Source of the DNA: a virus
IMG/VR virus record: IMGVR_UViG_3300047325_000181
Span: 4,855-68,854 of that record
Strand: one strand, 5' to 3'
Length of the DNA stretch: 64,000 nucleotides
The translations under genes and the position numbers were made by a program. The notes under the pieces are model-generated. The model ran no database searches and was not told the origin of the DNA. It worked only from the letters and a program-made list of their open reading frames with translations. Of this stretch, positions 1 to 64,000 are shown one piece after another (positions within the stretch are counted from its first letter, which is position 1; each line of letters opens with the position of its first letter).

Positions 1-1415
1 TCAGGGTCGGCACCGTCAGCCTCGGCGGCTCGGCGGTGCTCCTCCTGGACCTCGCGGGCGAACCAGGACCTGCGGCCGTCGAGCGCCTCGTACCACGTCA
101 GATGCTCGCCGACGAACTCCATTTGGACCGAGCCTGTTTTACCGTCACGCACCTTACCGACGATGAGCGCGGCGCGCGTCGGCGGGATGACGTCGCCCGA
201 GTCGTCTTTCTTGTCCGGGTCGTTGTCGGGGTTCGCTCGCCAGGGGAAGATGATGGTCGTCGCGTGACCCTCGGCATTCCCGCCGTCGCGTAAGTGGAAC
301 ATGCTCGGCTTTTTGTCGGCCGCGGCCCGGTTCATGTGGAAAACGACGTGCATTGCGCACTTCAATTCGGCGCTGAGCGAGACGAGGTCCATGAGCACCG
401 AGTCGAGCACTGCATGCTTGTTGCCCTTAACCCCGGCGTCCACAAGGTCGCCGATGAATCCGATGTGGTCGATGTGGATAGCTGAGACGCCGGTCCGCGT
501 CGCGGCGAGACGCGCCGCGAGCTTGATTTCGTGAAGCGTCATCCGCGGCGAGCGGTCAAAGAACTGGATAGGGAGCGGTTCGAGATGCGCCTGCGCTCGG
601 TCAAGGAATGTCCGCTCGGTGACGGTCAGCGAGTCGGCCATTCGGAACTTGCCGACCGGCACCCCGGAGACCATCGAGAGAATGCGCTCCGACGTCGCGG
701 CCTCGCCCATTTCGAGCGCGAAGAAGAGCACCTTCCCGTGGCTCGCGCCATACTTGACGGCGTTGTAGTGGGCGAGATTGATTTGCGTGATGCTCTTGCC
801 CATCCCGGGAGCCGCTGCCCATAGCACAAGCTCCCCCGGCTTAAAACCACCCGTCAGCCGGTCAAGCGACGGCCACGGGGTCATAAAGGGCTTCGACGTC
901 CGTGGGTGGTCGATAGCGTATCGGACGCCACGCAGCACCTCGATGTGCTCGTGCCCCTCGATGCTCTTGCGGACCCCGGCTCCGCCGAGAACCTGCTGCG
1001 TGGCCCAATCCGCGAGCGCGGTGGAGTCGACGAACCGTTCGGTCATCGCCGCCTCGTGAAGCTGACGGCCGACCGCGGCGAGCCGCCGGGAAGCGGCCTT
1101 ATCCGCCACGATGCGAGCGTAGTATTCCGCGGTCGTGCTCGTCGGGACGACGTCCATGAGGCTCGTCAGATATGCGATGCCCTCGGCTCCAAACTTCGGG
1201 TCCTTGCGCATCTCTTCGGCAACGGTGATTTTGTCGAGCGGCGCTCCGGCGTCAGCGAGCTTGCACATCACGAGCCAGAGCTTCTCGTGGCTCGGCGAGT
1301 AAAAGTCGCTCGGCTTGAGCAACGGCGCGACGACGTCCCACATCGAGCGGTCAATCATCACGCAGCCGAGGGTCGCCTGTTCAGCTTCGAGGGAGTGCGG
1401 CGGGATGTCGGTCAT
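1..1415 (-). CDS. dnaB: Replicative DNA helicase, DnaB family (runs off window edge)
   Basis: Manual translation: MTDIPPHSLEAEQATLG N-terminus, Walker A AAPGMGKS, FALEM, IHIDHIG, LRDGGNAE, IVGKVRDGKTG. No stop before base 1. ATGA overlap with upstream gene. Confidence 0.95.
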   Translation of the reverse strand, partial: MTDIPPHSLEAEQATLGCVMIDRSMWDVVAPLLKPSDFYSPSHEKLWLVMCKLADAGAPLDKITVAEEMRKDPKFGAEGIAYLTSLMDVVPTSTTAEYYARIVADKAASRRLAAVGRQLHEAAMTERFVDSTALADWATQQVLGGAGVRKSIEGHEHIEVLRGVRYAIDHPRTSKPFMTPWPSLDRLTGGFKPGELVLWAAAPGMGKSITQINLAHYNAVKYGASHGKVLFFALEMGEAATSERILSMVSGVPVGKFRMADSLTVTERTFLDRAQAHLEPLPIQFFDRSPRMTLHEIKLAARLAATRTGVSAIHIDHIGFIGDLVDAGVKGNKHAVLDSVLMDLVSLSAELKCAMHVVFHMNRAAADKKPSMFHLRDGGNAEGHATTIIFPWRANPDNDPDKKDDSGDVIPPTRAALIVGKVRDGKTGSVQMEFVGEHLTWYEALDGRRSWFAREVQEEHRRAAEADGADP

Positions 1416-2317
1416 ATTCCGGTGTCCCGGCTTTCGTAGGTTGCGACCGTGGTCGGTACGAGCGTCATGTCAGTGGTCCCTCCTGGTTTCTTGCGAGGCG
1501 GCAGGGCGAGCTTAACGAGTTCGTCCTGGATGATTTTGAGCATGTACGGCGCCTGTCCAAGTCGCTCTGAGGCGCTTGCGAAGGCGACGAGGATTTCGTC
1601 GTCGGTCCTCCCGAGCGCGGCAAGGTCGCGAGCGGCGGCCTTATTGCGCTGACCCCACTGGGTTCGGGTCATGCCTCGGCCGACGACGGTCTGCACCTTC
1701 GGCCAGAGAAGGGCGAGGATGTCCCGTGCTCGCTGCTCCGTCGGGTCCGGCAACTTCAGAACCGTCGGCTCGCGCTGCCTGGACGAAACGGCCAGGCTAG
1801 AGACGCTAGTCTCTAGCTCTATAGAAGACGAAGATGAAGTAGAAGACGAAGAGTTAACATTTGGCTTAACCGACGCTATAGGCGTCGCTAGTGGCGTCGC
1901 TAGTGGCACCGCTTCGGTTTCGCTAGTAGCGCCGCTAGTGGCGACGCTTCTTTTCCCTCGTGCGGCGGCGCCTTTCTTGCCGTTTTCGCTTTGGGCGCGC
2001 TTATAGGCGATTTGTTGGGCGCGCGTCTCTTCTTGGCGACGGTTGACCAAACGGGTGGCATCGCTTGGGTGTTCGATGAAGCACCGCTTAAGCGACGCCC
2101 ATAGCGGTGCCATCTCTTCGCTAGTGGCGCCGACTAAGCGGGCGCAACGCTCGGCGTCGTTCGGTATCGAACCCTTTTTCCAAGAATGACAAAGAAGCCG
2201 GATATAAGCGCCGCTCTCGGCGAGGCTCATCTCGGCTTGGTCGGAGTCACTCAGGTAGTCACCGGCGTAGAATTGGAACGCGGGACCCCACTCCGTATCG
2301 GCACTTTCAGATGACAA
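1412..2317 (-). CDS. Phage replication initiator-like protein (DUF1376/YdaU type)
   Basis: N-terminal PAFQFYAGDYL..S..EMSLAESGAYIRLLCHSW motif, Ser-rich linker, directly upstream of helicase (lambda O/P-like order). Confidence 0.8.
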   Translation of the reverse strand: MSSESADTEWGPAFQFYAGDYLSDSDQAEMSLAESGAYIRLLCHSWKKGSIPNDAERCARLVGATSEEMAPLWASLKRCFIEHPSDATRLVNRRQEETRAQQIAYKRAQSENGKKGAAARGKRSVATSGATSETEAVPLATPLATPIASVKPNVNSSSSTSSSSSIELETSVSSLAVSSRQREPTVLKLPDPTEQRARDILALLWPKVQTVVGRGMTRTQWGQRNKAAARDLAALGRTDDEILVAFASASERLGQAPYMLKIIQDELVKLALPPRKKPGGTTDMTLVPTTVATYESRDTGI

Positions 2318-2342
2318 AGGAACCTCTTTCTAGGCTCAACTC

Positions 2343-2371
2343 TTGCCACCGCGCTCGTCTCGTGGTAGACT
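2343..2371 (+). promoter_or_regulatory. Sigma70-type promoter, antisense to the replication operon
   Basis: TTGCCA-17 nt-TAGACT with extended -10 TG. Confidence 0.65.
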
Positions 2372-2377
2372 GAAGTC

Positions 2378-2437
2378 GAGCGCTCTTTCCGCTCATTTCA
2401 AGAAAGCTCCCGGGCGGCGAACCCGGGAGCTTTACTG
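2378..2437 (+). ncRNA. Candidate ~60-nt antisense sRNA (OOP-like position)
   Basis: Lies between promoter 2343-2371 and hairpin 2403-2433 followed by T-rich tract; no ORF. Confidence 0.4.
2403..2433. terminator. Intrinsic terminator, possibly bidirectional
   Basis: Perfect 12-bp inverted repeat AAAGCTCCCGGG-N7-CCCGGGAGCTTT. Confidence 0.75.
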
Positions 2438-2459
2438 TATTCCGACCAAGGTCAACTCG

Positions 2460-3311
2460 TCAAGTGGCCGCTGGCTTTTCCTTACCGAGTCGCTCTCCAG
2501 CCGACTCAATGATGGCCGGGACGCTCGACGCGCGTAGCTCGCTCAGTTCATCGACACTCGTCACGCCGTAGGTGGTGAGCGTTGAGGCGAGCGCGGCGTC
2601 GGCAGTTGCTTTCCCGTAACGGTTCGAGACCGCCGAGTACGCCTTGCGGACCGCCTGCTTTTGGTCGGCCGTGATGGAGCCTTTATCACCGCTCAGGACG
2701 GGCGTCTTATCGGTGCGCGCCTTCGTGTTGCCCCCCGGCGTATCGCTCACCGCGATATTGAAGACCGCCTGAAGCGCCTGCTTCTTCGCGGCCGTCAGCG
2801 CTTTCTTGAAGTACGACGTCCCGCCGTAGTCGACGTCGATGCCGATGAAGTCGCCCATCGCCCGCTCGAAGCCCGTCTCGGTGTCGCCGAGCGTGAGGCG
2901 TAGGTTGATTTGCCCCTGCATAACCGCGGCGCCCTTCTGCGTCGAGCCCTCCAGCTTCGTCGCTTCGTGTTTTACGGGCGTGAAGATGATGGCGAGCCCG
3001 GCGTTTGACGCGGCCTCGTTCGCAGCTTCGACGATGTCCTCATCCTTGATGTACGCGAAGCCCTTGTCGTGGCGGCCTGTCGCGCCGAGCTTCCCGATGG
3101 AACGCTGGGCGAGGCTGAGCTTCGCGAAGAACTTCGCCTTGAGCGCGAGGGTCTTCTCGTTCTCCGCGACCATCTCGCGCAGGGCGGCCATCTCGGCCGG
3201 GACCTGGACCTGCGAGGGCGTGATGGGACGGGCCTGGAGGTCGCGCACCCCATTGCGGTAGATGTCGATGGCCTCCCCCGCTTGCGTGATGTCTTCGAGA
3301 CCCGCGCTCAT
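2460..3311 (-). CDS. ERF-family single-strand annealing recombinase
   Basis: GFAYIKDEDIVEAANEA..GL and KALTAAKKQALQAVFNI motifs resemble ERF. Confidence 0.7.
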   Translation of the reverse strand: MSAGLEDITQAGEAIDIYRNGVRDLQARPITPSQVQVPAEMAALREMVAENEKTLALKAKFFAKLSLAQRSIGKLGATGRHDKGFAYIKDEDIVEAANEAASNAGLAIIFTPVKHEATKLEGSTQKGAAVMQGQINLRLTLGDTETGFERAMGDFIGIDVDYGGTSYFKKALTAAKKQALQAVFNIAVSDTPGGNTKARTDKTPVLSGDKGSITADQKQAVRKAYSAVSNRYGKATADAALASTLTTYGVTSVDELSELRASSVPAIIESAGERLGKEKPAAT

Positions 3312-3847
3312 TCCGGCAACTCCGGCGCCCGGCGCTGCACGACGACCTCGATGGGACCGTCGACGTAGCGGAGCGCGCGCGACATGATTTCGGCGAGTGC
3401 GCCGCCGTACTTCTTGGCGTACTTTTTGAGTGCCGCGGCGTCGGTCTTGACTTGCGGCGGCGGCTGGACGACCGAGACCATCTCAGCCCGCTCGTGCGCC
3501 GGGATTTCCGTCAGGAACTCGATTTCCTTGAACGTGAACTCGTTCTTTTCGAGCTTCTTGCTCTGCTTGTACTCGATGACGTAGTCGACGCTCGGGAGCG
3601 CGGTCGCGTTCGCGGCCTGCATGCGCCGGTAGAGTTCGTGCTGGAGCGACTTCTTGTAGAGCGTCGCTTCGTCGATGGCCTTGCGCAGTGAGGCGATGCG
3701 CTCGTCCGAGTAGATGACCTCGTCGGCGATGTCCGCGAGCGGCATATGCTCGAAGATGACATCGACCTCGCCGAGTTCGACGGACTCTCCGGCCCGCGTG
3801 ATGCTGAAGTGTTCGCCCGATTCGGCCGTGATGACCTGAGTATCCAT
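3308..3847 (-). CDS. Coiled-coil protein, possibly Gam/Gp157-like
   Basis: ATG at 3847 with AGGAG Shine-Dalgarno; helical; next to ERF. Confidence 0.5.
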   Translation of the reverse strand: MDTQVITAESGEHFSITRAGESVELGEVDVIFEHMPLADIADEVIYSDERIASLRKAIDEATLYKKSLQHELYRRMQAANATALPSVDYVIEYKQSKKLEKNEFTFKEIEFLTEIPAHERAEMVSVVQPPPQVKTDAAALKKYAKKYGGALAEIMSRALRYVDGPIEVVVQRRAPELPE

Positions 3848-3860
3848 CCTTGCTCCTAGA

Positions 3861-3974
3861 GTGAGGGCCCCCGTGATGAAGCGGGGGCCCTCGGTTGTGG
3901 AGGTAGCGGGGACGGCGGTTCGTGGCCACCGTCCCCCGGAACTGGCCCACCTGTGAGGAGAAGCCCTATTCCGT
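3861..3974 (-). ncRNA. Structured leader / candidate bipartite antisense RNA (c4-like)
   Basis: Two 11-bp GC hairpins (3908-3936 loop CCACGAA; 3863-3892). Box 3946-3962 is complementary to 35852-35868 and 32467-32482 on the late mRNA. Confidence 0.6.
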
Positions 3975-3980
3975 GCGCTG

Positions 3981-4009
3981 ATTGTAGCGCGCTGCTTTGG
4001 GGAAGTCAA
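3981..4009 (-). promoter_or_regulatory. Promoter with operator overlapping -10
   Basis: TTGACT-17-TACAAT; operator CAGCGCGCTA at 3985-3994. Confidence 0.85.
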
Positions 4010-4039
4010 GGGGCCAGCGGAGGAAAGACAAGTCCACGG

Positions 4040-4366
4040 GTGAAGGTCAGTGACGTGGTCGATGACACGCTCTTTTCGCTCGTCGCGAGCGAGGGTGACC
4101 TCATCACGAAGCTGGACCTCCTACGGGCGCCCGGCTACATCGTGCGGACCGAGCTTTCCCGGCCCGGCACCCTCGAAACACGGACCATCCGCGTCGAGCA
4201 GCCCCTCGACCTCGCGCGAACCATCACCGTCCTCGACCGCTACTTATCCCACCAGCAAGTCCTCGAAGTCATGGACGGATTCTCAGGCCTCGGACCCGAG
4301 TTTGCAGCCGCAATCGCAGAACTCAAGCTCCAGAGGTACGGTCTTGTCAGAGCCAGCGGACCCTAA
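4040..4366 (+). CDS. Hypothetical protein
   Basis: GTG start, genome-typical codons. Confidence 0.55.
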   Translation: MKVSDVVDDTLFSLVASEGDLITKLDLLRAPGYIVRTELSRPGTLETRTIRVEQPLDLARTITVLDRYLSHQQVLEVMDGFSGLGPEFAAAIAELKLQRYGLVRASGP

Positions 4367-4544
4367 ACGAAAGCCCCAGATTCGGTGGAAGCCCGAGTAC
4401 GTCGAGTTCCTCCGCAACCAGTATCCCTACCATACGACCGTCGAACTCAGCGAGATGATGGCCGAGACTTTTGACGTGAAGGTCTCGCCTTCGGCTGTCG
4501 GGTTCGTGATTTGGAAATCTCGCATCCCCAAGAAGCCCGCGTGA
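4344..4544 (+). CDS. Small HTH-like protein
   Basis: W.PEYVEFLRNQYPYHTTVELSEMMAETF pattern; TTG start inferred. Confidence 0.5.
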   Translation: MSEPADPKRKPQIRWKPEYVEFLRNQYPYHTTVELSEMMAETFDVKVSPSAVGFVIWKSRIPKKPA

Positions 4545-4903
4545 GGGCTGGCGCTGAAGCCGCCGGAAAGCGACGCCGTGCCGAGGACAAGATGCGCGAG
4601 GCCGCCCGCGGCCGGGACGGCGAGCACTGCCAGATGGAGACAGCCTCCGGCTCTGCTTGGATGGTCTGCAAGCGCCGGGCGACCCAGGCAGCGCACGTCT
4701 ACCGGCGCCGCGAGTGCGGCCGGGCAAAGTACGACCCCGACGTCGTCGTGATGGCTTGCGAGCCGTGCCACCGCTCCTACGACGACGACAGCCGCTACGA
4801 TGTCCGGGTGCGCCCCGAGCACGAGGAGCGGGCCTGGGCGGCCATCATTAAGGCCTCCAAGGTACTGCCGCCCCGCCAGACGCTCACGGGCCAGCGGGCA
4901 TGA
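4541..4903 (+). CDS. HNH-like (NinG/Rap-like) nuclease
   Basis: RDGEHCQ..C..ATQAAHVYRR..ACEPCH; GTGA overlap. Confidence 0.65.
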   Translation: MRAGAEAAGKRRRAEDKMREAARGRDGEHCQMETASGSAWMVCKRRATQAAHVYRRRECGRAKYDPDVVVMACEPCHRSYDDDSRYDVRVRPEHEERAWAAIIKASKVLPPRQTLTGQRA

Positions 4904-5097
4904 GCTTCCGGCAACCCTGGGAAGAGCAGCTTCAGAACATCGTCGACCGGGCTCAGAGGGGAGAGCCGCTCTGTCACATCACCCACATCGGGATGACGTG
5001 CGCTGAGTTCGACGCCTATGTTGCAGAAAAGAACGGAGATGGTATCATTGGGCTCCTCGGTCGAAACCACTATACCGCTCAGCGTCCTGGTCAGTGA
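4900..5097 (+). CDS. Hypothetical protein
   Basis: ATGA overlap, 65 aa. Confidence 0.5.
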   Translation: MSFRQPWEEQLQNIVDRAQRGEPLCHITHIGMTCAEFDAYVAEKNGDGIIGLLGRNHYTAQRPGQ

Positions 5098-5695
5098 GGA
5101 CGTCGCGGTCATCACCTTGCCGGTCGGCGACAAGTACCCGTCCCAGAACATGATTTTCGCGACCGGCGCACGGCGCGGGCCGAAGACGCGCGAGTACCTC
5201 GACCTCCGGCTCGCCGCGAAGACCGCCGGGGCAATTGTTGCCGCCCAGTGGGGAGCCATCAGTGTACCTTTGGGAATCAGTCTCACGCTCTACCAACAGA
5301 GCAACCGTTACCCTGACGCCTCGAATCTTGGAAAATGCGAACTCGACGGTCTTCAGGACGCTGGCCTCTTGGTCGACGATTCCCTGGTCCGACCAGCTAC
5401 GTTTCACGTGGAGCCGGGGACGCCGGGGCCGCGGCGGATGGTCTTGGTTCTCACGCGCCCGGCGGGTGCTCTTCGGATAGGAGCTTCGAGTGGAACACAA
5501 TCGGAACCTCAGTCACGCGCAGCCGGACGTCATCATGGCGTTCGGAAAACAGGAAGCCCTTCGGCATCTCAGCCCGCTGGCCGAAGAAAACGTGCCACCA
5601 AGGCCGCCGCGACCCGTGATGCGTTCGTTCACGACAAGCACCTCGCGGAATACCTCGCCGACAAGAAAGACGTCCTTCGCCGCATCGGTCGATAG
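5018..5695 (+). CDS. rusA: RusA-like Holliday junction resolvase with basic tail
   Basis: PDASNLGKCELDGLQDAGLLVDDSLV matches the D..N..K...D.L...G...DD signature; start uncertain. Confidence 0.8.
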   Translation: MLQKRTEMVSLGSSVETTIPLSVLVSEDVAVITLPVGDKYPSQNMIFATGARRGPKTREYLDLRLAAKTAGAIVAAQWGAISVPLGISLTLYQQSNRYPDASNLGKCELDGLQDAGLLVDDSLVRPATFHVEPGTPGPRRMVLVLTRPAGALRIGASSGTQSEPQSRAAGRHHGVRKTGSPSASQPAGRRKRATKAAATRDAFVHDKHLAEYLADKKDVLRRIGR

Positions 5696-5902
5696 ATACC
5701 GGCTCGACGCCCTCGCGGTCCTCCGCATTTGGTGGCTCCAGTTCTCCTCGTGGGCGAACCGTTTCTGGTGGCGCGATGTGCGCGGCCGGTGCCCCGACTA
5801 CGGGTGCCACCGCAAACTCATCCGCGCCTGGATGAAGCCCTACGGGTTTCCCGGCCGGACGTGCCCCCAGGACCATCACTTCTACCTCGAAGGAGCGCCC
5901 CG

Positions 5903-6547
5903 GTGGCACTGAAGCAGATTCCGGTCGGCCAGATAGAGCCGCACCCGAAGAACCCGAACTCGATGGCCCCGGACGCCTTTAAGAAGCTCCAACGCCACAT
6001 CGAGCGCACGAGCTTCTACCCGCCGGTCATCGTCCGGCCGCTCGACGACGGCCGGTACCAGATGATAGACGGCTGGCACCGCTACCTCATCGTGCGCGAC
6101 CACCTCAAGCGCGACAAGGTCGCAGCTATCGTGGCGGAGGTCTCCGAGACCGAAGCCGACATGATGCTCGCAACCCTGAACCGGCTCCACGGCGAGGACG
6201 ACCCGCGGGCGCGCGCGGAACTCGTGAGCGACCTCCTCCAAGAATATGGCTCGGTCGTGGCCCTAGCGGACCTGCTCCCGGAGTCTCAGACCGAAATCAA
6301 CACCATGCTCAAGAACCTAGAGAACGGGTTCGGCGGCGGCGATGAACCCGAGCCCGATGAGCCCGGCGAAAAGAAGAAGATGAAGCTCCAGTTCACCGCG
6401 GACCAGTGGCTGGTCATCGGTGAGGCGCTCTCTATCATCAAGCGACGTGCTGGCCTCGGAGAGAACGAAGTCGAACGGTGCTTCGAGTTCCTGGCGGCAG
6501 ACTGGCTCGGCGGCCAAGAGCGCGTCGAGAGCCGCAACCTGAACTAG
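5903..6547 (+). CDS. ParB/Srx N-terminal domain protein
   Basis: IEPHPKNPN..PVIVRP..YQMIDGWHRY; AGGAG SD before GTG. Confidence 0.85.
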   Translation: MALKQIPVGQIEPHPKNPNSMAPDAFKKLQRHIERTSFYPPVIVRPLDDGRYQMIDGWHRYLIVRDHLKRDKVAAIVAEVSETEADMMLATLNRLHGEDDPRARAELVSDLLQEYGSVVALADLLPESQTEINTMLKNLENGFGGGDEPEPDEPGEKKKMKLQFTADQWLVIGEALSIIKRRAGLGENEVERCFEFLAADWLGGQERVESRNLN

Positions 6548-6798
6548 TAGGACCGGGCGCGCTTCGCCTCGTGCTCGTCCGGGAAGAGCTTCCGGTGCTG
6601 ACGCTCGACGTAGTCACTGAAGAACTCGCGCTGCGTCACTCGCTTGCCCGTCTCTTCTTCCTTGGCGTCGAGCACCTCCGTGAGCATCTCCCACTGGCGC
6701 GCGCGCAAGTGGAGGCCGCGGCTGATGAGCCGTTCGTCCGGGGGGAGGGGCTTGCGGCCGGGTTGCAGCCGCTTCTTGCGGGGGGCCTTTGTGCTCAT
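6544..6798 (-). CDS. Small basic DNA-binding protein (ribbon-helix-helix-like), repressor candidate
   Basis: GRKPLP..SRGLHLRARQWEML..; own promoter carries the operator; leaderless start. Confidence 0.55.
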   Translation of the reverse strand: MSTKAPRKKRLQPGRKPLPPDERLISRGLHLRARQWEMLTEVLDAKEEETGKRVTQREFFSDYVERQHRKLFPDEHEAKRARSY

Positions 6799-6805
6799 GC
6801 TCTCC

Positions 6806-6834
6806 ATCGTACGGTCAGCGCGCTGGCTTGTCAA
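6806..6834 (-). promoter_or_regulatory. Promoter with spacer operator, leaderless
   Basis: TTGACA-17-TACGAT, CAGCGCGCTG at 6816-6825, ATG 7 nt after -10. Confidence 0.85.
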
Positions 6835-6972
6835 CTGAAGAGGCCATCAGGAGGCAAGCTCGGCTTCGGGAAACGAAGCTCTGCGATTTCTTGGGAGAGC
6901 GGGCGGCCCGACGCAAGAGCACGGCGCTCCGCCTCACGTAGTATAGCTGGAGGGCAGTCTTCTCGGAGGGCG

Positions 6973-7401
6973 TCATAGTTTTCCGAGTTTTCGGCCATAG
7001 AGTGCAGCTATCGCCTTGTCGACGACGGCCCCCTGGGAAATGGGAGGGTCGTAGGCGTCACAGAGTTCCTGGACCCGCTTGAAGGTCTCGGGTAGGATGG
7101 TGAAGCTCCGCCGGTCCCGATGCGGGCCGTGGGCCCGGTGTTTGAAGGCCGGGAGGGACTTGCCGGTCTGAAGGAAGCGCTCGTACTCCTCGAACGCCTC
7201 GGTAAGAGACCGAAGCTCGACGCCGCGCTCGCGGAGGAGGGCCGCAAACGTGGTGTAGGTCCGCGCCCGGCCCGGCCACTGCAACCCCTCGGACCCCATG
7301 AACTGGAAGACGTCCACGACCGCAGCCGAGGGCCGCGGCCTCGTCATACGCCACTTCAGCCATTGGGTAAAGGTCGGCCGTTCGACCGTTTCTGTCATCA
7401 T
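6973..7401 (-). CDS. YozE-like domain plus C-terminal RHH-like DNA-binding protein
   Basis: TFTQWL..AFEEYERF, then RSFTILPETFKRVQELC..SQGAVVDKAI. Confidence 0.5.
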   Translation of the reverse strand: MMTETVERPTFTQWLKWRMTRPRPSAAVVDVFQFMGSEGLQWPGRARTYTTFAALLRERGVELRSLTEAFEEYERFLQTGKSLPAFKHRAHGPHRDRRSFTILPETFKRVQELCDAYDPPISQGAVVDKAIAALYGRKLGKL

Positions 7402-7408
7402 GCTCCCT

Positions 7409-7462
7409 AGTTTACCACGGGTGGCAATACCCGTTGACATTTACAGCGCGCTGGTGTATAGT
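7409..7462. promoter_or_regulatory. Divergent promoter pair with two palindromes
   Basis: Minus: CGTGGTAAACT then ATG after 7 nt. Plus: TTGACA-17-TATAGT then ATG after 6 nt. ACGGGT-N6-ACCCGT at 7417-7434 and CAGCGCGCTG at 7444-7453. Confidence 0.85.
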
Positions 7463-7468
7463 CGTGGC

Positions 7469-7864
7469 ATGATGGAAAGAAACTTTTCGGAAGTAATCCT
7501 CGACATAGCGCGTGTCTACGGCGAGCTTTCGCCGGAAAACCTCTACCGCGACGGTGAAGCCTCGCCCGCGGAGGTCGCTCGCGAGCGAGCGCGCCTCACC
7601 GAGAAGCTCGAAGCGCTCTTCGCTGAGAGAGGCAGCCCGCTCGAAGAGAACGAGGCATACGAGTTTGCCGCCCGTATCAGAAAGAGGCCCGAATGGAGCG
7701 CCGCTGACCGACTTTCGTGCGAAAGGTTCGAGCCGGGGAACCCCATCGCTCGCGGCAAGTCGCACGAGATGGCCGACGTCGGCCCTTACGAAGAGCCGCA
7801 CTGCATCTTCTGCGGCTGGCAGCGTGACGAAGATGACTACTCGCTGACGGGGTATCGCGGATGA
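7469..7864 (+). CDS. Hypothetical phage early protein
   Basis: LSPENLYRDGEAS motif; leaderless start. Confidence 0.7.
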   Translation: MMERNFSEVILDIARVYGELSPENLYRDGEASPAEVARERARLTEKLEALFAERGSPLEENEAYEFAARIRKRPEWSAADRLSCERFEPGNPIARGKSHEMADVGPYEEPHCIFCGWQRDEDDYSLTGYRG

Positions 7865-8157
7865 TAGAGTTCAACTACGAGCAAGAAGTGTTCAAGGCCG
7901 CCGAGGTCATCTACCGCCAAATGGGCTACACGTCCATCGTCGACGTCGGCGCCATCCTCACGGCGCGCGCCTTCCAAGAGGGCGGACGCCCGGGCTCGGC
8001 GGCGGGAGACATGCTCCAGAACGTCAGCATGGCGCTGCGCGTCATCGGGGAAGGCGAACTCGCCGACTCGGTCGACAAGCTCGGCAGCGACTACCGGCTG
8101 GCCGTGGCCACCGCGGTCATCGCGCGCGGCGCACAGGCGGTCGATGGCGCAGCCTAG
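7861..8157 (+). CDS. Hypothetical protein
   Basis: ATGA overlap. Confidence 0.6.
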   Translation: MIEFNYEQEVFKAAEVIYRQMGYTSIVDVGAILTARAFQEGGRPGSAAGDMLQNVSMALRVIGEGELADSVDKLGSDYRLAVATAVIARGAQAVDGAA

Positions 8158-8479
8158 CCTCTTTGAAGCCGAGCGGCTCAAGCAGGACGGCATGGCCCGC
8201 GCCGACGCGAACGCGGACGACCGCTGGCGCCTGACGACCGATAGCATCATCCGAGTCCTTGCGGCCCGTAAGCCGGTCTTCACGACCGACGACGTCCATG
8301 AGGCCCTCGCGACCACGGGAGCCACCACGCACGACAACCGGGCCATCGGCGCGCGCATGCAAAGCGCCGCGCGACAGGGCCTCATCGAGATAACCGACCG
8401 CGTCCAAAAATCAGAGCGACCGGCCTGCCATCGCAGACCAGTCGCTATTTGGCGTTCGCTCGTGTACGTGAAGCGCTAG
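8144..8479 (+). CDS. Winged-helix-like phage protein
   Basis: FTTDDV..DNRAIGARMQSAARQGLIE..ACHRRPVAIWRS. Confidence 0.6.
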   Translation: MAQPSLFEAERLKQDGMARADANADDRWRLTTDSIIRVLAARKPVFTTDDVHEALATTGATTHDNRAIGARMQSAARQGLIEITDRVQKSERPACHRRPVAIWRSLVYVKR

Positions 8480-8480
8480 G

Positions 8481-8891
8481 TCAGAACGGTATTTCGTCGT
8501 CGAACCCGGTGTCGCCCTCGAACTCGCTCGTCTGCGTGATACCGGCGCCGCGCTGCTCTCCGTACGCGCCGCCGCTATTCTCGGCCTTCTCGACGAAGCT
8601 GAAGTCGTTGATGACCAGTTCCGTCGCCTTGCGCTTCTCGCCGTTCTTGTTTTCGTACGCACGGATGACGAGACGGCCGGTGACGGCGATTTTCTTGCCT
8701 TTTTTGAAATACTGGTTGATGACCTCGCCCTTTTTCTCCCAGGCGATGCAGTCGAGGAAGAGCGTATCGTCGCCCTTCGAGGTCTTGTGGTTGACCGCGA
8801 TGGCGAACTTCACGACGGCCTTCGCGCCCCCCATCACGTATGTTATCTCAGGGTCGCGGGTGAGGTTGCCGACGAAACTACAGACGTTCAA
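8481..8891 (-). CDS. ssb: Single-stranded DNA-binding protein
   Basis: VGNLTRDPE..KFAIAVN..CIAW..VTGRL..acidic tail DDEIPF; TTG start. Confidence 0.95.
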   Translation of the reverse strand: MNVCSFVGNLTRDPEITYVMGGAKAVVKFAIAVNHKTSKGDDTLFLDCIAWEKKGEVINQYFKKGKKIAVTGRLVIRAYENKNGEKRKATELVINDFSFVEKAENSGGAYGEQRGAGITQTSEFEGDTGFDDEIPF

Positions 8892-9009
8892 TTTGTGCTT
8901 GCCTTTCAGGCGGTAGGTAGAAAGACGGAGGACCCGCCCTTTCAGGCGAGGCCCTCCATTGTGACTGGCTTGCGCCGCATCCAACCTCATTGTACCGCGG
9001 TGCGCGGGG

Positions 9010-9372
9010 CTAAGGCAAGCCCTTCCCGCCCGCGTCCTTGTAGCCCTGACGCGCGCGGTAGGCCGGGCCGAGAATCGAGCCGCCGACGATGCTCCACCAG
9101 TTCAGTTGACAGAAGTTCAGGAAGCCGCCGAAGCTCTGGTCCGCGACGTGCGGCGGCGAGGTCGTCCAGAACCCGTAGGCCATGATGAAGACCGACTGCG
9201 CCGTGAGGCTCAGGGACTCGACGGCCTTCCAGACCGCGTTGCATACCGACGGCGGTAGGCGCTGCCAGTAACTGTCGACGAGCGGGGCAAGGCGCGAAAG
9301 CCCGTAGAGCCAGATGCCGAGCGCGGCCGTGACAGCGGAAAAGACAAGTAGACCGTGCTCGAAGTGCGACAT
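9010..9372 (-). CDS. Membrane protein, possible holin
   Basis: Two to three hydrophobic segments, downstream of amidase. Confidence 0.45.
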   Translation of the reverse strand: MSHFEHGLLVFSAVTAALGIWLYGLSRLAPLVDSYWQRLPPSVCNAVWKAVESLSLTAQSVFIMAYGFWTTSPPHVADQSFGGFLNFCQLNWWSIVGGSILGPAYRARQGYKDAGGKGLP

Positions 9373-9382
9373 GGGGCTCCCC

Positions 9383-9574
9383 TCACGCCGTCTTCTTCCG
9401 TCCCTTCGAGGAGCGGTCCTCGGCCAGTATCATGCCCCCGTAGTGAGCGGCCCAGTCCTTGCCGCAGTCCCGGCAGAAGAAGTTTGTGGGGGCTGGTCTC
9501 CCGGCTTCGCGCGCAGCGCGTATCTCGTCGCTCGGCGAGCCGATGAAGAAGCACTCCGTCGTGCGCTCAGCCAC
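9383..9574 (-). CDS. Small CxxC protein
   Basis: FCRDCGKDW; 63 aa. Confidence 0.5.
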   Translation of the reverse strand: MAERTTECFFIGSPSDEIRAAREAGRPAPTNFFCRDCGKDWAAHYGGMILAEDRSSKGRKKTA

Positions 9575-9640
9575 GTCGCAATAAGCGTCGCCACAACGCC
9601 AGCACGGCTGGCGGGATGTTCACGGGTTGTTCCACGGCTT

Positions 9641-9754
9641 CTAGTGTAGCAGAAAACCCACAAGGTCGCGCATCACGTAGAGCATCCAGCCGTCGAAGAG
9701 GCCAACCGCGACGAGCACCGTGAAGAGCGCGCGCTCGAACTCTACTTCAGCCAT
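9641..9754 (-). CDS. 37-aa single-TM peptide after endolysin
   Basis: Manual translation MAEVEFERALFTVLVAVGLFDGWMLYVMRDLVGFLLH; overlaps amidase stop. Confidence 0.45.
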   Translation of the reverse strand: MAEVEFERALFTVLVAVGLFDGWMLYVMRDLVGFLLH

Positions 9755-10293
9755 GCCGGTTTCGCGAGGCTCGTCAACGTCCGCAAATGGTCCATCCACT
9801 CATAGAGCAAGTCGCCCGGGCACGAGGTCCCGTACAGTTGAGCCGCAGTTATGTGGTCGATACCTTCGGTCACCATGTAGTAGGTCTCGACGTCGCGATG
9901 GCCGATGAGGAAGCGGGCGCCGAGCCCGTGCTCGCGCGCGAGATGGACTTGTTGCGCGACAAGGGCGAGCGCCGAGTCCACGACTTCGTCTTCGGTGACG
10001 CCGTCGTTTGGTTGATAGTTCCCCGCGATGCAGATAGCGTAGCCTTGCGGGTTGAGGCCTTCCTGAGCCGCGGGAACGCAGTTCATCGGGCGGCCTTGCT
10101 GGATTTCCCAGGTGTGCGAAATCGGGTTCAGCCGCACGTACGCATTGTAGCCGATGGTCAAGAAGGGCTCACTCTCGGCGATTTGCGTCGCGTCCCACGT
10201 TTGGGGAGCGACCGAGTGGTGGATAACCACGTAGGACACGGTCGAGGGGTCGCGCTTGTCGAGTTGTGCGAGGACGTCCGGCGGTATCTGCAT
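9742..10293 (-). CDS. Endolysin, N-acetylmuramoyl-L-alanine amidase (Amidase_2/PGRP fold)
   Basis: VVIHHS, IGYN, ICIAGNY, IGHRD, TSCPG zinc-amidase motifs. Confidence 0.9.
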   Translation of the reverse strand: MQIPPDVLAQLDKRDPSTVSYVVIHHSVAPQTWDATQIAESEPFLTIGYNAYVRLNPISHTWEIQQGRPMNCVPAAQEGLNPQGYAICIAGNYQPNDGVTEDEVVDSALALVAQQVHLAREHGLGARFLIGHRDVETYYMVTEGIDHITAAQLYGTSCPGDLLYEWMDHLRTLTSLAKPAWLK

Positions 10294-10306
10294 GGCCCCT
10301 ATTATA

Positions 10307-11419
10307 TCACGTCTGGAAAATGACGATGAAGTTGAACGGGATGTTCGCGACGGGCTGCGGCGGCGCATCGTGGTACTCGCACGAACGAATCGTGACCGAG
10401 TTGCTGCCGAGGCCCGTGACCGTGCGGAAGCCGACCGCGTGAGCGTTCGTAGGGTCGTAGGAAATCGCCTGAATCGCCTGGATGACGTAGCCGCTCGGGA
10501 GCGTCAGCGTGAAGTTCCCGCTTCCGTCCGTCGTGCCTTGGCCGTAACCGATGCGCCCGCCGACGACCGGAGTGCCCGCGGCGTTCGTGACCACCTTCAC
10601 CGAGAGGTCGGTGACCGGGCCGTTGTCGTCGGCCACGGTGACGGAGCCATCGACGCTCGTGATACCCTGGATGGCCGTGACGTTTCCGGTCAGCGCGTTG
10701 ACTGACGTGACGCCGTAATTCGAGAGCAGGATGCCGTACGTTCCGTAGGGCTCGATACCGATAGCGCCGTCGAGGTTGTTGAGCGTCACGGGGCCGGTCT
10801 TGCTGTTGAGGCTCGTCACGCCGCCCGGCGTCACGTAGGAGTTGATGACCGTTTCGAGCGTCGGTAACTCCATCGTGATGTCTTGCGACTGGAGCGGACC
10901 TTGGCCCGCGGTCGGGACGTTCAGCTTCGCGACCTCGACGAAGCCGCTCGGCACCGCGGGCGGCGTGGTCGGGCTCGACCCTTGCACGTACTGCCAGGTG
11001 GCGTTGAACTGAATCTGATAGCAGGTCGTCGGAACGATGGAGCCGTCCGGCTGGCGCACGGAGCGCGTGAACGAGTAGACGAGCACCTCGTTCGGCTGCG
11101 CGCAAATGAGGTCGATGCGGAACGAGCCGCTTGAGTTCGCCGGGACGCTGAAGCTCGCCGGAGTCACCTCGGGGCACCAACGCCCGAGCAGGTAAGCCGA
11201 CTGGTTGCCGAGCGTCGAGCCGCCACAGAAAACGGTTCCGGCGCCGTTCGTCGTGACGGTCAACGGCTGGCCGGTCGAGTTGAAGCTCAGTTCGCCGAGG
11301 AGGTCGCGCGCCTGGAGACCGATGGCATCCATGACGGTCTCTTGCAATTCCAGCATATCGGCGTAGCCGACAAGCTCGCCCATAACCCAGGAATTGAAGT
11401 GGTTGCTCAGGGCGCCCAT
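10307..11419 (-). CDS. Baseplate-attached tail fibre / wedge protein
   Basis: Follows baseplate genes; RIDLI..Q motif; GVTSLN/GVTSVN repeats. Confidence 0.6.
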   Translation of the reverse strand: MGALSNHFNSWVMGELVGYADMLELQETVMDAIGLQARDLLGELSFNSTGQPLTVTTNGAGTVFCGGSTLGNQSAYLLGRWCPEVTPASFSVPANSSGSFRIDLICAQPNEVLVYSFTRSVRQPDGSIVPTTCYQIQFNATWQYVQGSSPTTPPAVPSGFVEVAKLNVPTAGQGPLQSQDITMELPTLETVINSYVTPGGVTSLNSKTGPVTLNNLDGAIGIEPYGTYGILLSNYGVTSVNALTGNVTAIQGITSVDGSVTVADDNGPVTDLSVKVVTNAAGTPVVGGRIGYGQGTTDGSGNFTLTLPSGYVIQAIQAISYDPTNAHAVGFRTVTGLGSNSVTIRSCEYHDAPPQPVANIPFNFIVIFQT

Positions 11420-11429
11420 GCGAAGCTCC

Positions 11430-12104
11430 TCACGTTATGATGGTCACGACGTACTTGTAGACCGGCTGCGTTCCGGCCGCCTTAATGGCGTAGACGACCG
11501 CTTCGAGGCCGGGGTCAATGCCGCCCGTCGCGTAGGTCGTCCCGGCCGTCCAAAGGTACGTGTTGTAGTCAAGGTAGGCATAGTCCAGGAAGAAGATGTC
11601 GTCCTCTGAGACCTGCGACGTCACCTGAACCACGAACTGGAGAATCAGGATGGTCTCGCCCGCGGCGGCGTCGGCCGCGCACGAAGTCGGGTCCGAGAGT
11701 AGGTCGTAGACGTAGGCCACGGGGGCCACGCCACCGTCCACCGAGGCGAGCGAGTTCAGGTACTTCTGGACCGCCGTTTGGATGGCGCCGAGGGTCAGCT
11801 TGCCCGAATCGAGCGCGTCGAGGATGCGGATGCGGTACGCGGAGTCCGGCTCGCCCGGCAGGCGCTGGACGCCGTACAGGACGCCGCTCGCGTCCAGGTA
11901 GATGCCCGTCGCCGTCTGGATGGTCGTTTGGACCTTGAAGGCGTTGACGGCCGACACGTAGTTCGTGATGGCCCCGGCGAGCGCTTCGATGACGGCATGG
12001 AGCGGCCCAAGCCCGGTCGGCGCGTACTCCGTCGGCGTCACGTCGAAGTTGTACGGATTGGCGGGGAAATACTGGGTCAGCGGATTCGCCGGGTCGACGC
12101 TCAC
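11430..12104 (-). CDS. Baseplate wedge subunit (P2 gpI-like)
   Basis: LDASGVLYGVQRLPGEPDSAYRIRI motif after baseplate J. Confidence 0.7.
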   Translation of the reverse strand: MSVDPANPLTQYFPANPYNFDVTPTEYAPTGLGPLHAVIEALAGAITNYVSAVNAFKVQTTIQTATGIYLDASGVLYGVQRLPGEPDSAYRIRILDALDSGKLTLGAIQTAVQKYLNSLASVDGGVAPVAYVYDLLSDPTSCAADAAAGETILILQFVVQVTSQVSEDDIFFLDYAYLDYNTYLWTAGTTYATGGIDPGLEAVVYAIKAAGTQPVYKYVVTIIT

Positions 12105-13324
12105 GGCAGTGCGACGCCCGTTCCGGTCACCGTGACCGAGGCGAGGTTGGCGCAGCGCGGCGTCTGGGTCGCGCTCGGGAAGAGGTCCGCGTTTGCCCCG
12201 TTGATGACGACCGAGCCGACCGCCACGTTCCAGACGCCCTGGACCGTGAAGACCTGGGCGATGAGTTCGGCGATGGTGACCGGGTTGCCGATGGGCAGCG
12301 CGTTGACGTAGTTGTAAATGGCAAGCTCGACCGCGGTCTGAATCGCCGCCGGGGTCGTTTCCGTCGAGGCGTACCCCGTGTCATAGGTGTACCCGAGCGC
12401 AATCGTGACCGGCAAGAGAATCGACCCCACGACGTTCACTTGAACGCCCGCGGCGCGGTAGAGGCCCGAGTTCAGGGCTGCCTGGAGGGCCGCAATCTCG
12501 GCATGGTTCGGGTTCGTCGGATTGCCGATGTCGCCCGTCCCGTCGTCGACGTAAAGCTGGACGCAGCCAAGCTGGAAATCGCCCGCGGGATTCGTGAGGT
12601 CGACGACCGTGGCTGACGCGATGCCGGGGAACGAGAGGGCCGCCTCGATGAGCGCCGCGGCCGTACACTGGGAGGCATTCGGGACCGCGGCGAGCGCGCG
12701 CGTCCGCAGGCTCGTGTCGGATTCCGTGTTCGCGCCGCCGCCGATGGAGAGCGGGTTCGTGACGAACGTGCCGCCCGGCCCGGAGAGGACTTGGTTGATA
12801 GCCCCGGCCGCCACGTTGCCGAGGGTGCCGGTGTTGACCGCCTCGACCGCGACGGAGTTCGACTGGGTCTGGCCGGAGGGGATGGTACCGGTGGTCGTCG
12901 TGGCGTAGACGATGGGCGAGCCGCTCGGGTCCGCCGGTTCTGCGCCGACGAGCGTCCCGATGGGGATGATGGTCGGTGAGCCGCCGGAGACGGCAATCGA
13001 GAACGTCACCTGGCCGGTCGCGGCCACCGCTGCCTTGCGGTAGACGCCGACGTCAGCCGCTTTGTTATCTAAATCGGAGCCGGTAGCCGATAAAATGTAT
13101 GCCGCGGCCTGGACGGACGTGAGAAGCTGGTAGGCGCCCTGGACGGTCACGCCCGGGTACGAGGAGGCATCGGAGCCGAGATTGAGCGCCTCGGCTTCGA
13201 GGAGGGTCTCGGTCACGCCGCCCGCGTTGAAGTTGGTCAAGAGCGACTGGAGCGACTCGACCGTGCTCTGAAGCGAGGCCAGGACGTCGGCCGTCGTCGG
13301 GTAGGTGGGCAGTACAATCGACAC
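12101..13324 (-). CDS. Baseplate J-like protein
   Basis: ATGSDLD..R..A..ATGQVTF; GGANTESDTSLRTR. Confidence 0.9.
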   Translation of the reverse strand: MSIVLPTYPTTADVLASLQSTVESLQSLLTNFNAGGVTETLLEAEALNLGSDASSYPGVTVQGAYQLLTSVQAAAYILSATGSDLDNKAADVGVYRKAAVAATGQVTFSIAVSGGSPTIIPIGTLVGAEPADPSGSPIVYATTTTGTIPSGQTQSNSVAVEAVNTGTLGNVAAGAINQVLSGPGGTFVTNPLSIGGGANTESDTSLRTRALAAVPNASQCTAAALIEAALSFPGIASATVVDLTNPAGDFQLGCVQLYVDDGTGDIGNPTNPNHAEIAALQAALNSGLYRAAGVQVNVVGSILLPVTIALGYTYDTGYASTETTPAAIQTAVELAIYNYVNALPIGNPVTIAELIAQVFTVQGVWNVAVGSVVINGANADLFPSATQTPRCANLASVTVTGTGVALP

Positions 13325-13336
13325 GAGCGGCTCCTG

Positions 13337-14191
13337 CTACTGGAAGTACGGCACGACGAGATTCGCCTTGAGGGCGTCTTCCGAACCGATGGCCATAACG
13401 GTGTAGCTGATAATCCACGAATCGTACGTGGCTTGGGTGACTTCGACGCTCAAGACCTGAGCCACTCGCGGCTCGGCGAGCAGCATGTCAATGACGTCCG
13501 TGCGCAAGAGTTCGGCCTGGGCCTGCGAGTTCGCCACGCCCGAGCCGATGATTTTGCCCTTCTCGAAGCCGTAGCTCGGATGGACGGGAAGCTCGCCGAA
13601 GGAGGTGCGGATGCGGATGGAGAGGTCCTGGGCCAAGAGATTGAGCCCGTTGATGCACAGGAGGTCGCCGTTCGGCCCGACGCGCCCTTCGAGGATGGTC
13701 GGGTCGAGGAAGACGTCCGAGCCGAGAATCGGGTACGGCCCGAGCGCCGCCGAGCCCGGCGTAAAGGGCCCTGGCTGAATCTGGTTCGGGTTGTCCATCG
13801 TGATGGTCGCGACGTTGGAGGGCCCTGAGACGTAGCCCATCGTGTCGACCGCGACGGCCACGTACCACTTCTGGACGCCGAAGGTCGGGTTGCGGTCCTG
13901 GAGGTCGTTGACGAGCACGACGGTCGAGAGCGGCTCCGCGTCCGTCTGGAGGTCAAAGGGGCCGGTCGGCGTCTCGCCGCGGTAGAGGAGGAGCGAGGCG
14001 ACCGGGAAGCTGCCCGTCACCGGGTTCTGCTCGACTCCGCACACCACGGCCGTGTCGGTCTGCGAGATGCTGAGAATGATGGGAGGGTTCGGGGGCATCG
14101 TGTCCGAGACGGTCGGGCAGACGAGCGTAACCGGCACCGTCACGGACGGCGCGGTAACAATCGTCAGGTCGGTCGTCTGAGTCAGCGGCAC
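13337..14191 (-). CDS. Baseplate gp25/W-like protein with N-terminal fibronectin-III-like domain
   Basis: C-terminal NLLAQDLSIRIRT..GELPVHPSYG..EPRVAQV; N-terminal WYVAVAVDTMGYVSGPSN. Confidence 0.75.
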   Translation of the reverse strand: MPLTQTTDLTIVTAPSVTVPVTLVCPTVSDTMPPNPPIILSISQTDTAVVCGVEQNPVTGSFPVASLLLYRGETPTGPFDLQTDAEPLSTVVLVNDLQDRNPTFGVQKWYVAVAVDTMGYVSGPSNVATITMDNPNQIQPGPFTPGSAALGPYPILGSDVFLDPTILEGRVGPNGDLLCINGLNLLAQDLSIRIRTSFGELPVHPSYGFEKGKIIGSGVANSQAQAELLRTDVIDMLLAEPRVAQVLSVEVTQATYDSWIISYTVMAIGSEDALKANLVVPYFQ

Positions 14192-15036
14192 TATTCGGAC
14201 TCCACGAAGCCCACGTAGTAAGTCCCGAGCTTGGCGTCGGGGATGAGGGTAGCTTGCCCACTAGAGGTTACGCCGGGCGGGTCCATTGTCCCGGCCGACG
14301 TCGTGAACGTGCCGGTCGGAATCGTGACCGAGCCATCCTCGTGCATGTAGATGATTTTGTAGACCTGGGTCTCATTGTAGGGCAGCGTCGCGTCCGGCGG
14401 GATGAGGATGAGGCCCTTGAACGAGATGGACAAGTGGGCATTCCGCGAGACGATGCCCTTCGACTTGATGGTGAGCTTCGCGCCGAGATTGGCGTGGGGG
14501 TGGAAGATGGTCAGCGAGGCTGTGAGACTCGGGCGCCCCTTCGCCGTGATGGTCAGCTTGGCCGGGATGTCTTGTTGAGCGAGCAGCGCGAGAATCGAGA
14601 GCGAGGCGTTGAGGCTCGGGTGCCCCTTTGCGCGGATGACGAGGTTCGCGTTCCGTTGGAGCGTAACGCGGTCGACAATCGTGAGCGAGGGGTTGAGGCG
14701 CTTCGTCGCGATGCCGTTGACGAGCGAGAGGCTCGCGTTGAGCGCGTCCGTGGCTTTTCGCGAAATCGTCAGGTCGGCCGGAAGATGGTTCGTGACCGGC
14801 AGCTTAATCGTGAGGTGCGCGGTCAGTTGGCCGGTCTTATCCGCGACGATGGTCAGGAGGGCGGCGAGTTGCGAGGTTGCCTTCGCCTTAATCGTGAGAC
14901 TCGCGCCAAGTTGAAGCGACGTCGCAGTGCCGCCGCCCGTTTCGGGCGCGACAACAGACAGCGTCGTGACACCGCTCTCAAGGAGCAGTTGCTGGCTTTT
15001 GTTCTCTAGTGCGAGAGGGAGCGTTACCGTCGACAC
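14191..15036 (-). CDS. Virion protein with ~15-aa L-x-A-x-L-T-I repeats and C-terminal Ig-like module
   Basis: About 11 repeats seen in translation; C-terminus homologous to that of 16173-17102. Confidence 0.65.
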   Translation of the reverse strand: MSTVTLPLALENKSQQLLLESGVTTLSVVAPETGGGTATSLQLGASLTIKAKATSQLAALLTIVADKTGQLTAHLTIKLPVTNHLPADLTISRKATDALNASLSLVNGIATKRLNPSLTIVDRVTLQRNANLVIRAKGHPSLNASLSILALLAQQDIPAKLTITAKGRPSLTASLTIFHPHANLGAKLTIKSKGIVSRNAHLSISFKGLILIPPDATLPYNETQVYKIIYMHEDGSVTIPTGTFTTSAGTMDPPGVTSSGQATLIPDAKLGTYYVGFVESE

Positions 15037-15046
15037 GGTCCTGCCC

Positions 15047-16120
15047 CTACGGCAGCGCTCTCCAGGCGTTTGCTATTTGCAGCCACTGCGCTTGCGTCCA
15101 GCACGTTGAAGCAGCGACGGCGATTTTCCCGAAGAGGCCCGACCCGTAATACGAGTTCGGAATATCCCACCCGAAGTAGATGTAGCCGTTGGTCGACTTA
15201 ACGTACCCAGCGCCTGGAGCGTTGATTTGGAAGCAGAACATGCCGTTGACGTAAAACGACATAAGACCGTAGCCGCTGCCGCCGGTCGTCTTGAACGAAA
15301 CTCCATAGAGAGCGCGGGTCGGGAAGCCACTACTACTCATGCCGCCGCCCGTGCTGCCCGCGAACGTCCCTTGAAGGGTCGCCTGGTAAAGATACCAGAG
15401 AAAGCCGTTGTTACTGCTGTCGCGGGTGCTGAAAATTGTATAGAGCGTGTTCGGCTGCGCGTGCGAAATCTCGTAGACGCACATTATCGAAAACGCGGTC
15501 GCGCTCGTCGTCGTGTCGGGAATCTCGATGTACGACGTCGAGCCGGTGCCCGACGAGCTATTCGAGAGGTAGGGGCACGGCTCGTTGTCGTACGTGAGCG
15601 GCTGCGCGGCAAGCACGAGATTGCTCGTATTCTCGTAGGTTCCATTACTGGAGCCGACGGTATCGGTGACCGTTGTGCCGGTCGTCTCGTTGCACGGGTA
15701 GTAGTGCGAAATGCCCGTAAACGACTCCATGAAGGTGTCGAAGTTGTTGCTGCTGCCACCGCCAGCCGCCAAGACCTCAGTGATAGTCGATTGGTAGCTC
15801 TGGCCGCCGCTCACCACGTAGAGCAAGTCGGTCCCCGTCGGAGACGCATGCGACGGCAGCGACGAGAGCGGGGCAGACGCGAACGTCACGTAGGCACCGG
15901 AGGCCATCGTGTTGCCCGCGGACCCGGCCAAAAGCTCTAGCGTCGTCAGTGAGAAACTCGTGCCGGTCGAAATTGAGGCGACCTGCATGACGGCCGCATG
16001 CGTCCCGTCGTAGACGGTTACGACGGAGTTTTGGGGCGTCTGGCTCGTGTCCGTGACGGAGACCGACACGGATGAGCTTACGGCCGGAATCGTAAAGGAC
16101 GCCGTCGTGGTCACTGACAT
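15047..16120 (-). CDS. Tail protein with LamG/concanavalin-like domain
   Basis: HYYPCNETTGTTVTD..GTY..; beta-rich, possible receptor binding. Confidence 0.7.
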   Translation of the reverse strand: MSVTTTASFTIPAVSSSVSVSVTDTSQTPQNSVVTVYDGTHAAVMQVASISTGTSFSLTTLELLAGSAGNTMASGAYVTFASAPLSSLPSHASPTGTDLLYVVSGGQSYQSTITEVLAAGGGSSNNFDTFMESFTGISHYYPCNETTGTTVTDTVGSSNGTYENTSNLVLAAQPLTYDNEPCPYLSNSSSGTGSTSYIEIPDTTTSATAFSIMCVYEISHAQPNTLYTIFSTRDSSNNGFLWYLYQATLQGTFAGSTGGGMSSSGFPTRALYGVSFKTTGGSGYGLMSFYVNGMFCFQINAPGAGYVKSTNGYIYFGWDIPNSYYGSGLFGKIAVAASTCWTQAQWLQIANAWRALP

Positions 16121-16172
16121 GAAATCGCCTCCAGGAGCGCTCTTCGGGGGCTACGGTCCTGAGTCTTCCGCA

Positions 16173-17102
16173 TCAGGGAACCTCGTAGAAGGTGACGGTG
16201 AACGGGCCGATAGTGTCCTCGTAGGGCGTCAGGACAGCTTGCCCGGATGAGGTAACCCCCGGTGGGTCCATCGTTCCGGCCGTGCTGACGAAAACGCCCC
16301 GCGGAATAGAACTGAAGCCGGTTCCGTACTGCTTGCGCACCTTGTAGAGCAAGGTCTGATTGAAGGGCAGCGTCGCGTCCGGCGGGATGAGCACAAGCTG
16401 CGCCGGGTCGATGCGCAAATGCGCGTTGAGCCGGTTGACGTTCGGCGACGGCGGCACGAGCGCGAGGAACGTCAACCCGAAGGACGGGTAGTTGACCTCA
16501 AAATCAAACGGGCCAATGGGGGTGAGGTCCGGCGTCGGCGGCCCGTAGTAGGTCAGGACGTTTTGGAGATTGATGACGACCGGGGTATCGGTTGTCGGCG
16601 TGTAGCCCGCGGGCGCCTCAATTATTTGGGCGTTATTCGGTATCCACGCCATGCCGGAAAACGGCAAGCTCTCGGGGGCAAGCGGCGTGAAGGGGCCAGG
16701 TGTCGGGAACACGTACGTCGGCGAGCCGTACGTCAGAACTTGGTACTGGAACTCGTCGATGTACCCGGCATCCGCAATTTCAAAGAGCGAGATATTGAAC
16801 TGGTCCTGATACTGCTCGTTGTAAATGCTGAAGTAGTAGCCCGCAACATGCGACTCGGTGATGACCGAGGCGAAGCAGGCCGCTTGGATAAAGTAGGGGT
16901 CGAAGCCGACGACCGAATACTGCTCGCCAACCTGCGACCAGCCATCGGGCGCGATGAACGGCTCCGGGCCTGAACCGCCGCCGCCGAACATGAAGGCGAG
17001 CAGCGTGTTGCCGACGGTCGTGTCTTCGTCGAAGAAGCAGCCCGCGAAATCGACGGCCTCTTCGGCTCCGTTCGCAAACTGAACGATGGATGGGGTTGCC
17101 AC
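16173..17102 (-). CDS. Tail-associated protein with Ig-like C-terminus
   Basis: Shares SAGTMDPPGVTSSGQA module with 14191-15036. Confidence 0.6.
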   Translation of the reverse strand: MATPSIVQFANGAEEAVDFAGCFFDEDTTVGNTLLAFMFGGGGSGPEPFIAPDGWSQVGEQYSVVGFDPYFIQAACFASVITESHVAGYYFSIYNEQYQDQFNISLFEIADAGYIDEFQYQVLTYGSPTYVFPTPGPFTPLAPESLPFSGMAWIPNNAQIIEAPAGYTPTTDTPVVINLQNVLTYYGPPTPDLTPIGPFDFEVNYPSFGLTFLALVPPSPNVNRLNAHLRIDPAQLVLIPPDATLPFNQTLLYKVRKQYGTGFSSIPRGVFVSTAGTMDPPGVTSSGQAVLTPYEDTIGPFTVTFYEVP

Positions 17103-17103
17103 G

Positions 17104-17625
17104 CTAGAACTCCGCGGTCGTGAAGCTCACCACGACCGTTCCCGTCTCACCGTTCGGCGAGAAGACGCCGCTCGCCGGGTCGATGGTCCCGACGTCGCCC
17201 GAGATGCTCCAGGTCCCCTGTGGGTTCTCGATGATGGTGCCGTTCGAGCCGGTCAGAATCGCGTGAAACGTGATGGGCACGTAGCCGTTCGAGGTCGAGT
17301 TCGCAGGCACGATGGCGAGCGTGTAGCCCACCTTCTGCGCGTACTCGACCGCGAGTTGCGAGACGCGCGCGCGCAGCGACTGGTTCGACTGCGCGTATTC
17401 AACCGCAAGCTGAGAGACCTTCGCCTTGACGGCGGTCCCGGCGGTCTGCGCGTACTCGACCGCAAGCTGCGAGACACGCGCATCGGCCGTGACGAGAATC
17501 GAAAGCGATGCACCGAGTTGCGCGGTAGTCTTCGACTTAATCGCAAGGGACGCGCCAAGGTCATCCGTCCCGAGCGCGGAGATGGTGAGCGTCGCGGTCG
17601 TGGTAATCGAGGTCGACGTTGGCAT
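17104..17625 (-). CDS. Tail-associated protein with VSQLAVEYAQ repeats and Ig-like C-terminus
   Basis: Three (R/K)VSQLAVEYAQ copies. Confidence 0.6.
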   Translation of the reverse strand: MPTSTSITTTATLTISALGTDDLGASLAIKSKTTAQLGASLSILVTADARVSQLAVEYAQTAGTAVKAKVSQLAVEYAQSNQSLRARVSQLAVEYAQKVGYTLAIVPANSTSNGYVPITFHAILTGSNGTIIENPQGTWSISGDVGTIDPASGVFSPNGETGTVVVSFTTAEF

Positions 17626-17634
17626 CCGGCGACC

Positions 17635-18657
17635 CTAGACGGTGACCTTGATTGCGCCCTGTATGGCGGAGAGGTCGGTCGCGACCCACGGCTCGCCCGT
17701 GAGTGGATTCGTGTCGAAGTTCTGAACCGCGTACGAGTAGCTCGACCCGAGCGCGACGTTGCTGCCGAACGATTCGCTCGTCCCGTTGCCGACGCCGAGT
17801 GCGACGGAACGCGAGCCGCTCGCATCCCTGCGGGCATAGGCCGAGACCTGCACGGCCACGACCTGGTTCACGGTGTTGGGAATGGCACCGAGGACGTAGC
17901 AGTCTTCGAGGCCAGTCGTGTTCGCCGAGTTGTAGCTCGTGTCGCCGTCCGGCGGAACGTCGTCGACCTCGGACCAGTTCGTGCCCGAGAGCGGCGTCCA
18001 GGCGTGAACGCGGCCGTTCGCGGTCGGGATGAGATAGCCGACGTGAAGGTCGCCCTCGAACCCGTTGTTGTACGAGCCGGTCGGGTCGTTGATGTAGACG
18101 TCGCCCGCGTACCAGAGGTTTGAAGCGGCCGATGCGAACCCGGCTTGCTGAGCGTAGTCGTGCGCCGTGTTCGTCGTGAGAACGCCCGAAGCGCTCGCAA
18201 CGCTCGCCGAGTTCAGTTGGATGGCAACGGAGCCGGTCGAACTGAACGAGACCTGGAGTTCGAGGTAGAAGGCCGTCATAGCCGAGACGAGCCCGGCTGA
18301 CGAAGCGGCCAGAACCGTGAAGCCGCTCGCGAAGTCGGTGCCGACCGTGTTCGTGACGATGAGCGACCCGTCCGAGCGCACGGCCACGCCGCACTGGAAG
18401 GTCCCGTTGTCCCAGAAGCCCATCAGGAGCGACGTCGGAACCGTCGAGCCGGGAATGATGAAGCGGGCGCCCATCGTGAGCGTCCCGGCGTTCTCGGAGA
18501 GGTTCTTGTAGCCGATGCCCGCGGCGCTGAAGGTAAGGCCCTGGGGCGCGACGCCGTCCGGGTTGTGGTTCGTAATCGTCAGGTTGCCCGGGCTATCCCA
18601 CTTCGCGGCAATCTGCGAGGCATTGTAAAGCTGAGCCGAGTCGAGGAAAAGGTTCAC
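17635..18657 (-). CDS. Beta-rich virion protein
   Basis: In tail operon; Ser/Thr/Gly-rich beta-sandwich composition. Confidence 0.6.
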   Translation of the reverse strand: MNLFLDSAQLYNASQIAAKWDSPGNLTITNHNPDGVAPQGLTFSAAGIGYKNLSENAGTLTMGARFIIPGSTVPTSLLMGFWDNGTFQCGVAVRSDGSLIVTNTVGTDFASGFTVLAASSAGLVSAMTAFYLELQVSFSSTGSVAIQLNSASVASASGVLTTNTAHDYAQQAGFASAASNLWYAGDVYINDPTGSYNNGFEGDLHVGYLIPTANGRVHAWTPLSGTNWSEVDDVPPDGDTSYNSANTTGLEDCYVLGAIPNTVNQVVAVQVSAYARRDASGSRSVALGVGNGTSESFGSNVALGSSYSYAVQNFDTNPLTGEPWVATDLSAIQGAIKVTV

Positions 18658-18709
18658 TGCGGGCCTCCAGCGCGGTCCTTGTCTCTTACGCCGTCGAGGC
18701 CCCGCGCGC

Positions 18710-19333
18710 CTAGCGCATCAGCAGCGGCGCGAGCGCCTTCCCGATGCGCGCTTGACCTTGCTCGGTCGGGTGGACCTCGTCCGTGAAGTCGGCCGGGTTG
18801 TAGTAGGGCCCGGCGTTTAAGTCGAGGACTCGCGCCCCGATGCGCTGCGCCACGACCCGCTGATGCGCGGCCCAGGCGTTCGAGGCGGCCGAGAGGGCGG
18901 CAGGAGCGATGCCGAGCGGGGAACGCTGCGGGGTGGCAAGACGGCCGAGGTCGCGCACCGTCACGATGACAATGGTTGCCTTCGGCACCGTCGCCTGGAC
19001 GTGGCGGATGAGCGCGTCATAGTCGGCCTCGCGCGCCGCGAGCGTCGCTTGTCCGCGGGCGATAGGCCAAATGTCGTTTGTCCCGGCGTTGACGACCACA
19101 TAGGCCGTGGTCGGATTGAGGTACTCGGTCGCGATTTGGGCCGAGGTCCAGCCGAACTGCGCTTCATCGTCCACCGGACGACCGAGCATCTCGCCAGCCA
19201 CCTGAACGTAGCTGTCCTGGGGCGCGGTTATCGAGTCGCCGAGCGCGTCTACCGGCTGCTGGAAGGGCCGCAAGGCGCCAAGGCTGACCAGGAGGAGCGC
19301 GGCGAGGGCGGCGGTGCGGAAAAGGGTGCTCAT
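18710..19333 (-). CDS. SGNH/GDSL hydrolase with N-terminal signal-like segment
   Basis: LGDSIT (block I), NAGTND (III), DEVHP (V). Confidence 0.9.
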   Translation of the reverse strand: MSTLFRTAALAALLLVSLGALRPFQQPVDALGDSITAPQDSYVQVAGEMLGRPVDDEAQFGWTSAQIATEYLNPTTAYVVVNAGTNDIWPIARGQATLAAREADYDALIRHVQATVPKATIVIVTVRDLGRLATPQRSPLGIAPAALSAASNAWAAHQRVVAQRIGARVLDLNAGPYYNPADFTDEVHPTEQGQARIGKALAPLLMR

Positions 19334-19782
19334 ACTGCCATTATCGCCGACGGAGTCAATTCGCCCACGTCCTCGTAGTCGTCAAAGCGCTGGGACTTCC
19401 TCGACGCGCGCGCCTTGCGCGAGCCGGAACCGTACCAGCGCTTCTCGCATACCGGCCCGATGCCGCCTGCGATAGAGACCGGGTCGGTGAGTTCCCGCGA
19501 GCACATCACGCATACGCCGGTTTCCTTGCCGATGGCCTTGGCTTGCTCCAGCGTTAGCCGGTCGGCCGCGCAGAGCGAGTAGATAGCGCCCGCCTGGTAC
19601 TCCCAGCGGCCCTCTACGTCGGCCTTCGCGTAGGGCAGGCCGGACGTTTTGGAGAGTTGGACCTTGTAGAGCTTGCCGCCGCGGCGATACACGCCGGGCT
19701 CAGTGACCGGCGGAGCCGTCGAGCGCAGGTTCGCTTCCAGGTCGTCGAGGTAGGTGGCTAAGTCGTTTGCATTCATAATCAT
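19330..19782 (-). CDS. DUF6011-like zinc-ribbon protein
   Basis: CVMCSRELTDPVSIAGGIGPVC; GGAGG SD; own promoter. Confidence 0.75.
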   Translation of the reverse strand: MIMNANDLATYLDDLEANLRSTAPPVTEPGVYRRGGKLYKVQLSKTSGLPYAKADVEGRWEYQAGAIYSLCAADRLTLEQAKAIGKETGVCVMCSRELTDPVSIAGGIGPVCEKRWYGSGSRKARASRKSQRFDDYEDVGELTPSAIMAV

Positions 19783-19798
19783 TTCAACCTCCACTGGT

Positions 19799-19827
19799 AT
19801 TGTATACCAGCGCGCTGGAAATGTCAA
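19799..19827 (-). promoter_or_regulatory. Early-type promoter with spacer operator inside tail operon
   Basis: TTGACA-TTTCCAGCGCGCTGGTA-TACAAT. Confidence 0.9.
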
Positions 19828-19844
19828 CCGACCGGGCTCAATCC

Positions 19845-20750
19845 TTAGAGCGCCTGGGTATTCACCGTTCCCACGGGCGGGGTCGCAGGCATCGTCGTGG
19901 TCCCGCTTACGCTGCCGCCGGTCTGGACGCCGTTGTGCTGGTGCTCGTTGAAGACGCGGGTCAGAGCTTCGAGTTCGCTCTTGAAGGCGAGTGAAGCCGT
20001 TCCTTCGCTGTCGCCGATGTTGACCGTCGGCGCGACGAGATTGATAGTCTGCGGGGCCGTGACCGTCACGACGCCGGTCGCGTCGATAGTCACCTCGGCG
20101 CCGCTCGGGGTCTGGAGCGTGATGACGCACTGCCCGTCTTCGGGCTCGTCGATGATGAGATACTCCCCGGCGGGCATCTGGAGGCTGAGCTTCGCGCGCG
20201 TCGGGGGCGGCGGCACGTACCCCTCGGGCGGGTTCGTGCCGGGGTCGGGGTAGCCCGGCGGCGGGTACTCGGTCAACTCAAGGAGAGCGCCTGAATTGAA
20301 GGCGAGGTCGAAGATGACAGGCGAGCCGCCGTCCGGCCCGGCCTGCTGCGGCGTCGAGCCGTAGTTGCGGAAGCGGAGATAGGCGAGCGTCTCGTCGTGG
20401 TGCATGACGAGGTCGTCCGGCATTTCCATCGCCGCGGGGAGCGGGTCGGCGTAGAGCGGAGCCGTCGTCGGGTCGTCCTGGTTGAAGATGTGGTTGAGCG
20501 CGGTTGCGAACTTCGGCGAGCCGTTGATGCAGAGGATGCCGACCTGCATGCCGAGCCGCGCGTTGCGCGTCAGACCGGCCGGACAGAACCATGGAATCTG
20601 CTGTGCGAGCCAACCGCTATGCAGTGGCAAGACATCGACGGAGAGCAGGCCGCGGTACATGCCGGTCGTGCTTATCGGGTAGACCTTCGTCACGCTCCCG
20701 GTCACGAAGTACGGCGCCTCGAAGAGCGAGGTGCGATGATTGACGCCCAC
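19845..20750 (-). CDS. Baseplate central spike (gpV/gp45-like)
   Basis: C-terminal NEHQH..G double-His tip motif; TAGTG overlap with hub gene. Confidence 0.8.
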   Translation of the reverse strand: MGVNHRTSLFEAPYFVTGSVTKVYPISTTGMYRGLLSVDVLPLHSGWLAQQIPWFCPAGLTRNARLGMQVGILCINGSPKFATALNHIFNQDDPTTAPLYADPLPAAMEMPDDLVMHHDETLAYLRFRNYGSTPQQAGPDGGSPVIFDLAFNSGALLELTEYPPPGYPDPGTNPPEGYVPPPPTRAKLSLQMPAGEYLIIDEPEDGQCVITLQTPSGAEVTIDATGVVTVTAPQTINLVAPTVNIGDSEGTASLAFKSELEALTRVFNEHQHNGVQTGGSVSGTTTMPATPPVGTVNTQAL

Positions 20751-22189
20751 TACTTGCCCCCCGGGAACCGAAGCGAGAGCGATGTTCTCCACTCTTCGCC
20801 ATAGGTCGCCTGATGCTCGATGCGCTCGATGTACCAGATTTGATTCGTCGTCGCGCCCTTCGCCGTCGTCACCGGCACGAGGATGCGGTCGCCGACGCGC
20901 CACGCCGTCGTGCCGCGGATGACGAGATGCCCGCGGAAGAGGCTATTGTGATATAGCTGAATGGCGGGAAACAGGACGTTGGCATCGGCAATCGTCACGG
21001 CATAGAAAGCCGAGAACTCACCATAGCGGTACCCGTATGTCTCGACGATGTCCGTTCCGGTCAACGCCGGATTGACACCTCCCTCCCCGCCGCCCGTCAC
21101 GCCGCCCGCAAATCCGAGGCTCGCCGAATAGCCCTTCATCGCAACGATAGACGTCTGCGCCGCGAGCGCGCCCTGCGGGTAGACGACGAGGAACGTGATG
21201 AGGTTCGCATCGGAGATGCTTACTTCAAAGTGATAGATGTCGGCCGCAGTAAGTTGCCCAACGGCGGGCTTCGTCGTCCACGCCGTGACGGCGTTGTCGA
21301 AAATCAGTTGCCCGATTTCGTTCACGAAGAGACGGAAAGCGGGGGCGTTCCGAATCTCCTGGACGTTCGCCCAGCCTGACCCATTCTGAACCTGGATGTT
21401 CGGAAATTGTCCTCCGAGCAGATTCGTAAAACCGGGGATGAGCGCATCGGTGCGAATCCACGAACGCCACGCAAACCCGTACTGAAGAAAGCTCGCTTCA
21501 GCACCGCTTGGGATTTGCGCATCGGCAGAGCTTGCCGCATTCACGTCTTTGGAAACGACGAGGTCGAGCATCTTTGTGACGAGTTGCGTTCCCGATGCGG
21601 CCCCCGTGTTCGCAAGCGTAATCGGCGTCGCGAAGTAGCCGGACTCGCCTGCGGTCGAGACGGCAGGGACGTTCGCATCGTTCATGTCGAGTATTTTTGT
21701 CAGGTCGCGTCCACTGAGCGAAATGTGCGCATCGGGATGCTCGCTCATCGAAGCGACCACTTCGACCGCGGAGTCCACGACGCCAATCATAACGCACGTC
21801 GCACTGCCGAGCGCTCCGATGGTCTCGATGTCCGCATACGTGAGATTGAGATTAAGGTCGGTCAGCGTCGAGCCGAGCGGGCCGAGCGGCACTGTGCTCG
21901 GATTATCGTCGCGGTCGCGGTACGCATAAATGGCGACGAGGTCCATCGGCCCCATGATGCTCGCGTAGTCCTTGACAAGCGGACTCGGCTGACCTGTAAT
22001 GCTATACGGGTTGGTGTACGGCATGGTGAGACTAAACTGGCCGGAATCACCCGTGTCATCCTTACTCGTATTCCACTCGAAGAGGTCGTAGAAGGCGTAG
22101 ACGGTCTCCGTCCACGGCGAGAGAATGACGGCACACCACTTGACCTTATCCTGGCCTTCGTAGGGCCCATATTGACGCGAGCTATTCAC
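20750..22189 (-). CDS. Baseplate hub-like protein
   Basis: ISLSGRDLTKILD; position between tape measure cluster and spike. Confidence 0.7.
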   Translation of the reverse strand: MNSSRQYGPYEGQDKVKWCAVILSPWTETVYAFYDLFEWNTSKDDTGDSGQFSLTMPYTNPYSITGQPSPLVKDYASIMGPMDLVAIYAYRDRDDNPSTVPLGPLGSTLTDLNLNLTYADIETIGALGSATCVMIGVVDSAVEVVASMSEHPDAHISLSGRDLTKILDMNDANVPAVSTAGESGYFATPITLANTGAASGTQLVTKMLDLVVSKDVNAASSADAQIPSGAEASFLQYGFAWRSWIRTDALIPGFTNLLGGQFPNIQVQNGSGWANVQEIRNAPAFRLFVNEIGQLIFDNAVTAWTTKPAVGQLTAADIYHFEVSISDANLITFLVVYPQGALAAQTSIVAMKGYSASLGFAGGVTGGGEGGVNPALTGTDIVETYGYRYGEFSAFYAVTIADANVLFPAIQLYHNSLFRGHLVIRGTTAWRVGDRILVPVTTAKGATTNQIWYIERIEHQATYGEEWRTSLSLRFPGGK

Positions 22190-22977
22190 GAGTTCGTCGC
22201 GGTATTCGCCGTCGTCAGTGAGGTGAGCGCGGCTTGCGCAGCGGCTTGCGCGGCGGCGAGCGTCGTGTCAATCGGTTGCTGTTTCATGGGCGCGATAGGG
22301 CTCGAATAGTCGAGCAGAATCGTTGCGTTGATTTTCAGGATGCCGCGGTTCGGGTTCTCCGCATCCTGCGTGAGTGAAACGCCCTCTTGCGTGATGAGAA
22401 ACGACTTCTGGGTGAACGTGTCGAGAAACTTCAACTGATACGGCGAGTCGGTCGAGTTCGGCGCGCTCATCTTCGCGACTTCGAGTTGGTCGAAGAACTG
22501 CTGCACCTGCGCACCGGGCGTCGTCGTCCAGGTAACGATTGCCTCGATGTCGAGCGTCCCGGGAGCCGTTCCGAACTCGACGACGTTGAAGCCAGCGAGT
22601 GATTGCTGGACGCTTTGACGCGCGCGCTTCTCGTAGCTGATGCGTTGCGCGAAGCCGTTGACGTTCGGCGACACGAAGACATCGAAGGTTATCATGGAAA
22701 TTGGCTTTGTGCTCAGCGACGTTTTGACGTTGCCAATCGTCACGGCATCCGTCGGTCCCGTCATGGTGGTTTGACTTGCCTGGTACAACGCGAGCGTGAA
22801 CGTGCGTTTTACGGGCGGGCTCACGGTCGTACCGAATTGCGCAGCGGTCTTCGCCGTCGCAACGAGCGAGGCGTTTCGCACGGACGAGGCGACCTGCTGA
22901 GCGGCCGCATAAACGGCCTGCGCGCGCTGGTCGTAGATGTAGACGAGTTGCTGACCGATATTACTAAGAAAACTCAT
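22186..22977 (-). CDS. Tail tube initiator-like protein
   Basis: Directly after tape measure; ATGA overlap. Confidence 0.55.
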   Translation of the reverse strand: MSFLSNIGQQLVYIYDQRAQAVYAAAQQVASSVRNASLVATAKTAAQFGTTVSPPVKRTFTLALYQASQTTMTGPTDAVTIGNVKTSLSTKPISMITFDVFVSPNVNGFAQRISYEKRARQSVQQSLAGFNVVEFGTAPGTLDIEAIVTWTTTPGAQVQQFFDQLEVAKMSAPNSTDSPYQLKFLDTFTQKSFLITQEGVSLTQDAENPNRGILKINATILLDYSSPIAPMKQQPIDTTLAAAQAAAQAALTSLTTANTATNS

Positions 22978-25100
22978 CGCCCACTCCATGCTTGCGTCGG
23001 CCGGTTCGAGATGCGAGACCCTGCATGCGGCCCCCGATGGTCTTGGACGAAGTGCGCCTTCACCACGAGGTGACCGCCTGGGACCGCCACCTTCGAGACT
23101 CCGTTCAGCGTCCCGACCAAGCGGTCCCGGTAGTCGTCGGTTCCAGCGGCATTCCGGTCGCCCGCGTTATAGAGGCCGCCGACAGCGCGCACGTCGTGAT
23201 GCGCTTTCCACTCATCCGCTATGATACTGGCCGCGAGCATCGCCGACTCGCCGACGTTCATCCCGTTGTGATGCGTCTTGAGCCAGGCGCCCCACGTCCG
23301 GTCGTCAATCTGAAAATAGCCGTGACCGTGCCCGAAGTCCCCGAGCGCGTTTTGCGGGGTTCCCTGCCACTCTTGGGTCGCGAGCGCCGCGAGAAGTGAC
23401 GGGGGGATGCCGTACTTCTTGGCCGCCGCGTTGATTTCGCTCGCATGCGGACCAGTCACCGGGATGTTGCGGGCGAGCCCATCGGCCGCCATATTACTGA
23501 GGCCCTGCCCGCGGAGTTGCAGGTACGTCGCCGCGGCGCCGAAGGGGTTGCCCTTCCCGAAGTTCTGGAACTCCGAGTCGCCGGTGCGGATATGCTGGTA
23601 CTCGTCGTAGAGACCGAAGGCAATCGCGGCCGGAGCGGCGGCACGGCCGAGGACCCGCGCCGCGCCGCCGATGCCGACGGGGAGATTGACGGCCTTCCCG
23701 ACGAGGACGGCCGCCACAATCGCGGCGCCCGTCTCGTACACGGCTTTCGTCGTTGGGTCCATGCCCTGGAAGGCGTCCCAGCCCTTGACGAGATTATCGA
23801 GGAGCTTCACCCCGTTGCCAGTCATCGAGTTCTCGATGCCCGCAACGCCTGCGAGAATCTGGCCGGACGGCGTCGCCATCGCTTGCTCAGCGCGCGAGAG
23901 ATTCATGCCCGCAGGCGTGTTGTTGATGTTCCAGGAGTGACCGTTTGCGTTGTAGAGCGCGCGCAGCGTCCGGCCGCCAGCCTGGCCAAAGTAGCCGGTC
24001 AGATTCGCAGCACCCCGAATACCGTTCGGGTCCCCGTACGTCGTGGTCATGTAGTTCAGGAGCTTGAACGAGTTGGCGTTATTCGGACCCGTCTCACCGT
24101 AAATGACATCGAGCGGGCTGATGCCAGCGCGGTACATCATGCCCGCGCGCCGGACGTCGGAGTTCCCGCCTTCCATCGCGCCGGTGATGGTATTGTACGT
24201 GGCCATTGCGCCAGCAGACGTGCCGAAGTAGCCGCCGAGTTGCCCCATGCGCGCCATGAAAGCGGCGGGGCCTGCGACCGACTGATTGAGGTCGGGGTTA
24301 GAATATTGAAGCGTCGCGAGCGCCGAGTCGATGGCTCCGATAATGTCGGCGCCGCCGTTCCGGCGACCGAACGCGCCGCCGCTTTCGACCGCTCCGAAGA
24401 GGTCGTTCGTCGCGCTCTGCCAGCTTTGCCCGTTGAGCGCCGTCGTCGCCCCGACGTACCCAGCGACCTGTCCCGGCTCTAGACCGTACGCGCGAGCGAC
24501 CTGCGCGAAAACCTTCGCTTGCGCAGCGGGATTCGAGGGCATGGCGGCGCCTGACGACTGGCCATAAATGGTCATGGCATCGACCATCGTCTGCGCATTG
24601 TAGCCATAGCGCTGGCCTTGATAGGCGGCCGACTGGAGGCGGCTGATGTTCCCCGTGAACCCGGCGCCCATACCGACCGAGAGAGCCGCTGCGGCCTTGA
24701 CGGAGGCCTGCTCGAAGGCGTAGGCCATGCGCAGCGACTGGCCGACGATGACACCGACCGCCGTGACTGCCGCGCCGACCGACGTGATGCCGATAAGGCT
24801 CCCGAGCGAACCGCCGATGCCCGAGGAGCGAACGACGGTGGAAGCGAGGTTTTGGAACTGGCCGCCGAGGTCTTTGACCTTTGACGTCAGGCGCCCGGCT
24901 TCGTCAGCAGACGTCCCGAAGTTCGTCTTGATGCCGCGAAGCTGCTCCGACATCCGCTGGAGCTTGACGGTCTCCTGGTCCCCGGGACCCTTGACTTGCT
25001 GGGAGGCCTTGGCCAGAGCCTCGACATCGCGCGCAAAATCGCGCAAGCGCCCTTGCGTACGGTCTACTAGGGATAGCTCAAGCTCGACTTTAGACGGCAC
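22974..25100 (-). CDS. Tape measure protein with C-terminal lysozyme-like domain
   Basis: Ala/Gly-rich; AAAKKYGIPPSLLAALATQE..GDFGHGHGYFQID..YNAG. Confidence 0.85.
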   Translation of the reverse strand: MPSKVELELSLVDRTQGRLRDFARDVEALAKASQQVKGPGDQETVKLQRMSEQLRGIKTNFGTSADEAGRLTSKVKDLGGQFQNLASTVVRSSGIGGSLGSLIGITSVGAAVTAVGVIVGQSLRMAYAFEQASVKAAAALSVGMGAGFTGNISRLQSAAYQGQRYGYNAQTMVDAMTIYGQSSGAAMPSNPAAQAKVFAQVARAYGLEPGQVAGYVGATTALNGQSWQSATNDLFGAVESGGAFGRRNGGADIIGAIDSALATLQYSNPDLNQSVAGPAAFMARMGQLGGYFGTSAGAMATYNTITGAMEGGNSDVRRAGMMYRAGISPLDVIYGETGPNNANSFKLLNYMTTTYGDPNGIRGAANLTGYFGQAGGRTLRALYNANGHSWNINNTPAGMNLSRAEQAMATPSGQILAGVAGIENSMTGNGVKLLDNLVKGWDAFQGMDPTTKAVYETGAAIVAAVLVGKAVNLPVGIGGAARVLGRAAAPAAIAFGLYDEYQHIRTGDSEFQNFGKGNPFGAAATYLQLRGQGLSNMAADGLARNIPVTGPHASEINAAAKKYGIPPSLLAALATQEWQGTPQNALGDFGHGHGYFQIDDRTWGAWLKTHHNGMNVGESAMLAASIIADEWKAHHDVRAVGGLYNAGDRNAAGTDDYRDRLVGTLNGVSKVAVPGGHLVVKAHFVQDHRGPHAGSRISNRPTQAWSGR

Positions 25101-25112
25101 GGGACCCTCGCA

Positions 25113-25372
25113 CTAGGTGCCTTTGGTTTTCCTCCGGGCGGCTTCGAGCACCCGCTCGAAGACCGCGCTATTGCCGCGCTTCACACTGAAGGAGCGGCCC
25201 GGTCCCGCCCTCGCGCTCCGCTCGCGCACGGCAAGCTCCGCTTCGCATAAGTCGAAAAGCGCGTAGTGAACCGCGGTCCAGCAGGACGTCGGCACGGGCT
25301 GCCCTGCTTTAAGATGAGTCAGGTGTTGCCCGAGGAGAAAGCCGCCTAAGTCACCCGACTGTAGTAAAAAGC
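25113..25372 (-). CDS. Tail assembly chaperone gpT-like extension (likely reached by -1 frameshift)
   Basis: Open in the -1 frame across the end of 25346-26074, no own ATG, just before tape measure. Confidence 0.5.
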
Positions 25373-26074
25373 AATTTCGTCTCGCGTCGGCTGGACCTCG
25401 ATTTTCCACTTCGAGTAGGCCTGGAAGAGCGGGATGATTTCGTCCTCGGTGACGTACGGGTCGCGCGAGTCGAGCCAGTCTTTTGGCTGCATTTGCGGCC
25501 ACTGCTTCGGGTCGTTAATATGGGCCCGGAACATCTGGACCTCGGGGCTGTTCAGCGGGTACCAGCCGATAATGGCCTTGAGGAGTTCGCCGACGATGCC
25601 GTACAGGATGTCGCCGTCGCTCACCTCGCGCCCGACCGCATGCGCGCCGCGCTGCACGTCGAGCATCTCGTTCTGGGTCGGGAATCGCCCGACGAAGAAC
25701 TTATTCCGCGCTTCGAGGGCGAAGGTGAAAATCGGACCGCGCAGCTTCGGGTCGAGGAAGCGCGCGACCTTATCGAAGATGGCCTGCTGGGCCTCCTCCG
25801 ACTGCTTCTCGATGTCACCCGAGACGGCGGTCTCGCCGTGCTTGTCGAGGACGCGCATCGGAGCGCCGCTCGCGAGCTTCTCCTCGGCCATGGCTTGCAG
25901 GTTTTCGAGTTGACCGATGAGGTCGGTCTTCGCACCCTTGGTAATGCCGGTGTCGGGCTCGACGGAGCCGTCCGGCCGCACGGCTTTCGGGTTACGCGGT
26001 GCGCGCGGCGGCTTCGGGGCCATACCGCCGGACTCGCCTTGCTGCGCAAGAATCTCGGAGGGCTTCTGACTCAT
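25346..26074 (-). CDS. Tail assembly chaperone (gpG-like)
   Basis: Position between tube and tape measure. Confidence 0.65.
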   Translation of the reverse strand: MSQKPSEILAQQGESGGMAPKPPRAPRNPKAVRPDGSVEPDTGITKGAKTDLIGQLENLQAMAEEKLASGAPMRVLDKHGETAVSGDIEKQSEEAQQAIFDKVARFLDPKLRGPIFTFALEARNKFFVGRFPTQNEMLDVQRGAHAVGREVSDGDILYGIVGELLKAIIGWYPLNSPEVQMFRAHINDPKQWPQMQPKDWLDSRDPYVTEDEIIPLFQAYSKWKIEVQPTRDEIAFYYSRVT

Positions 26075-26841
26075 GCCTGACTTCTTTCGATGGTTGCTGA
26101 CTTTTCCTTGTACCGGCTTCGCGTGATGGCCCGAAACTTCTCGGGGTTGGCGGCGTATGCGCGCCGCTGGTAGTCGCGCTTGCTGGCGAGGTGAAGTTCG
26201 GGATTCTCCGCTTTCCAGCGGTCACGCCGGTCGCGAGCGCAAAGAACGCAACGCCCGGGACCGTCTTTCGGGTGCAACCCCTTACCGCAGAGCTTCGCGG
26301 TCTCGGCCTTCTTGTGGTTATCGAAGAGCGACGGCGTTGCATCGGGCGGCACGAGGTGCTTCTTCTTCGAGTTGCACGAGCGGCAAAGCGGCTGGATGTT
26401 GTACGCAAAGTCGGTGCCGCCCGCAATGAGCGGCACGATGTGGTCGCGCGTCAATTTGCTCGGCTTCTTGCAGTGCGCGCAACGGTTACCGTGCTTTTCG
26501 AGAATGGCGAGCCACTCGGCTTCGGTGTGCGAGCCCATCGCTTGGCGCTCACGGTTGCGGCGGAGGCGTCCGGCGGCCTTGACGTACGCGGGGTTTTCCT
26601 GGCGAAACTGACGAGAGCGCTCGCGCTCCGGCTCGGGATTTTCCGCATACCGCTGGCGGCGCTCGGCGTTCGTCTTTTCAGCGACGCGACGAGCGTACTC
26701 GCGCTTCGTCCTACGCTTCTTCTCTGCATTCGCAAGGCGCCACGCCTTATCCATAGCGCGATGACATTGGACGCAGTAGCCGTCGCTCGGGCGACGAGCA
26801 TTCGGGACGTCTAGGTCGTGAAGCCCTTTCGGACATAGCAT
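26071..26841 (-). CDS. Free-standing HNH endonuclease
   Basis: RCAHC..LTRDHIVPLIAGGTD..NIQPLCRSCNSKK; terminal C-x-KGLH..CxxC repeats. Confidence 0.9.
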   Translation of the reverse strand: MLCPKGLHDLDVPNARRPSDGYCVQCHRAMDKAWRLANAEKKRRTKREYARRVAEKTNAERRQRYAENPEPERERSRQFRQENPAYVKAAGRLRRNRERQAMGSHTEAEWLAILEKHGNRCAHCKKPSKLTRDHIVPLIAGGTDFAYNIQPLCRSCNSKKKHLVPPDATPSLFDNHKKAETAKLCGKGLHPKDGPGRCVLCARDRRDRWKAENPELHLASKRDYQRRAYAANPEKFRAITRSRYKEKSATIERSQA

Positions 26842-26895
26842 AAGACCGACTTCGCAGCCGGTCTCACTGACTCCTTCAGTCCATAGTAGTGCGTA

Positions 26896-27408
26896 CTATT
26901 CACACCATCTTATTGCAATTTGCGCATCTTCCATGATGATGACGCCGTCGATGTCGACTGCGCGACGCAGTGACATCAGGACGCAATCGTGGTAGACGTT
27001 GAGCGCGTTCGAGTTCACGTCGAGTTCGACGATGTTGAAGTAGAACTGCGTGAAGTCCGCGTTCGCCTGGTACTGCCCGACGACCGGCCGGATGCCGCCG
27101 CCGAATGCCGTCTCCAGCGTTTGGCCGAAGATGAAGCTCTTGTTGAAGCTCGCCGTCGCTTCGTAGACGCCCGGGATGATGGCGACCGAAACCGCCCCGC
27201 CGATGGCGCGAACGCGCTGCTGGTTGAACTGTTCGTCGACCGACAGCGACTTGATGAGGCCCTGAAGCTGCCCGTTGACGACGATGGCCAGATTGACCGC
27301 AGTCGAGGTATTGCCCGGGTCCGGTTGGAGACTCGACGTGAAAGCGCCCGGCACATTGAGGTTGCCGACGGCGTTTGCGATTCCGGTCTGAACTGCTCCG
27401 AAAGCCAC
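26896..27408 (-). CDS. Tail tube protein (contractile tail)
   Basis: 170 aa, downstream of sheath; GLIKSLSVDEQF..V.AIG. Confidence 0.75.
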   Translation of the reverse strand: MAFGAVQTGIANAVGNLNVPGAFTSSLQPDPGNTSTAVNLAIVVNGQLQGLIKSLSVDEQFNQQRVRAIGGAVSVAIIPGVYEATASFNKSFIFGQTLETAFGGGIRPVVGQYQANADFTQFYFNIVELDVNSNALNVYHDCVLMSLRRAVDIDGVIIMEDAQIAIRWCE

Positions 27409-27424
27409 GGTTGTTCTCCTACGA

Positions 27425-27985
27425 CTACGCCGCTACGACGCTAGGGTGAAGGCGCGATGCCTGTTTGCGATTGCAGGGCATGCATTGCCCGACGATATTC
27501 GCAGCGGAGTTACTGCCCCCGCGAGACAGGGGGACGAGATGGCCGACCGAGAGGCTCGCTTCGACGCCGCAATCGAGGCAGCGGCCGTTTTGCTTGCGCT
27601 GGATTTCACGCCACTCCGCCTTTGTAAAGGTCCCGTTGCCCTCGCGGGTGCGCCGCCGCGCCTTCTCTATGGCCCGAGCTTCGGGATGACGAGCATAGAA
27701 TCGCGCTTTTTGAGCGCGGCGCTTCTCGGGGTTCTCGGCGGCCCAACGTGCGCTCATCGCATTCCACTCTTCCCGGTGGTTCTCGCGCCAGGATTTATGG
27801 TATGCGGGCCATTCCGGCTTACTACGACGCTCAGCTTCTCCCGCAAGGCGCTTGTCGCGCGTATTCGCATAGAAAATTGAGGCCCGCGAACGGTCCAGCA
27901 GAATCGCAACGGCATCGGCGATTACCCCGACGCGCCGAAACTCGCCAATCGCCTCAAGCTCCTCGGGCGACCAAGTCTTACCCAT
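27425..27985 (-). CDS. Free-standing HNH endonuclease between sheath and tube
   Basis: RCLDC..SVGHLVPLSRGGSNSAANIVGQCMPCN; ATG overlaps sheath stop. Confidence 0.9.
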   Translation of the reverse strand: MGKTWSPEELEAIGEFRRVGVIADAVAILLDRSRASIFYANTRDKRLAGEAERRSKPEWPAYHKSWRENHREEWNAMSARWAAENPEKRRAQKARFYARHPEARAIEKARRRTREGNGTFTKAEWREIQRKQNGRCLDCGVEASLSVGHLVPLSRGGSNSAANIVGQCMPCNRKQASRLHPSVVAA

Positions 27986-29885
27986 TAACAGAACCCCCAA
28001 CTGATACGGGAGCTTGGAACGGGATGAGCGTTTGGTCGACTGCGAGGTGGTTAAGCGGGAGCGTCGGGGCTGCGGAGTAGCTGACGACGAGGTCGGTGCC
28101 GTTCGTGCCCGAGGGCCCGATGGCGATGGAAGACGGGTTGAAGCTCGTAATCCAGTTGGCCTGGAGCGCGAGTTCGAGGATGTCGCGCACGACCGAGAGG
28201 ATGTAGGCCGAGACCTTGACGGTGTTCCCGGCGCCGATGGCCTTCGGGGAGGCCTGCTCGACGTAGGCCTTGACGTTCGCGAGCAGGGCGTCCGAGACGC
28301 GCTGCACGGAAAGCTCGGAGAAAATCCAGGGGCTGCCATTGGACCCGTTCGGAGCGGTCGTGACCGACTGGACCACGCGTACGGAGCCGGGTCCCGCCGT
28401 CGAGACGCGCTCGAAGATGACGAGCCCGCCGAGGATGGCGCGGTCTTGGTCGCCGGTCGTCTTGAGGACTTGGTAGTCGACGTCCGCGGCCGTGGCCAGG
28501 TAGTCGAAGGTGATGGGCGTTGCGGGGCCGTTCGCGCCCGTGGCGCCATCGAGTGCAATCTGGCCGATGTAGACCCAGGCCGCGTCGACGAAGGTGAACT
28601 GGCCGGTCTGCGGGCTCAGGACGTTCAGTTTCTGCGCGCACATCGAGGAGCGCGGGCTATTGAGGGCCTGTGCTGCGGCGACGCCCGAGGAGACGACCGC
28701 GGCCGAGTTCTGAATCTTGTCCTGCGAGGGCGAGGCGCTCGTTTGGCACTGATGGACCCACGTGCGCAGGTAGCCAAGCGGGTAGAGCAGTTGGGCCTGC
28801 TGGTCCGCGGCGACTTGCGGCGCCGACGAGTAGCACCCGACGAGATGGCCGAGGTCGAAGCTCACGTCGATAAGCTCGGCGATGGCCGTTTCGTAATCGG
28901 TGTTCGTGAGCGATTGCGCGCCCGAGCCCGTTCCGCCTGAGAGCGGCGTGGCCGCCATGTTGGCCGGGACGCCGTCGACGGCGACCGCGAGCGTCAGGAG
29001 CGGCTGGTAGCCGGTTCCGACTGCTGGGGTGATGAGCGAGTTCGCTTCCATCGCGGTCTGGAGCGCGACGAGCGAGGCGAGGTTGTCGAACGCCGTTCCG
29101 GCGCCGCCAATCGTCTGCGTTTGGCCCGTAATCGGGTCCGGGTAGGTGAACGTCGTCATAAAGCCCGACGTCGTCCCCGTCGCGAACGCGACCGTGATGC
29201 TGTTGTTCCACGTTCCGGCGTCGCCCGACTCGAACGTCGCCGACACGACATCGGCGAAAGCGAGCGTCGCGCTTGAGGCCGTGAGCGTCCCCGACGCCGA
29301 CGTCTTGGTCGCCGTGAAGGAGTATTCGCCTTCGGTGCCCTCGGCAACCGCGGTTACCGTGATGACGTTGGCGTTGACCGTGACCGTGACGAGGCCGTCC
29401 AGCATCGAGTTCGCCTGAATCGCGCTTGCGAGGTGCTGCGCGATGAGGGCGTTCGTCGTGTCGCCGCTGACCGTGTCGTAGGTCGTCTCGTGACCGTCGA
29501 TAGTGACGTTGGCCACGTCCGTGCCGCCGACCCAGGTCCCGCCAACCGTGATGGTGCCCGAGGCGTGGTCCGCCGTTCCCGTGGAGATGTCGAGGGTCGC
29601 CGGGGTCTTCGTGCCCGCAACGCAAGCCACGAACCCGGACGCGCCGCCGACGTTGGCCGCGGTCTGGAGGGCATTGAGCAGCGGACCGGCGCGCAGCACT
29701 TGCTGGGCCTGCTGGATGTTGTTGAAAATGTAGACCGTGCCGGAGCCGAGGCCTCCGTCAGCGGCGCCAACCATGCAAATCGTTCCGAACGGCAGCAGTT
29801 GAAGGACGTTCTGCGTACCGATGGTCGACCGGAGGATGAAACCCGGTGCGACGATGGTCGTGCCTGCGAAGGTAAAGGTGGCCAC
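27978..29885 (-). CDS. Tail sheath protein
   Basis: 635 aa; MVGAADGG, PLSGG.G, RVVQSVTT, ELSVQRVSD sheath motifs. Confidence 0.9.
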   Translation of the reverse strand: MATFTFAGTTIVAPGFILRSTIGTQNVLQLLPFGTICMVGAADGGLGSGTVYIFNNIQQAQQVLRAGPLLNALQTAANVGGASGFVACVAGTKTPATLDISTGTADHASGTITVGGTWVGGTDVANVTIDGHETTYDTVSGDTTNALIAQHLASAIQANSMLDGLVTVTVNANVITVTAVAEGTEGEYSFTATKTSASGTLTASSATLAFADVVSATFESGDAGTWNNSITVAFATGTTSGFMTTFTYPDPITGQTQTIGGAGTAFDNLASLVALQTAMEANSLITPAVGTGYQPLLTLAVAVDGVPANMAATPLSGGTGSGAQSLTNTDYETAIAELIDVSFDLGHLVGCYSSAPQVAADQQAQLLYPLGYLRTWVHQCQTSASPSQDKIQNSAAVVSSGVAAAQALNSPRSSMCAQKLNVLSPQTGQFTFVDAAWVYIGQIALDGATGANGPATPITFDYLATAADVDYQVLKTTGDQDRAILGGLVIFERVSTAGPGSVRVVQSVTTAPNGSNGSPWIFSELSVQRVSDALLANVKAYVEQASPKAIGAGNTVKVSAYILSVVRDILELALQANWITSFNPSSIAIGPSGTNGTDLVVSYSAAPTLPLNHLAVDQTLIPFQAPVSVGGSVNG

Positions 29886-29998
29886 TAGTCAACTCCCCAC
29901 GAAAGAGTCAGTCGCGGTGCGGTCCCCCGTCGCCGGAGCGGCGGAGGGAGCCGGGAACCACTGGAAGAGGGCTTTCTTCTCCGGCCTCCGTGCTCCCG

Positions 29999-30793
29999 CT
30001 ACGGGAAGCCGGATTCGGTCGTCGTTTCCCCACCCTGGGGGTCGATGAAGGTCTGGTCTTGGGCGATGAGCTTCCCGAGTTGACCGACCCCGGCGATGAA
30101 GTCCAAGTGCGTCATAAGATAGGTCAGTGTCCGCACGAAGATGAGGGCTTCCCCGCCTGGGACGTCAAGGGTCAACCCGGCGTTGTCGACGCCGTTCTGA
30201 CGTAGGACGTTTAGATAGCCCAGGTCCATGAAAACCTTCTCGGCGGCAAACATCACGGTCTTGACCAGGAGGTAAAGCTGGTCGGCCCGGCTCTCGAAGG
30301 TGTCATAGATGTTGATTTCGATGGTTACGTCCGAGGCCTGAGTCCGCAAGAAAACCTCGGCGTCCTCGGGCAGCGTGTTCGAGTTCGTCACGATGTTGCC
30401 GCCCGCGGAGGTGCGCTGATTGAATCCCTGCGCGACCTCTCCGGCCGAAATCCGGCGCGCAACGTCGGCCGCGCGCGCGACCTGGATGACCGGCTGCGGC
30501 GTCGTCGTGGCATGCGCGAGGTCGGTCACCGAGTTGACGTTGTAGATGCGTAGGAGCGAGGCCTGAAAGGTACCGTCCTTGATGACCGGGATGCTCCCGA
30601 GCGGCTGGCCGAACTGCGCGAGCGCCGCCTTGAGGATGACGCAGACGTCCGACTTCGCATCACGCGGCAGCGGCCAGACGACGTTGACGTCATCGGGAGT
30701 GGTGAGGTCGGGATTCGTGCTCTCATCAGAGACGACCGTCAGTTGATTCGAGATGAAGAGCATGGCGCCAAGCTGCGCGCGACGGACGCTCAT
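29999..30793 (-). CDS. Tail terminator / neck protein
   Basis: Position upstream of sheath. Confidence 0.55.
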   Translation of the reverse strand: MSVRRAQLGAMLFISNQLTVVSDESTNPDLTTPDDVNVVWPLPRDAKSDVCVILKAALAQFGQPLGSIPVIKDGTFQASLLRIYNVNSVTDLAHATTTPQPVIQVARAADVARRISAGEVAQGFNQRTSAGGNIVTNSNTLPEDAEVFLRTQASDVTIEINIYDTFESRADQLYLLVKTVMFAAEKVFMDLGYLNVLRQNGVDNAGLTLDVPGGEALIFVRTLTYLMTHLDFIAGVGQLGKLIAQDQTFIDPQGGETTTESGFP

Positions 30794-31431
30794 CGGTTAT
30801 TCTCCACGAAGCGTTGCCACGAGGCCTCGATGTCGGCGACGAAGAGCGGCTTGATAGTCTCGCCCGCGGCTTCCATAAACGGCCGGGCCGGTTGTTGCGG
30901 GATTATCCAGCCCTTCGAGTTCGGGCCGACTTTGCGGAACGCGATGTAGGCGCTGCCCCGGAGCGCGCCGGTCGACGCGACCTTCTGGACCTTTGTGAAG
31001 CCGGTTGGGCTCCCGCCGTTCGCTTTCGACCAGCGATTGGCTGCGAGCGCAATCGGGGTCGGGACGGGCAGCGGGACCGTCTTGCCCATGAGAAACGGTT
31101 TCATGTCAACCGGCCCGCGGGTGCCCTGCTCGACGTCCGCGGCGTACTCGGCCGTGGCGCTCACGACGCCCGTCAGCGCGTTCGGGAACGAGGCCTGAAT
31201 CGAGCGCGCGAGCTTGCCAGTCTGGCGCTGAATCGTGAAGCTGCCCTTCGAGTAGGTCACGATGCCGCCCGAGACGTTCTTGACAGCCTGGCGCTGCGCG
31301 GCAATCGTCCACTTGCGCACGATGGCCTGCATTTCGCGAATCTGCGTCGCGGAATCCGCGAGCGCGCGCGCAAGCTCCTCGCCGTCCTTGAGCTTGAGAT
31401 TGAGGTCGTAGGAAATCGACTCGCGGCCCAT
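30790..31431 (-). CDS. HK97 gp10-like neck protein
   Basis: TGKLARSI..AEYAADVEQGT..PARPFMEAA. Confidence 0.75.
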   Translation of the reverse strand: MGRESISYDLNLKLKDGEELARALADSATQIREMQAIVRKWTIAAQRQAVKNVSGGIVTYSKGSFTIQRQTGKLARSIQASFPNALTGVVSATAEYAADVEQGTRGPVDMKPFLMGKTVPLPVPTPIALAANRWSKANGGSPTGFTKVQKVASTGALRGSAYIAFRKVGPNSKGWIIPQQPARPFMEAAGETIKPLFVADIEASWQRFVENNR

Positions 31432-31955
31432 CAGAGCGTATCCGCTTTCACGAGGAGCTTCCAGGCGAACCGGACGTTCGCGTCAACAAGCGGAACCGGC
31501 CGGACCTTGGCCTGCCAGCGGCGCCCGTCAACGATGAAGCGGTCGAAGGTCATCGTCGGCTGCGAGGGGTCGCGGATGACCGCAAAGTTGCCGTCCTGAT
31601 ACGCTGCGTAGAGCATGGGGCTGAGCGGGAAGATGCAGTTGGCCGGGTCGGCCACGAAGGGGAGCGCGAAGCAAAGCTCCGCATCGCCCGCCTCGACGCC
31701 GCCGTAGTGCGCCCAGAACGCATTGAGGTTCTTATTCGTGAAGTATGCCCGCAGGTTGACATACGGCAGGTACGACTCCCCGAGGTTCCCCGAGGGCGTG
31801 TAGGTCGCAGAGCCGGGCGTCCCGACGCCGCCAATCGAGACCTGCGGCTGGCCGAAGTAGGGGTCGATAGACGTGGCCGCCGGAGGAAGAGCATGTGCCC
31901 ACTGGACGATGCTCCCCCTACGCCGTATGAGCGCCTGGACGGCGGCCACGTTCAT
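31431..31955 (-). CDS. Head closure / stopper-like protein
   Basis: Position; DRFIVDGRRWQ motif. Confidence 0.55.
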   Translation of the reverse strand: MNVAAVQALIRRRGSIVQWAHALPPAATSIDPYFGQPQVSIGGVGTPGSATYTPSGNLGESYLPYVNLRAYFTNKNLNAFWAHYGGVEAGDAELCFALPFVADPANCIFPLSPMLYAAYQDGNFAVIRDPSQPTMTFDRFIVDGRRWQAKVRPVPLVDANVRFAWKLLVKADTL

Positions 31956-31958
31956 CGC

Positions 31959-32459
31959 TTACTCCCCGGTGTCTGACTCCGCCATTTTGGCAGCCTTCCG
32001 AGCCGCATTCGCGGTTCGCGTGGCGTTCTTCTGCCGAGCGGCTTCGAGCGCGGCTTCCTTCTCTTGCTCGATTTGCTTGGCTCCAGCCGCGGCGCGCGGG
32101 TCGGCCATCGTCTGGTCGCCTTCGGTCGCAGGGAGGAACGGCCCCATATCCTTGACGCCGTACGTGTCGGGCACCGGGATGGCCATGCCAGCCGGGTACC
32201 AGTATTTCGCGTTTCCGGCCTCGGAGGCGCGCTCGTTCTCTTTGCTCTCGACGATGAACGCGGCCTCGGCGGGGGTCATGTAGCACTTCCAGTTACGGAA
32301 CTGCCGGAAGTAGTTGATTTCCTTCGCTTCCTCTTTGCCGTCGATGTTTTCGACACGCCAGCCGCGGCCGACGCGAACCCGCGCCTCGCGGTAACGGGAC
32401 TGAACCAAGACTTTGACGGACGAGCGCTCGGCCGTCTCACGGTCTGATGTTTGTGGCAC
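31959..32459 (-). CDS. Hypothetical late protein
   Basis: GTG start with GAGGAG SD embedded in the conserved box. Confidence 0.65.
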   Translation of the reverse strand: MPQTSDRETAERSSVKVLVQSRYREARVRVGRGWRVENIDGKEEAKEINYFRQFRNWKCYMTPAEAAFIVESKENERASEAGNAKYWYPAGMAIPVPDTYGVKDMGPFLPATEGDQTMADPRAAAGAKQIEQEKEAALEAARQKNATRTANAARKAAKMAESDTGE

Positions 32460-32466
32460 TGAGAAA

Positions 32467-32505
32467 TCTCCTCACAGGTGGGACTTTATTCCGGCCCACG
32501 AAACC
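32467..32505 (-). promoter_or_regulatory. Putative antisense target (boxes B and A) covering RBS of 31959-32459
   Basis: GGTTTCGTGGG..CCCACCTGTGAGGAGA; 16-nt match to 3946-3961. Confidence 0.65.
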
Positions 32506-32543
32506 GGCGAGGTTTGACTTCTTGAGTCAGGGGATAGCGCCTG

Positions 32544-33629
32544 CTAAATCACCATCTGGTTGGCGTACTTCGAGAGCAGCGTCTTGATGATGTTCTCGTC
32601 GTCCTTGTCGATGGCGCCGCCGTACGGTTCAGAGCCGTACGATTCACTCGCTCCGTCGACCGAGAGGCTCGCGAGCCCATTCGAGAGCGAGTACCAGTTC
32701 TGCCGCCGGATGCGATTGGCAACAAGGCGCGCGACGGCCATCGAGACGCCCGCGGGAATCCCCGAGGACCAGTCGATGCCGACCGCAGGCGTTCCGGTAT
32801 CGCCGCCGGTTCCCGGCTTCGTCTGGATGACGAGGCCGTTGCCTGGCGGGTCCGCGGTGCCGGGCGGGTTGAATTGCAGCGGCGTCCCGTCGAGGTAGTT
32901 GATGGGCGGGAACCCGAAACTGTAGTGCGTTTCGATGTTCATGTCGCCGGGCGTGAACGTATAGTTCCAGAGCGGCAGCGACACGCCAGCGTAGAGGACG
33001 CGCGGGGGAATCGTCAGCGTCCGGCGCCGCGTGTCGACCAGGAGGTCGGCGTCCTCGATGCCGGTCGGGTAGATGGGGCCGCTCGCGTTAACCGCGGCCT
33101 CGTAGACGTTGATGGGGAAGGTCTCGGGGCCCGGCGGGAACGGCTCCTGCGACCCGATGGCGAGGAACTCGGAGCCGTCGAGCTTGCGCGGCCGGACGAA
33201 GTGATACCAGACGTTCGACGGCAGGATGCGGATGAAGACCGTTGTCACTTCGAGGATGTTGCGGTCGGGAAGCGTGATGACCGGCCCACCGGAGCCGTCG
33301 AAGAAGCGCACGACATAGCAGAAGTCGTACGGCGAGCGAAGCTCCTTAACGACGAAGTCCGTGACCTCTTGGATGTAGAGGTTGACGAGCGTATTGAAAG
33401 CGTCGAGGGTGCCGTTGCAGTCCAGGAAGTTTTGTAAGTTCGTGCCGAGCAGTACCGACATGACCTGCCGCGGGCTGCAATGCGGGCGCGGGTCTTGGTC
33501 GGTGTAGACCATCCGGGCCGGAATTGTGTACGGCCAGAAGGCCACGCCCGGCTGCTGCGGGATGGGGTTCGGCGGATTGGTGGGCGGATTGCTCGGGTTC
33601 GCGAACACCGGCCCGAAATTAGAACTCAC
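32544..33629 (-). CDS. Head-tail adaptor / neck protein
   Basis: IPAGVSMAVARLV..SLSVDGASESY motif of gp6/gp15-like adaptors. Confidence 0.7.
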   Translation of the reverse strand: MSSNFGPVFANPSNPPTNPPNPIPQQPGVAFWPYTIPARMVYTDQDPRPHCSPRQVMSVLLGTNLQNFLDCNGTLDAFNTLVNLYIQEVTDFVVKELRSPYDFCYVVRFFDGSGGPVITLPDRNILEVTTVFIRILPSNVWYHFVRPRKLDGSEFLAIGSQEPFPPGPETFPINVYEAAVNASGPIYPTGIEDADLLVDTRRRTLTIPPRVLYAGVSLPLWNYTFTPGDMNIETHYSFGFPPINYLDGTPLQFNPPGTADPPGNGLVIQTKPGTGGDTGTPAVGIDWSSGIPAGVSMAVARLVANRIRRQNWYSLSNGLASLSVDGASESYGSEPYGGAIDKDDENIIKTLLSKYANQMVI

Positions 33630-33644
33630 AGGCGCATCCTCACT

Positions 33645-34352
33645 TTAAGAGGGCCATTCGCCAAACGAGTCAATTTCCCGGGGTTTCGCATCGAAGAGCG
33701 AGGGCCCACGTACGGAGGGATGCAGCTTTGCGCCTTGCTTCGAGTTGCACAATTGGCACTGCGCTGCGATATTGAATGCGGCGTTCGAGCCGCCAAGAAC
33801 GAGCGGGCGGAGATGCCCGCGCGTCGGGGCGAGGCCCGGACCAAACTCGCGCTTGCAGTCAATGCAGCGATTCTTCTGGCGCTTCACGATGGCGGCAAAC
33901 TCGGCGGCCGTATGATGCGGACCGAGAGCGCCACGCTTACGGGCTCGGCGACTTGCTTTACTGGCGCGCACCTTATCAGTATTCGCGGCGGCCCAGGCGG
34001 CTCTATTGGCGCGCAGCTTATCAGCATTCGCGGCGGCCCAGGCGGCTGCGCTGGTGCGTTCCTTATCGGGATTCGCGGCCCGCCAGGCGGCTTTGAGGGC
34101 GCGCGCCTTATCGGGATTCGCGGCCCGCCAGGCGGCTGCGCTGGTGCGTTCCTTATCGGGATTCGCGGCCCGCCAGGCGGCTTTGAGGGCGCGCACCTTA
34201 TCGGGATTCGCGGCCCGCCAGGCGGCTGCGCTGGCGTTAGCACAGGGCCTACAGCGAGTCTGGCGCCCGTCGCCTCTGCTCGCATTTCGACCAAACTCTT
34301 CAAGTGACTTCGTCGTGCCGCAGCCTCTGCAACGCTTAGACCCGGTTGGCAT
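33645..34352 (-). CDS. Free-standing HNH endonuclease with tandem 15-aa repeats
   Basis: CRGC..CRPC N-terminus; RCIDC..TRGHLRPLVLGGSN..NIAAQCQLCN; leaderless start. Confidence 0.9.
   Translation of the reverse strand: MPTGSKRCRGCGTTKSLEEFGRNASRGDGRQTRCRPCANASAAAWRAANPDKVRALKAAWRAANPDKERTSAAAWRAANPDKARALKAAWRAANPDKERTSAAAWAAANADKLRANRAAWAAANTDKVRASKASRRARKRGALGPHHTAAEFAAIVKRQKNRCIDCKREFGPGLAPTRGHLRPLVLGGSNAAFNIAAQCQLCNSKQGAKLHPSVRGPSLFDAKPREIDSFGEWPS
33960..34229 (-). repeat. Six tandem 45-bp units (xAAWRAANPDKxRxx) inside HNH gene
   Basis: Direct inspection; two alternating unit types give a 90-bp super-period. Confidence 0.9.
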
Positions 34353-34359
34353 CGCCCCG

Positions 34360-34388
34360 ATGATACCAGACGGCGCCTGATTTCTCAA
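34360..34388 (-). promoter_or_regulatory. Dedicated promoter for HNH 33645-34352
   Basis: TTGAGA-17-TATCAT, ATG 7 nt downstream. Confidence 0.7.
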
Positions 34389-34468
34389 AGGAGGCCCCGA
34401 CCCCGGCTCAAATCGACACGCTGCGCACAGTGAGCCGCTCCCGGGGCAGGGGTTTTGAGGGGGTTCAA

Positions 34469-34693
34469 TTAGGCGGCCGCCGGAGCCTCGCGCTTCCTCT
34501 TCGCGTCCCAGGCCGACTTTGCCGCCCGGTTGCACTCACGGCAGCCCTTCTTTTGGCCTTCGACCCACGGGTGGAGCCCCTTGGCGCAGCGGCTCGGGTC
34601 GGCGCGCTTCGTCGACGGCTTGCCCTTTTTCGCGGCCGACATCTTCGCCTTGGCTTCGGCGGTCCGCTTCTGGCCGAAGTCAAATGATAACAA
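34469..34693 (-). pseudogene. NUMOD3-containing homing endonuclease remnant
   Basis: GQKRTAEAKAKMSAAKKGK (NUMOD3) plus CAKGLH..CREC; no nuclease domain. Confidence 0.55.
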
Positions 34694-34726
34694 AATCCGC
34701 TCCTTTTTTCAAGCGAGCGGATTTTG
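34684..34726 (-). promoter_or_regulatory. Promoter embedded in a 12-bp inverted repeat
   Basis: TTGAAA-17-TATCAT; CAAAATCCGCTC (34691-34702) / GAGCGGATTTTG (34715-34726). Confidence 0.55.
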
Positions 34727-34735
34727 CGGTTTTCG

Positions 34736-34760
34736 GAAAAACCCTTATTGCGTAAGGGTT
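34736..34760 (-). terminator. Intrinsic terminator after major capsid gene
   Basis: AACCCTTA-CGCAA-TAAGGGTT followed by T run. Confidence 0.7.
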
Positions 34761-34777
34761 AGCGGAGCAAAAGTCCG

Positions 34778-35845
34778 CTAGTTGTAGACCGGCGTGAGCG
34801 TCGAGTTGACGCCTTCGAGCAGACCCTGGTACTGGGTCACGCCAATCTGGAGCATCGTCGTCTCGTACACGATGCCGCGGTCGGCCGTCGTGATAGATTG
34901 CAGGTCGCGGTAGTGGACCGGGTCCACGTCGACCATCTCGACCACGTTGCCCGAGTTCTTGTCGTCCTGGGTTGCGTCGTCGAGGAAGATGACCCGTTCG
35001 AGGCCCGAGCCGTCGGGAATCATGTACTGGTCGGCGATGAGGTCGACCGAGCCCGTACCGAAATCCCACGTTTCGAGCGCGAAACCGGCCTTGTAGGCGG
35101 TGCCCGAGGACGGGGTCATTTGGCGGATGGCGTACAGCGACCCGAGCATCTGCGTGAGAAGCTCCATGATGGTGTACGACATGATGAGCGCGCGGACGCG
35201 GCCACCGGCGAGCTTGATGGCGAAGCACTGCTGGCGGATTTGCTGGTAGGCGAGCGCGGCGCCGCCTCCGGCCGATACGTCCAGAATGTTGAAGCCGTCT
35301 TGCTGGATTTGCGTGATGAGGCCGTCGAACGCGAGGCCGCCCGTCGCACCGGAGTCGCCGTTGAGGATGAAATACTCCTCGGCGAGACCGACGTTAATCA
35401 TCTTGACGCGCTTTTGCTGCGCGAAGATGTCGATGAAGCTCGCGTCCTGCGCTTCGTCCTGCCACGCCACGATGACCAGGTCACCGATGTTCGAGTAGGG
35501 GCGCGAGACGTACTGGTACTGCGGGTCGATGGACTGCGGAAGGCCGCCCTTCGTGAAGGCCGCTCCCGTCGGGTCCGTGCCCAGATACTTGGTCGTGTTC
35601 TCGGTCAGACCGAGATTCGAGACCAGCTTGTAGAAGGCGTGGGCCTTACCGTTGCCCTTTTTGCGGGACAGGCGGTTGCGAACCGGCGTATCGAGGTTCG
35701 CGGCCAGCTTCAGGTCGTCTTCGAGGTCCTGACGAACCACTTCCAGACCCACGACGGCAGTGTTCGACTTCCGAATCTCGTCGAACTTTTGAAGCTGCCG
35801 GAGGATGGTCTCCGGGTTGAGTAGCTCGCTCGTAATCTTCGCCAC
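34778..35845 (-). CDS. Major capsid protein (HK97 fold)
   Basis: 355 aa after scaffold and protease; AEEYFILNGDS..FDGL motif. Confidence 0.85.
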   Translation of the reverse strand: MAKITSELLNPETILRQLQKFDEIRKSNTAVVGLEVVRQDLEDDLKLAANLDTPVRNRLSRKKGNGKAHAFYKLVSNLGLTENTTKYLGTDPTGAAFTKGGLPQSIDPQYQYVSRPYSNIGDLVIVAWQDEAQDASFIDIFAQQKRVKMINVGLAEEYFILNGDSGATGGLAFDGLITQIQQDGFNILDVSAGGGAALAYQQIRQQCFAIKLAGGRVRALIMSYTIMELLTQMLGSLYAIRQMTPSSGTAYKAGFALETWDFGTGSVDLIADQYMIPDGSGLERVIFLDDATQDDKNSGNVVEMVDVDPVHYRDLQSITTADRGIVYETTMLQIGVTQYQGLLEGVNSTLTPVYN

Positions 35846-35851
35846 GGAAGG

Positions 35852-35908
35852 TTCTCCTCACAGGTGGGACTTGATGCTGGGGAACCCGCTTTGCCCGGCC
35901 ACGAACCG
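35852..35908 (-). promoter_or_regulatory. Putative antisense target (boxes B and A) covering the capsid RBS
   Basis: CGGTTCGTGGCC (12-nt match to 3916-3927) and CCCACCTGTGAGGAGAA (17-nt match to 3946-3962). Confidence 0.7.
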
Positions 35909-35934
35909 AGCGAACGGAGGGGGAAGGTTTGGTG

Positions 35935-36810
35935 CTAGACCCGGACTCCGGCGGCAGCGGCCTGCTTGTAGAGTTCGGCGAGCGCGGTCTCGGCGCGCAT
36001 GATTTCGTTCGAGACTTTGCCCTTGCGCAGATTCTCTTGGTCCGTCAGCGCAATCTTGTTGTTCGCTTTTTCCAGGAACGACGTGCGCTCCTGTTTCAGC
36101 GTTTCGATGCTGGCGCGCAGGTCGGCGGCCATTTTCTTCAGGTCGCCTTCGGCCGTCCCGTCGGAGGTGTTCTCGGTTTTGCCCTTCTCGATGACGGCTC
36201 CGGCCGCGCCTTGACGCGGTTGGATGACCTTCTCGCCACCGGCGATGCGCGCTTCGAGCGCTTTCGCCAAGTCCTCGAACTTGTCGTTGAGCATCTTCTC
36301 GATGGTCGCCTTCGAGACGGCGCCGTTTCCGGCGGCCCGGCGCGCATCGCGCTTCGCGATAGCGGCCTGAGCTTTGGCGAGGTCGCCCGCACGGACGGCC
36401 TTGACGGCTTCGTCCATGTCGTTCATTTCGCCCGATTCGTTGTTCGGGTCGCCGTAGACGTCTTCGTCCGCGAGTCCGGCACCCTTCATAATCATGCCTC
36501 GGCACTTGTCGAGCGCCTGGACGTGGGCTTTCGCCTCGTCGGCCTCGGGCCACTGGCTTTCGCCTTCGCCCACGCTCATGTTCGCTGCGTCGTCGGTGTC
36601 GCCGCCCTCTTCGCCGTAGCCGGACTCGGCGAGGTCTTCCTTGCGGATGACCGCGATGTCGGCATTCTTGGAGAGAACGATGTTCCCGTCCTTATCCTTG
36701 CCGACCACGTCGGCGTCGGACACGACGAAGAACTTGGCGTCGGTCTTGGCCTTGGCAACGGCGTCGGTTTTCGCGAAATCGTTGAGGGCGGAAATCTTCT
36801 TGTTCGGCAC
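35935..36810 (-). CDS. Capsid scaffold-like protein
   Basis: Acidic/coiled-coil, between protease and capsid. Confidence 0.7.
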   Translation of the reverse strand: MPNKKISALNDFAKTDAVAKAKTDAKFFVVSDADVVGKDKDGNIVLSKNADIAVIRKEDLAESGYGEEGGDTDDAANMSVGEGESQWPEADEAKAHVQALDKCRGMIMKGAGLADEDVYGDPNNESGEMNDMDEAVKAVRAGDLAKAQAAIAKRDARRAAGNGAVSKATIEKMLNDKFEDLAKALEARIAGGEKVIQPRQGAAGAVIEKGKTENTSDGTAEGDLKKMAADLRASIETLKQERTSFLEKANNKIALTDQENLRKGKVSNEIMRAETALAELYKQAAAAGVRV

Positions 36811-36821
36811 TGACCGGCTCC

Positions 36822-37412
36822 TTAACTCAGCATGTCGGAGGCTTTAGGCCCGACCATTTGAGCGGCTTTGATGAGGGAGCCCGTGACCCCTGTCCCGATG
36901 CGCCCTGATTTTTCGACCGCGGTGATGACGCACTTCCCGTTTGCCGGAACGTCCACGAGCGAAAGCTCGTCGAGTCGGTACTCGGTGATACGTCGACACT
37001 TCTTTCCGCGCGCATCCTTCGAGGGACCTGCGTCAATGACGCCACCTCCGATGGACGACCCGGTAAGGGTGCCGTCAAGCACCTTCTTCCACGTCGACTC
37101 AGCCCCTTCGGAAATGTGGATGCCGACGTAGACTTTTTTGGCAGCGCGGTCGGCGACGACCTTGATGGCGCGGCCCGCGGCAATCGGCTGGTGCATCTCG
37201 CGGATGTTCCCGTGCCAGCGCTTGAAGGCGCGGACGGTGGCATCGAAGTCGACGATGTCGCCCTGGGAATCGGCGACGGAATCTTCGGACTGGCCGACCA
37301 CCCAAACGGTGCGCGCGGCTTTATCGACCCGGTCGAACTTGAGGAAAATATGGCCCGACCGCAACCCAGCGGCGAGCGACGTCGAGGCAACGGGGGCCGG
37401 GCTAAGATTCAT
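36822..37412 (-). CDS. Prohead protease (HK97/XkdF type)
   Basis: DSQGD..NIREMHQ..LTGSSIGG..ELSLVDVPAN. Confidence 0.85.
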   Translation of the reverse strand: MNLSPAPVASTSLAAGLRSGHIFLKFDRVDKAARTVWVVGQSEDSVADSQGDIVDFDATVRAFKRWHGNIREMHQPIAAGRAIKVVADRAAKKVYVGIHISEGAESTWKKVLDGTLTGSSIGGGVIDAGPSKDARGKKCRRITEYRLDELSLVDVPANGKCVITAVEKSGRIGTGVTGSLIKAAQMVGPKASDMLS

Positions 37413-37737
37413 TTTCCTTGTCTCCGAGGCCGAAACGCTCCATCCCGAGCGCCTTGAGAACGAACGGCACGACTTGCTTCGCGAGGACCGCGGCGTCCGC
37501 TGTCGTCACTTCCACATTCTCGCCGCTGATGACGGCGTAGAGACCGTAGTCTCCGATGTGAATGTCCTTGACGGCCCGGGTGAGTTCCTGGGCGACCTTT
37601 TGGCGCACCTCGGGGTCCGGGTCGAGGATTTTGAAGTGGACGATGATTTTCTGCTCGTCCGGCTTCGTGAGATTAAAAGGGAGGGTGGCTCGCCCCGAGC
37701 GGGGTCCGCCATACCCTCCAATTCGGTCGCCGTTCAC
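37402..37737 (-). CDS. Hypothetical protein
   Basis: Coupled in head operon. Confidence 0.6.
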   Translation of the reverse strand: MNGDRIGGYGGPRSGRATLPFNLTKPDEQKIIVHFKILDPDPEVRQKVAQELTRAVKDIHIGDYGLYAVISGENVEVTTADAAVLAKQVVPFVLKALGMERFGLGDKENES

Positions 37738-38552
37738 TAGGAGGAGAAGTCTTCCACCTGAATCGGCACAATGTCGATGCGCAGCCCGCTCGTCGGCCCC
37801 TTCGCCACTTCGGCGTGGGTCGGGAGCACGTACGATTCGAGCACGTTGCTCCCGTTGTCGACGCAGGTCGCGCTCGGGGCGACGCCCTTGGCGACGAGGT
37901 AGAGCGGGGAGAAGCTCGTTGCGGCGCTGACCGCCACGATGTCGTACGTCAGGAGCGAGTCGATGTGGCCCGAGGGCAACGCCGGAGCGGTGACGGTGAC
38001 ATAGTTCGCGGTCGTAAGCGTGGCCGCCGTGTCGACGACGGTGACCGCGGCTCCCGGAGGCGCGAAGCGGGCCGTGCGGTCGCGACCGGCCGGAGGGCCG
38101 AAGGGCTGGAAGGCCGAGGTCTGAACCGTGCCGCCGCCATACACCGGCGCGACGTTGGCCGTGCCGGGCAGGTTGTTACGCTTTTCGGGCGGCGGACCCG
38201 AGGTGAAGTTCATAAACTGCGGGCTCCCGCCGTTGCCGGGCCCCGGGTTCAGTTCGTAGCGGGGGACCGCCACGTAAAACCGCGAGGTCGTTCCGGCCGT
38301 GCCGGTATAGGCGCCGGTCGGGGTGCCGACGGCTTCCGCGTTTGCGTCCCAAAAGGGGCGAAGCTGAACGCGCAGCACTTGCGCGATTTGCTTGTCGGTG
38401 ATGACGCCGTCGCTAATCAGATTCCAGAGCTTCGTGTTCGAGGCGACCGCGGTCGCTTCGTTCGTCGCCGGGAAGCCCAGGACGCTATCGGCGATGGTGG
38501 TGCTATCCCACTCGGTCGGGAAGTTGCCGGTCGGATTCAGGACGGTCGACAC
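37737..38552 (-). CDS. Probable virion structural protein
   Basis: Beta-rich, head operon. Confidence 0.55.
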   Translation of the reverse strand: MSTVLNPTGNFPTEWDSTTIADSVLGFPATNEATAVASNTKLWNLISDGVITDKQIAQVLRVQLRPFWDANAEAVGTPTGAYTGTAGTTSRFYVAVPRYELNPGPGNGGSPQFMNFTSGPPPEKRNNLPGTANVAPVYGGGTVQTSAFQPFGPPAGRDRTARFAPPGAAVTVVDTAATLTTANYVTVTAPALPSGHIDSLLTYDIVAVSAATSFSPLYLVAKGVAPSATCVDNGSNVLESYVLPTHAEVAKGPTSGLRIDIVPIQVEDFSS

Positions 38553-38613
38553 AGTGCGGAGCCCTCACAGGTATAAGATGAGTCGAACTTCGTCCGGCCC
38601 AGGCGCGGTCCTC

Positions 38614-38958
38614 CTACGGGACGCCGTTGTCAGGCGAACCTGCACCGGGAGCAACGAATTGCTCGGCGACGACTTGCGCCTGCGTTCCGCCGCCCATCGC
38701 GGCCGACAACAGGGCCTCGAATGACCCGTAGGGGCCTTTGTTCCAGTTCAACTCCGTGAGCCAGACGCCTGGCCGGGTCTGCCGGATATGGAGCGCCGCG
38801 CGGAGCGTCGCGTCCTTTTTCTCGGAAATCGTGAGGATTGCGGGCAGGTCGACATGCGGCGGCGGGACGATAGAGAGCGTCGCCGGGAGCGTCGTCCATT
38901 CCCACACCGGCGGGGAAACGGTGATGCTCGCCCCGAGCGCGGCGGTGCCGGTCTCCAT
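38614..38958 (-). CDS. Small protein with L-x-A-x-L-T-I repeats
   Basis: LPATLSI, LPAILTI, LRAALHI. Confidence 0.55.
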   Translation of the reverse strand: METGTAALGASITVSPPVWEWTTLPATLSIVPPPHVDLPAILTISEKKDATLRAALHIRQTRPGVWLTELNWNKGPYGSFEALLSAAMGGGTQAQVVAEQFVAPGAGSPDNGVP

Positions 38959-39365
38959 CAGAGGTCCGGGCTGTCCGAATCGTCGTCCTCTGGCTCGTCG
39001 TCTTCCCCGGCCGGAACGAAAACCTCGTGCATCTCTTCGGGCTCGCCGACCGTCACGTCGTCGCCGTCGCGGGTGTAGGGCACTTTCCAGACCGTGTCTT
39101 CATCGGTGCATTCGACGAGCGCGTAGTCCGGGAAGGTCGCGATGACGCTGCACCAGTGACTGCCCGGCTCGACTAACTCACCCGACGCCGCATGGGGCGG
39201 ATGCTCGCAGCCGCTTCCGGCAATAACCGCCGGAGCGATGGTCTTCATATGCTCGTCGTAGGAGCCTTCAGCCAGGCTCTTGCGCAGCGCGCGAGGCTGG
39301 ACGCTCACGGATTTCGCGAGCTTCACGGGGGCACTGGGCGCGGAGACCGCGTCACCGAACTTCAT
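38958..39365 (-). CDS. Hypothetical head-module protein
   Basis: WKVPYTRDGDDVTVGEPEE motif; ATG inferred. Confidence 0.6.
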   Translation of the reverse strand: MKFGDAVSAPSAPVKLAKSVSVQPRALRKSLAEGSYDEHMKTIAPAVIAGSGCEHPPHAASGELVEPGSHWCSVIATFPDYALVECTDEDTVWKVPYTRDGDDVTVGEPEEMHEVFVPAGEDDEPEDDDSDSPDL

Positions 39366-39370
39366 CTGGG

Positions 39371-39562
39371 CTACCTCCCGCGGCGACGCTCCGAGACCAT
39401 CTCGTCGATTTCGTCCCGGTCCGGCTCCGGTGGAGGGTCGGGATTGACGAAGGGCACGTAGGACTGCCACGCCGCCTCTTCTTTGGCGAGCGTCTCGTCG
39501 CTGTCCCCCAAGCGCTTACGGATTTGCCGCAGGGCCTCTTTCTGGGATTCTGTCAAAGGCAT
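39371..39562 (-). CDS. Hypothetical protein
   Basis: Preceded by CGTGGTATACT extended -10 at 39579-39589. Confidence 0.55.
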   Translation of the reverse strand: MPLTESQKEALRQIRKRLGDSDETLAKEEAAWQSYVPFVNPDPPPEPDRDEIDEMVSERRRGR

Positions 39563-39619
39563 GTTTTCACCAAAGGTCAGTATACCACGCCGAAGCCCGA
39601 CCTGGCTAGACGACGGGAA

Positions 39620-41629
39620 TCACATGCGGCCCTTTTTCCGCTTCTTGTCCGAAACGTAGCCCTTGGGGGCGCCGGTCGCAGTAAAGCCCTTGCGGTGCGC
39701 TTCGGCCAGGTCCTCGGCGGTCGAGGTGGGTGACTCTTTGTAGTCGATGGGGAGCCCGGCTTCTTTCGCGGCGAGGGCGAACTCCTTGAGACCGGGCGCG
39801 ATGCGCGCGACCTTGTCGTGCGTCGAGTTGAGTTGCTCCTCGGGGACCGTACGCTCGCGGTCGGCGTTGCGCATATGCGCCACTTCCCGCGGGGCCTGGG
39901 CCTCGTTGAACTCGACGTCGTAGCCGTTGGCCATCGCCTGCTGGGCCCAGTCTTTGTAGCTGTCCGAGCCGGTCGAATCGTAGACGAAGCTGCCGTGGTC
40001 GGGGTTGCGGATGGCGTTCTTGAGGCGCTCCTTAACGACGTGCGAGGAAATCTCGTGCGTCAGGCCGCCGCCGAAATCTTCGCCCTTGCCGTCTTCGTTG
40101 CGCGGCTTTCCGGCCAGCGGGTGGTCTTTGCCGTACGGCTCTTTGATGACGTTATTGGCGAAATCGCGCGCGTCACGGAAGCCGGTCGCGCGCTGAATGT
40201 AGGCGTCGAGCGCGGCCCGCTCTTCCTCGGGGTACGCCTCAAGCTCTTTCCAACTCTTCGGACCGCTTGGTCCGTAGCGGCCTGCATGGAGTGGGCCCGT
40301 GCTCCCGCTCGGATGCTTGCCCTCCTCGTGGGAGAACATCGGGTTGTTCTTCTTTTCCGCGTCCGAATCGAAAACGGGCGCGTCCTTGAAACCCGGCTGA
40401 TACGCCTTGAACTTCTCGTGGCCGGGTCCGATGATTTCCTTCGTGTAGGTCCCGTCGCCGTTGTCGCGATGATGCGTCTTGCCTTCGTTCCCGGTATAGT
40501 CTTCGACCACGCCGCCCTTACCGACGCCGCCGCCGCCAATCATAAAGACGGCCTTGCGGCGCAGGGTCGAGGAGGGCGGGAGAAAGCCTTGGCGCTTGCG
40601 GTCCGAGACCGCAGCATCGTGGTCGACCGCGCCCGTCTCGGGGTTCGTATGCTCGTCTTCGATGCGCTCGCGGTCGGTCTGCGGCTTCTGCGCAGCCTTC
40701 GCCTTGGCGCCGTGCTCGTGCTTCTCGGCCAGCGCCGCGGCAGCACCGTGCGGCGTCTTGAAATGCCCGAGGAACTCTTTCTTGCCGTTATGGGCGACCG
40801 AACGAGCCTGGTGCGCGTCCTTGGTCTGCTTGATTTCGCCGACCTGGGCGTCGCCCTGATGGACGGAGTGGCCGTCCTTCTGCGGACGAACTTCGTAGTG
40901 CGACCCGGCCTTCGTTTTCACGGAGCCTTTGCCCGAGGAGGGGTCGATGCTCGCCGTCGAGCCGCCGACCGAGACGAACTGACCGTTCTCCGAGGAGTGC
41001 TCGTGACCGGACTCGTCTTTGACTTTGACCAAATCGCCTAGTTTCACGCTTGCCCACTTCTCCGATTCCGGCCGCGCGTCGAGCATCTCTTGGAGCTTCT
41101 GATTATGCGCGTCGATTTCGGCATGCTGTTCCGCGGACATCGGCTTCGTACCGTCTTTCGTGTACTTCGCCTGAAGCCGGTGAATCATGTCGCGGTGGCT
41201 TTTGATGTCGTCCTTGCTGCTGGAGACGCCGGAGCCGCCGGACGTGAACTTGCCGTCCGGGTCGCGGGCTTGGTCTGACTTCTTCACTTTTGGCTTACTG
41301 CGCCAGATTGACTTGGCTTCTGGTTCCGGTTTCTTGGCGTAGAACGAGCCGACTTCTGCCTCAGCCTTGTCTTTGTGAGCATCGCACGACATAACGCGGG
41401 CTCCGTCGCGATAGTCAGCCTCAGCGTGAGAGGTGATGTGGGCCGACTTTTCCCCGCAATACTTACATTTGCCATAAGAGTGCGGCCTCGTCTTGACGCC
41501 CATCGAGTAGGAATCGGAGACGCGCTCACCTTGCACCCCCCAGCCGGACGTAAACTTGCCGTCCGCGTCACGAGACTGGTCTTTGATGAGGTCTCCGAGC
41601 TTCACGGCTTTCTCCTTATTTTGAGGCAC
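39620..41629 (-). CDS. Multidomain head-module protein with RDxxGKF repeats and C-terminal Zeta-toxin-like P-loop kinase
   Basis: KAVFMIGGGGVGKG, FDSDAEKK, FVYDSTG, GYDV..A..RNADRERTVP; DQSRDADGKFTSG and DQARDPDGKFTSG. Confidence 0.75.
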   Translation of the reverse strand: MPQNKEKAVKLGDLIKDQSRDADGKFTSGWGVQGERVSDSYSMGVKTRPHSYGKCKYCGEKSAHITSHAEADYRDGARVMSCDAHKDKAEAEVGSFYAKKPEPEAKSIWRSKPKVKKSDQARDPDGKFTSGGSGVSSSKDDIKSHRDMIHRLQAKYTKDGTKPMSAEQHAEIDAHNQKLQEMLDARPESEKWASVKLGDLVKVKDESGHEHSSENGQFVSVGGSTASIDPSSGKGSVKTKAGSHYEVRPQKDGHSVHQGDAQVGEIKQTKDAHQARSVAHNGKKEFLGHFKTPHGAAAALAEKHEHGAKAKAAQKPQTDRERIEDEHTNPETGAVDHDAAVSDRKRQGFLPPSSTLRRKAVFMIGGGGVGKGGVVEDYTGNEGKTHHRDNGDGTYTKEIIGPGHEKFKAYQPGFKDAPVFDSDAEKKNNPMFSHEEGKHPSGSTGPLHAGRYGPSGPKSWKELEAYPEEERAALDAYIQRATGFRDARDFANNVIKEPYGKDHPLAGKPRNEDGKGEDFGGGLTHEISSHVVKERLKNAIRNPDHGSFVYDSTGSDSYKDWAQQAMANGYDVEFNEAQAPREVAHMRNADRERTVPEEQLNSTHDKVARIAPGLKEFALAAKEAGLPIDYKESPTSTAEDLAEAHRKGFTATGAPKGYVSDKKRKKGRM

Positions 41630-41662
41630 ATCTCGTCCTCCTGGGCTCGCTTGAGGTTCGCG

Positions 41663-42193
41663 TCAGGCGCGCGAAGTCCTCAAGGCCAGGCGCTCGCAGA
41701 CGAAGCTATTGTCTTCCTCGACCACGAGGTCGATGACCATGCTCTCGACGGTCTCGTACTTGAAGTCGTCGCGCGCGACGCGCCCTTCGAGATTCGAGGC
41801 GAAGAGGATGCGGCCGAAGAGCGCCGCCGGGGCGAGCCCGAGCACGATTTGGGGCGCGGCGGTCGTAATCACCATCCCGGCCGGGCGCTTTTCGAGCGTT
41901 ACCGAGCGGCGCTCGGCTTCGGACCAGTCCGATTCGAGAACGGCGCTGACCCCGTCGTAGGGGCCGAGATTCTTGAGACGCTGGAAAGTCGAGGCCCAGT
42001 TCTGAGCGGCCCAGGTCCCCTGGAGAACGGTCAGCGCCCCGAGCAGCATGCAATCGCCAGTGTAAACCGCGGCCCCGATGCGCGTCACGCGCCGGAAGCG
42101 GGCGCGGTGCGTCAGGACCAGTTCGCCGACGGCCACGTACTCAATCGGGACGAGACCGCGCTGCGTGACGACGCGGCAACCGACGGCGACCAC
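41663..42193 (-). CDS. Stand-alone degenerate Hint (intein-like) domain
   Basis: MVAVGCRVVTQRGLVPIEYVAVGELVLTHRARFRRV and VIDLVVEEDNSFVCE align with the neighbouring intein; no C/S1, no TxxH, no terminal HN. Confidence 0.8.
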   Translation of the reverse strand: MVAVGCRVVTQRGLVPIEYVAVGELVLTHRARFRRVTRIGAAVYTGDCMLLGALTVLQGTWAAQNWASTFQRLKNLGPYDGVSAVLESDWSEAERRSVTLEKRPAGMVITTAAPQIVLGLAPAALFGRILFASNLEGRVARDDFKYETVESMVIDLVVEEDNSFVCERLALRTSRA

Positions 42194-43963
42194 TTACGTG
42201 GGCTCGTAGGGAAGCCAGACGCACCGGCAGTTGTGAACCGCAATTCCTTCCACGATAAACGAAGCGTCGCGCTCGACTTGCAAGCAAACGACATCGCCTC
42301 CGTAAAGGGATTGTGATATACTTGACTCGTGCTCTCTAAGGACGAGGTTGCCACACTTTACGCCAAGCACATCGCTGACGGCTTCAGCGTAAAGGAGCTT
42401 GCTCGCGACATCGGACGCAGTCGCGCCTATTTGGTTGCGCAATTCGAGCGCTACGGCCTGAAGCAACGCGGCATCGCCGACTCGAATCGAGTGACGCGAA
42501 AGCGACTCAAACACGCCCTCACCCTTCAAAGTAAGGGCTCTATGACGGTTCTCGAAAAGCTGATGCACGACGCGCTCGTAGCTTTGGGAGAGAGCCCGGT
42601 TTCTCAATACGCTGTCGAGTACCTGAATATCGATGTCGCCATACCTGACGCTTTGGTGGCTATAGAGATTGATGGAGGGGGCTGGCACGGAAGCGACCCC
42701 CGGAAAAAGACTCAGGACGCGAACAAGCAGGCGCTGCTCCAGTCGCGCGGCTGGGCCATTGTGCGCATTTGGAGCATTGGGAAGCGCTTTCGCAAGCGCT
42801 TCCCAGCCTATGCCGAGGACATTGTCGCCCTTGCCAATCTCCGTCGGCAAACGCCACCCGTCGCGCGTCAGAACGGCGTGGTCGCCCGTTATCCGCGCCC
42901 CGCCGATGTCGAAGATAGAGCCCGAATGCTTACGGCGAGACGTCGCAAGTACCCGCGCAAACCGTCCATGATGGGTAAGCACGTACTGACCTGGACTGAC
43001 CGACCCGATGCGCTGGAGCCCATCGGGAGTGATGACGCGACAATCTTCCGTGACTGACCTGGGATGCAGCGGGATGACCGGGAGATAGTCGTCGACCTTA
43101 CGGCCGTAGTTCGACTCGCCGATGATGTCCTTGATGCGCCGGGCCTTGTCGTTGATGAGGCGCAGGCAGTGGTCGCAAACGCGCGAGTCGTGCGCGCTCG
43201 ACCCGATACACCACTCGAAACCTTGGTCGAGCAGTTCCTGGAGGCGTCCCTGGCTCTCGGCTCTGGCTGTCTCCGTGATGGCGATAGTTCCGAAATCGAG
43301 GTTGTAGTTGCGCGTCGTGTTCGCCATCGCGCGAGCCACCTCGCGCGGATTCTTGCCGAGCGCCGCGGCGCCGATAAGCTGCTGGCGAAGCTCGGACTTC
43401 ATTTCCTCGAACTTGCTGTCTAGCTCGTTGAATGTATTGTGTTCGAGGAACTCGATGGCTCGCCGGTCCTCCGCCGTCACGGGCCGGTGCAGCACGGCGC
43501 GGCCGACGTTCGGCGCCGGGCGGTTTTCGCGGCGCGCGCTCGCCAAGCGGTGGTTGATGGCCGCCTCGGTCGCGAGCATCTGGCCGATGAGGTACGCCTG
43601 CATCGGGTGCGAGGCAAGCTCGACCATCGCTTTGGCCTTCCAGTCCTCGACGGACTGGTCAATCGTGTACGGGTCGAGCCCTTCCCACGTCCCGCCGGTC
43701 TTCTCGTAAAGCTGGTCGACAAGCTCGCGAAGCTGGCGCGCGAGGTCGGGCTGGCCTGCGATGAGCGCCCGGTACACCTTGTCTTCGTGCGCGCCGATGG
43801 GGCGGATACCGTGGTCCCCGGGGTCGCCCGGATGCCAGTCGCGCTTCTCTAGTTCGTAGTTCCAGTGCTTTTGCAGAACGCCGAGGGCAGCGTCCGGCGC
43901 GGCGCCCTTGCGAACGGCCAACTGCGCTAAATCGAACTCGACTTCGAGGACCGTCTTATCCAT
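42194..43963 (-). CDS. MuF / SPP1 gp7-like minor head protein containing an intein
   Basis: TIAITETARA..GR, DSRVCDHC, and PLHPR-[intein]-CRCVW. Confidence 0.9.
   Translation of the reverse strand: MDKTVLEVEFDLAQLAVRKGAAPDAALGVLQKHWNYELEKRDWHPGDPGDHGIRPIGAHEDKVYRALIAGQPDLARQLRELVDQLYEKTGGTWEGLDPYTIDQSVEDWKAKAMVELASHPMQAYLIGQMLATEAAINHRLASARRENRPAPNVGRAVLHRPVTAEDRRAIEFLEHNTFNELDSKFEEMKSELRQQLIGAAALGKNPREVARAMANTTRNYNLDFGTIAITETARAESQGRLQELLDQGFEWCIGSSAHDSRVCDHCLRLINDKARRIKDIIGESNYGRKVDDYLPVIPLHPRSVTEDCRVITPDGLQRIGSVSPGQYVLTHHGRFARVLATSRRKHSGSIFDIGGARITGDHAVLTRDGWRLPTEIGKGDNVLGIGWEALAKALPNAPNAHNGPAARLEQRLLVRVLSLFPGVASVPAPSINLYSHQSVRYGDIDIQVLDSVLRNRALSQSYERVVHQLFENRHRALTLKGEGVFESLSRHSIRVGDAALLQAVALELRNQIGATASDVASKLLYAEAVSDVLGVKCGNLVLREHESSISQSLYGGDVVCLQVERDASFIVEGIAVHNCRCVWLPYEPT
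42314..42322 (+). promoter_or_regulatory. Extended -10 promoter inside the intein, antisense
   Basis: TGA-TATACT, GTG start exactly 6 nt downstream; no good -35. Confidence 0.6.
42329..43057 (+). CDS. HTH plus Vsr/DUF559-type endonuclease nested antisense in the intein
   Basis: FSVKELARDIGRSRAYL (HTH); EKLMHDAL..QY..IDVAIP..VAIEIDGGGWHG..QDANKQALLQSRGWAIVRIW. Confidence 0.85.
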   Translation: MLSKDEVATLYAKHIADGFSVKELARDIGRSRAYLVAQFERYGLKQRGIADSNRVTRKRLKHALTLQSKGSMTVLEKLMHDALVALGESPVSQYAVEYLNIDVAIPDALVAIEIDGGGWHGSDPRKKTQDANKQALLQSRGWAIVRIWSIGKRFRKRFPAYAEDIVALANLRRQTPPVARQNGVVARYPRPADVEDRARMLTARRRKYPRKPSMMGKHVLTWTDRPDALEPIGSDDATIFRD

Positions 43964-44057
43964 CTGTGACTTCTATCATACAACGAAAGAGCCGTGACCT
44001 GTTCGGCCACGGCTCCCACGAATCGAGTGCTGGAGCGAGTTGCGCTGGCACCCGAAG

Positions 44058-44510
44058 CTACATCGTCAGCGAGGGCGTTCCGGTGCTCGCATCGTGGAAG
44101 AGCTTCGTGTTCGTCGGGTCGACCGCGTAGACCGAAGCGCCGACCGTGAACGTGATGTTCGAGGAGCCGACGATGAGTTCGACCGTGTCGCCCTGGTTCG
44201 CCTTGATACGCTTGCGCGGGATGCGCACGGCGTTGGCGGCGATGCCGAGACCGCTTTCGAGCGGGTTCGTCGAGGAGGGGCCGCCCTGCGCGATGACCGA
44301 CGCCTCGCTCGCGGTGTCGATGATGTCGTAGAAGAACTCGCAGACTTGGTCGACCGAAGCCGCGCCGGTCGAAGCGCCCGAGTCGAGCGCCGAGGTCACG
44401 GGGTTGACCAGAACCTTGAAGTTGACGTTCGTCGCATTCGTCTGGGCCGTCCCGTCCTGCGTGACGGCGCCCGTCGCGGGCGTGAAATGATAGGCGTGAT
44501 TGACGGGCAT
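44058..44510 (-). CDS. Probable virion protein
   Basis: Between portal and MuF. Confidence 0.55.
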   Translation of the reverse strand: MPVNHAYHFTPATGAVTQDGTAQTNATNVNFKVLVNPVTSALDSGASTGAASVDQVCEFFYDIIDTASEASVIAQGGPSSTNPLESGLGIAANAVRIPRKRIKANQGDTVELIVGSSNITFTVGASVYAVDPTNTKLFHDASTGTPSLTM

Positions 44511-44519
44511 CGAACTCTC

Positions 44520-46334
44520 CTAGTCCAGCAGCTTAACGAGGTCGTCGCGGAGCGATTCGAGGTCTGCTTTCTGAACCCCGCTGCCCGGAACCTGGGGCTT
44601 GGGCGGATGCGGCGGCTTCGGCGGCTCCGCGTCGCCGCCACCCACCCACACACCGCCGCCTTCCCCGTCCTCGCCGGGCGCCCCACCCTCGCCGCCGCCG
44701 TCTTCTTGCGGTTGGAGCGCGGGCAAGTCTTCGAGCTTGATGCCGGGCTTGGTCGCAATCGTGATGATGTCGCCGCCGGGCATCGGGGGCAGGCCGAGTT
44801 CGCGCCGGACCTCGTTGCGCGCGAGAATACCCGAATCAACCAGGGAAACGGCGCGCTGCGCGTCCTCAACGCTCTGCTCTTTATTGTCTTCGACGAACTC
44901 GAACTTGACATCGTTGAACGGGAAGATAGCTTTCGAGTAGCCGGAGAGGTCGAGCGGGTCGAGCGCGTTGTTCCGAATCCACATCTGGCCGCGGACGATT
45001 TCGCCGTTGATGAACTCCTGAATCGTGACCGCGAGCGAGTGGATGCCGCGGGACTGGGTCAGGTCCTTCTGCGTGTCGGCCGTCGTGCGGTGGAGGTCCT
45101 CGGTAAACCCGATGTCTTGGAGGGAGAGGCCGTAGACGGCGCACTTGACGTTCGCCCAGTATTTCATCAATTCGAGGACTTCGTTGTCGCGCATCGTCCC
45201 GGTCTGGAGCGGGATGAAGCCCTTGACGCCTTCCTTCGAGCCGATGAAGATGCCGCGCCGGATGCCCTTGGCGACCGACTGGTTCCACTTCATCTCGATA
45301 GCGTCGCGCTCGTCCTGACTCACTTCGGGGCCGAGGTCGAAGACGAATTGCGGGGTGTTGTTGTTGCGGAAGAAGTCGACCATGTACTGGTCGCCGTAGA
45401 GCGCGCCGACCATCTTCTCCAGGATGACCTCGACCGGCGGCTTCCCGTAGCCGGTGCTCTGCTCGTTCTGGAGCATGTAGACGAGTTCGTCGTTGTTGTA
45501 GTACGCCTTAACGATGCCTTGGTCGTACCAATCGTAGGCCGGTTCGGGCGGCTGGGGCGTGGCGAGGTCGGGACGCCGGTAGCGCCGGACTTGGTCGCCC
45601 GGCAAGAGGTAGAGTTCGCCGAGCGCGGAGCCGTCGCAGAGCGGATTCTTCACGATGGGCGCCGCGTCGTAGAGCGTCAGGTTGTCGACGATGCGGTTCA
45701 GGAAGGCCCGGAAGCTCGACTCGGCCGAGGGGTTCGGGCTCTCGAACATCTCCTGGACCGGCAGGATGTGCGACTCGGCCGTCACCTCATGCGCGGCGAG
45801 GCAGTTCTCGAAGAACTCGCGCAGCCGGACGTTCTGGGAGATGTCGCTTCCGGCCGACTGCTCGGAGGAGATGACGTCGCGCAGCGCCCCGGAGGCGCGC
45901 ATGAAGAAGACCGGGTCGAGCACCTGCGGCGTGAACTTCGCCTGTAACTGCGGGTAATTCATCGTCAATTCGGAGACGGTGTGCCAGCGCTTGAGTTCGG
46001 CTTTCACCTTCTCGACGTCGGGGACGATTTTCCACTTCATCTCGCCGATGGCGCGCTTGAGCGTGTTGCGAATCGCGAAGATGATGTCGTCGCGGTCGGC
46101 CAACTGTTCGAGCGTGTAGCCCGGGATAGCGTAGCGCGAGCGCTGGATAAGGTTCTCGCGCGTGTCCTTCGTCGACTCGGGGCGCATGAGCGACCCGCCG
46201 AGCGTCTTCGGGTCGTTGCCCTTGCGGGGCGAGACGCGCTCGGGGCCGAGGAACAAACGGCTGAATCGCCCCGGGTTCCGACGCTGCGGCGGGCGGTTTG
46301 GGCCGAGCGGGACGAGCGAATGCATCTCGGACAT
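44520..46334 (-). CDS. Portal protein
   Basis: DNLTLYDAAPI..ELYLLPGDQV..GYGKPPVE..FFRNNNTP..VYGLSLQDIG..RNEVRRELGLPP; start uncertain. Confidence 0.9.
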   Translation of the reverse strand: MSEMHSLVPLGPNRPPQRRNPGRFSRLFLGPERVSPRKGNDPKTLGGSLMRPESTKDTRENLIQRSRYAIPGYTLEQLADRDDIIFAIRNTLKRAIGEMKWKIVPDVEKVKAELKRWHTVSELTMNYPQLQAKFTPQVLDPVFFMRASGALRDVISSEQSAGSDISQNVRLREFFENCLAAHEVTAESHILPVQEMFESPNPSAESSFRAFLNRIVDNLTLYDAAPIVKNPLCDGSALGELYLLPGDQVRRYRRPDLATPQPPEPAYDWYDQGIVKAYYNNDELVYMLQNEQSTGYGKPPVEVILEKMVGALYGDQYMVDFFRNNNTPQFVFDLGPEVSQDERDAIEMKWNQSVAKGIRRGIFIGSKEGVKGFIPLQTGTMRDNEVLELMKYWANVKCAVYGLSLQDIGFTEDLHRTTADTQKDLTQSRGIHSLAVTIQEFINGEIVRGQMWIRNNALDPLDLSGYSKAIFPFNDVKFEFVEDNKEQSVEDAQRAVSLVDSGILARNEVRRELGLPPMPGGDIITIATKPGIKLEDLPALQPQEDGGGEGGAPGEDGEGGGVWVGGGDAEPPKPPHPPKPQVPGSGVQKADLESLRDDLVKLLD

Positions 46335-46474
46335 AGTCAACGCAGGAGGTTCGGCCGCCCGAGGGCAAACCCCCTCGCCCGGGGCCATGAAGTCATGGTC
46401 CGGGGACAATAAAAAAAGACGCGATGACGGGTACGCCTGGCTCGCGTTTTCTGCTTCTTTAGGGAGATTTTGAC

Positions 46475-46606
46475 ATGCCCGACAACGAGACCGCCGAGAT
46501 GACGATGAGCCAGCCCGAACAAACGGAAACGCCGACCTGCTCCCTACCGGACGGCGTCTACAACCCGGCCGTTCACGGCCCGAACTTTTGCCCGGACTGC
46601 GGCTAA
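46475..46606 (+). CDS. 43-aa CxxC peptide
   Basis: GGGAG SD, ATG, ends FCPDCG. Confidence 0.4.
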   Translation: MPDNETAEMTMSQPEQTETPTCSLPDGVYNPAVHGPNFCPDCG

Positions 46607-46866
46607 ACGAAGAGCAGTTCGTCGGCCAGCTTGCGGAACGGCGTGACCGCCGTCTTGCGCTCGTCGACCACGTAGAGCAACCCACTGCCGGTCGGATTGA
46701 TGTCGAAGTCATCCACCGGCAGTTGCTTTTTCCGGGTCACGAGCCGGAGCGCATAGTTCTCGGTCGCGGCTGAGAGCGCGCGGAAGTCGTCCCAGGAGCG
46801 GACGAAGCGGAGGCGCAGGTTGGCCCAGGCCGTGGCCTGCGGCGGGGTGAGGTTCTCGGGCGGCAT
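46603..46866 (-). CDS. Hypothetical protein
   Basis: Coupled to upstream gene. Confidence 0.55.
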   Translation of the reverse strand: MPPENLTPPQATAWANLRLRFVRSWDDFRALSAATENYALRLVTRKKQLPVDDFDINPTGSGLLYVVDERKTAVTPFRKLADELLFV

Positions 46867-47591
46867 TAGGCGGCTTTCTTGCGGACGTTGCGCAGGCGAT
46901 AGGACTCTTCGTTGAGGCCGTCGATTTGGTCGAAAAGTTTTGCGGCGGCTTTGTTGAGCCGGTCGTACTCGGCTTTGAGGGTGGCCTTCTGTTTCTCGAT
47001 GTCGGCCAGCCGCTTCAGTGTAGCGCGTGGCAAGCGCTCGGGCAAGCGCGTCGACTTCCCAACCTTAACGCGCATCTTCGTGGCGAGCGCGCGCGCCTCG
47101 CTTGCCGGGACGCCGCAGTAGCGGGCCAGTAAGTCGATGTAGATGCGCACGAACTCGGGGCCGTGCCAGACATCCTCGGGGCAGAGACTGTGCGCGGTTT
47201 CGTGGAGTACGACCCAGCGCTTGCGCATCTCGCGCGGGAGCTTAATGGTGCGCTGGTACGAGTTCCAGGCCGCACTCGTCCGGCGGCGGCCGTCACTGAC
47301 GTGAACCATCGGCTTGCCGTAGGCCGTGCGAACCTCGCGAACGAGCGCTTCGCACTCGTCGAGCGAGTAGTTCTCGACCATCCGCTTGTAGGCGTCGGGC
47401 GCCACGAACTCGTGCGCGATGCCCTGCTCATAATGTCCCCTGCCTGGCTCGTTTAGGGCGACGACGAAGTGACGACCGTGCTCATGTTGACCACGTCCGC
47501 ACGTTACGCAGTCGTAAGCCCGATTCTTGAGGCAGCGCTCCCAGGCGTAGACCTTGGAGCGCTGCGAGTCGCGGGGACGCTGGCGAGTCAT
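46866..47591 (-). CDS. HEXXH metallopeptidase-like protein (Rv0185/TIGR04338-like)
   Basis: RDSQRSKVYAWE..WVVLHETAH..HGPEFV. Confidence 0.8.
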   Translation of the reverse strand: MTRQRPRDSQRSKVYAWERCLKNRAYDCVTCGRGQHEHGRHFVVALNEPGRGHYEQGIAHEFVAPDAYKRMVENYSLDECEALVREVRTAYGKPMVHVSDGRRRTSAAWNSYQRTIKLPREMRKRWVVLHETAHSLCPEDVWHGPEFVRIYIDLLARYCGVPASEARALATKMRVKVGKSTRLPERLPRATLKRLADIEKQKATLKAEYDRLNKAAAKLFDQIDGLNEESYRLRNVRKKAA

Positions 47592-47596
47592 CCCCA

Positions 47597-47839
47597 CTAG
47601 GCCGCGTCGTCCTTCGCGATGGCCACGACGCCCGTGATGTGGATGGCCACGGGCCAACCCTTGCGCAGCGCCTGGTTGAGCGAGATGGCGGCGACCGAAC
47701 CGCGTGATTTGAGTTCTTTCATGTCGCGGTCGAAGCGACGGGCCGCGTTATTGACGGCGACCGCCGGGCTCGATGCGTTCATGCTGTAGAAGCGCGGGGT
47801 GAGACCCCCGACGCCGACGGAGACTTGGTAGGCTTTCAT
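47597..47839 (-). CDS. Hypothetical protein
   Basis: GGAGG SD. Confidence 0.6.
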   Translation of the reverse strand: MKAYQVSVGVGGLTPRFYSMNASSPAVAVNNAARRFDRDMKELKSRGSVAAISLNQALRKGWPVAIHITGVVAIAKDDAA

Positions 47840-47849
47840 TCGTCCCTCC

Positions 47850-47993
47850 TTACGGGAACACCGCGTCTGCCGCGGCAGCAAGGTGAAAGTTCAACGTGAT
47901 GAGTGAGGCGACGGTCACGCAGGCCGCGCTGATGAAGAACCAGTCCGGCGTGTAGACGACGCTGAAGAGCGCGTCGGCGAGCTTGAGCTTCAC
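47850..47993 (-). CDS. Small membrane peptide
   Basis: Manual translation, hydrophobic, GTGA overlap. Confidence 0.45.
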   Translation of the reverse strand: MKLKLADALFSVVYTPDWFFISAACVTVASLITLNFHLAAAADAVFP

Positions 47994-48163
47994 CACTTTT
48001 TCCTTTGCCTTTCGTACCGAGCTTCACGCTGCTTCGCCATGCAGACGAAGCAGCGGGCCCAGGTGCTCGCATTGACCTTGTTGCCGGTCGCCTGGTTCGT
48101 GTCGCGCATGTCGCGCTCACAGTCAACGCAGTACCCGTTCTCCCGGCGCTCCTTCCTGGTCAT
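47990..48163 (-). CDS. Small Cys-rich protein
   Basis: CVDC..CFVC; ATGA overlap. Confidence 0.55.
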   Translation of the reverse strand: MTRKERRENGYCVDCERDMRDTNQATGNKVNASTWARCFVCMAKQREARYERQRKKW

Positions 48164-48405
48164 TCGAGCACCTGCATCGCGCAAGCGCACTCGTTCTTCG
48201 GACCGCCGCAGCACGGCGCTTTGCCCAGGGCGTCCATCTTCTCGCGGAACGCTTTCCGCTTGGCGCGAGCTTTCGCATCGCGGCGGCACCGGAAGTCCTC
48301 TAGGCAGTCCTGGCACCGGCCGTAGAGCCGCCCTTCAAACGGGCTGAAGTACGGCGGGCGGGACTGGCATTGCAGGCACTTCGTGATGTCTTTTTCTTGC
48401 TTCAT
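48160..48405 (-). CDS. Small Cys-rich protein
   Basis: CLQC..CQDC..CC..CAC; GGAGG SD. Confidence 0.6.
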   Translation of the reverse strand: MKQEKDITKCLQCQSRPPYFSPFEGRLYGRCQDCLEDFRCRRDAKARAKRKAFREKMDALGKAPCCGGPKNECACAMQVLE

Positions 48406-48425
48406 AAAATCCAACCTCCATAGGT

Positions 48426-48501
48426 ATGGTAGCATAGCGCCGCCATAAAGTCAAGCGCCCAGGCTAAGCTGCTTGACATTTCCAGCGCGCTAGTGTAGAC
48501 T
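48426..48501. promoter_or_regulatory. Divergent early promoter pair
   Basis: Minus TTGACT-17-TACCAT (48454-48426); plus TTGACA-17-TAGACT (48473-48501) with operator 48483-48492, ATG 6 nt later. Confidence 0.85.
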
Positions 48502-48507
48502 CAAGAC

Positions 48508-49065
48508 ATGAAGAGACGTGACGGAACCGAATGCAACACGACCTGCCAAATCTGCGCCCGGCCCATCCTGGCGAAGACCGGCAAAATCGCGCACCACGGC
48601 TACACCCGCCCCATCTACCGCAGCGGCTGGCAGACGGCCTCGTGCTACGGGGCGCGCAAGCTCCCGTACGAAGTGGACCGCTCGGTCCTGCGCGAGTACC
48701 TCGACCGCTTCATGCACCCGGCCCTCGACCGGACGAACGCGCTGCTCAAGGCGGTACGGGCTGGCGGCCCGGACCTCGAAGTGCCGAACCCGGCCTACGC
48801 TCGCTACCTCGACCGCATCGCGTACTACAAGTATCGGGGCAAGCCGCCGCAGGGCGAGCCGCCGCCGCAAATGCTGAAGTTCGTGGAGCGCCCGCCGGAA
48901 ATCAACGGCCGGTATGACTTCGACAACCCGCAGTGGGCCGCGGCGCGTGAGTACGAGCGGGCGCTAGAGTCCTTCACCTATCAGGTGGAACGCGAGCAGC
49001 AGGCTATCGAGGAGGACGTCGAGCGGCTCGAAGCGCGGTACGACGCCTGGGTGGCCCCGGCTTAG
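48508..49065 (+). CDS. Hypothetical early protein
   Basis: TCQIC..HHGY..SCYG; leaderless. Confidence 0.75.
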   Translation: MKRRDGTECNTTCQICARPILAKTGKIAHHGYTRPIYRSGWQTASCYGARKLPYEVDRSVLREYLDRFMHPALDRTNALLKAVRAGGPDLEVPNPAYARYLDRIAYYKYRGKPPQGEPPPQMLKFVERPPEINGRYDFDNPQWAAAREYERALESFTYQVEREQQAIEEDVERLEARYDAWVAPA

Positions 49066-49074
49066 CCGGGGCCC

Positions 49075-49103
49075 TTGACATTTTTAGCGCGCTAGATTAT
49101 GAT
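49075..49103 (+). promoter_or_regulatory. Early promoter with operator
   Basis: TTGACA-TTTTTAGCGCGCTAGAT-TATGAT. Confidence 0.9.
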
Positions 49104-49119
49104 GATGTCGGAGGTGGAC

Positions 49120-49335
49120 ATGACCGGAGCCTACGAGTTGAACCTGGAGACCGGAGAGTTCGTGGAGATAGTTGCTCCCGAGAACCCGGCCCCGCGCGTC
49201 AACCATTTCGGCTGTCTCGGGGAAAAGCATGCGCCGGTGTTCGGCGGCTACCCGATGGACGGCGAGTGCGAGTGCGGGATGTGGAAGCATCACGTTCACT
49301 GCGCAACCTGTGGAGGAGTGAGTCAAGTTGGCTAA
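49120..49335 (+). CDS. Small Cys/His-rich protein
   Basis: CECG..HHVHCATC; GGAGG SD. Confidence 0.65.
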   Translation: MTGAYELNLETGEFVEIVAPENPAPRVNHFGCLGEKHAPVFGGYPMDGECECGMWKHHVHCATCGGVSQVG

Positions 49336-49371
49336 GCCGACCACGCTCCTCTCACGCCTAGAAAGGACCCC

Positions 49372-49962
49372 ATGCCAGTAACCTACGAGCGCCCAAGCGC
49401 CCACCTGAGCTTCGTCGAGGTCTCACCCTTCGGCGGCTCCGTGCTCTTCGTTCTGACCGGCCCCACGACGGGGTACGTCCACCCGACGACCTCGGACGAG
49501 TTCTTCTACATCAACCGGGTCGGCTACAGGCTCCAGACCCTCGGCTTCGTGAAGCAGACGCCGGAAAAGGCCGAAGTGAGCGGAAGGCCCATCTGGTTCG
49601 ACCCGCAGTACGGGTACTCGGCGCTCCGCCGGACCGATGGCGGCCCGACGTCTCGTAATGCGGAACACAAGTTCCGGGACTGGATGTTCGAGACGGCCTT
49701 GCGCCTCTTGAACGAGAACGCCGAGGACGCCGCGAACGGGGCCGCGGTCGAGAACCTCTCCCGAGCGCTCCGAGCGGTCGCCGACCTCCGCGAGAAGCTG
49801 GCGAAGGCCGAGCAGTTCGCGGAGGAACTGAAGCGGGTCGTGACCGGCGCCTCGACCGCCTGCGGTCGAACGCCCGATGCCTTCGGCCGTGGCGCACCGT
49901 GCGTCCGCGAAAGCGGCCACGGCGGCCACTGCGAGAGCGACCCGGGAGCGAAAGCCCGCTGA
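49372..49962 (+). CDS. Hypothetical protein
   Basis: AAGGA SD, typical codons. Confidence 0.7.
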   Translation: MPVTYERPSAHLSFVEVSPFGGSVLFVLTGPTTGYVHPTTSDEFFYINRVGYRLQTLGFVKQTPEKAEVSGRPIWFDPQYGYSALRRTDGGPTSRNAEHKFRDWMFETALRLLNENAEDAANGAAVENLSRALRAVADLREKLAKAEQFAEELKRVVTGASTACGRTPDAFGRGAPCVRESGHGGHCESDPGAKAR

Positions 49963-50255
49963 TGGCGGACTACATCGCGGAGGTCGGCCTCGAACCCATC
50001 CGGCTGTACAAGCCGCGTGGCCGGTTCTACGTGACGAGCGACGGGGACGGTCCGCACGTCGTCGACGCTCGGACGGGAGCCCTCGTCGGGTTCGAGACCT
50101 GGGCCCAGGCCCGCGAGTGGGCCACGTTCTTCCGGGCCTACGTCACGAAGTGGGGCGACGTCTCGCTCTACTCCGTCCCCTCGGACATCGAGGACGCGCC
50201 GGACCTCAAGCGCATTCAGCACCTCAACCAGCATATGGGAGACGAGCCAGCATGA
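49962..50255 (+). CDS. Hypothetical protein
   Basis: TGATG coupling. Confidence 0.65.
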   Translation: MADYIAEVGLEPIRLYKPRGRFYVTSDGDGPHVVDARTGALVGFETWAQAREWATFFRAYVTKWGDVSLYSVPSDIEDAPDLKRIQHLNQHMGDEPA

Positions 50256-50434
50256 GCACCAGCAACGAGAAGGTCGCGAAGTTCGACTGCTGCCAATGCG
50301 GCGAACCGAACCAAGGCCGCTTCCGGGACTACGTGACCTGTCCGATGTGCGGGCACGTCGAGGAGATGCATGAGGACCACCGCTTCAGGCACGAAGCCTC
50401 TGCGGTCGACGCTTTCGGGCGCCTCGCACAGTGA
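50252..50434 (+). CDS. Zinc-ribbon microprotein
   Basis: CCQC..CPMC; ATGA overlap. Confidence 0.6.
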   Translation: MSTSNEKVAKFDCCQCGEPNQGRFRDYVTCPMCGHVEEMHEDHRFRHEASAVDAFGRLAQ

Positions 50435-50634
50435 GCGAGGACAAAATGTGCCAGGTCGTCCGGTGCGCTCGCCCGGCCGACTGGGCCTGCCACCGGCCGC
50501 GGACCGGGACGCTCATCGGCTACTCGTGCCAGCAGCATCTCGGCGCGCTCGCCCAGCGCCACGCCGCCTTCCACTACGGTCTGGTCATCAAGGCGGTCGG
50601 AGAACTGCCGGACGGCCTCGTGCCCGGCGCTTGA
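50431..50634 (+). CDS. Small Cys-rich protein
   Basis: GTGA overlap. Confidence 0.55.
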   Translation: MSEDKMCQVVRCARPADWACHRPRTGTLIGYSCQQHLGALAQRHAAFHYGLVIKAVGELPDGLVPGA

Positions 50635-50659
50635 CATTTCCAGCGCGCTGGTTTAAGAT
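50631..50659 (+). promoter_or_regulatory. Early promoter with operator
   Basis: TTGACA-TTTCCAGCGCGCTGGTT-TAAGAT. Confidence 0.9.
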
Positions 50660-50677
50660 AAGGATGGAGGTAACGAA

Positions 50678-51130
50678 ATGAAACATCTTGATGAATTGCC
50701 CGCTTTCGCGCGATGGAACACGCTCGCGGACTCGTACTCGAAAGAGCGCATCGACGGTCCGCCCATTTCGCCCGCGAACCCGTACTACCTGAAGCAAATC
50801 CTCTCGTTGTTGAGCGACGCGCAGCACGTCCATCCATCGAGCGCGAACGACTACATCAACGCCGCGAAGGTCATGCTGTTGCGAGTGGCCGACGAGCAGC
50901 GCTGCTCGAAGTGTGAGGCAGGCATCCTGTGGGACGGCTCGTGCCGGTGCGCCGAGGACACGCCGGAAGTCGCGCAGGCCATCTACGACGAGGCCATCGC
51001 CGCTTTCATCGCCGACGACAACTTCACGAATCGCTCGAAGCTCCGGCTCGCCCTCATCAACCTGAGCCGCTTCCGTCCGGGGCTCACCGAAACCGAACTC
51101 GCGGCCATCCGTCCGCAGAAAGAAGGTTAG
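50678..51130 (+). CDS. Hypothetical protein
   Basis: GGAGG SD; CSKC..CRC. Confidence 0.7.
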   Translation: MKHLDELPAFARWNTLADSYSKERIDGPPISPANPYYLKQILSLLSDAQHVHPSSANDYINAAKVMLLRVADEQRCSKCEAGILWDGSCRCAEDTPEVAQAIYDEAIAAFIADDNFTNRSKLRLALINLSRFRPGLTETELAAIRPQKEG

Positions 51131-51136
51131 CATCCG

Positions 51137-51319
51137 ATGGTTCAACTCACCGACAAGCAAAAATACGAGGAGACTCTACTCCTCGACGACGCCGTGAAGA
51201 AGCTCTACACCCTTCGCCAGCGCCTCGTGCTCGTCCAAGAGAATCAGGCGTCTGCGGAGGCGGCGCGCGACGCAATCAACGTCGCACTCAAAGCACTCGG
51301 ATACAAGGAGAGTGGCTAA
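51137..51319 (+). CDS. Small coiled-coil protein
   Basis: 60 aa. Confidence 0.55.
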   Translation: MVQLTDKQKYEETLLLDDAVKKLYTLRQRLVLVQENQASAEAARDAINVALKALGYKESG

Positions 51320-51548
51320 CATGACCGTCCAAGAACTCCACGCGGCCGCCGGTCCCGGCGACCGCATCACCATCGTCGACCGCTTCGGTGCCGAGCGCAC
51401 GGGCAGCGTCGTGATGCGCAACCAGTTCGGCTTCGTGCTGAACATGGGCGGCCGTCACGGGACGCCCGGGCTCGCATCGCCCGACAACGTCGTCAAAATC
51501 CGCAAGACCACCAAAAAACCTTCAGCTATCGCAAAGGCGGTTTTCTAA
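51312..51548 (+). CDS. Small SH3-like protein
   Basis: GDRITIVDRFG..RTGSVV. Confidence 0.55.
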   Translation: MANMTVQELHAAAGPGDRITIVDRFGAERTGSVVMRNQFGFVLNMGGRHGTPGLASPDNVVKIRKTTKKPSAIAKAVF

Positions 51549-51549
51549 C

Positions 51550-51813
51550 ATGACACCCACGACCCCGAACCTCACGAAAGGTAACTACTGCTTCTACCTT
51601 CCGGCCACGTTGAAGTCGCCGAGCGGCGGCTATATCCCGGCCATCGTCGTCCGCAACGAGCCCGACTTCTACGTCACCGACTACGACTACGGCACGAACC
51701 GCGCGCTCGCGCAGGCGACGGTCGACATGATGAATGCCGACCTCGGGCTCTCGAAGAGCGACGTTCTGGAAATCGTGACGTCCTCGATGTTCCAGAAATC
51801 GCGGTTCAACTAA
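51550..51813 (+). CDS. Hypothetical protein
   Basis: Typical codons. Confidence 0.6.
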   Translation: MTPTTPNLTKGNYCFYLPATLKSPSGGYIPAIVVRNEPDFYVTDYDYGTNRALAQATVDMMNADLGLSKSDVLEIVTSSMFQKSRFN

Positions 51814-51965
51814 TGGGCGAGGTCATTCCGTTCGTCCGTCGCGAGACGCTGCGCAAAGTCAAGGAAGGCGTCGCCCGCCGCAACGCGCGGACCGGCAAAA
51901 ATGAGTCGGCCGCGGAGCACCTCAAGGAACTCGTCGAGCGCATGAATCGCTCGGAGGGCGAGTAA
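51813..51965 (+). CDS. 50-aa protein
   Basis: TAATG coupling. Confidence 0.5.
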   Translation: MGEVIPFVRRETLRKVKEGVARRNARTGKNESAAEHLKELVERMNRSEGE

Positions 51966-51967
51966 CG

Positions 51968-52177
51968 ATGTACGGGAGGCTGAAACGACCGGCGCCGGTT
52001 TTCAAGGTCGGCGAGCGCGTTCAACTTCATCCGGCAACCGATGCGTGGATGATGGGCGACCGCTATGGCGAGGTCATCAAGGTCGGGACGAGGCGCATCC
52101 ACATCAAAATGGACCGAAGCGAAAAGGTCCGCAAGGTCTTTCCGCGCGACATCCTCGACCCGCTCGGAGGACTCTAG
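51968..52177 (+). CDS. KOW/SH3-like microprotein
   Basis: FKVGERVQL..GDRYGEVIKVG. Confidence 0.6.
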   Translation: MYGRLKRPAPVFKVGERVQLHPATDAWMMGDRYGEVIKVGTRRIHIKMDRSEKVRKVFPRDILDPLGGL

Positions 52178-52428
52178 GCGACTTGCTCCGTGGCCGGGAA
52201 GGCGATGCCGGTCCGCACCGGCGCGACTTTCCGGTCGCCCTGAATCAAATAGTCCAAGACCCGCTCTCTCATGCGCGGGTCTAAATCTTTGAGTTCGAGC
52301 CCGCGCGAACGAAACGCGCGCGCCCACTCGCGGATTTCGTAGAGGTCCCAAGCCGAGGCGCGAATGCCGTCATCGTAGAGCACGTTCAGCGCCATACGCC
52401 CGATAGGGTCAAGGTTGATTGCATGCAT
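52174..52428 (-). CDS. Hypothetical protein
   Basis: ATG start inferred. Confidence 0.45.
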   Translation of the reverse strand: MHAINLDPIGRMALNVLYDDGIRASAWDLYEIREWARAFRSRGLELKDLDPRMRERVLDYLIQGDRKVAPVRTGIAFPATEQVA

Positions 52429-52456
52429 TCGACCCGCACCAAAGCCCTCTCCGGGC

Positions 52457-52672
52457 TCAGCGAGGGATGAACGTGAACGCAACCATGAGTCCAGCGCCGA
52501 GCCCAAGGAAGAATGCGTTAGCCAGAACGTGGACTCCCGCTGAGTCAAATCCGTCTTCGTCAGCATGTTGGTCGTTGACCTCGGCGTGAAGAGCGCGAGT
52601 GAGATTGACACCACCCAGGACCAGAAAGAAGACTGCGGCGATGGCGTCGAGGACGTGGAAGATGCCGCTCAC
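52457..52672 (-). CDS. Two-TM membrane protein
   Basis: Hydrophobic-acidic loop-hydrophobic; GTGA overlap. Confidence 0.5.
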   Translation of the reverse strand: MSGIFHVLDAIAAVFFLVLGGVNLTRALHAEVNDQHADEDGFDSAGVHVLANAFFLGLGAGLMVAFTFIPR

Positions 52673-53049
52673 TTGCGCAACGTGAGCGCGTTCGTTCCGT
52701 TGCGCGCCGCTGCGGCCAGTTGTTGCTGCTGCTGGAAGCGCTTGGCGTTCTGCTCGTCCGTGAAGCGATGCTTGTAGGTCAAGCGCGAGACGCAGTCGAT
52801 TTTGCCCGGCGGGAAACCGATGTAGCGCCCGTCGGTCGAGAGGAACGACACGTACTCGCCGCGCTGGAGCGCATCGAGCCCGGCGCATGCCTCTTCGTCG
52901 GTCACGGGGATGATAAGTGCAAGTTCGCCTGCGTTGATAGCGACATAGCGAAAGGCCGGGTCTTCCATGTTGCGCTCGTGCTCGGCTTGGGCTTCGGCCT
53001 GCTCGGCCAGAATCTGGGCGGCTTTGTCCTCAGTGTCCAATGAGGTCAC
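52669..53049 (-). CDS. Hypothetical protein
   Basis: Typical codons; Gln run. Confidence 0.6.
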   Translation of the reverse strand: MTSLDTEDKAAQILAEQAEAQAEHERNMEDPAFRYVAINAGELALIIPVTDEEACAGLDALQRGEYVSFLSTDGRYIGFPPGKIDCVSRLTYKHRFTDEQNAKRFQQQQQLAAAARNGTNALTLRK

Positions 53050-53515
53050 CGTCCGTCATGGGGCGGAGCCACGACAGCGGAATCGAGCCGACATGGTCGC
53101 GCTCGACGACCGGCGTCGCCGAGGTGCCGTCGTAAATCGGCATCAGCGCCTCGACGAGCACCTTGACCGCATTCGAGGCGGTCGCGTTCTTCGGGGCCTG
53201 GATGTCGACGATGCGCGCGAGCCCCATGTTGCCGGAGCGCGCCTCGGTCTCGCCGGGGAGAATCGGGTAGACCTTCGCCATATCGCCGACGCGCCAGCCG
53301 CCCCACTTCTCGGCCGTCGCGGAGGACTCGAAGGTCCCGTCGAGCAGCGCATGCGGCACCGAGAACGTGATGTGGTAGACGTTGTTCTCGTCGCGCTCGT
53401 AGAAGGCTTTGGCGTCGAGGCGCTTGCCGTCGACGAACAGGCCGAGATTGCGGCCTTCGAGCGCATCGGGCGTATCAGCAGCCGTGCGCAACGTGGGGAT
53501 TCCCTTAGCTGACAA
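53030..53515 (-). CDS. Hypothetical protein with SH3-like C-terminus
   Basis: WRVGDMAKV..ARIVDI; start uncertain. Confidence 0.55.
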   Translation of the reverse strand: MSAKGIPTLRTAADTPDALEGRNLGLFVDGKRLDAKAFYERDENNVYHITFSVPHALLDGTFESSATAEKWGGWRVGDMAKVYPILPGETEARSGNMGLARIVDIQAPKNATASNAVKVLVEALMPIYDGTSATPVVERDHVGSIPLSWLRPMTDGDLIGH

Positions 53516-53529
53516 AATCGGCTCGTTTC

Positions 53530-53559
53530 TTGACAACACTAGCGCGCTGCCATTATCAT
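53530..53559 (+). promoter_or_regulatory. Promoter with operator
   Basis: TTGACA-18-TATCAT, TAGCGCGCTG at 53540-53549. Confidence 0.75.
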
Positions 53560-53640
53560 CATTTGACTTAACGGACCGGCGGCCCGCTTCCTCGGAATGA
53601 TAGCGAGTCGCAACGCACAGAGTCAAGGGGGCTCCCGAAA

Positions 53641-53949
53641 ATGATGACTTCGACAGACGACGACATGATGCGCTGGATAAAGCGCTTTCCCGGCTATTGC
53701 ACGTTTTGCAAGGGCGAAGGCGGCCACGAGTTTTACGAAAACCACGGTCTGCCGGGCCAAGGCGAGCGCCTCTTCGAGCCATGCGACGCGCTGCCCGAGT
53801 GCTACTGTCACCGCTGCGGCAAAGGCGACGCCGTCGACGTTGACCCGGCGGACGGGCAACCGGCGCCGTGTTCGTACTGCGGCTGGGCGAACGGGACCGG
53901 CGCCGACGACGTCATGCCGTCCCCGAGGTTCGTTCCCATCGACTTTTGA
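53641..53949 (+). CDS. Cys-rich protein
   Basis: Three CxxC pairs. Confidence 0.6.
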   Translation: MMTSTDDDMMRWIKRFPGYCTFCKGEGGHEFYENHGLPGQGERLFEPCDALPECYCHRCGKGDAVDVDPADGQPAPCSYCGWANGTGADDVMPSPRFVPIDF

Positions 53950-53975
53950 CTTCCGCCCAAGCAGCGCGCTATACT
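53946..53975 (+). promoter_or_regulatory. Promoter with operator overlapping -10, leaderless
   Basis: TTGACT-18-TATACT; ATG 7 nt later. Confidence 0.85.
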
Positions 53976-53982
53976 TGGGAAG

Positions 53983-54294
53983 ATGAAACTCGGAGACGCC
54001 CTCACAAACCTGGCGTATATCGCCGCTGCACTGGCTCCAAGCAAGCCGTTGCCACCGCCGGAAGAGCCGCCGAAGCTCGGGGATATCATCTCGGGCTACA
54101 CGGTCACGTCCACGGTCGCGGACCCGGATAGCGACTTGCTCTACCCGGACAGAGACGCCTACTGCCGTCGCTGCGGCCGGACGCTGAAGGTGGGGAAGTG
54201 GTCCGCGCTCGGCATCGGGCCCATCTGCGCCAAGAAGGAGGCAGGCGACCGGCAGACCCGCTTCCTCGATGCGCGCGGACGTGAACTCGAATGA
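53983..54294 (+). CDS. Second DUF6011-like protein
   Basis: CRRCGRTL..SALGIGPIC. Confidence 0.7.
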   Translation: MKLGDALTNLAYIAAALAPSKPLPPPEEPPKLGDIISGYTVTSTVADPDSDLLYPDRDAYCRRCGRTLKVGKWSALGIGPICAKKEAGDRQTRFLDARGRELE

Positions 54295-54599
54295 AGCCCA
54301 TCGTGCTCGACTTCCGGTACGAGAACCGCAACCCGCACGACACGTACGCCCATAATTTCATCAGCCGCGGCGCCCCGGTCCCGGCGATGATATACGTGGT
54401 CGTGGTGGCCGCAGACTTCAGCGTGAGCGACGATGGCGTGACCCAGGCGACCATCCTGCCCCAAATCTTCGCAACCGAGGCCGAGGCGCGAGCCGTCGCC
54501 AAAGCGCTGCCGAGCGCGACCGGCGTCCTCGGCCTGGAGAGTCGCGTCCACTCCTTCAAGCTCGCCTTTGACTCTATCGAGGAGGCGCCGGTCTTCTAG
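54291..54599 (+). CDS. Hypothetical protein
   Basis: ATGA overlap. Confidence 0.6.
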   Translation: MKPIVLDFRYENRNPHDTYAHNFISRGAPVPAMIYVVVVAADFSVSDDGVTQATILPQIFATEAEARAVAKALPSATGVLGLESRVHSFKLAFDSIEEAPVF

Positions 54600-54614
54600 C
54601 CCAAGACCCTCGGC

Positions 54615-54830
54615 GTGACCAACGCCGAGTTCATCGCGTACTGTCAGGCGCGCGACGAGTGCCCCCGCAAGACCATCCTGGAGACCCCAGAAGGCCCCGT
54701 TGCCGAACTCAGCTTCCGCGACGGCACGGCCTTCTTTTTCTTTTGCGACGACCACATCGTCGAGGTGACCGGCCGCCAAGAAGTGACGGGGGTCCTCGTC
54801 CGGCACCGCCTCCAGGAGCCGATGAACTAG
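54615..54830 (+). CDS. Hypothetical protein
   Basis: GTG start. Confidence 0.5.
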   Translation: MTNAEFIAYCQARDECPRKTILETPEGPVAELSFRDGTAFFFFCDDHIVEVTGRQEVTGVLVRHRLQEPMN

Positions 54831-54839
54831 CCCTGCCTG

Positions 54840-54868
54840 TTGACATTTCCAGCGCGCTAGTTTACACT
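54840..54868 (+). promoter_or_regulatory. Early promoter with operator
   Basis: TTGACA-TTTCCAGCGCGCTAGTT-TACACT. Confidence 0.9.
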
Positions 54869-54888
54869 AGGGCTGGAGGTTGATTTTG

Positions 54889-55113
54889 ATGGCAGTGAAC
54901 AAGGACGGTCGGAAAATCGTGGAGTGCCGGGGATGCGGCCAGGGCCAGCTTGTCTGGGTCCAGGCGCAGAGCGGCAAGTGGTATCTGACCAGCTTCCTCG
55001 CCAAATACGGTCAGCGGAAGCCGCACCGTTGCCCGCGGCCGAGACAGGTCGCCGAAGAGCCGGGCCTGCCCGCCTACGACAATGCCGGTCCGAGCAGCCT
55101 GGAGTGGGAGTAG
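54889..55113 (+). CDS. Zinc-finger microprotein
   Basis: CRGCG..SGKWY..HRCP; GGAGG SD. Confidence 0.6.
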   Translation: MAVNKDGRKIVECRGCGQGQLVWVQAQSGKWYLTSFLAKYGQRKPHRCPRPRQVAEEPGLPAYDNAGPSSLEWE

Positions 55114-55124
55114 GCGCTGATTTT

Positions 55125-56693
55125 ATGATGACGTACGAATACGACGAGACGACCCCGGCCGAAGCCGCCGCCTACGAGAGCGACCAGGCCGAAGAACTCG
55201 CGGCGATGGAAGCCGCCAGGGACACCTTCACGTTCCCAGCCTACCGGCTCGCGGTCTTTGAAGAGACGTTCCTCGCGAAGATGAACAAGGTGGCCGCGAA
55301 GCTCGGGGTCGAGCCGGTCACGGTCGAGGTGCTGGAGCGCTTCGAGAAGCCGCGCGACATGGTGACCATCCTCGACGAAGCAGGCGTCCCGCACAAGGCC
55401 GTGACCGAGTTCACGGAGTGGGTCGAGTGGGTCACGGTCAAGGTGACTGGCGTCTCCCCGAAGCTCGCGGGCTGGCAGTTCGCCGCCACGCTCGACCAGC
55501 GCGCGGAAGGCGTCAACCTGTTGCGCGTGTCTCCGGCCTTCGGCCAGGAGCTTCCCGAGCGCTTTCGGACGACCGACCAGCACTGCGACCACTGCCAGAA
55601 AATCCGCAACCGGGCCGAAGTGTTCGTGCTCTTCAACGAAGAGAAGAACGAGTTCGTCCAGGTCGGACGGCAGTGCGTCAAAGAGTTCCTCGGCGGCACG
55701 GACCCGGCGCAAATCGCGCAGTGGCTCGAATACCTCGGCGACATGGAAGCCGCCTTCGAGTCGAGCGATGAAGAGTTCGAGGGCCGCTTCGGCGGTTCTC
55801 CCGAGCCCCGCTACGAAGCGCTCGACGTGCTGACGTGGGCGGCGGTCGCGACGCGGGTGTACGGGTTCTGCAGCAAAGGCGCTGCCTACAACAACCCGAG
55901 CGTCCGCTCGACGGCCGACCGGGTCGAGGTGCGGCTCTCCGGCAAGGACGAGTACCTGAAGAAGCGCTGGGGCGGCCCAGACGGCACGAAGTCCGGCTTG
56001 CTGGAGCACGAAGTGACCGAGGCCGACAAGGCGCTCGCGAGCGGCGTGTTCGAGTACGTGGCCGGTCTCAAAGGCCAGAGCGACTACGAGTACAACCTCA
56101 AGACGCTCTTCAAGACGCTCGACAAAGTGAAGCCGAAGGACTTCGGCATGGTCTGCTCCGCCGTGGGGAGCTACCAGAAGTTCCTCGGTCTCCAGGCGCA
56201 GTGGGAAATCGAGCGGGCCCAGCGTGAGGCGCAAATGGCCGGAAAGACGGCCGCGGCGTTCGTCGGCGAAGTGGGCGGCCGGTACGCGGCGCTCCTGAAG
56301 CTGGTCGCAACGAAAGAGTTCGCGAGCGACGGCTACGGGTACGGCGACACCGGGAAGCGGACGCTCGTGACCTTCCTCGACGAGAGCGGGAACGTGCTGA
56401 AGTGGTTCACAGGCGACCTCGCCGGAACGAAGTTCAACGTCGAGCCGGGCACGACGCTCGACCTGGCCTTCACGGTCAAGAAACACGACGAGTACAAGGG
56501 CGAGAAGCAAACGATGCTCTCGCGGGTCGGAGCGCCGCCGAAGAAGCGCCCTCCGGCCCCGCAGGTCTCGCTCCCGCGCGGCCACGCCGCTCCGCTCGAA
56601 CCCTCGACGCACGAGCCCGAAGAGTACGACCGCGCCGGAGACGACCCGGTCGGGGTTCAGGTGAACGCCCACGGCGACCCCATCAACCTATGA
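55125..56693 (+). CDS. Large conserved-looking phage protein with CxxC and C-terminal OB-like fold
   Basis: HCDHC..R..VQVGRQC; C-terminal DESGNVLKWFT..FTVKKHDEYKGEKQT..R. Confidence 0.7.
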   Translation: MMTYEYDETTPAEAAAYESDQAEELAAMEAARDTFTFPAYRLAVFEETFLAKMNKVAAKLGVEPVTVEVLERFEKPRDMVTILDEAGVPHKAVTEFTEWVEWVTVKVTGVSPKLAGWQFAATLDQRAEGVNLLRVSPAFGQELPERFRTTDQHCDHCQKIRNRAEVFVLFNEEKNEFVQVGRQCVKEFLGGTDPAQIAQWLEYLGDMEAAFESSDEEFEGRFGGSPEPRYEALDVLTWAAVATRVYGFCSKGAAYNNPSVRSTADRVEVRLSGKDEYLKKRWGGPDGTKSGLLEHEVTEADKALASGVFEYVAGLKGQSDYEYNLKTLFKTLDKVKPKDFGMVCSAVGSYQKFLGLQAQWEIERAQREAQMAGKTAAAFVGEVGGRYAALLKLVATKEFASDGYGYGDTGKRTLVTFLDESGNVLKWFTGDLAGTKFNVEPGTTLDLAFTVKKHDEYKGEKQTMLSRVGAPPKKRPPAPQVSLPRGHAAPLEPSTHEPEEYDRAGDDPVGVQVNAHGDPINL

Positions 56694-56704
56694 AAGGACC
56701 CTAG

Positions 56705-57304
56705 ATGACACTCGAAGACAGCCTGAACGAACTCGGCGCGGCGTTCCAAATCGCCCCGCTCGCGCACCGCGGCCAGACGCGCGCCGACGGCGTGACCCCC
56801 TACATCTTCCATCCGATGCGCGTCGAGCAACTCGTGGCCTTTTGGGGAGCCAAAGACTTGGACTTGCTTCCGTGGGAGCCGCGCACCGAGGAGCTTCTCC
56901 GTATGCGGGCCGCGGCGCTCATGCACGACGTCGTCGAGGACACGACGTATTCACTCGAAACGCTCGATGGGTTTGGCTTCAGTCACGAGCTTCTCGACCT
57001 CGTCGACCTGCTGACGAAACCCGACAACGGACCGGCCGGGCCGGACTACTACAAGCGCATCGCAACGAGCCGGGAAGCGCTCGTCGTCAAGTGCGCCGAC
57101 CGCTGCACGAACCTCGAAGACGCCATCAAAAGCGTCAAAGCGGGAGACGGCATCGAGCGCTGGCGGGCGTACGCCGAGAAGACGGAGCGTGATGTGCTCC
57201 CCCTCTACGAAGAAATCGAGTGGAGCGACCTCCACTGGGAACTCGTCGAACGGCTGACGTTCCTAAACTACGCCCTAGATGCGGTCAGCCGGGTCCGCCT
57301 TTAA
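56705..57304 (+). CDS. HD-domain hydrolase, RelA/SpoT (Mesh1/small alarmone hydrolase) type
   Basis: AHRGQTRADGVTPYIFHP..AAALMHDVVEDT..VKCADR..N. Confidence 0.85.
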   Translation: MTLEDSLNELGAAFQIAPLAHRGQTRADGVTPYIFHPMRVEQLVAFWGAKDLDLLPWEPRTEELLRMRAAALMHDVVEDTTYSLETLDGFGFSHELLDLVDLLTKPDNGPAGPDYYKRIATSREALVVKCADRCTNLEDAIKSVKAGDGIERWRAYAEKTERDVLPLYEEIEWSDLHWELVERLTFLNYALDAVSRVRL

Positions 57305-57586
57305 GGCGCTGACGTCGGCGCGCTTCAGTAGCTCCGTCCAGAGGTAGTCGTTGCGCTCACGCAGGCGCTCGATGTCCTCTTCCCGGAGCTTCACCTTGTC
57401 GCGCAGTGCCTCGTTCTCCGCGATACGGCCTTCCGCCAGCGACTGCCAAACGGCGGTCGCTTCGTGCATGTCCGCCACCCGCTTGTCACGGTAGCGAGCA
57501 ATCGTCGCAAGGACGGCCGCAACGGCGCCTCCGACCGACATGAGCGGCACGAGGAAGGCGTTGATGTACGGTGACAACTCGGGCAC
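57275..57586 (-). CDS. Single-TM coiled-coil protein, holin-like
   Basis: N-terminal TM then charged coiled coil. Confidence 0.5.
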   Translation of the reverse strand: MPELSPYINAFLVPLMSVGGAVAAVLATIARYRDKRVADMHEATAVWQSLAEGRIAENEALRDKVKLREEDIERLRERNDYLWTELLKRADVSALKADPADRI

Positions 57587-57604
57587 GGGCCTGTCCTCGC
57601 ATTA

Positions 57605-57826
57605 TTAGGAAGCGCTGCTAAGTACCACGTTCAGGCCCGGGGCAAGAAACTCTCTTTCTCCCTTGTCAACATCGCCTCGATGCGCTGGTTCGTGTACCAA
57701 ACCGAGATGAGGACACTGACGAGCGTGGCAATCATGCCGACGATGACATCCCCCGAACTGCAAATCGACGAGAAGGTGGCCATAAGTCAAACACTCCCCA
57801 AGAAACCAGAGTCTCGGAGTTCTCAA
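57605..57826 (-). CDS. Small Cys/His-rich protein
   Basis: CHRRHDCH..CPH. Confidence 0.45.
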   Translation of the reverse strand: MRTPRLWFLGECLTYGHLLVDLQFGGCHRRHDCHARQCPHLGLVHEPAHRGDVDKGEREFLAPGLNVVLSSAS

Positions 57827-57850
57827 TTCTGACTAACGAGTAGCAGTTCC

Positions 57851-58180
57851 CTACCCCGAGCGCCGCCCGATGTGCCAGCCGTGCTCCTTGCACGGGTACG
57901 GCGCCGCCCAGGACTCGTTCATGTCAAGGACGACCTGCCAGGCTTCATCATAGGTCGCGAAGGCGACCTTCGGGTTGCCGGTCTTCTTGTTGACGCACTG
58001 CGCGGTCGTCGTGATTTGGTGCCAGCACTGGTGCTTCTCGCACTTCCAGACGCGCGCAGCCACGCCCGCCGCCGCTTCCGCGTCGTCGCGCGCCGCATAC
58101 GAAATGAGGTGGTCGCAGTCGGGCTCTACCTGGAGCTTCCGAAAGCGGGCCCAGTCACGAAACCTTTTTGCCGGGACCAT
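57851..58180 (-). CDS. Protein with duplicated Y..C..H..WH motif
   Basis: WKCEKHQCWH and YPCKEHGWH. Confidence 0.55.
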   Translation of the reverse strand: MVPAKRFRDWARFRKLQVEPDCDHLISYAARDDAEAAAGVAARVWKCEKHQCWHQITTTAQCVNKKTGNPKVAFATYDEAWQVVLDMNESWAAPYPCKEHGWHIGRRSG

Positions 58181-58547
58181 TGACGCATTCCATTGCATGA
58201 CGCCCGGTATGCTTGTAGTCCAAGCAGAAGCTGCAAATGCGGAAATAGTCCGCCAGCATCATTGCGAAGTTCGCAACATCAGCGCACTCGCATGCGACGG
58301 CCTCGGCTTGCGCGGCGTCGGGAAACGCCTCCCAGGACTCGTTCATCTTCGCAATGGCCTCCTGAAGCTCGACGAACTCTTCGCGCAGACGGGCGATGAG
58401 GTACGGAGCCGTTATCTTCAGGTCGAGCCAGTGCCCCTTGTGGAGATTCTTCAGCATCTTGAAGCGCATGACTTCCGTGATGTAAGCGAGCGCTTCGTCG
58501 ACGTCGTCGGCCGTAACCGGCGTGTCGGCTATCCGTGATGTACTCAT
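58155..58547 (-). CDS. MazG-like nucleotide pyrophosphohydrolase
   Basis: LREEFVELQEA..ECADVANFAMML; preceded by CGTGGTATACT and GGAGG. Confidence 0.75.
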   Translation of the reverse strand: MSTSRIADTPVTADDVDEALAYITEVMRFKMLKNLHKGHWLDLKITAPYLIARLREEFVELQEAIAKMNESWEAFPDAAQAEAVACECADVANFAMMLADYFRICSFCLDYKHTGRHAMECVNGPGKKVS

Positions 58548-58635
58548 GGGTCCTCCGTAAGTCAAAGTATACCACGGCCATCAAGGAAGGTCTAGGAGTG
58601 AACGAAGTCGGAGTTACTCACAGGACGCTTGCTAG

Positions 58636-60189
58636 TTGAGGTCTTCGTTTTTGGGCAACTCCCAAACACGTCGCGCGACACCTGAAGAGGTCATGTCCCT
58701 CTTTGAGAAGTGCGGCGATTCTGCGCTCATCGCCAAGAAGTTGGGGCTGAGCCGCAGTCGAGTCAACCGCATCATCGCGGACTACCGGGCCAAGCATGGC
58801 CTGCCGAAAGAGACGATGTACGCGAGCGGCGTCAGTGACGCGGCTCTCCTGCGCGCCCACGATGAAACCGGCCAAGACGTCGCGCTCACCGCGAAAGCCG
58901 TCGGCCTCTCGTATTCGCAAGTTCACCGGCGCCTCACGCGCATCCGGCTGGCAGGCGGCTCCTCGGCTCGCCCGCACATCTTCGAGGCCGACCCGGCAAG
59001 CGACAAGCCGAACCGCGTCGACGGCGTCCGCGAGCGCGCGGGTGTTCCGCTCGATGCCATCCGGCGCGTCACCGGCGGAACGCTGCGCGAGTGGGGCGTG
59101 GCCATCAAGAACAAGGACGGCGAGTTCGAGGAGCACGGGCTCTACGGCACGACCCTCAAGTTCACGGTCGACACGCCCGAGTTTCCGCTCATCCAGCCCG
59201 CGACGCCGACCAAAATCGTCTACAACAAAGTCCCGCGCATCCTGCGCAAAGTGCATCAGGGCCTCATCATCAGCGACGCGCAAATCGGCTACCTGCGCGG
59301 CATCCAGTCCGGCCTGCTCGATACGATTCACGACCCGCGCGCGATGGAAGTGGCCCGGCAAATCACCGGCACCATCGCCCCCGAGTTCCTCGGCTTTATC
59401 GGCGACTGGGTCGACTTCTCGTGGATTTCACGCTGGACGAAGCAGCCCGAGTTCTTCGGCATCGCGCAGCCCTCGATTCAGGCCGGGTACGAGTGGAAGG
59501 CGCGCTTCATCGCCGCGGCACCGCAGAGCGCCCGAAAGATGGAGATAGGCTCGAACCATCAGGTCCGGCCCGACAAGTTCGTCCTCGAATACAATCGCGA
59601 GTCGCTCGGTCTCACGCGCGCGCGACGCCCCGGCGACCAGGGACCAGAGTGGCATGTCTTCTCCGAACAGTTCCTCTGCCGGTACGACGAACTCGGCGTC
59701 GAGTTTAGCGGCCAGTATCCCGGCGGCGAGTTCTTCGTGACGCCGGACCTGGCGCTCATGCATGCGCCTCCGAAGAAGTCCGAGTTCAACGCGAGCGTGA
59801 TTCACGGGCACACCCATAAGCTCGGCAACGCGACGACCCACGTCACGCACGATAACGCCGGACGCCACGAGTACGCGACCTGGGACACGGGATGCCTGTG
59901 CCGGACGGACGCGACGACCGACAAGCGCCGCCTCATGGTCACGGCCGTGCCGTCCGACCGCGGGCGCACCGACTGGCTCCAGGGCATCATCCATTTCGAG
60001 TGGATGGAGTACGGCGGCGGGACCAAGCACCAGATTCACCCGATTCACATTTTCGACGGCCACGCGCTCTATCAGGGCGACAGCTATGACGTGGCCAAAG
60101 ACTTCGACGAGGGCATCCTCGCGAACGGCTACGGGTACGAAACGAAGCCTAGTCGAGTCCCGGTTGCGAGCCCTGCTTCACGCCCGTAA
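58636..60189 (+). CDS. Calcineurin-like metallophosphoesterase with two N-terminal HTH-like domains
   Basis: ISDAQ, GDWVD, GSNH, MH, IHGHTH, TGCLC motifs. Confidence 0.8.
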   Translation: MRSSFLGNSQTRRATPEEVMSLFEKCGDSALIAKKLGLSRSRVNRIIADYRAKHGLPKETMYASGVSDAALLRAHDETGQDVALTAKAVGLSYSQVHRRLTRIRLAGGSSARPHIFEADPASDKPNRVDGVRERAGVPLDAIRRVTGGTLREWGVAIKNKDGEFEEHGLYGTTLKFTVDTPEFPLIQPATPTKIVYNKVPRILRKVHQGLIISDAQIGYLRGIQSGLLDTIHDPRAMEVARQITGTIAPEFLGFIGDWVDFSWISRWTKQPEFFGIAQPSIQAGYEWKARFIAAAPQSARKMEIGSNHQVRPDKFVLEYNRESLGLTRARRPGDQGPEWHVFSEQFLCRYDELGVEFSGQYPGGEFFVTPDLALMHAPPKKSEFNASVIHGHTHKLGNATTHVTHDNAGRHEYATWDTGCLCRTDATTDKRRLMVTAVPSDRGRTDWLQGIIHFEWMEYGGGTKHQIHPIHIFDGHALYQGDSYDVAKDFDEGILANGYGYETKPSRVPVASPASRP

Positions 60190-60439
60190 ACCAGGCGCAG
60201 ATGTGCGAGACGACCGTCGGCGTCTTGATGGAGAACACGAGCCCGCACTTGTGATGCTCGTAGTCTGAGACGAACTGGTTGTAGTCGACCGGCTCGTACG
60301 TGCCGTCGTACTGGTTCTTGTACGACGAGTAGTAGTTCTGCTGCACGGCGGTCGAGCACGGGAAGAACGCGAAGCAGAGCGCGACGACGGCGCCCGCAAG
60401 CGCTGCGCTAGAAGTTGACGCTCGCCGTGAGCGTGACAT
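60149..60439 (-). CDS. Possible exported small protein
   Basis: Signal-like hydrophobic segment; overlaps neighbours. Confidence 0.35.
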   Translation of the reverse strand: MSRSRRASTSSAALAGAVVALCFAFFPCSTAVQQNYYSSYKNQYDGTYEPVDYNQFVSDYEHHKCGLVFSIKTPTVVSHICAWFTGVKQGSQPGLD

Positions 60440-61499
60440 CCTGGCCATCCGTATGCGTGATGCCGACCGAATAGGTGCCGTTATCGAAGGTGACGTTCAC
60501 GCTCTGCACGAGCGCTGAGACGCTCACGACAAGCTGGCCGTCGAGGTCCTTCGCGGTCGCGCTCGGGTCGCTCGCAACCTTGGCAAGAATGCCCGCGGCG
60601 ATGGCGTTGATGTCGGCATTCGAGGGGTTGACGGTGAGGCTCATCGGTGTGAAGTCCAGTCCCATCGCAGCGCCGGGCTCGAACATGAGGCCCGGCTTGT
60701 CGCCGCAGAGGTCGCGGTAGAAACAGGCCGCGGCGTACTCGGCACGAGCGCCCCGCGACTTCTCCCAACCCTTCAGGAAGTAGACGAAGTCCACCCTTCC
60801 CACCGCGCGCAAATCCCACTTCATCATGCGGCGTATGAAGTTCTGGCGCGCGACCGGGTTCTTCTTAAAGAGTGTCGCGAGCGGAGATTCATCGTCGGCC
60901 GGGTCAAGACCAGCCTCCCGGTCGTGGTCGGCTGGCGAAAGCACCTTGAACCCTAATTTGGAGAGCCTGTCTCGGGCTGCGTCAAACGCAGGGAAATTGA
61001 GTAGCTCGTAACCGGACATCGGCCCGGCTAGGTACAGAAGCGGCTGCTTCGATGGCTCGCGATGCTCGTCCAAGTAGTCAAGCATTTGCGCCAAGACCTC
61101 GGGGTCTTCGCGCAACATTCCCAACGAGCGATTGCAGCGCATGCACAGAAGGCCGCGAATCTTCCCGTTTTCGTGGTCATGGTCGACCGCTAGAGGCAGT
61201 CTTTTGTACTGATTTCGAGCAGTTTCGCCGTGCCAGCAAATCGCGCAGACACCGCCCTGCTGTTCGAGTAAGGCATCGTATTCTGCTGGCGTCATGCCAT
61301 GAGACGCCCTAAGATTCATGCGCCGAAGCTCGCCCGGCGCTCGCTGACGTCGCTCTCGATGATAAGTCGCGTTCGCGTCCTTGCATGGCCGACAGCGACA
61401 GCCGAGACGATACGTTGCCATAAGACCGTGGGCGGCATCGTGCGCTGCTAGGCGCTTACTGAGCCGGTCCCAGAAGGTCTTCTCGGAGTTCATCCCCAT
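60408..61499 (-). CDS. Endonuclease VII-like domain fused to DUF4406 (nucleoside deoxyribosyltransferase-like) and a C-terminal beta-rich domain
   Basis: YDALLEQQGGVCAIC..LAVDHDH..RGLLCMRCN; LYLAGPMSG..NFPAF..GWEKSRGARAE. Confidence 0.85.
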   Translation of the reverse strand: MGMNSEKTFWDRLSKRLAAHDAAHGLMATYRLGCRCRPCKDANATYHRERRQRAPGELRRMNLRASHGMTPAEYDALLEQQGGVCAICWHGETARNQYKRLPLAVDHDHENGKIRGLLCMRCNRSLGMLREDPEVLAQMLDYLDEHREPSKQPLLYLAGPMSGYELLNFPAFDAARDRLSKLGFKVLSPADHDREAGLDPADDESPLATLFKKNPVARQNFIRRMMKWDLRAVGRVDFVYFLKGWEKSRGARAEYAAACFYRDLCGDKPGLMFEPGAAMGLDFTPMSLTVNPSNADINAIAAGILAKVASDPSATAKDLDGQLVVSVSALVQSVNVTFDNGTYSVGITHTDGQDVTLTASVNF

Positions 61500-61657
61500 C
61501 AGTACGAGGGCCCCGTGAAGCGCTTTTCAACGCCGCATCCGCGGTCGCACGTAAAGATGCGGCAGAGGACCGTGTAGCCGGTCCAGCCGTCCTCGACCGT
61601 GTAGTCGGCGCGACGCCACTTCCCACGATGCAGCCCGAGGCGGCAGAGGATACTCAT
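61499..61657 (-). CDS. 52-aa Cys/His microprotein
   Basis: MSILCRLGLH..W; manual translation. Confidence 0.55.
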   Translation of the reverse strand: MSILCRLGLHRGKWRRADYTVEDGWTGYTVLCRIFTCDRGCGVEKRFTGPSY

Positions 61658-61842
61658 TCCCAGTCGACCGGCCCCGTCGTCGAGAACGCGAGCCAGCCGG
61701 ACGAGACGAGCGTCTTCACGCCGTCCGAGTCGATGTGGCCGACCGTGCCGTCTTCGAGCCGAATCGTCTTCACGACGTTGGGCACCTCGATGACGTTGCC
61801 GGTGCCGAAATCGTAGGAAAAGGTCGGGAGCTTCTCAGCCAC
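61654..61842 (-). CDS. Hypothetical protein
   Basis: GTG start, coupled. Confidence 0.55.
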   Translation of the reverse strand: MAEKLPTFSYDFGTGNVIEVPNVVKTIRLEDGTVGHIDSDGVKTLVSSGWLAFSTTGPVDWE

Positions 61843-62071
61843 GGTTCCTCTTTCGTGACGCCTTCTCGATGGCGCGCTTCTTGCGTTTGGTATTCTCGCG
61901 TAATTTCGTCGGCATTTGCTGGCCAAACGCGCGCGGGCCGGTCGCCTTGCGGGGAGCAAAGAGCGACGCCAGGAGCGGCGGAAGCGGAGCGGGCGGCTCT
62001 AACTGGGGATTGAGGCCGCCGCCAAAGCTCGACGGGTCGACGAGTTGGGTGGTCTCTTCCATTACGTCCAT
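61835..62071 (-). CDS. Small basic protein
   Basis: C-terminal KRKKRAIEKASRKRNR. Confidence 0.55.
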   Translation of the reverse strand: MDVMEETTQLVDPSSFGGGLNPQLEPPAPLPPLLASLFAPRKATGPRAFGQQMPTKLRENTKRKKRAIEKASRKRNRG

Positions 62072-62166
62072 TCTCCGTCGTGCTCCCTAGAAAAGTCAAG
62101 GGGCCAACGGGACGAACCCGCTAACCCCTTGGCCGCTTGCAGCCGCTACTGCTTGACTCGCTATTC

Positions 62167-62871
62167 CTACAGGATGGGCGTTCCACCCTGCGGCTTGAGC
62201 AACGCCGCGAACTGGTCGACGCGCGCGGCGAGGTTCTTGCCGTACAGCAGCGCGTCCCCGCGAGCGATAGCGTCGAGCGTTCCCTCGCGGCCCTCGTTGT
62301 AGGCATTGAAGGCGACGACACGGGGCGCATAGTCCCTGAGTTGCTCTTTCGAGAGGGTGAGTGACCAGGCGAGAAGCCCTTCGGCGGTCGCCACGAGGTC
62401 TTTGATGGCCCACTCCGGGTCGAGGGCCTTCGCTATCATCTCGTCCTGCGTGAGACCGGCCATGCCCGGGTGTCCGCTCATGTAGAGCCCGTCGATTTGC
62501 ACGAGCCCGTAGTCGGTCCGCTCGAACACGTTCGGCTTCTTCTCGGCCTCCTGGTTGTTCGGGTTGATGGCTTGCGCGTCGAAGAGCGACTCGCCGCATA
62601 TCCAGGCCGCAAGCATCGGCCGGTTCACGAAGAGCGTTCCGTACTCGCTGATGAGCGCGTCGATATGCGCAGCCTGGGCGGACGTCACGAGATGGATGAC
62701 GGCGCCGGACGCCTTCACCCACGAGTCGACTGCAAAGGCAGCGATGACCGCGGGATTGTTCTTGATGGCGATAAGCTCGGGCAGCGTGAGCGGACCGCCG
62801 CCGTTACGTATCAAGCCCCAGTGCCAGTCGCACTGTTCGAGTTGCTGGATGGTGAGGTGCGTGGCGCTCAT
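62167..62871 (-). CDS. Lytic transglycosylase (SLT/lysozyme-like), possible second endolysin
   Basis: CGESLFDAQAIN..TDYGLVQI..AYNEG. Confidence 0.8.
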   Translation of the reverse strand: MSATHLTIQQLEQCDWHWGLIRNGGGPLTLPELIAIKNNPAVIAAFAVDSWVKASGAVIHLVTSAQAAHIDALISEYGTLFVNRPMLAAWICGESLFDAQAINPNNQEAEKKPNVFERTDYGLVQIDGLYMSGHPGMAGLTQDEMIAKALDPEWAIKDLVATAEGLLAWSLTLSKEQLRDYAPRVVAFNAYNEGREGTLDAIARGDALLYGKNLAARVDQFAALLKPQGGTPIL

Positions 62872-63299
62872 CGCTTACGCCGCGTGGCCTTCTTGACGGG
62901 GCGCTTTTTCTCGCCGGTCAGCCGCTCCGGTAACGGCTCGTAGGCGCGGAAGTCGTAGGCCTCGTCCTCGACCGCGACGGCGAACGCGAGCCGCGTGAGC
63001 GCGTTCCAGAGATGGCGCTCGCTGCGGTCGCCCATCATGTACTTGTAGATGTGGATGAGCGCATGCCGAAGCTGCTCGTTGAGCGGAATACGGCGCCAGT
63101 TATTGCGGCTGTACTTTTGGGCCCCGGCGCCGACGACGGCGGAGATGGCCAGGAGCGCTTCGGCCGGAACGAGGTCGGGCGCGAGGGTGCCGGTGCTGCT
63201 CTGCGCGCCGCCGTGCGCACCGACGACGGTCGGGGCGACGCCGTCCGCAGTCTCGTCGATGAGGCGGCGGACGGCGGCCGGGACGGGGAACTCGCCCAC
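62868..63299 (-). CDS. dATP/dGTP diphosphohydrolase-like (DUF5664)
   Basis: DLVPAEALLAISAVVGAGAQKYSRNNWRR..HALIH..HLWNA. Confidence 0.8.
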   Translation of the reverse strand: MGEFPVPAAVRRLIDETADGVAPTVVGAHGGAQSSTGTLAPDLVPAEALLAISAVVGAGAQKYSRNNWRRIPLNEQLRHALIHIYKYMMGDRSERHLWNALTRLAFAVAVEDEAYDFRAYEPLPERLTGEKKRPVKKATRRKR

Positions 63300-63523
63300 T
63301 AGGCGCTGGTCACGGTGGTCGGGCTCAGGTTAAACGAGGCCGTGAACGGCTTCCCGTAGACGCTGAGCGGGAACGCCACGCTGGCAGCGCCACCGGACGC
63401 GGCCGAGGCGAGAGCGGTCTCGATTTGAGGCACGATGACCTCGATGTCCTGGACGACGACGTTCTTCCCGGCGATGGCCTGAAGAAGCGTAAGGGCAAGG
63501 GCGATGAGTTCCTGGGTCGACAC
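63299..63523 (-). CDS. Small hydrophobic protein
   Basis: N-terminal hydrophobic helix; GAGGA SD. Confidence 0.5.
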   Translation of the reverse strand: MSTQELIALALTLLQAIAGKNVVVQDIEVIVPQIETALASAASGGAASVAFPLSVYGKPFTASFNLSPTTVTSA

Positions 63524-63583
63524 GATAGCGAGGTCCTCTCGGGAAGAAGTGGTCCTCCAAGTCTACCTTACCGGAGGCCTGAC

Positions 63584-63613
63584 TTGCAAGCAGCGCGCTG
63601 GATATGGTAGCAT
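63584..63613 (+). promoter_or_regulatory. Promoter with operator, leaderless
   Basis: TTGCAA-18-TAGCAT, CAGCGCGCTG at 63591-63600, ATG 6 nt later. Confidence 0.75.
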
Positions 63614-63619
63614 AGGGGC

Positions 63620-64000
63620 ATGAGCTTTCTTGCCTACTTCGCGGGGGCGCTCGTTCTCGCGTTCCTCGCCATGTCCGCAGCAGAGCAGGGCTACCGCCGT
63701 CGCGGCGCCCTCATCGGCTTCGTCGCCCTCCTCCTCGTCGGGCTCTCCGTCACGACCGCGCTTCCCCAGACCATCCCGCCCCCGACCGCCGAGGACCGCG
63801 CCGCGTTCAAGGCCCACGCCACCCACCCGAACTGCAAGTACGCCCAGATGAACCAGGACGCCGCGGCTTCCCGCGGGACGCTCGATGACTGGCGCTGGGC
63901 CGCGGTCGGCTGGAAGGTCTGCCGCCTCGAACTCGCCGCGAGCGGGGCGCCTCCCGAAGCGCTCCACGTCGCCGATTACCAACTCGTCCAGGCCTGCGAA
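63620..64000 (+). CDS. Membrane protein, two N-terminal TM segments (truncated by window)
   Basis: Manual translation MSFLAYFAGALVLAFLAMS..GALIGFVALLLVGLSV; open to end. Confidence 0.6.
   Translation, partial: MSFLAYFAGALVLAFLAMSAAEQGYRRRGALIGFVALLLVGLSVTTALPQTIPPPTAEDRAAFKAHATHPNCKYAQMNQDAAASRGTLDDWRWAAVGWKVCRLELAASGAPPEALHVADYQLVQACE

Follow-up and report, generated by a model that had tools for sequence, protein, structure and literature searches.

The genome of the uncultured phage analysed here carries, behind an early-type promoter, a predicted structured leader RNA whose 5'-proximal segment (box A) is an exact antisense copy of the ribosome-binding site of the major capsid gene. The complementarity is far above chance, and in related phages it is kept by compensatory changes on the two sides. 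The targets lie about 26–32 kb from the leader, in another operon. In every case the Shine-Dalgarno core forms part of the paired segment, and the partner is antisense and sits just past the only promoter in its region. In our opinion, the most economical reading of these sequences is a trans-acting RNA that keeps ribosomes from binding to the mRNAs of head genes. We regard it as rather probable that the leader, or a terminated small RNA derived from it, acts as such an anti-ribosome-site RNA and represses head-gene translation or sets a threshold for it.

The window, by which we mean the whole 64-kb stretch of DNA analysed, sits within a 73,308-bp IMG/VR virus record that is about 80% complete; its G+C content is 63%, and near-identical DNA is present in moss and peat metagenomes. 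The head module is transcribed from the minus strand (Table 1). Sheath-initiator and baseplate genes found in relatives indicate that the window phage is contractile-tailed. No integrase was found in the 73,308-bp record, searches of the phage collection by DNA and by protein returned nothing matching, and the capsid profile run against species genomes found no prophage relatives. The minus-strand ORF 33645-34535, located between the capsid and adaptor genes, contains a 45-nt unit repeated head to tail at least six times (33910-34269; copies 64–84% identical to the reference copy), which would give the predicted protein a 15-residue repeat. Close variants of the window occur in four DNA runs, and the leader is identical in all of them, so that they offer no micro-variation. 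The runs in which the locus was found are all DNA runs, with no RNA run among them. Run X2 (2024), which is coded as a single organism, contains a 97,973-bp contig at a depth of about 159 that is 97% identical to the window. In the comparison with window positions 2400-5000, the differences cluster in the ERF gene (about 5%), and only two changes fall in 3253-4696. This contig may represent a complete genome and may point to a culture or a host.

Table 1. Coordinates of the leader, its putative targets and the surrounding genes in the window.
Feature	Position	Strand	Remarks
Sigma70-type promoter TTGACT-17-TACAAT	3981..4009	-	consensus match
Promoter family	7434-7474, 48473-48513, 49075-49115, 50631-50671, 54840-54880	+	palindrome family
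Promoter family	19803-19828, 3981-4009	-	palindrome family; at least six near-identical early promoters in the window
Predicted leader or small RNA, ~127 nt	3848..3974	-	three stem-loops; runs to ATG of first gene
Box A, TTCTCCTCACAGGTGGG, 17 nt, anti-ribosome-site segment	3946..3962	-	near 5' end
Stem-loop 1	3908..3936	-	predicted fold; 11 bp, one G.U, loop CCACGAA at 3925-3919
Box B, 12 nt	3916-3927	-	loop and upper stem of stem-loop 1
Stem-loop 2	3863..3892	-	11 bp, G+C-rich, U tract absent; ends 5 nt before AGGAG (3857-3853) of first gene
Operon behind leader	1412..3847	-	the three genes below
179-aa protein, function not assigned	3308-3847	-	first operon gene
ERF recombinase	2460-3311	-	second operon gene
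DUF1376 protein	1412-2317	-	operon gene
Target 1, capsid ribosome site	35852..35868	-	17/17 complement of box A; GAGGAG within motif; GTG start 35845
Target 2, ribosome site of gene 31959-32459	32466..32482	-	16/17 complement of box A, one end mismatch
Target 3, ribosome site of gene 37737-38552	38563..38572	-	10-nt complement of box A core
Small hairpin in capsid 5' leader	35894..35910	-	stem CTCGG/CCGGG, loop TTCGTGG; 12 nt at 35897-35908 complementary to box B
Portal, MuF		-	head module
Protease	36822-37412	-	head module
Scaffold-like gene	35935-36810	-	head module
Major capsid gene	34778-35845	-	head module; SU10_MCP family in its homologues
Head-tail adaptor	32544-33629	-	head module
Neck and tail genes		-	head module

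The leader promoter is the sole promoter-like site in the region 3300-4700, for which 0.1 would be expected. Transcription is predicted to start near 3974, about 7 nt past the -10 element, and the leader adjoins a divergent plus-strand gene starting at 4040. The -10 element is overlapped by the palindrome AGCGCGCT (3986-3993), common to the early-promoter family. The other, near-identical sigma70-type members of this family carry the palindrome CAGCGCGCTG in the spacer, and the whole set has the appearance of a single early regulon under operator control. The predicted fold of the leader (-68 kcal/mol, z = -5.8) was equalled by none of 200 shuffled sequences; box A is partly paired in it, in a weak apical hairpin. 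The first-pass annotation of this DNA had described the promoter, the leader, both boxes and two 11-bp hairpins, and each of them is present at the coordinates given there. No Rfam family matched the leader at the gathering score. Below that threshold, leader positions 3857-3971 (minus strand) resemble the Bradyrhizobiaceae small RNA BjrC80 (22 bits versus a gathering score of 80, E 0.016), the match including an identical UUCCGGGGG-CGG stem base. We rejected an identity with BjrC80, since the leader of the related phage L050 (described below) gives no such match, and the likeness is probably a resemblance between G+C-rich hairpins.

At both full targets GAGGAG stands 6–7 nt ahead of the GTG start. 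The box A-type motif occurs in three copies with up to three mismatches in the window, as against 0.11 expected. In the 30-nt regions upstream of 42 late-gene starts, the two leader matches are the only same-strand complements of at least 14 nt in the window, the background of this search being formed by 11–13-mers. The matches reported earlier were reproduced throughout, namely the exact 17-nt complement of box A at the capsid ribosome site, the 16 nt at gene 31959-32459, the 10-nt partial match ahead of gene 37737-38552, and the 12 nt of box B in the capsid leader. The 7-nt core of box B indeed recurs at 32496-32502, where TTCGTGG forms the loop of a hairpin (32491-32507) upstream of target 2. 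The spacers between the two boxes, reported as 18 nt in the leader, 28 nt at the capsid gene and about 13 nt at target 2, were likewise recovered. Cofold net energies are favourable (-15 to -23 kcal/mol, on the diagonal of the leader/target matrix) and poorly specific in G+C-rich DNA, and the matrix was dropped as evidence for being too unspecific.

Targets 1 and 2 share 20 identical nt, and target 2 is evidently a recent copy; it is specific to the window lineage, being absent from the orthologous site in the related phages G002, B and D. One of the earlier arguments calls for correction. The antiparallel order of the boxes had been taken to speak against a simple duplication, but the leader, read on its plus strand, runs colinear with the minus strand upstream of the capsid gene (box B', box A', GTG). 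This is just the order that an inverted DNA duplication would give, and geometry alone is thus compatible with a functionless relic of the capsid ribosome-site cassette, the more so as target 2 demonstrates that the cassette can be copied. The weight against a relic, or against chance, comes from the related phages.

Among 5.8 billion proteins the first gene behind the leader has one homologue (52% identity), encoded by L050 (phage C). The search with the ERF protein returned only the query itself, and the L050 protein found nothing among viral contigs. At the L050 locus the promoter TTGACT-17-TAATAT, with AGCGCGCT in its spacer, is followed by the box CTCTCTCACAAGGTGGG, a hairpin with CACGAA in the loop, a second hairpin without a U tract, the homologous gene and an ERF-like gene. 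The window and L050 leaders fit a common three-hairpin consensus in which 9 of the 26 pairs are changed on both sides. RNAalifold found no structure common to these two and the leaders of phages B and D; only the window/L050 pair gives a consensus.

Contigs for same-genome comparisons were supplied by capsid homologues. Phage B (Logan contig L195, 52,206 bp; capsid 74% identical) was followed 26 kb downstream of its capsid gene, where a promoter TTGACA-18-TACCAT precedes a 155-aa gene and ERF. Twenty-odd nt past the -10 element lies box A GGCACTCCCCTCAC, the exact 14-nt complement of this phage's own capsid ribosome site, the letters of which differ from those of the window. The same box is complementary to 13 nt at the ribosome site of an 85-aa gene, and the loop of the next hairpin holds a second box that is complementary, over 11 nt in each case, to the ribosome sites of two more genes, the scaffold-like and the adaptor-like one. 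Each of these targets matches its own sub-window of the leader better than the targets match one another. In the segment L195 19204-19290 the second box, AGTGACTCCCCCT, occupies the loop of a 9-bp hairpin, after which comes CAACTTTTTGT; the opposite strand carries a 19-codon ORF that has a GAGGGGAG site of its own and overlaps both box A and the promoter. The possibility that the box is the ribosome site of a divergent gene was dismissed, as the opposite strand of the four leader loci holds no consistent ORF after the motif.

In phage D (IMG/VR G004, 52,150 bp; capsid 77% identical) the best same-strand complement of the capsid leader in the whole record is a 13-nt sequence, CCCCTCACAGGCG. It is located 30.6 kb downstream of the capsid gene and 21 nt past a TTGACT-17-TACCAT promoter, ahead of a 171-aa gene and a gene for a DdrB-like annealing protein. 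A further match of the phage D leader, 12 nt long and located at G4 17003, falls within coding sequence and was set aside as chance. All four loci (window, B, D and L050) thus possess exactly one sigma70-like promoter each, with the box core CUCACA 18–27 nt further on and hairpins after it, and in all four the second operon gene encodes a single-strand-annealing protein (ERF in the window, L050 and L195, DdrB-like in G004). The place at the head of a single-strand-annealing recombinase operon has evidently been kept even where the genes were replaced. By eye, a hairpin with a U run after it can be made out ahead of the operon in both B and D; a simple terminator scan called neither.

The motif is missing from relatives whose capsids are 62–64% identical, and no such complement exists in a complete 85-kb relative, which indicates that the system is confined to one clade. 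Pattern scans of viral collections returned just the two relatives already known and chance matches, and a metagenome scan for the bipartite motif gave chance matches only, among the matches listed. In unrelated IMG/VR contigs (L036 and L044) we noted a tandem CACCTGTGAGGAGAC, almost the core of box A', with the copies 8–9 nt apart in an unrelated viral contig.

The specificity of the pairing was measured by comparing every leader with every capsid leader and taking the longest Watson-Crick complement. It amounts to 17 nt for the window, 14 nt for phage B and 13 nt for phage D when leader and target come from the same phage, and to 15 nt for the L050 leader with the G002 target, which derive from different samples. 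Cross-phage pairs give 6–12 nt, and shuffled leaders a mean of 6.6 nt with maxima of 10–12. The covariation in related phages that the first-pass annotation had proposed to look for is present, the complementarity being kept by compensatory change in both B and D. Between the window and phage D, two U-A pairs are replaced by C-G. With the help of G.U, 16 nt of pairing can still form between the window leader and the D target, whereas the D leader on the window target meets C.A mismatches and is limited to 9 nt. Such an asymmetry is characteristic of RNA helices and is as expected of RNA pairing. In G002 an extra T is found in both the capsid site and the target-3 site (CCTTGTGAG), and the L050 leader has the matching extra A, which results in 15 Watson-Crick pairs plus one G.U; with the two sequences drawn from different samples and not from one genome, the agreement is suggestive only. 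RNA pairing predicts that the leader box of the relative G001 should be of the CCTCTCACAGGTGGG type and that of G002 of the extra-A CACAAGG form.

The comparative data, not the geometry, are what shows selection here. Although the leader and its flanks have wholly diverged among the window, B and D, complementarity persists at one and the same place in different letters, and the chance expectation for a match at that place is at most 1e-4 per genome. A relic of duplication or a chance match is accordingly disfavoured, and we give it next to no credence.

The same data bear on two further readings. Box A could serve as a cis-acting anti-Shine-Dalgarno element for the first gene of its own operon, the match to head genes being just shared ribosome-site sequence. 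The CUCCU of box A can pair with the operon AGGAG, and any anti-Shine-Dalgarno-like box would match ribosome sites to some extent. However, box A matches its own operon's site over 5 nt only, as against 13–17 nt for the capsid site in three genomes; in none of the predicted folds is box A paired with the site downstream, and the extension past the Shine-Dalgarno (CACAGGTGGG and variants) follows the capsid leader and not the adjacent gene. We consider such a cis role very improbable. Alternatively, the boxes could be double-stranded DNA sites for one phage protein, e.g., a late regulator, acting in either orientation, with RNA complementarity as a by-product. Inverted identical motifs that co-vary among genomes are also what a shared protein site would produce, and the leader copy does lie in a divergent promoter region. 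On the other hand, the motif includes the Shine-Dalgarno at 6–7 nt from in-operon start codons and varies with it (GAGGAG versus GAGGGGAG), the extent of the match differs from target to target with the leader representing their union, and the spacing between boxes is inconstant. Furthermore, box B lies in hairpin loops with co-varying stems, the G.U asymmetry between the window and D fits poorly with a protein site, and in 4 of 4 loci the leader copy is antisense to the targets and directly downstream of the sole promoter. Protein-binding sites appear improbable in the light of these features, and we return to RNA pairing as the preferred reading.

The role of the second box is more restricted. 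The hairpin upstream of the capsid gene keeps its stem by two-sided changes in the window, G001 and G002 (GAGGT/ACCTC and CCGGT/ACCGG in the relatives), while the loop stays (T/G)TCGTG. As a capsid-leader partner in relatives, box B is represented by a 7-mer in B and by 6-mers in D, which is the chance level. Hence, of the bipartite design claimed at first, the part that stands is that two boxes match the capsid leader in the window; in B the second box fits other ribosome sites instead, and D offers 6-mers only. To judge from these alignments, the second box as a capsid partner is convincing in the window lineage only and is not conserved.

The direction of control deserves separate consideration, as the same pairing could work in reverse. 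Abundant late head mRNAs might shut off the leader of the recombination/replication operon by occlusion, RNase III cleavage or co-degradation, providing a late-phase off-switch or one arm of a mutual switch, and both effects may coexist. In the window and L050, boxes A and B are within the 5' untranslated region of the operon mRNA, hairpin 2 of the window has no U tract and directly precedes the operon AGGAG, and the place at the recombinase-operon head is conserved despite gene replacement, all of which is in keeping with a regulated leader. Against it, the segment of the late mRNA that would pair is its own ribosome site, which would be blocked anyway, and box A is about 100 nt from the ribosome site of the operon. 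Moreover, the hairpin and U run ahead of the operon in B and D suggest a separate small RNA in these phages. We regard control in this reversed direction as unlikely, if a little less so than protein-binding sites. As for the window and L050, the RNA may be active as an mRNA leader or once it has been processed.

Taking the trans-acting anti-ribosome-site RNA as the favoured explanation, the following course of events can be envisaged. The early, host-type promoter would yield a structured RNA of about 110–130 nt, which would serve as the 5' leader of the recombination/replication operon or be released from it as a terminated small RNA. Box A, near the 5' end of this RNA, would act in trans, pairing with the major capsid mRNA at its Shine-Dalgarno region and likewise with a few further mRNAs of the head module. 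The loop of the box B hairpin might, in the window lineage, first 'kiss' the complementary loop upstream of the same ribosome sites. Pairing over the ribosome site, 6–7 nt from the start codon, would block 30S binding, and head proteins would appear only when late mRNA exceeds the RNA, which would create a timer or threshold between replication and head assembly. As the RNA arises from an early-type promoter, head-protein synthesis would be expected to be delayed relative to replication and recombination. We infer the existence of the RNA, its pairing in vivo and repression as the sign of the effect from the sequences described above.

Several known systems resemble parts of this scheme. In c4 of P1/P7 and the CI RNA of P4, a small structured leader RNA exposes short boxes, two separated ones in c4, that pair with a ribosome-site region; the targets sit just downstream on the same transcript and control immunity genes, and processing from the leader by RNase P, with a tRNA-like fold, is a further mark of the family. 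The window RNA is similar in being a leader-derived structured RNA with boxes complementary to a ribosome-site region (box A 17/17, box B 12/12). It differs in having several head-gene targets in another operon, upstream in transcription order, and a predicted fold of three simple hairpins, as well as in matching no Rfam model; a search for C4 found no match in 3700-4100 at E<=10 and none window-wide at the gathering score. The description 'c4-like', applied by the first-pass annotation, is consequently apt for an anti-ribosome-site RNA in the general sense and fails as a statement of descent. In phage T4, ribosome sites of late genes are occluded in early transcripts (reviewed in PMC3014915). 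The genes concerned are e, soc and 49, and the complementary segment is found immediately upstream on the same transcript. The likeness lies in temporal control by hiding a late ribosome site, which is achieved in cis in T4 and, as proposed here, by a separate RNA in the window phage. The timing of phage late genes is usually attributed to transcription factors. If our reading is true, control would gain a post-transcriptional layer, in which an RNA acting in trans directly gates how the capsid and neighbouring head genes are translated. Being mutually poorly compatible, the boxes of the window, B and D would also constitute naturally orthogonal RNA/target pairs, attractive as programmable repressors.

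Some traits of generic trans-encoded small RNAs are likewise present, namely a promoter in 4 of 4 loci and a seed complementary to several ribosome sites that is kept with compensatory change. Bacterial and prophage small RNAs (RybB/OmrA type; phage VpdS, PreS and 24B_1; PMC12197685) share with the window RNA a promoter of their own, a 5' seed, several ribosome-site targets and the expected threshold behaviour. The seed matches described here are much longer (13–17 nt, perfect) and are directed at head genes of the phage itself. The review of small RNAs from phages (PMC12197685) lists none against capsid or structural genes, and the capsid is unmentioned in it.

Of the sequence features described so far, the SAS/ESAS of Cluster K mycobacteriophages comes nearest. 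It is a private asymmetric motif of 13–17 nt with a Shine-Dalgarno core, placed 3–7 nt ahead of the start codon in a subset of genes. At about half of the sites, an inverted repeat with a variable spacer lies just upstream. Nearly all of the 15–20 copies (consensus GGGATAGGAGCCC), which precede non-structural genes, point the same way, and only one copy is on the opposite strand. The window motif conforms in its position relative to the start codon (6–7 nt) and in the upstream inverted repeat, with hairpins 13–31 nt upstream at targets 1 and 2 and in relatives, the stems of which co-vary; its sequence is different, CCCACCTGTGAGGAGAA and variants. The SAS/ESAS motifs also differ in that no partner RNA has been proposed or shown for them, and they belong to an unrelated host and phage group. 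In phage Anaya (JF704106; L226 39871-39883, record 59870-59882) this one reverse SAS copy comes after a terminator, in the non-coding gap of 385 nt that separates gp96 from gp97. Read on the rightward strand it is a 12/13 complement of the SAS at 15 ribosome sites, which is the layout of box A in the window, and this copy offers a lead to a possible partner-RNA locus. We tentatively suggest, as a possibility that we would not yet favour, an 'address code' in which one early RNA and a private extension of the Shine-Dalgarno define a head-gene translational regulon, which genes may join or leave through a portable hairpin-plus-ribosome-site cassette, as target 2 might have done; such a code would explain SAS/ESAS. 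For private start-associated motifs of this kind, catalogued since 2011 in hundreds of mycobacteriophages without explanation, a trans-acting RNA, if true, would supply a concrete mechanism.

What the first reader, a model, noticed from the sequence alone, without database searches (positions are those of the whole stretch)
3985..63600. Eleven-copy palindromic operator YAGCGCGCTR built into sigma70 promoters
Seen at 3985, 6816, 7444, 19808, 48483, 49085, 50641, 53540, 53962, 54850 and 63591, each between a TTGACA/TTGACT/TTGCAA -35 and a TAnnnT -10 with 17-18 nt spacing. Most are in mid-spacer (TTGACA-TTTCCAGCGCGCTRG..). Two (3985, 53962) overlap the -10. A degenerate copy is at 48435. Inferred: one phage regulator shuts off the whole early programme through dispersed sites, similar in logic to mycobacteriophage stoperators but promoter-embedded.
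Basis: partly seen in the sequence, partly recalled or inferred. Interest (0 to 1): 0.75.

Follow-up and report, generated by a model that had tools for sequence, protein, structure and literature searches.

The report
Palindromic operator inside twelve phage promoters
An uncultured 63% G+C phage from moss metagenomes carries the same 10-bp palindrome inside the spacer of its twelve strongest host-type promoters, most likely the docking site of one small phage-encoded regulator: a familiar kind of circuit in an unstudied phage lineage.

Summary
YAGCGCGCTR occurs 11 times in the window (0.58 expected). A twelfth copy lies 90 nt left of the window in the 73.3-kb contig. All 12 lie in the 11% of the genome that is non-coding, each inside a TTGACA/TTGACT/TTGCAA-N17/18-TAnnnT promoter. 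One-mismatch variants (11) fall in coding DNA like background.

The palindrome takes four different registers relative to the -35 and -10 boxes. It keeps its sequence where its flanks change in relatives. A phage with a 57%-identical neighbouring protein has it in the equivalent divergent promoter. A 40% relative keeps only the GCGCGC core, at the same register, in five promoters. More distant relatives carry a different palindrome (CCTAGCTAGG) there.

The best reading (about 0.6) is an operator for a small phage-encoded dimeric regulator. The leading candidate is the 84-aa product of 6544-6798. It sits behind one of these promoters and models as a ribbon-helix-helix-like homodimer, but it matches no Pfam family. 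Binding, the sign of regulation and the binder's identity are all unshown.

The stoperator analogy fails on its defining features; P22 Arc/Mnt and phiC31 repressor sites are closer. This scan has already noted several such phage operator regulons on other DNA. The finding is real and tidy, and moderately interesting.

The parts
3981..4009 (-). Promoter TTGACT-N17-TACAAT. The motif at 3985-3994 overlaps the -10. It heads the leftward 3308-3847 / ERF / DUF1376 / DnaB block.
6806..6834 (-). Promoter TTGACA-agc-CAGCGCGCTG-accg-TACGAT. Motif at 6816-6825. The ATG lies 7 nt after the -10 (leaderless). It drives the 84-aa gene alone.
6544..6798 (-). 84-aa basic protein, the leading candidate binder. 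It models as a homodimer with an antiparallel strand at residues 24-32 plus two helices (ribbon-helix-helix-like).
   Evidence: ipSAE 0.68 against a best control of 0.00; MetJ-like lead; 30%-identical positional orthologue in L095. No Pfam hit.
6973..7401 (-). 142-aa protein, the second candidate. It has an N-terminal four-helix (YozE/SAM-like) domain and a C-terminal strand-helix-helix-like segment. It has 4 homologues in 1.8 billion representative proteins.
7409..7434 (-). Own promoter of 6973-7401: TGg-TAAACT extended -10, with the ATG 7 nt downstream. It has no YAGCGCGCTR. It is overlapped by a single-copy inverted repeat, ACGGGT-N6-ACCCGT (7417-7434).
   Evidence: read from the sequence; (the inverted repeat is unique in the window)
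7434..7462 (+). Promoter TTGACA-ttta-CAGCGCGCTG-gtg-TATAGT. Motif at 7444-7453. Leaderless ATG at 7469. It is divergent from 6973-7401. Similarity to relative L090 breaks at 7459.
19799..19827 (-). Promoter TTGACA-tttc-CAGCGCGCTG-gta-TACAAT. Motif at 19808-19817. It heads an inserted DUF6011 + GDSL-lipase cassette inside the virion-gene block. It is a 57-nt near-duplicate of the copy at window -90.
48426..48454 (-). Promoter TTGACT-N17-TACCAT at the head of the long leftward (virion) gene block. Its motif is degenerate (GGCGGCGCTA, 48435-48444), with only one half-site kept.
48473..48501 (+). Promoter with motif at 48483-48492. Leaderless ATG at 48508.
49075..49103 (+). Promoter with motif at 49085-49094 (TAGCGCGCTA). 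In relative L092 the flanking T is a C, which makes a perfect 12-mer palindrome.
50631..50659 (+). Promoter with motif at 50641-50650. The downstream gene at 50678 has a Shine-Dalgarno leader.
53530..53559 (+). Promoter TTGACA-N18-TATCAT with motif at 53540-53549. It is divergent from the motif-less promoter 53597-53626(-).
53946..53975 (+). Promoter TTGACT-N18-TATACT. The motif at 53962-53971 overlaps the -10. Leaderless ATG at 53983 (DUF6011 protein).
54840..54868 (+). Promoter with motif at 54850-54859. It heads the 54886/54924-57304 block.
63584..63613 (+). Promoter TTGCAA-N18-TAGCAT with motif at 63591-63600. Leaderless ATG at 63620.

Best explanation
YAGCGCGCTR is most likely the operator of one small, dimeric, phage-encoded DNA-binding protein.

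How it would work (inferred): the palindrome sits between the -35 and -10 boxes of 12 near-consensus host-sigma promoters, or on the -10 in two of them. A bound protein would therefore compete with or stall RNA polymerase and regulate these transcription units together, most likely by repression.

What the units encode: the recombination/replication block (a 179-aa protein, ERF, a DUF1376 initiator and DnaB), many small early proteins, nucleotide-metabolism genes and an inserted DUF6011/lipase cassette.

Likely binder (inferred): the 84-aa product of 6544-6798. It is transcribed alone and leaderless from one of the operator promoters, which is the geometry of negative autoregulation. It models as a ribbon-helix-helix-like dimer. 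One such dimer inserts a two-stranded sheet into a single major groove, which fits an 8-10 bp palindrome better than a helix-turn-helix dimer would. The neighbouring 142-aa protein is the second candidate. Its gene lies back-to-back with an operator promoter, and its own promoter lacks the operator.

Shown: the sites, their positions, their conservation and the dimer model.
Inferred: binding, the sign of regulation and the identity of the binder.
For: 1. Twelve exact copies lie only in the non-coding 11% of the contig, all inside promoters. One-mismatch variants are distributed like background.
2. The 10-mer sits 1, 3, 4 or 9-10 nt after the -35, with unrelated flanks. It is therefore separable from the promoter scaffold.
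3. Relatives keep the 10-mer while its flanks change.
   - L006 has TTGACA-aaaa-CAGCGCGCTA-gta-TATCTT at a non-orthologous place.
   - L090 has changed flanks at the 7444 site.
   - L094, with a 57%-identical neighbouring protein, has TTGACA-act-CCAGCGCGCTG-atgt-TATACT in the equivalent divergent promoter.
4. The element differs between lineages.
   - The 40% relative L095 keeps only GCGCGC, at the same spacer register, in five promoters, including the promoter of its own 87-aa orthologue.
   - L097 and L100 carry TAGCTAGG / CCTAGCTAGG in that position instead.
5. The full pattern with its promoter occurs only at chance level in 596 Gb of prokaryote genomes (17 single hits, none in a plausible host cluster) and in metagenomes. 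It is not a widespread host regulatory site.
6. The 84-aa protein homodimer model scores ipSAE 0.68 against a best control of 0.00.
   - That mark was reached by 21 of 30 proteins solved as pairs of one chain and by 0 of 23 solved as single chains.
   - The runs agree in at least 94% of contacts, and the partner's pLDDT is at least 71.
   - Residues 24-32 pair antiparallel about G28, with helices 35-46 and 56-72 in the interface.
   - The pass may reflect likeness to solved ribbon-helix-helix dimers.
7. The L095 orthologue keeps the central G-L-H-L of that strand but changes the outer residues (S26A, R27Y, R32S). Its operators keep the central GCGCGC and lose the outer arms. This is a correlation from two lineages only.
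Against: - There are no binding or expression data. No RNA run holds the phage.
- Neither candidate matches any Pfam family, including RHH_1 even at E up to 10. Neither matches any solved structure by sequence.
- The monomer fold of the 84-aa protein came out all-helical.
- A single 10-bp site per promoter is short. Known ribbon-helix-helix repressors usually need two or more adjacent sites.
- In L095 only GCGCGC is conserved. That hexamer is common there (33 copies in 10 kb) and common here (163 copies). On its own it cannot be a specific operator.
- Eight of the 12 sites, and all but one of the L095 sites, share one register, which would also fit an element intrinsic to the promoter.
- The family is so rare (two members of the 84-aa family, five of the 142-aa family) that protein-site covariation cannot be tested statistically.
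Confidence: 0.6

Rival explanations
1. The GC core is a promoter-intrinsic spacer element. An alternating GCGCGC tract at a fixed distance from -35 and -10 would tune promoter strength, supercoiling sensitivity or recognition by the host holoenzyme or a polymerase-bound factor. No free-standing repressor would be involved.
For: - The same register (GCGCGC starting at spacer position 7) is found in 8 of 12 promoters here and in four of the five L095 promoters, despite about 40% protein identity between the phages.
- In L095 only the hexamer is conserved.
- The head promoter of the virion block keeps just the -10-proximal half.
Against: - In this phage the conserved unit is a 10-bp palindrome, not just a GC tract.
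- It works at four registers, including on top of the -10.
- Other good promoters in the same genome lack it (53597-, 2434-, the promoter of 6973-7401).
- More distant relatives have a different, AT-containing palindrome at the same place.
- No such spacer element is known for sigma-70/SigA holoenzymes (my own knowledge).
Confidence: 0.15
2. The pattern is a copied promoter cassette. One strong promoter would have spread through the genome by duplication and recombination, as with morons and module junctions, and the palindrome would simply have been carried along without a function of its own.
For: - The copies at -90 and 19808 are 57-nt near-duplicates that include the ribosome-binding site and the first codons.
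- Six of the 12 promoters share TTGACATTTCCAGCGCGCT.
- The promoters coincide with indel and mosaic junctions in L006, L090 and L092.
Against: - Apart from that one pair, the flanks outside -35..-10 are unrelated.
- The 10-mer also occurs in promoters with different spacers and registers (6816, 3985/53962, 63591), and in relatives with other flanks.
- Twelve of 12 exact copies with no decayed ones, plus dyad symmetry, are not expected of a passenger sequence.
Confidence: 0.1
3. The palindrome is the binding site of a host transcription factor. The phage would have recruited it to tie its early promoters to a host signal.
For: - No phage protein with a recognised DNA-binding family lies next to the sites, apart from an HTH_23 domain in the 517-aa phosphoesterase.
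- The host is unknown, so its regulon cannot be inspected.
Against: - The promoter-plus-palindrome pattern is at chance level in one genome from each of 185,579 species.
- Related phages of similar G+C use different spacer elements, as expected of phage-specific regulators.
Confidence: 0.1

Closest known systems
Salmonella phage P22 immI: the Arc and Mnt ribbon-helix-helix repressors at Pant (from my own knowledge: Sauer laboratory work)
   Same: - Small phage repressors act on a sigma-70 promoter.
- The Arc operator lies between -35 and -10.
- The repressor gene is transcribed from the promoter it represses.
- Two small regulators are encoded side by side.
- The predicted dimer of the 84-aa protein has the strand-helix-helix topology.
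   Different: - Arc and Mnt control one promoter region through 17-21 bp operators bound by tetramers.
- Here a single 10-bp palindrome is repeated in 12 promoters across 73 kb.
- There is no sequence or Pfam similarity.
- No antirepressor is evident.
Streptomyces phage phiC31 repressor (gene c) and its conserved inverted repeats (from my own knowledge: Smith laboratory, 1990s; these papers are not in the searchable library)
   Same: - One phage protein and many dispersed palindromic sites are associated with a set of similar early promoters in a high-G+C phage.
- The logic is the same: one regulator for the early programme.
   Different: - The phiC31 sites are 17 bp long and are bound by large helix-turn-helix repressor isoforms.
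- The phiC31 early promoters are not sigma-70 consensus.
- phiC31 is temperate and has an integrase.
- None of these features is found here.
Cluster A mycobacteriophage (L5, Bxb1, TipsytheTRex) repressor and stoperators (PMC9283540, PMC6550527)
   Same: Many copies of one short site are spread over a phage genome of an apparently leaderless-mRNA-using, high-G+C host. One regulator is presumed.
   Different: - Stoperators are 13-14 bp and asymmetric. They are oriented with transcription and mostly lie outside promoters.
- They stop elongation and are read by a monomeric two-domain repressor (PMC9283540 abstract).
- The sites here are palindromic and all lie inside promoter spacers.
Cluster O mycobacteriophages (Corndog): 17-bp palindrome TGTTCGG-N3-CCGAACA together with SigA-like, leaderless promoters (PMC4351075)
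   Same: An actinophage-style genome with 8-9 strong SigA-like promoters, leaderless first genes and an invariant dispersed palindrome of unknown binder.
   Different: In Cluster O the more than 30 palindromes are separate from the promoters, and many lie inside or at the ends of genes. Here the palindrome and the promoter are one unit.
E. coli MetJ and its 8-bp palindromic metbox AGACGTCT (from my own knowledge)
   Same: An 8-bp palindrome of the form AG-NNNN-CT is read by one ribbon-helix-helix dimer. The language-model look-alike search put a MetJ cluster among the nearest named neighbours of the 84-aa protein (score 0.91).
   Different: - Metboxes act in tandem arrays of 2-5 with a corepressor.
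- Here there is one site per promoter.
- No detectable homology.

Membership tests
Sigma-70/SigA-type promoter | -35 close to TTGACA, -10 TAnnnT, spacer 16-18 nt, located upstream of a gene | tested here: met
   All 12 sites meet this. Promoter-like sites number 10 against 1.4 in shuffles in 47500-64000. In five of them the start codon lies 6-7 nt after the -10 (leaderless geometry). No transcription start site data exist.
Classical operator (repressor site overlapping a promoter) | Dyad-symmetric site overlapping the polymerase footprint, more conserved than its surroundings | tested here: met
   The 10-bp palindrome is exact in 12 of 12 copies. Its per-column information content is at least as high as that of most -35 columns. 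Its flanks vary.
Classical operator (repressor site overlapping a promoter) | A cognate protein binds the site | not testable with these tools
   There are no protein-DNA modelling or wet-lab data. The candidates are named by position and fold only.
Cluster A stoperator system | Asymmetric 13-14 bp site with orientation tied to the direction of transcription | tested here: not met
   The site is a perfect palindrome.
Cluster A stoperator system | Most sites lie outside promoters, within or between genes of long operons | tested here: not met
   All 12 of 12 sites lie inside -35/-10 promoters.
Cluster A stoperator system | Monomeric helix-turn-helix immunity repressor, plus an integrase or partition system | tested here: not met
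   The 73 kb has no Phage_integrase or Resolvase match. The only HTH_3 match is weak and lies in a 517-aa enzyme. The contig is about 80% complete, so absence is not proven.
Ribbon-helix-helix (Arc/MetJ/CopG) repressors | Sequence-profile membership (Pfam RHH_1 and related families) | tested here: not met
   No hit was found, even at E up to 10. There are no PDB sequence hits either.
Ribbon-helix-helix (Arc/MetJ/CopG) repressors | Intertwined homodimer in which N-terminal strands pair antiparallel and are followed by two helices | tested here: inconclusive
   The homodimer model scores ipSAE 0.68 against a best control of 0.00. That mark was reached by 21 of 30 proteins solved as pairs of one chain and by 0 of 23 solved as single chains. 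The runs agree in at least 94% of contacts, and the partner's pLDDT is at least 71. Strand 24-32 pairs about G28, and helices 35-46 and 56-72 lie in the interface. This is a model only and may reflect memory of solved dimers. The monomer model was all-helical.
Ribbon-helix-helix (Arc/MetJ/CopG) repressors | Operators made of two or more adjacent sub-sites bound cooperatively | tested here: not met
   There is one 10-bp palindrome per promoter. The nearest second site is the degenerate copy 48 bp from 48483.

The most novel reading that the evidence does not exclude
The binder would be a composite reader with two parts. A ribbon-helix-helix sheet would read a minimal GC palindrome. Basic AT-hook-like N-terminal arms would read the AT-rich -35-proximal T-tract and the -10 box on either side. 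The arm motif is PGRKP here and PRGRP in the L095 orthologue. Such a protein would recognise 'a promoter with a GC core' rather than a long operator. That would explain three things: why 6-10 bp is enough, why the register is conserved between phages with only 30-40% protein identity, and why the element is confined to promoters although GCGCGC is common in the genome.
Probability: 0.15. Interest if true: 0.6.

Novelty: new variant of a known kind. Interest (0 to 1): 0.4.

Why it matters
If the reading holds, a single short palindrome gives a nearly complete map of the host-polymerase transcription units of an uncultured phage about 90-98 kb long, probably with a contractile tail. It also gives a directly testable regulator-operator pair from protein families that have no annotated relatives. 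The promoters are compact and near-consensus and share a common 10-bp control site, so they could serve as a switchable promoter set for high-G+C hosts. The promoters coincide with indel and mosaic junctions in relatives, which fits the idea that shared regulatory sequences are places where phage modules are exchanged. Conceptually this is the same kind of circuit as P22 Arc/Mnt or the phiC31 repressor sites, and this scan has already noted several such regulons on other DNA. It therefore adds breadth rather than a new principle.

Tried and rejected
- Phage collection. Megablast and tblastn against the GenBank phage collection found nothing. No named relative or annotated host is available.
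- Pattern scans. I scanned for TTGACA-N4-motif-N3-TAnnnT.
  - IMG/VR gave 2 contigs; only L006 is a relative.
  - 596 Gb of species genomes gave 17 single hits, which is the number expected by chance.
  - Metagenomes gave 51 single hits. About half are one unrelated locus of a common gut bacterium, and none is related to this phage.
- Early-gene relatives. The early 589-aa protein has only about 30%-identical relatives in jumbo phages, which is no use for promoter comparison.
- Homologue searches.
  - The 84-aa protein finds only itself and the L095 orthologue.
  - The 142-aa family finds nothing in IMG/VR.
- The 97,990-bp relative. I tried to read the rest of this contig. Further look-ups returned only short contigs.
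- RNA evidence. No RNA holder is listed. The runs that hold at least about 40% of the sampled words are moss metagenomes plus two runs of a coded 'organism A'.
- Structure.
  - The AlphaFold monomer of the 84-aa protein was all-helical, with pLDDT 72, and is uninformative.
  - Foldseek on the 142-aa model gave only a weak YozE/UPF0346 match (E 1.4).
  - PDB sequence searches were empty.
- Literature. A full-text search for AGCGCGCT returned nothing relevant. The phiC31 papers are not in the library.
- Restriction-site reading. I considered and rejected the idea that the motif is a restriction or methylation target under avoidance. GCGCGC (163 copies) and AGCGCT (54 copies) occur at the expected frequency.
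- Second inverted repeat. I considered and rejected ACGGGT-N6-ACCCGT as a second regulon. It is single-copy.

Full report
**What the DNA is.** The window is bases 4855-68854 of a 73,308-bp IMG/VR viral contig. CheckV estimates it to be 80% complete, and its G+C is 63%.
- The runs that hold at least about 40% of the sampled words of 48000-56000 are moss metagenomes plus two runs of a coded 'organism A'.
- The GenBank phage collection holds no relative at megablast or tblastn level.
- My own codon-usage gene map gives 109 genes and 89% coding.
- Pfam and PHROG scans show a long leftward virion and lysis block, roughly 48.4 kb down to 8.5 kb. It includes baseplate J and a sheath initiator (seen in a near-identical contig) and an amidase.
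- This block is flanked by two arms of early-type genes. They include DnaB, DUF1376, ERF, a RusA-like protein, ParB_N, SSB, an HD hydrolase, an endonuclease VII-DUF4406 protein, a dGTP diphosphohydrolase-like protein and many small Cys-rich proteins.
- No tyrosine or serine recombinase and no cI-type repressor are present in the 73 kb.

YAGCGCGCTR occurs 11 times in the window against 0.58 expected. It occurs 12 times in the contig.
- All 12 copies lie in the 11% of the contig that is non-coding.
- The 11 one-mismatch variants lie in or next to coding sequence, like background. The set is therefore sharply bounded, with no halo of decayed copies.
- The hexamer GCGCGC is common (163 copies, as expected). 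The motif is therefore not a by-product of restriction-site avoidance, although GATC (0 copies, 271 expected) and GCCGGC (0 copies, 91 expected) are clearly avoided.
- Every copy lies inside a -35/N17-18/-10 promoter. Every perfect TTGACA-N17/18-TAnnnT in non-coding DNA carries it.
- Five of the 12 promoters have the start codon 6-7 nt after the -10 (leaderless geometry). Five have a GGAGG leader, and two have long leaders.

**Is the palindrome an element of its own?** Several observations say yes.
- It takes four registers.
  - It starts 4 nt after the -35 in eight promoters.
  - It starts 3 nt after the -35 at 6816.
  - It starts 9-10 nt after the -35 at 3985 and 53962, where its last TA is the first TA of the -10.
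  - It starts 1 nt after TTGCAA at 63591.
- Outside the -35..-10 block the twelve loci are unrelated. The exception is the pair at -90 and 19808, which share 57 nt.
- The promoter that heads the virion block (48426, minus strand) keeps only one half-site. The promoter of gene 6973-7401 and a few other good promoters (53597-, 2434-, 2343+, 58594-) lack the motif. The palindrome is therefore not needed for promoter identity.

**Relatives.** The public data hold only a few.
- L090 is part of a 97,990-bp ENA contig that is 91-99% identical.
  - It keeps the four sites it covers.
  - At the 7444 site the flanks differ (tttc...acg-TATTAT) while the 10-mer is intact.
  - Similarity breaks at 7459, just after the motif, where a different first gene follows.
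- L092 has a mosaic junction just upstream of the 49085 promoter. One flank change there makes a perfect 12-mer, CTAGCGCGCTAG.
- L006 and L035 are parts of a 31-kb IMG/VR contig about 70-80% identical in the virion genes.
  - It lacks the 19799 promoter together with the two genes behind it.
  - It has its own TTGACA-aaaa-CAGCGCGCTA-gta-TATCTT promoter where the window has an extra gene.
- L094 encodes a 57%-identical homologue of the 142-aa protein. It has TTGACA-act-CCAGCGCGCTG-atgt-TATACT, leaderless, in the equivalent divergent position.
- L095 is syntenic with the window (155 aa, 87 aa, ParB, RusA) and is a 40% homologue.
  - Five of its promoters carry GCGCGC. In four it starts at the same spacer register as here, and the outer arms are not conserved.
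  - One of the five is the promoter of the 87-aa orthologue of the window's 84-aa gene.
- L097 and L100 are 33-40% homologues. They carry TAGCTAGG / CCTAGCTAGG in the spacer instead.
- So -35 and -10 stay constant while the spacer palindrome is lineage-specific. That is what a phage-specific regulator predicts.
- The full pattern occurs only at chance level in 596 Gb of species genomes and in metagenomes. This argues against a widespread host site.

**Candidate binders.**
- The 84-aa gene (6544-6798) is transcribed alone from operator promoter 6806.
  - Its product is basic.
  - A homodimer model scores ipSAE 0.68 against a best control of 0.00. That mark was reached by 21 of 30 proteins solved as pairs of one chain and by 0 of 23 solved as single chains. 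The runs agree in at least 94% of contacts, and the partner's pLDDT is at least 71.
  - In the model, residues 24-32 pair antiparallel about G28 and two helices pack across the interface. That is the ribbon-helix-helix layout, though the pass may come from likeness to solved dimers.
  - Against this, no Pfam family matches, including RHH_1 at E up to 10. No PDB sequence matches. The monomer model is uninformative.
  - The L095 orthologue keeps G-L-H-L at the centre of the strand and changes the outer residues. Its operators keep the central GCGCGC and lose the outer arms. The parallel is suggestive, but it rests on two lineages.
- The 142-aa protein (6973-7401) has a confidently modelled N-terminal four-helix domain.
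  - That domain gives a weak YozE/UPF0346 match.
  - Its C-terminus has a strand-helix-helix-like sequence pattern.
  - Its own promoter is an extended -10 (TGg-TAAACT), leaderless, without the palindrome. It is overlapped by a unique ACGGGT-N6-ACCCGT repeat and stands back-to-back with operator promoter 7434.
- I put the 84-aa protein at about 45%, the 142-aa protein at about 25%, another phage protein at about 15%, and no dedicated phage binder at about 15%.

**Mechanism.**
- Shown: the sites, the promoters and the conservation pattern.
- From established knowledge: a protein bound between -35 and -10, or on the -10, interferes with holoenzyme binding or open-complex formation. A single major-groove reader suits an 8-10 bp dyad, whereas helix-turn-helix dimers need half-sites about 10 bp apart.
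- Inferred: coordinate repression of about 12 units, with negative autoregulation of the 84-aa gene.
- Unknown: whether this serves lysogeny (no integrase was seen, and the contig is incomplete) or early shut-off in a lytic cycle.

**Comparison with known systems.** The stoperator analogy fails each defining feature tested (PMC9283540, PMC6550527). Closer systems are listed here.
- P22 Arc/Mnt at Pant has its operator between -35 and -10 and is autoregulated.
- The phiC31 repressor has dispersed inverted repeats.
- Cluster O mycobacteriophages have an invariant palindrome plus SigA-like leaderless promoters, but there the two are not fused (PMC4351075).
- Earlier notes of this scan describe several phage regulons on other DNA with a palindrome in the promoters and a ribbon-helix-helix regulator. 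None is related in sequence to this one.

**Verdict.** The feature is real, clean and statistically unambiguous. Its most likely meaning, a phage-encoded regulator's operator, is of a known kind, carried by unannotated protein families. Interest is moderate.

Noticed in passing
whole contig (window 1-64000 and flanks): GATC is absent (271 expected by a Markov estimate). GCCGGC is absent (91 expected) and GGCGCGCC is absent (7 expected). This points to strong restriction-site avoidance, and so to host restriction systems with these specificities.
   Followed up: partly
window 18710-19827 compared with L006 2179-2269: The 19799 promoter and the two genes behind it are missing from the 70-80% relative L006, so they form a moron-like insertion inside the tail-gene block. 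The genes are a DUF6011 protein (19330-19794) and a GDSL lipase/esterase (18710-19333), which might be a LysB-like lysis accessory.
   Followed up: partly
window 26071-26841 compared with L006 8352-8474: The window has an extra Cys/His-rich gene (256 aa). At that place the relative L006 has only a motif-bearing promoter followed by a hairpin. Promoter cassettes and small genes swap at the same junctions.
   Followed up: partly
window 7459-7704 compared with L090: In the 97,990-bp near-identical contig, similarity stops about 6 nt after the palindrome of promoter 7434 and resumes at 7704. The first gene of the unit (131 aa here) is replaced by a 56-aa gene. The promoter acts as a recombination boundary.
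   Followed up: partly
window 7417-7434: A single-copy inverted repeat, ACGGGT-N6-ACCCGT, lies in the spacer of the extended -10 promoter of gene 6973-7401 and touches the -35 of the divergent promoter 7434. It may be a second, private operator.
   Followed up: partly
window 19330-19794 and 53983-54294: Two DUF6011 paralogues each lie directly behind a motif promoter.
   Followed up: no
contig 4373-4750 (just left of the window) and window 19330-19794: The gene behind the twelfth motif copy (contig 4373-4750) shares only the promoter, the ribosome-binding site and the first codons with 19330-19794.
   Followed up: no
L038 423-497 (contig 69222-69296, about 370 nt right of the window): A tRNA-Met (CAT) gene (ARAGORN). 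No tRNA gene lies in the window itself.
   Followed up: yes
L095 3847-3911, 5866-5900, 9742-9770, 10085-10111: In a distant relative (30-40% protein identity), five promoters carry GCGCGC in the spacer; in four of them it starts at spacer position 7. The N-terminal arm of its 87-aa orthologue contains PRGRP, the AT-hook core. The window protein has PGRKP at that place.
   Followed up: partly
L097 3354-3383 and L100 1612-1641: More distant homologues of the 142-aa gene are transcribed from TTGACA-N18 promoters whose spacers hold a different palindrome (TAGCTAGG / CCTAGCTAGG).
   Followed up: no
window 62097-62131 (minus strand): A strong 15-bp-stem terminator-like hairpin is followed at once by a promoter-like site (62099-62070, TTGACT-N18-GAGAAT) inside the leftward block of the right arm.
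   Followed up: no

Follow-up and report, generated by a model that had tools for sequence, protein, structure and literature searches.

A free-standing, catalytically dead Hint-fold gene family located between MuF and toxin-type effector genes of tailed phages

Inteins are usually viewed as purely selfish inserts. To our knowledge, clear cases of an intein fold co-opted for a host function are very few, the textbook one being the HO endonuclease of yeast. In a stretch of phage DNA of 64,000 nucleotides (positions 4,855 to 68,854 of the 73-kb IMG/VR record IMGVR_UViG_3300047325_000181, here called the window), a short open reading frame resembling an intein directly follows a MuF-like minor capsid gene that itself carries an intein. 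This raises the questions of whether the short frame is a real gene, whether its product can still splice, where it came from, and what it might do in a phage head module. The initial annotation of the locus, made from the sequence alone, had proposed an intein fold domesticated as a non-splicing protein.

The gene, P0001, encodes 176 amino acids at positions 41663-42193 on the minus strand, and is recognised by its ORF and translation, codon composition, homologues and fold. As previously noted, and as the ORF and translation confirm, it starts with a GTG directly after the TAA stop of MuF; the strand is an amendment to that description. GC3 in its minus-strand frame is 0.86, like that of the neighbouring genes. 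On this basis a 313-amino-acid ORF on the plus strand (41375-42316), which is not kept open in relatives, was rejected as a gene and regarded as a GC-rich shadow ORF. Upstream, on the same strand, are the portal gene (44520-46388; Pfam Phage_portal, E 1.6e-19; 98.6% identity to the portal of the near-identical contig L003, whose 622-amino-acid gene was used to infer the start), a conserved 150-amino-acid gene without a Pfam match (44058-44510; a gene of 141-155 amino acids holds this position in all related loci), and the 589-amino-acid MuF-like gene (42194-43963; MuF profile E 4e-163, the match to Pfam Phage_Mu_F being below cut-off). Downstream is a 669-amino-acid effector (39620-41629, minus) that carries repeated tags at its N-terminus and ends in a P-loop kinase domain of Zeta-toxin type. 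The gene had been described as sitting between MuF and a Zeta-like cargo. The position holds, while the cargo assignment requires a qualification: the window effector scores 19.7 bits against Pfam Zeta_toxin, below the cut-off of 22.3, and it is a homologue of the kinase, P0178, that passes with 36.7 bits. A search of PDB sequences with the kinase profile gave a chance-level match only.

In the window, MuF, the Hint gene and the effector (39620-43963, minus) share a reading frame. Between the first two stands a single TAA, and between the last two a single TGA plus 33 nucleotides, including a GGAGGA ribosome-binding site. A fusion of the three by stop-codon read-through was considered and rejected. 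The corresponding genes of other lineages overlap in different frames or have another gene between them, so the shared frame of the window is probably a coincidence.

Homologues of P0001 form a small family. A word-index search returned four proteins of 176-177 amino acids with 96, 59, 57 and 56% identity to P0001, and an exhaustive profile search identified nine more free-standing proteins of 174-192 amino acids that match over their full length (E 4e-28 to 2e-13). Repeating the word-index search with the family alignment yielded no further members among the matches listed. The family has 14 members from at least 12 lineages, all intact and of similar length, with identities down to 28%, and is seen only in uncultured tailed phages. 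P0024, a sequence of 3555 amino acids with 10 matched stretches, was discarded as a spurious tandem-repeat translation. Among the best 150 hits of the exhaustive search, no longer protein matches the family full length; all longer matches are confined, in the manner of inteins, to the splicing blocks at the two termini. A search of one genome for each of 185,579 prokaryote species found no full-length member, only intein-like N-terminal matches, and neither PHROGs nor PADLOC has a family for P0001. Pfam Hint_2 (PF13403) matches P0001 at residues 4-44 only, with 24.0 bits against a gathering threshold of 28.4; 12 of the 14 members match Hint_2 at E up to 0.1 (best 5.8e-6), and there is a precomputed PF13403 hit on the cluster of one of them. 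DNA near-identical to the window occurs in moss metagenomes from several studies, with no RNA run listed among the public runs carrying it.

The relationship to inteins is clearest at the two ends of the protein. In BLASTP comparisons residues 2-53 of P0001 match residues 304-355 of MuF (38% identity, E 1e-7) and residues 153-175 match residues 558-580 (43% identity), the same alignments with the start and end of the MuF intein that had been pointed out before. That intein (MuF residues 303-578; 42230-43057, minus) looks live, with Ser1 (as the earlier alignment had implied), TGDH in block B, a terminal HN and a +1 Cys. Multiple alignments of the family with four MuF inteins reveal what the free-standing proteins have lost. 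Residue 1, which is Cys or Ser in the MuF inteins, is the initiator Met in all 14 members, and no extein precedes it, where a class 1 intein has a Cys, Ser or Thr following its N-extein. The Thr-x-x-His of class 1 block B, T-G-x-H in the MuF inteins, has no His in any aligned member (T, I, V, P or another residue is found instead), and P0001 is also without the block-B Thr, a loss that the initial annotation had not listed. At the other end, AVHN|CRC of the MuF intein lines up with ALRT-SRA of P0001, and across the family HN|C aligns with RT-S, RP-S, RG-S, RW-S or the end of the protein. A terminal His-Asn is found in 0/14 members and a terminal Asn in none. The replacement of residue 1 and the losses of the block-B His and the terminal HN reported earlier are thus all borne out.

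The family does not fall into the other known classes of active Hint domains either. Class 3 inteins (WCT type) have a Cys at block F position 4, where the family has D, R, S, E or G, and a terminal Asn that the family lacks. Pre-toxin HINT and BIL domains of polymorphic toxins lie N-terminal to the toxin domain within one polypeptide, whereas in every lineage the family is encoded by an ORF of its own, complete with start and stop, and the cleavage residues are absent. Only an insert of 40 amino acids is present at the site where an HO-like protein would retain an endonuclease, and searches of Pfam and PHROGs with the family protein found no match to a nuclease family. The family corresponds instead to a domesticated free-standing intein, being nested among inteins in the phylogenetic tree, intact and under purifying selection. 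With no nucleophile at residue 1, no His in block B and no His-Asn at its end, P0001 has none of the known intein, BIL or hedgehog routes to splicing or self-cleavage open to it.

The fold itself is predicted to be complete. An AlphaFold2 model of P0001 built on the 14-sequence family alignment has a mean pLDDT of 75.5 and a pTM of 0.72, with low confidence at residues 100-130, and matches the horseshoe-like all-beta Hint fold with its pseudo-two-fold symmetry. The best 50 Foldseek matches in the PDB are all inteins, BIL domains or hedgehog Hint domains. In VIA-align comparisons with structure representatives, the closest are the hedgehog Hint domain 1at0 (Z 14.6; 129 residues at 2.3 Å), the Clostridium BIL domain 2lwy (Z 14.5) and the NpuDnaB intein 4o1r (Z 14.5), the Hint matches in general aligning 120-130 residues at 2.2-2.5 Å. 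All 29 matches with Z of at least 8 are Hint folds, and the first chain of another fold has Z 3.8. A profile search of PDB sequences with the family gave only a marginal match to the BIL domain 2LWY (E 0.29). That P0001 adopts a complete Hint fold, which the initial annotation had suggested checking by structure prediction, is established as well as prediction can establish it.

Superimposed on this fold is a family-specific insert of about 40 amino acids (P0001 residues 87-127; 41813-41935, minus), delimited by invariant columns of the family alignment. It consists of a helix with the invariant Trp90 followed by a hydrophobic segment, has the motif RG-x-x-I ... IVLG-x-x-P ... G-x-ILFA, and is common to the family and lacking in inteins, as are its invariant Trp, Gly and Pro residues. 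Comparison with split inteins places it at the canonical split site, which is also the point of endonuclease insertion. No longer protein among the best 150 hits matches the segment.

Substitution rates, estimated by the Nei-Gojobori method, indicate that the gene is maintained. Its dN/dS is 0.14 relative to the 96%-identical copy (dS 0.11), and 0.35-0.55 relative to the 56-62% identical relatives, for which dS is near saturation. Between the window and L001, identity is 77% for the MuF extein, 68% for the effector and 57% for the Hint gene, and only 36% for the MuF intein, with a dN/dS of 0.75; the Hint gene therefore keeps pace with its neighbours in divergence, unlike the intein. Between the window and the much closer L003, dS is 0.11 for the Hint gene and 0.06 for the effector, against 0.005-0.03 for MuF, its intein and the portal. 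Judged by these ratios, the Hint gene is under purifying selection and is not decaying. The earlier description of an intact ORF stands, and decay is ruled against by the constant length in at least 12 lineages and the dN/dS of 0.14 in the closest pair. With the Hint fold, the lost splicing residues, the intact frame and purifying selection, the proposal of an intein fold domesticated as a non-splicing protein is upheld, and P0001 is, with high confidence, a real, dead and conserved Hint gene.

Across 20 loci examined by gene tables and profile scans, the gene has a preferred address. The recurring order is portal, a gene of about 150 amino acids, MuF, sometimes a membrane protein of 96-137 amino acids, Hint and a large effector, followed by small ORFs, an S78-type protease and capsid genes. 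MuF, with or without the membrane protein, then Hint and a tagged effector are found in this order in the window and L003, L001/L006, L007, L016/L033/L034, L018, L026, L032 and L050. The search for the MuF and dead-Hint pair in other phages that the initial annotation had recommended thus finds it in several lineages, beside intein-bearing or intein-less MuF. The start of Hint overlaps the stop of MuF in L016, L026 and L050, and the start of the effector overlaps the end of Hint in L015, L026 and L050, a layout typical of genes that would be translationally coupled and co-expressed. In L015 the membrane protein, Hint and a RelA/SpoT effector form a cassette without MuF directly upstream. The small protein directly upstream of Hint in L001/L006, L007, L015 and L029 (L001:2617-2907, L007:5301-5612, L015:2140-2466, L029:60-473) appears to be a two-helix membrane protein that contains hydrophobic stretches and ends in a His-rich helix; a search for it in the phage of the window gave no match at E up to 1.

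The intein of the window MuF has 276 residues and is inserted at LHPR|CRC, 11 codons before the MuF stop; the intein-less allele of L007 reads ...LHPRCRCVWLP. MuF carries an intein in the window and L003, L001/L006, L019 and L032/L050, and is intein-less (301-329 amino acids) in L007, L016/L033/L034, L018 and L026, all of which have kept the Hint gene. That the inteins of the window and L001 are 36% identical and the exteins 77% suggests separate invasions of one homing site, or fast turnover at it. The two also differ in detail: the window intein has Ser1 and a Cys at block F position 4, and that of L001 (L001:753-2609) has Cys1 and an Asp there. Inteins of MuF and minor capsid proteins, some with an antisense endonuclease, were described in 2025 (bioRxiv 10.1101/2025.01.02.630785), and the intein of the window MuF likewise has an antisense endonuclease.

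The origin of the family was addressed with a tree built on the splicing blocks of both termini (96 columns). Twelve of 13 family members form one clade (SH-aLRT 98), the thirteenth, P0030, being on a very long branch. In a careful search with 67 rows, the clade groups with moderate support with the four MuF inteins of this phage group, an intein in a Phage_min_cap2 minor capsid protein and one other intein (UFBoot 82 / SH-aLRT 78). The S-R-(A/G/V) tail of the family aligns with the C-extein sequence C-R-C, and this, together with the position of the Hint gene 11 codons from the MuF intein site, fits detachment from a minor-capsid intein. On this sequence evidence the family probably descends from an intein of MuF or another minor capsid protein. 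An ancestral intein in such a gene would have become detached as a gene of its own, and in some lineages the same site in MuF would later have been invaded anew by live inteins.

The proteins encoded downstream of Hint carry a tag with the consensus LGDL-x-K-x-KD-x-SGHEHG-x-DG-x-F-x-x-GG, of which D, G-H-x-H, G, F and G are invariant; the exception is the untagged downstream gene of L019. In the window, regular expression and alignment identify a full copy, LGDLVK-VKD-x-SGHEH-x4-G-x-F-x3-GG, at effector residues 197-224 (40958-41041, minus). Compared with the 98%-identical L003, the window effector has about 264 extra bases (88 amino acids) near its 5′ end (41277-41542, minus), as would be expected if a tag module had been duplicated. 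Behind the tag comes an enzymatic domain that varies and is a P-loop kinase, a RelA/SpoT domain (L015:2996-4162, 55 bits) or, in L028 (L028:577-1308), a domain of another kind. The tagged RelA/SpoT effector of L015 has 388 amino acids and also matches the PADLOC candidate PDC-S33 (E 1.6e-10). In L001, a further RelA/SpoT gene of 238 amino acids (L001:5593-6309) is encoded in the head module two genes after the kinase effector.

Up to four copies of the tag occur in one protein of 939 amino acids, and an ORF longer than 2000 amino acids has several. The latter belongs to a group of more distant MuF relatives (41-46% identity; L042-L045), in which tagged effectors (such as L044:6792-11548 and L045:6777-12836) directly follow MuF and there is no Hint gene; here successive segments of the long ORF, and of three tandem genes of L044, each open with the tag. 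The tag therefore does not need the Hint protein. It matches no Pfam family, and as far as could be found the repeated GHEH tag is apparently undescribed. From its distribution it could be a capsid-targeting or protease-processing signal, perhaps a general punctuation or targeting motif of cargo proteins, and it offers a separate lead for how capsid cargo is marked.

What the Hint protein does in this setting can be addressed only tentatively. Our preferred overall explanation, which we advance with less than even confidence, is that a domesticated minor-capsid intein has become the binding module of a capsid-cargo cassette made up of MuF, in some phages the small membrane protein, Hint and the tagged effector. 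There are weak indications from sequence and gene order that the Hint protein may now be such a non-enzymatic module, and its interaction surfaces would be the ancestral cleft for exteins and the newer, conserved insert. Somewhat more doubtful is a role as adaptor or chaperone, by which it would help effectors of the Zeta-type kinase or RelA/SpoT kind to enter the procapsid together with MuF. The initial annotation had also proposed a possible structural head component; the position of the gene between MuF and the protease, scaffold and capsid genes is what points to a protein that may be present in the virion. In the most specific and unlikely form of the adaptor reading, the dead Hint cleft would dock on the conserved C-terminal HPRCRC motif of MuF while the insert holds the effectors, so that unfused toxins are packaged and injected. 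MuF-fused RelA/SpoT toxins have been described (PMC3482391; PMC12226406).

The logic of cargo also finds a parallel in another phage, in which a related kinase domain directly follows the portal in one 742-amino-acid protein (L048:7001-9229; Zeta_toxin, 36.7 bits), with no tag and no Hint gene. The N-terminus of this protein contains a Cys motif that bears a faint, doubtful resemblance to the C-terminus of MuF (hhalign probability 39%). The same phage has a GpA-type terminase and a 972-amino-acid Phage_portal_2 protein. Against the adaptor role are the tagged effectors without Hint in L042-L045, the untagged downstream gene of L019, the lack of an adjacent MuF in L015 and the low confidence with which the insert is modelled; Hint and kinase may also occur together merely through a shared ancestry. 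Complex prediction with the Hint family alignment and the effector tag region gave a score of 0.01, which counts neither for nor against the adaptor role.

The same gene order allows for a narrower partnership, in which Hint has no role with MuF and is a neutraliser, chaperone or co-factor of the Zeta-type kinase. It would act like an antitoxin encoded ahead of its toxin, so that the cargo does no harm, or stays unfolded, inside the cell that produces the phage. In all kinase lineages Hint is immediately upstream of the effector, often overlapping it, and the cassette of L015 dispenses with an adjacent MuF. All five loci found in viral contigs with the kinase domain as query also have a Hint gene (5/5), and none of six Hint-less MuF loci has a kinase. 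It is also Hint and the effector that have diverged most between the window and L003. This reading nevertheless seems unlikely. The gene directly downstream is a RelA/SpoT effector in L015 and has another domain in L028, the kinase homologue of L048 has no Hint gene beside it, and the co-occurrence may be a single inherited event, since the Hint-bearing phages are also closer MuF relatives. We also know of no antitoxin role for the Hint fold.

Less probable again is that Hint and the small two-helix membrane protein are membrane-active or ejection proteins, with the insert acting at the host envelope during delivery. Internal and ejection proteins are often encoded between MuF and the scaffold or protease genes, the membrane protein is indeed upstream of Hint in the five loci named above, and the maximum of a 19-residue hydropathy window reaches 1.6-2.2 in 11 of the 14 members, always inside the conserved insert. 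However, the phage of the window lacks such a membrane protein, and the Hint protein has neither a signal peptide nor a clear transmembrane helix. The hydrophobic segment runs into the strand that corresponds to the first strand of the C-terminal half of split inteins, and so may be buried core.

That the gene is a neutral remnant, a decaying piece of an old intein still open by chance, is very improbable. It does have an active intein homing site next to it, its sequence changes faster than that of the MuF extein (57-59% versus 77% identity), and the family is small and rare. Set against this are its preservation at the same length across at least 12 lineages down to 28% identity, the low dN/dS of the close pair, an insert with invariant Trp, Gly and Pro that inteins lack, and conservation far better than that of the real intein between the same phages.

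Two further possibilities retain almost no credibility. The initial annotation had entertained a trans-acting modulator of MuF splicing, and the gene does adjoin MuF, and resemble its intein, in the intein-bearing lineages; its retention beside intein-less MuF in four lineages is a strong argument against any role in MuF splicing and leaves that suggestion unsupported, and in alignments the resident inteins keep all of their own splicing residues and do not share the gene's pace of divergence. A self-processing or trans-cleaving Hint enzyme using other residues, in the manner of class 3 inteins (in which residue 1 need not be a nucleophile; PMC2807308) or some BIL domains, could point to the conserved Thr10 and Thr28, but the protein lacks an upstream extein on which to act, block F position 4 is not a Cys, the terminal Asn is absent, and the family has no conserved set of Cys, Ser or His residues.

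Among known systems, the closest are class 1 mini-inteins of MuF and minor capsid proteins (bioRxiv 10.1101/2025.01.02.630785), which have the same fold as the Hint family (Z about 14), share with it the signature RVVT-x-RGL-x-PIE ... VLTH-x-x-RF ... VEED-x-SF (blocks A, F and G), and are adjacent to it both in the tree and at the 3′ end of MuF. In contrast to these inteins, Hint is a separate gene and not an in-frame insert, its catalytic residues are gone, it has the conserved 40-amino-acid insert where they have a linker or an endonuclease, and it is inherited vertically with its neighbours and not sporadically. A term search of that preprint found no mention of free-standing Hint genes.

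BIL domains (PDB 2LWY, 6Y75/6TMM) and pre-toxin HINT domains (PF07591) also share the fold (Z 14.4-14.5), with weak similarity to 2LWY, and like the family they are tied to variable effector or toxin genes. They are embedded in larger proteins and keep N- or C-terminal cleavage residues, whereas the Hint family stands alone without them. The further idea in the initial annotation, that Hint domains sit in this way in MuF toxin loci, is not supported by the polymorphic-toxin survey, which in its treatment of the MuF delivery route lists papain-like and not HINT peptidases (PMC3482391). MuF polymorphic toxins and phage polyvalent proteins are known from several accounts (PMC5576092, PMC5512222, PMC12226406). 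In MuF polymorphic toxins, as here, MuF is associated with toxin-type domains of variable kind (RelA/SpoT-like, kinase) that are presumed to be capsid-packaged; in the known cases the toxin is fused to MuF, while here MuF, Hint and effector are three genes and the effectors carry the repeated GHEH tag.

The P0001 family is an example of a domesticated intein that occupies a defined place in the genome: a phage gene family that keeps the intein fold without its chemistry, fixed between MuF and toxin-type effectors whether or not a live intein is present. The classical case, yeast HO, is a domesticated VMA1-type intein encoded by a free-standing gene, in which the splicing domain no longer splices and the LAGLIDADG endonuclease domain is kept, its job being to cut DNA. 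Both are free-standing intein-derived genes; the Hint family differs in having no nuclease domain, only the fold and a short insert. If a function were shown, it would be a second, mechanistically different example of intein domestication and a route to studying how unfused effectors are loaded into phage capsids, and if the adaptor reading were true, a stand-alone intein fold would for the first time have a functional role in virion assembly. Other small uncharacterised Hint-fold phage proteins are found in BFVD and the ESM Atlas, for example one of 143 amino acids from Lactobacillus phage P1 (BFVD). They stand alone like P0001 but belong to different sequence families and settings, none being known in a MuF-effector cassette.

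Near the head module of two of the Hint-bearing loci (L018:178-405 and L026:1-940) there are also a gene of the Acb2/Tad1-hairpin type, which by precomputed Pfam hits is the family of anti-CBASS/Thoeris sponges, and a polyvalent protein with ArdC-N and MPTase-PolyVal domains.
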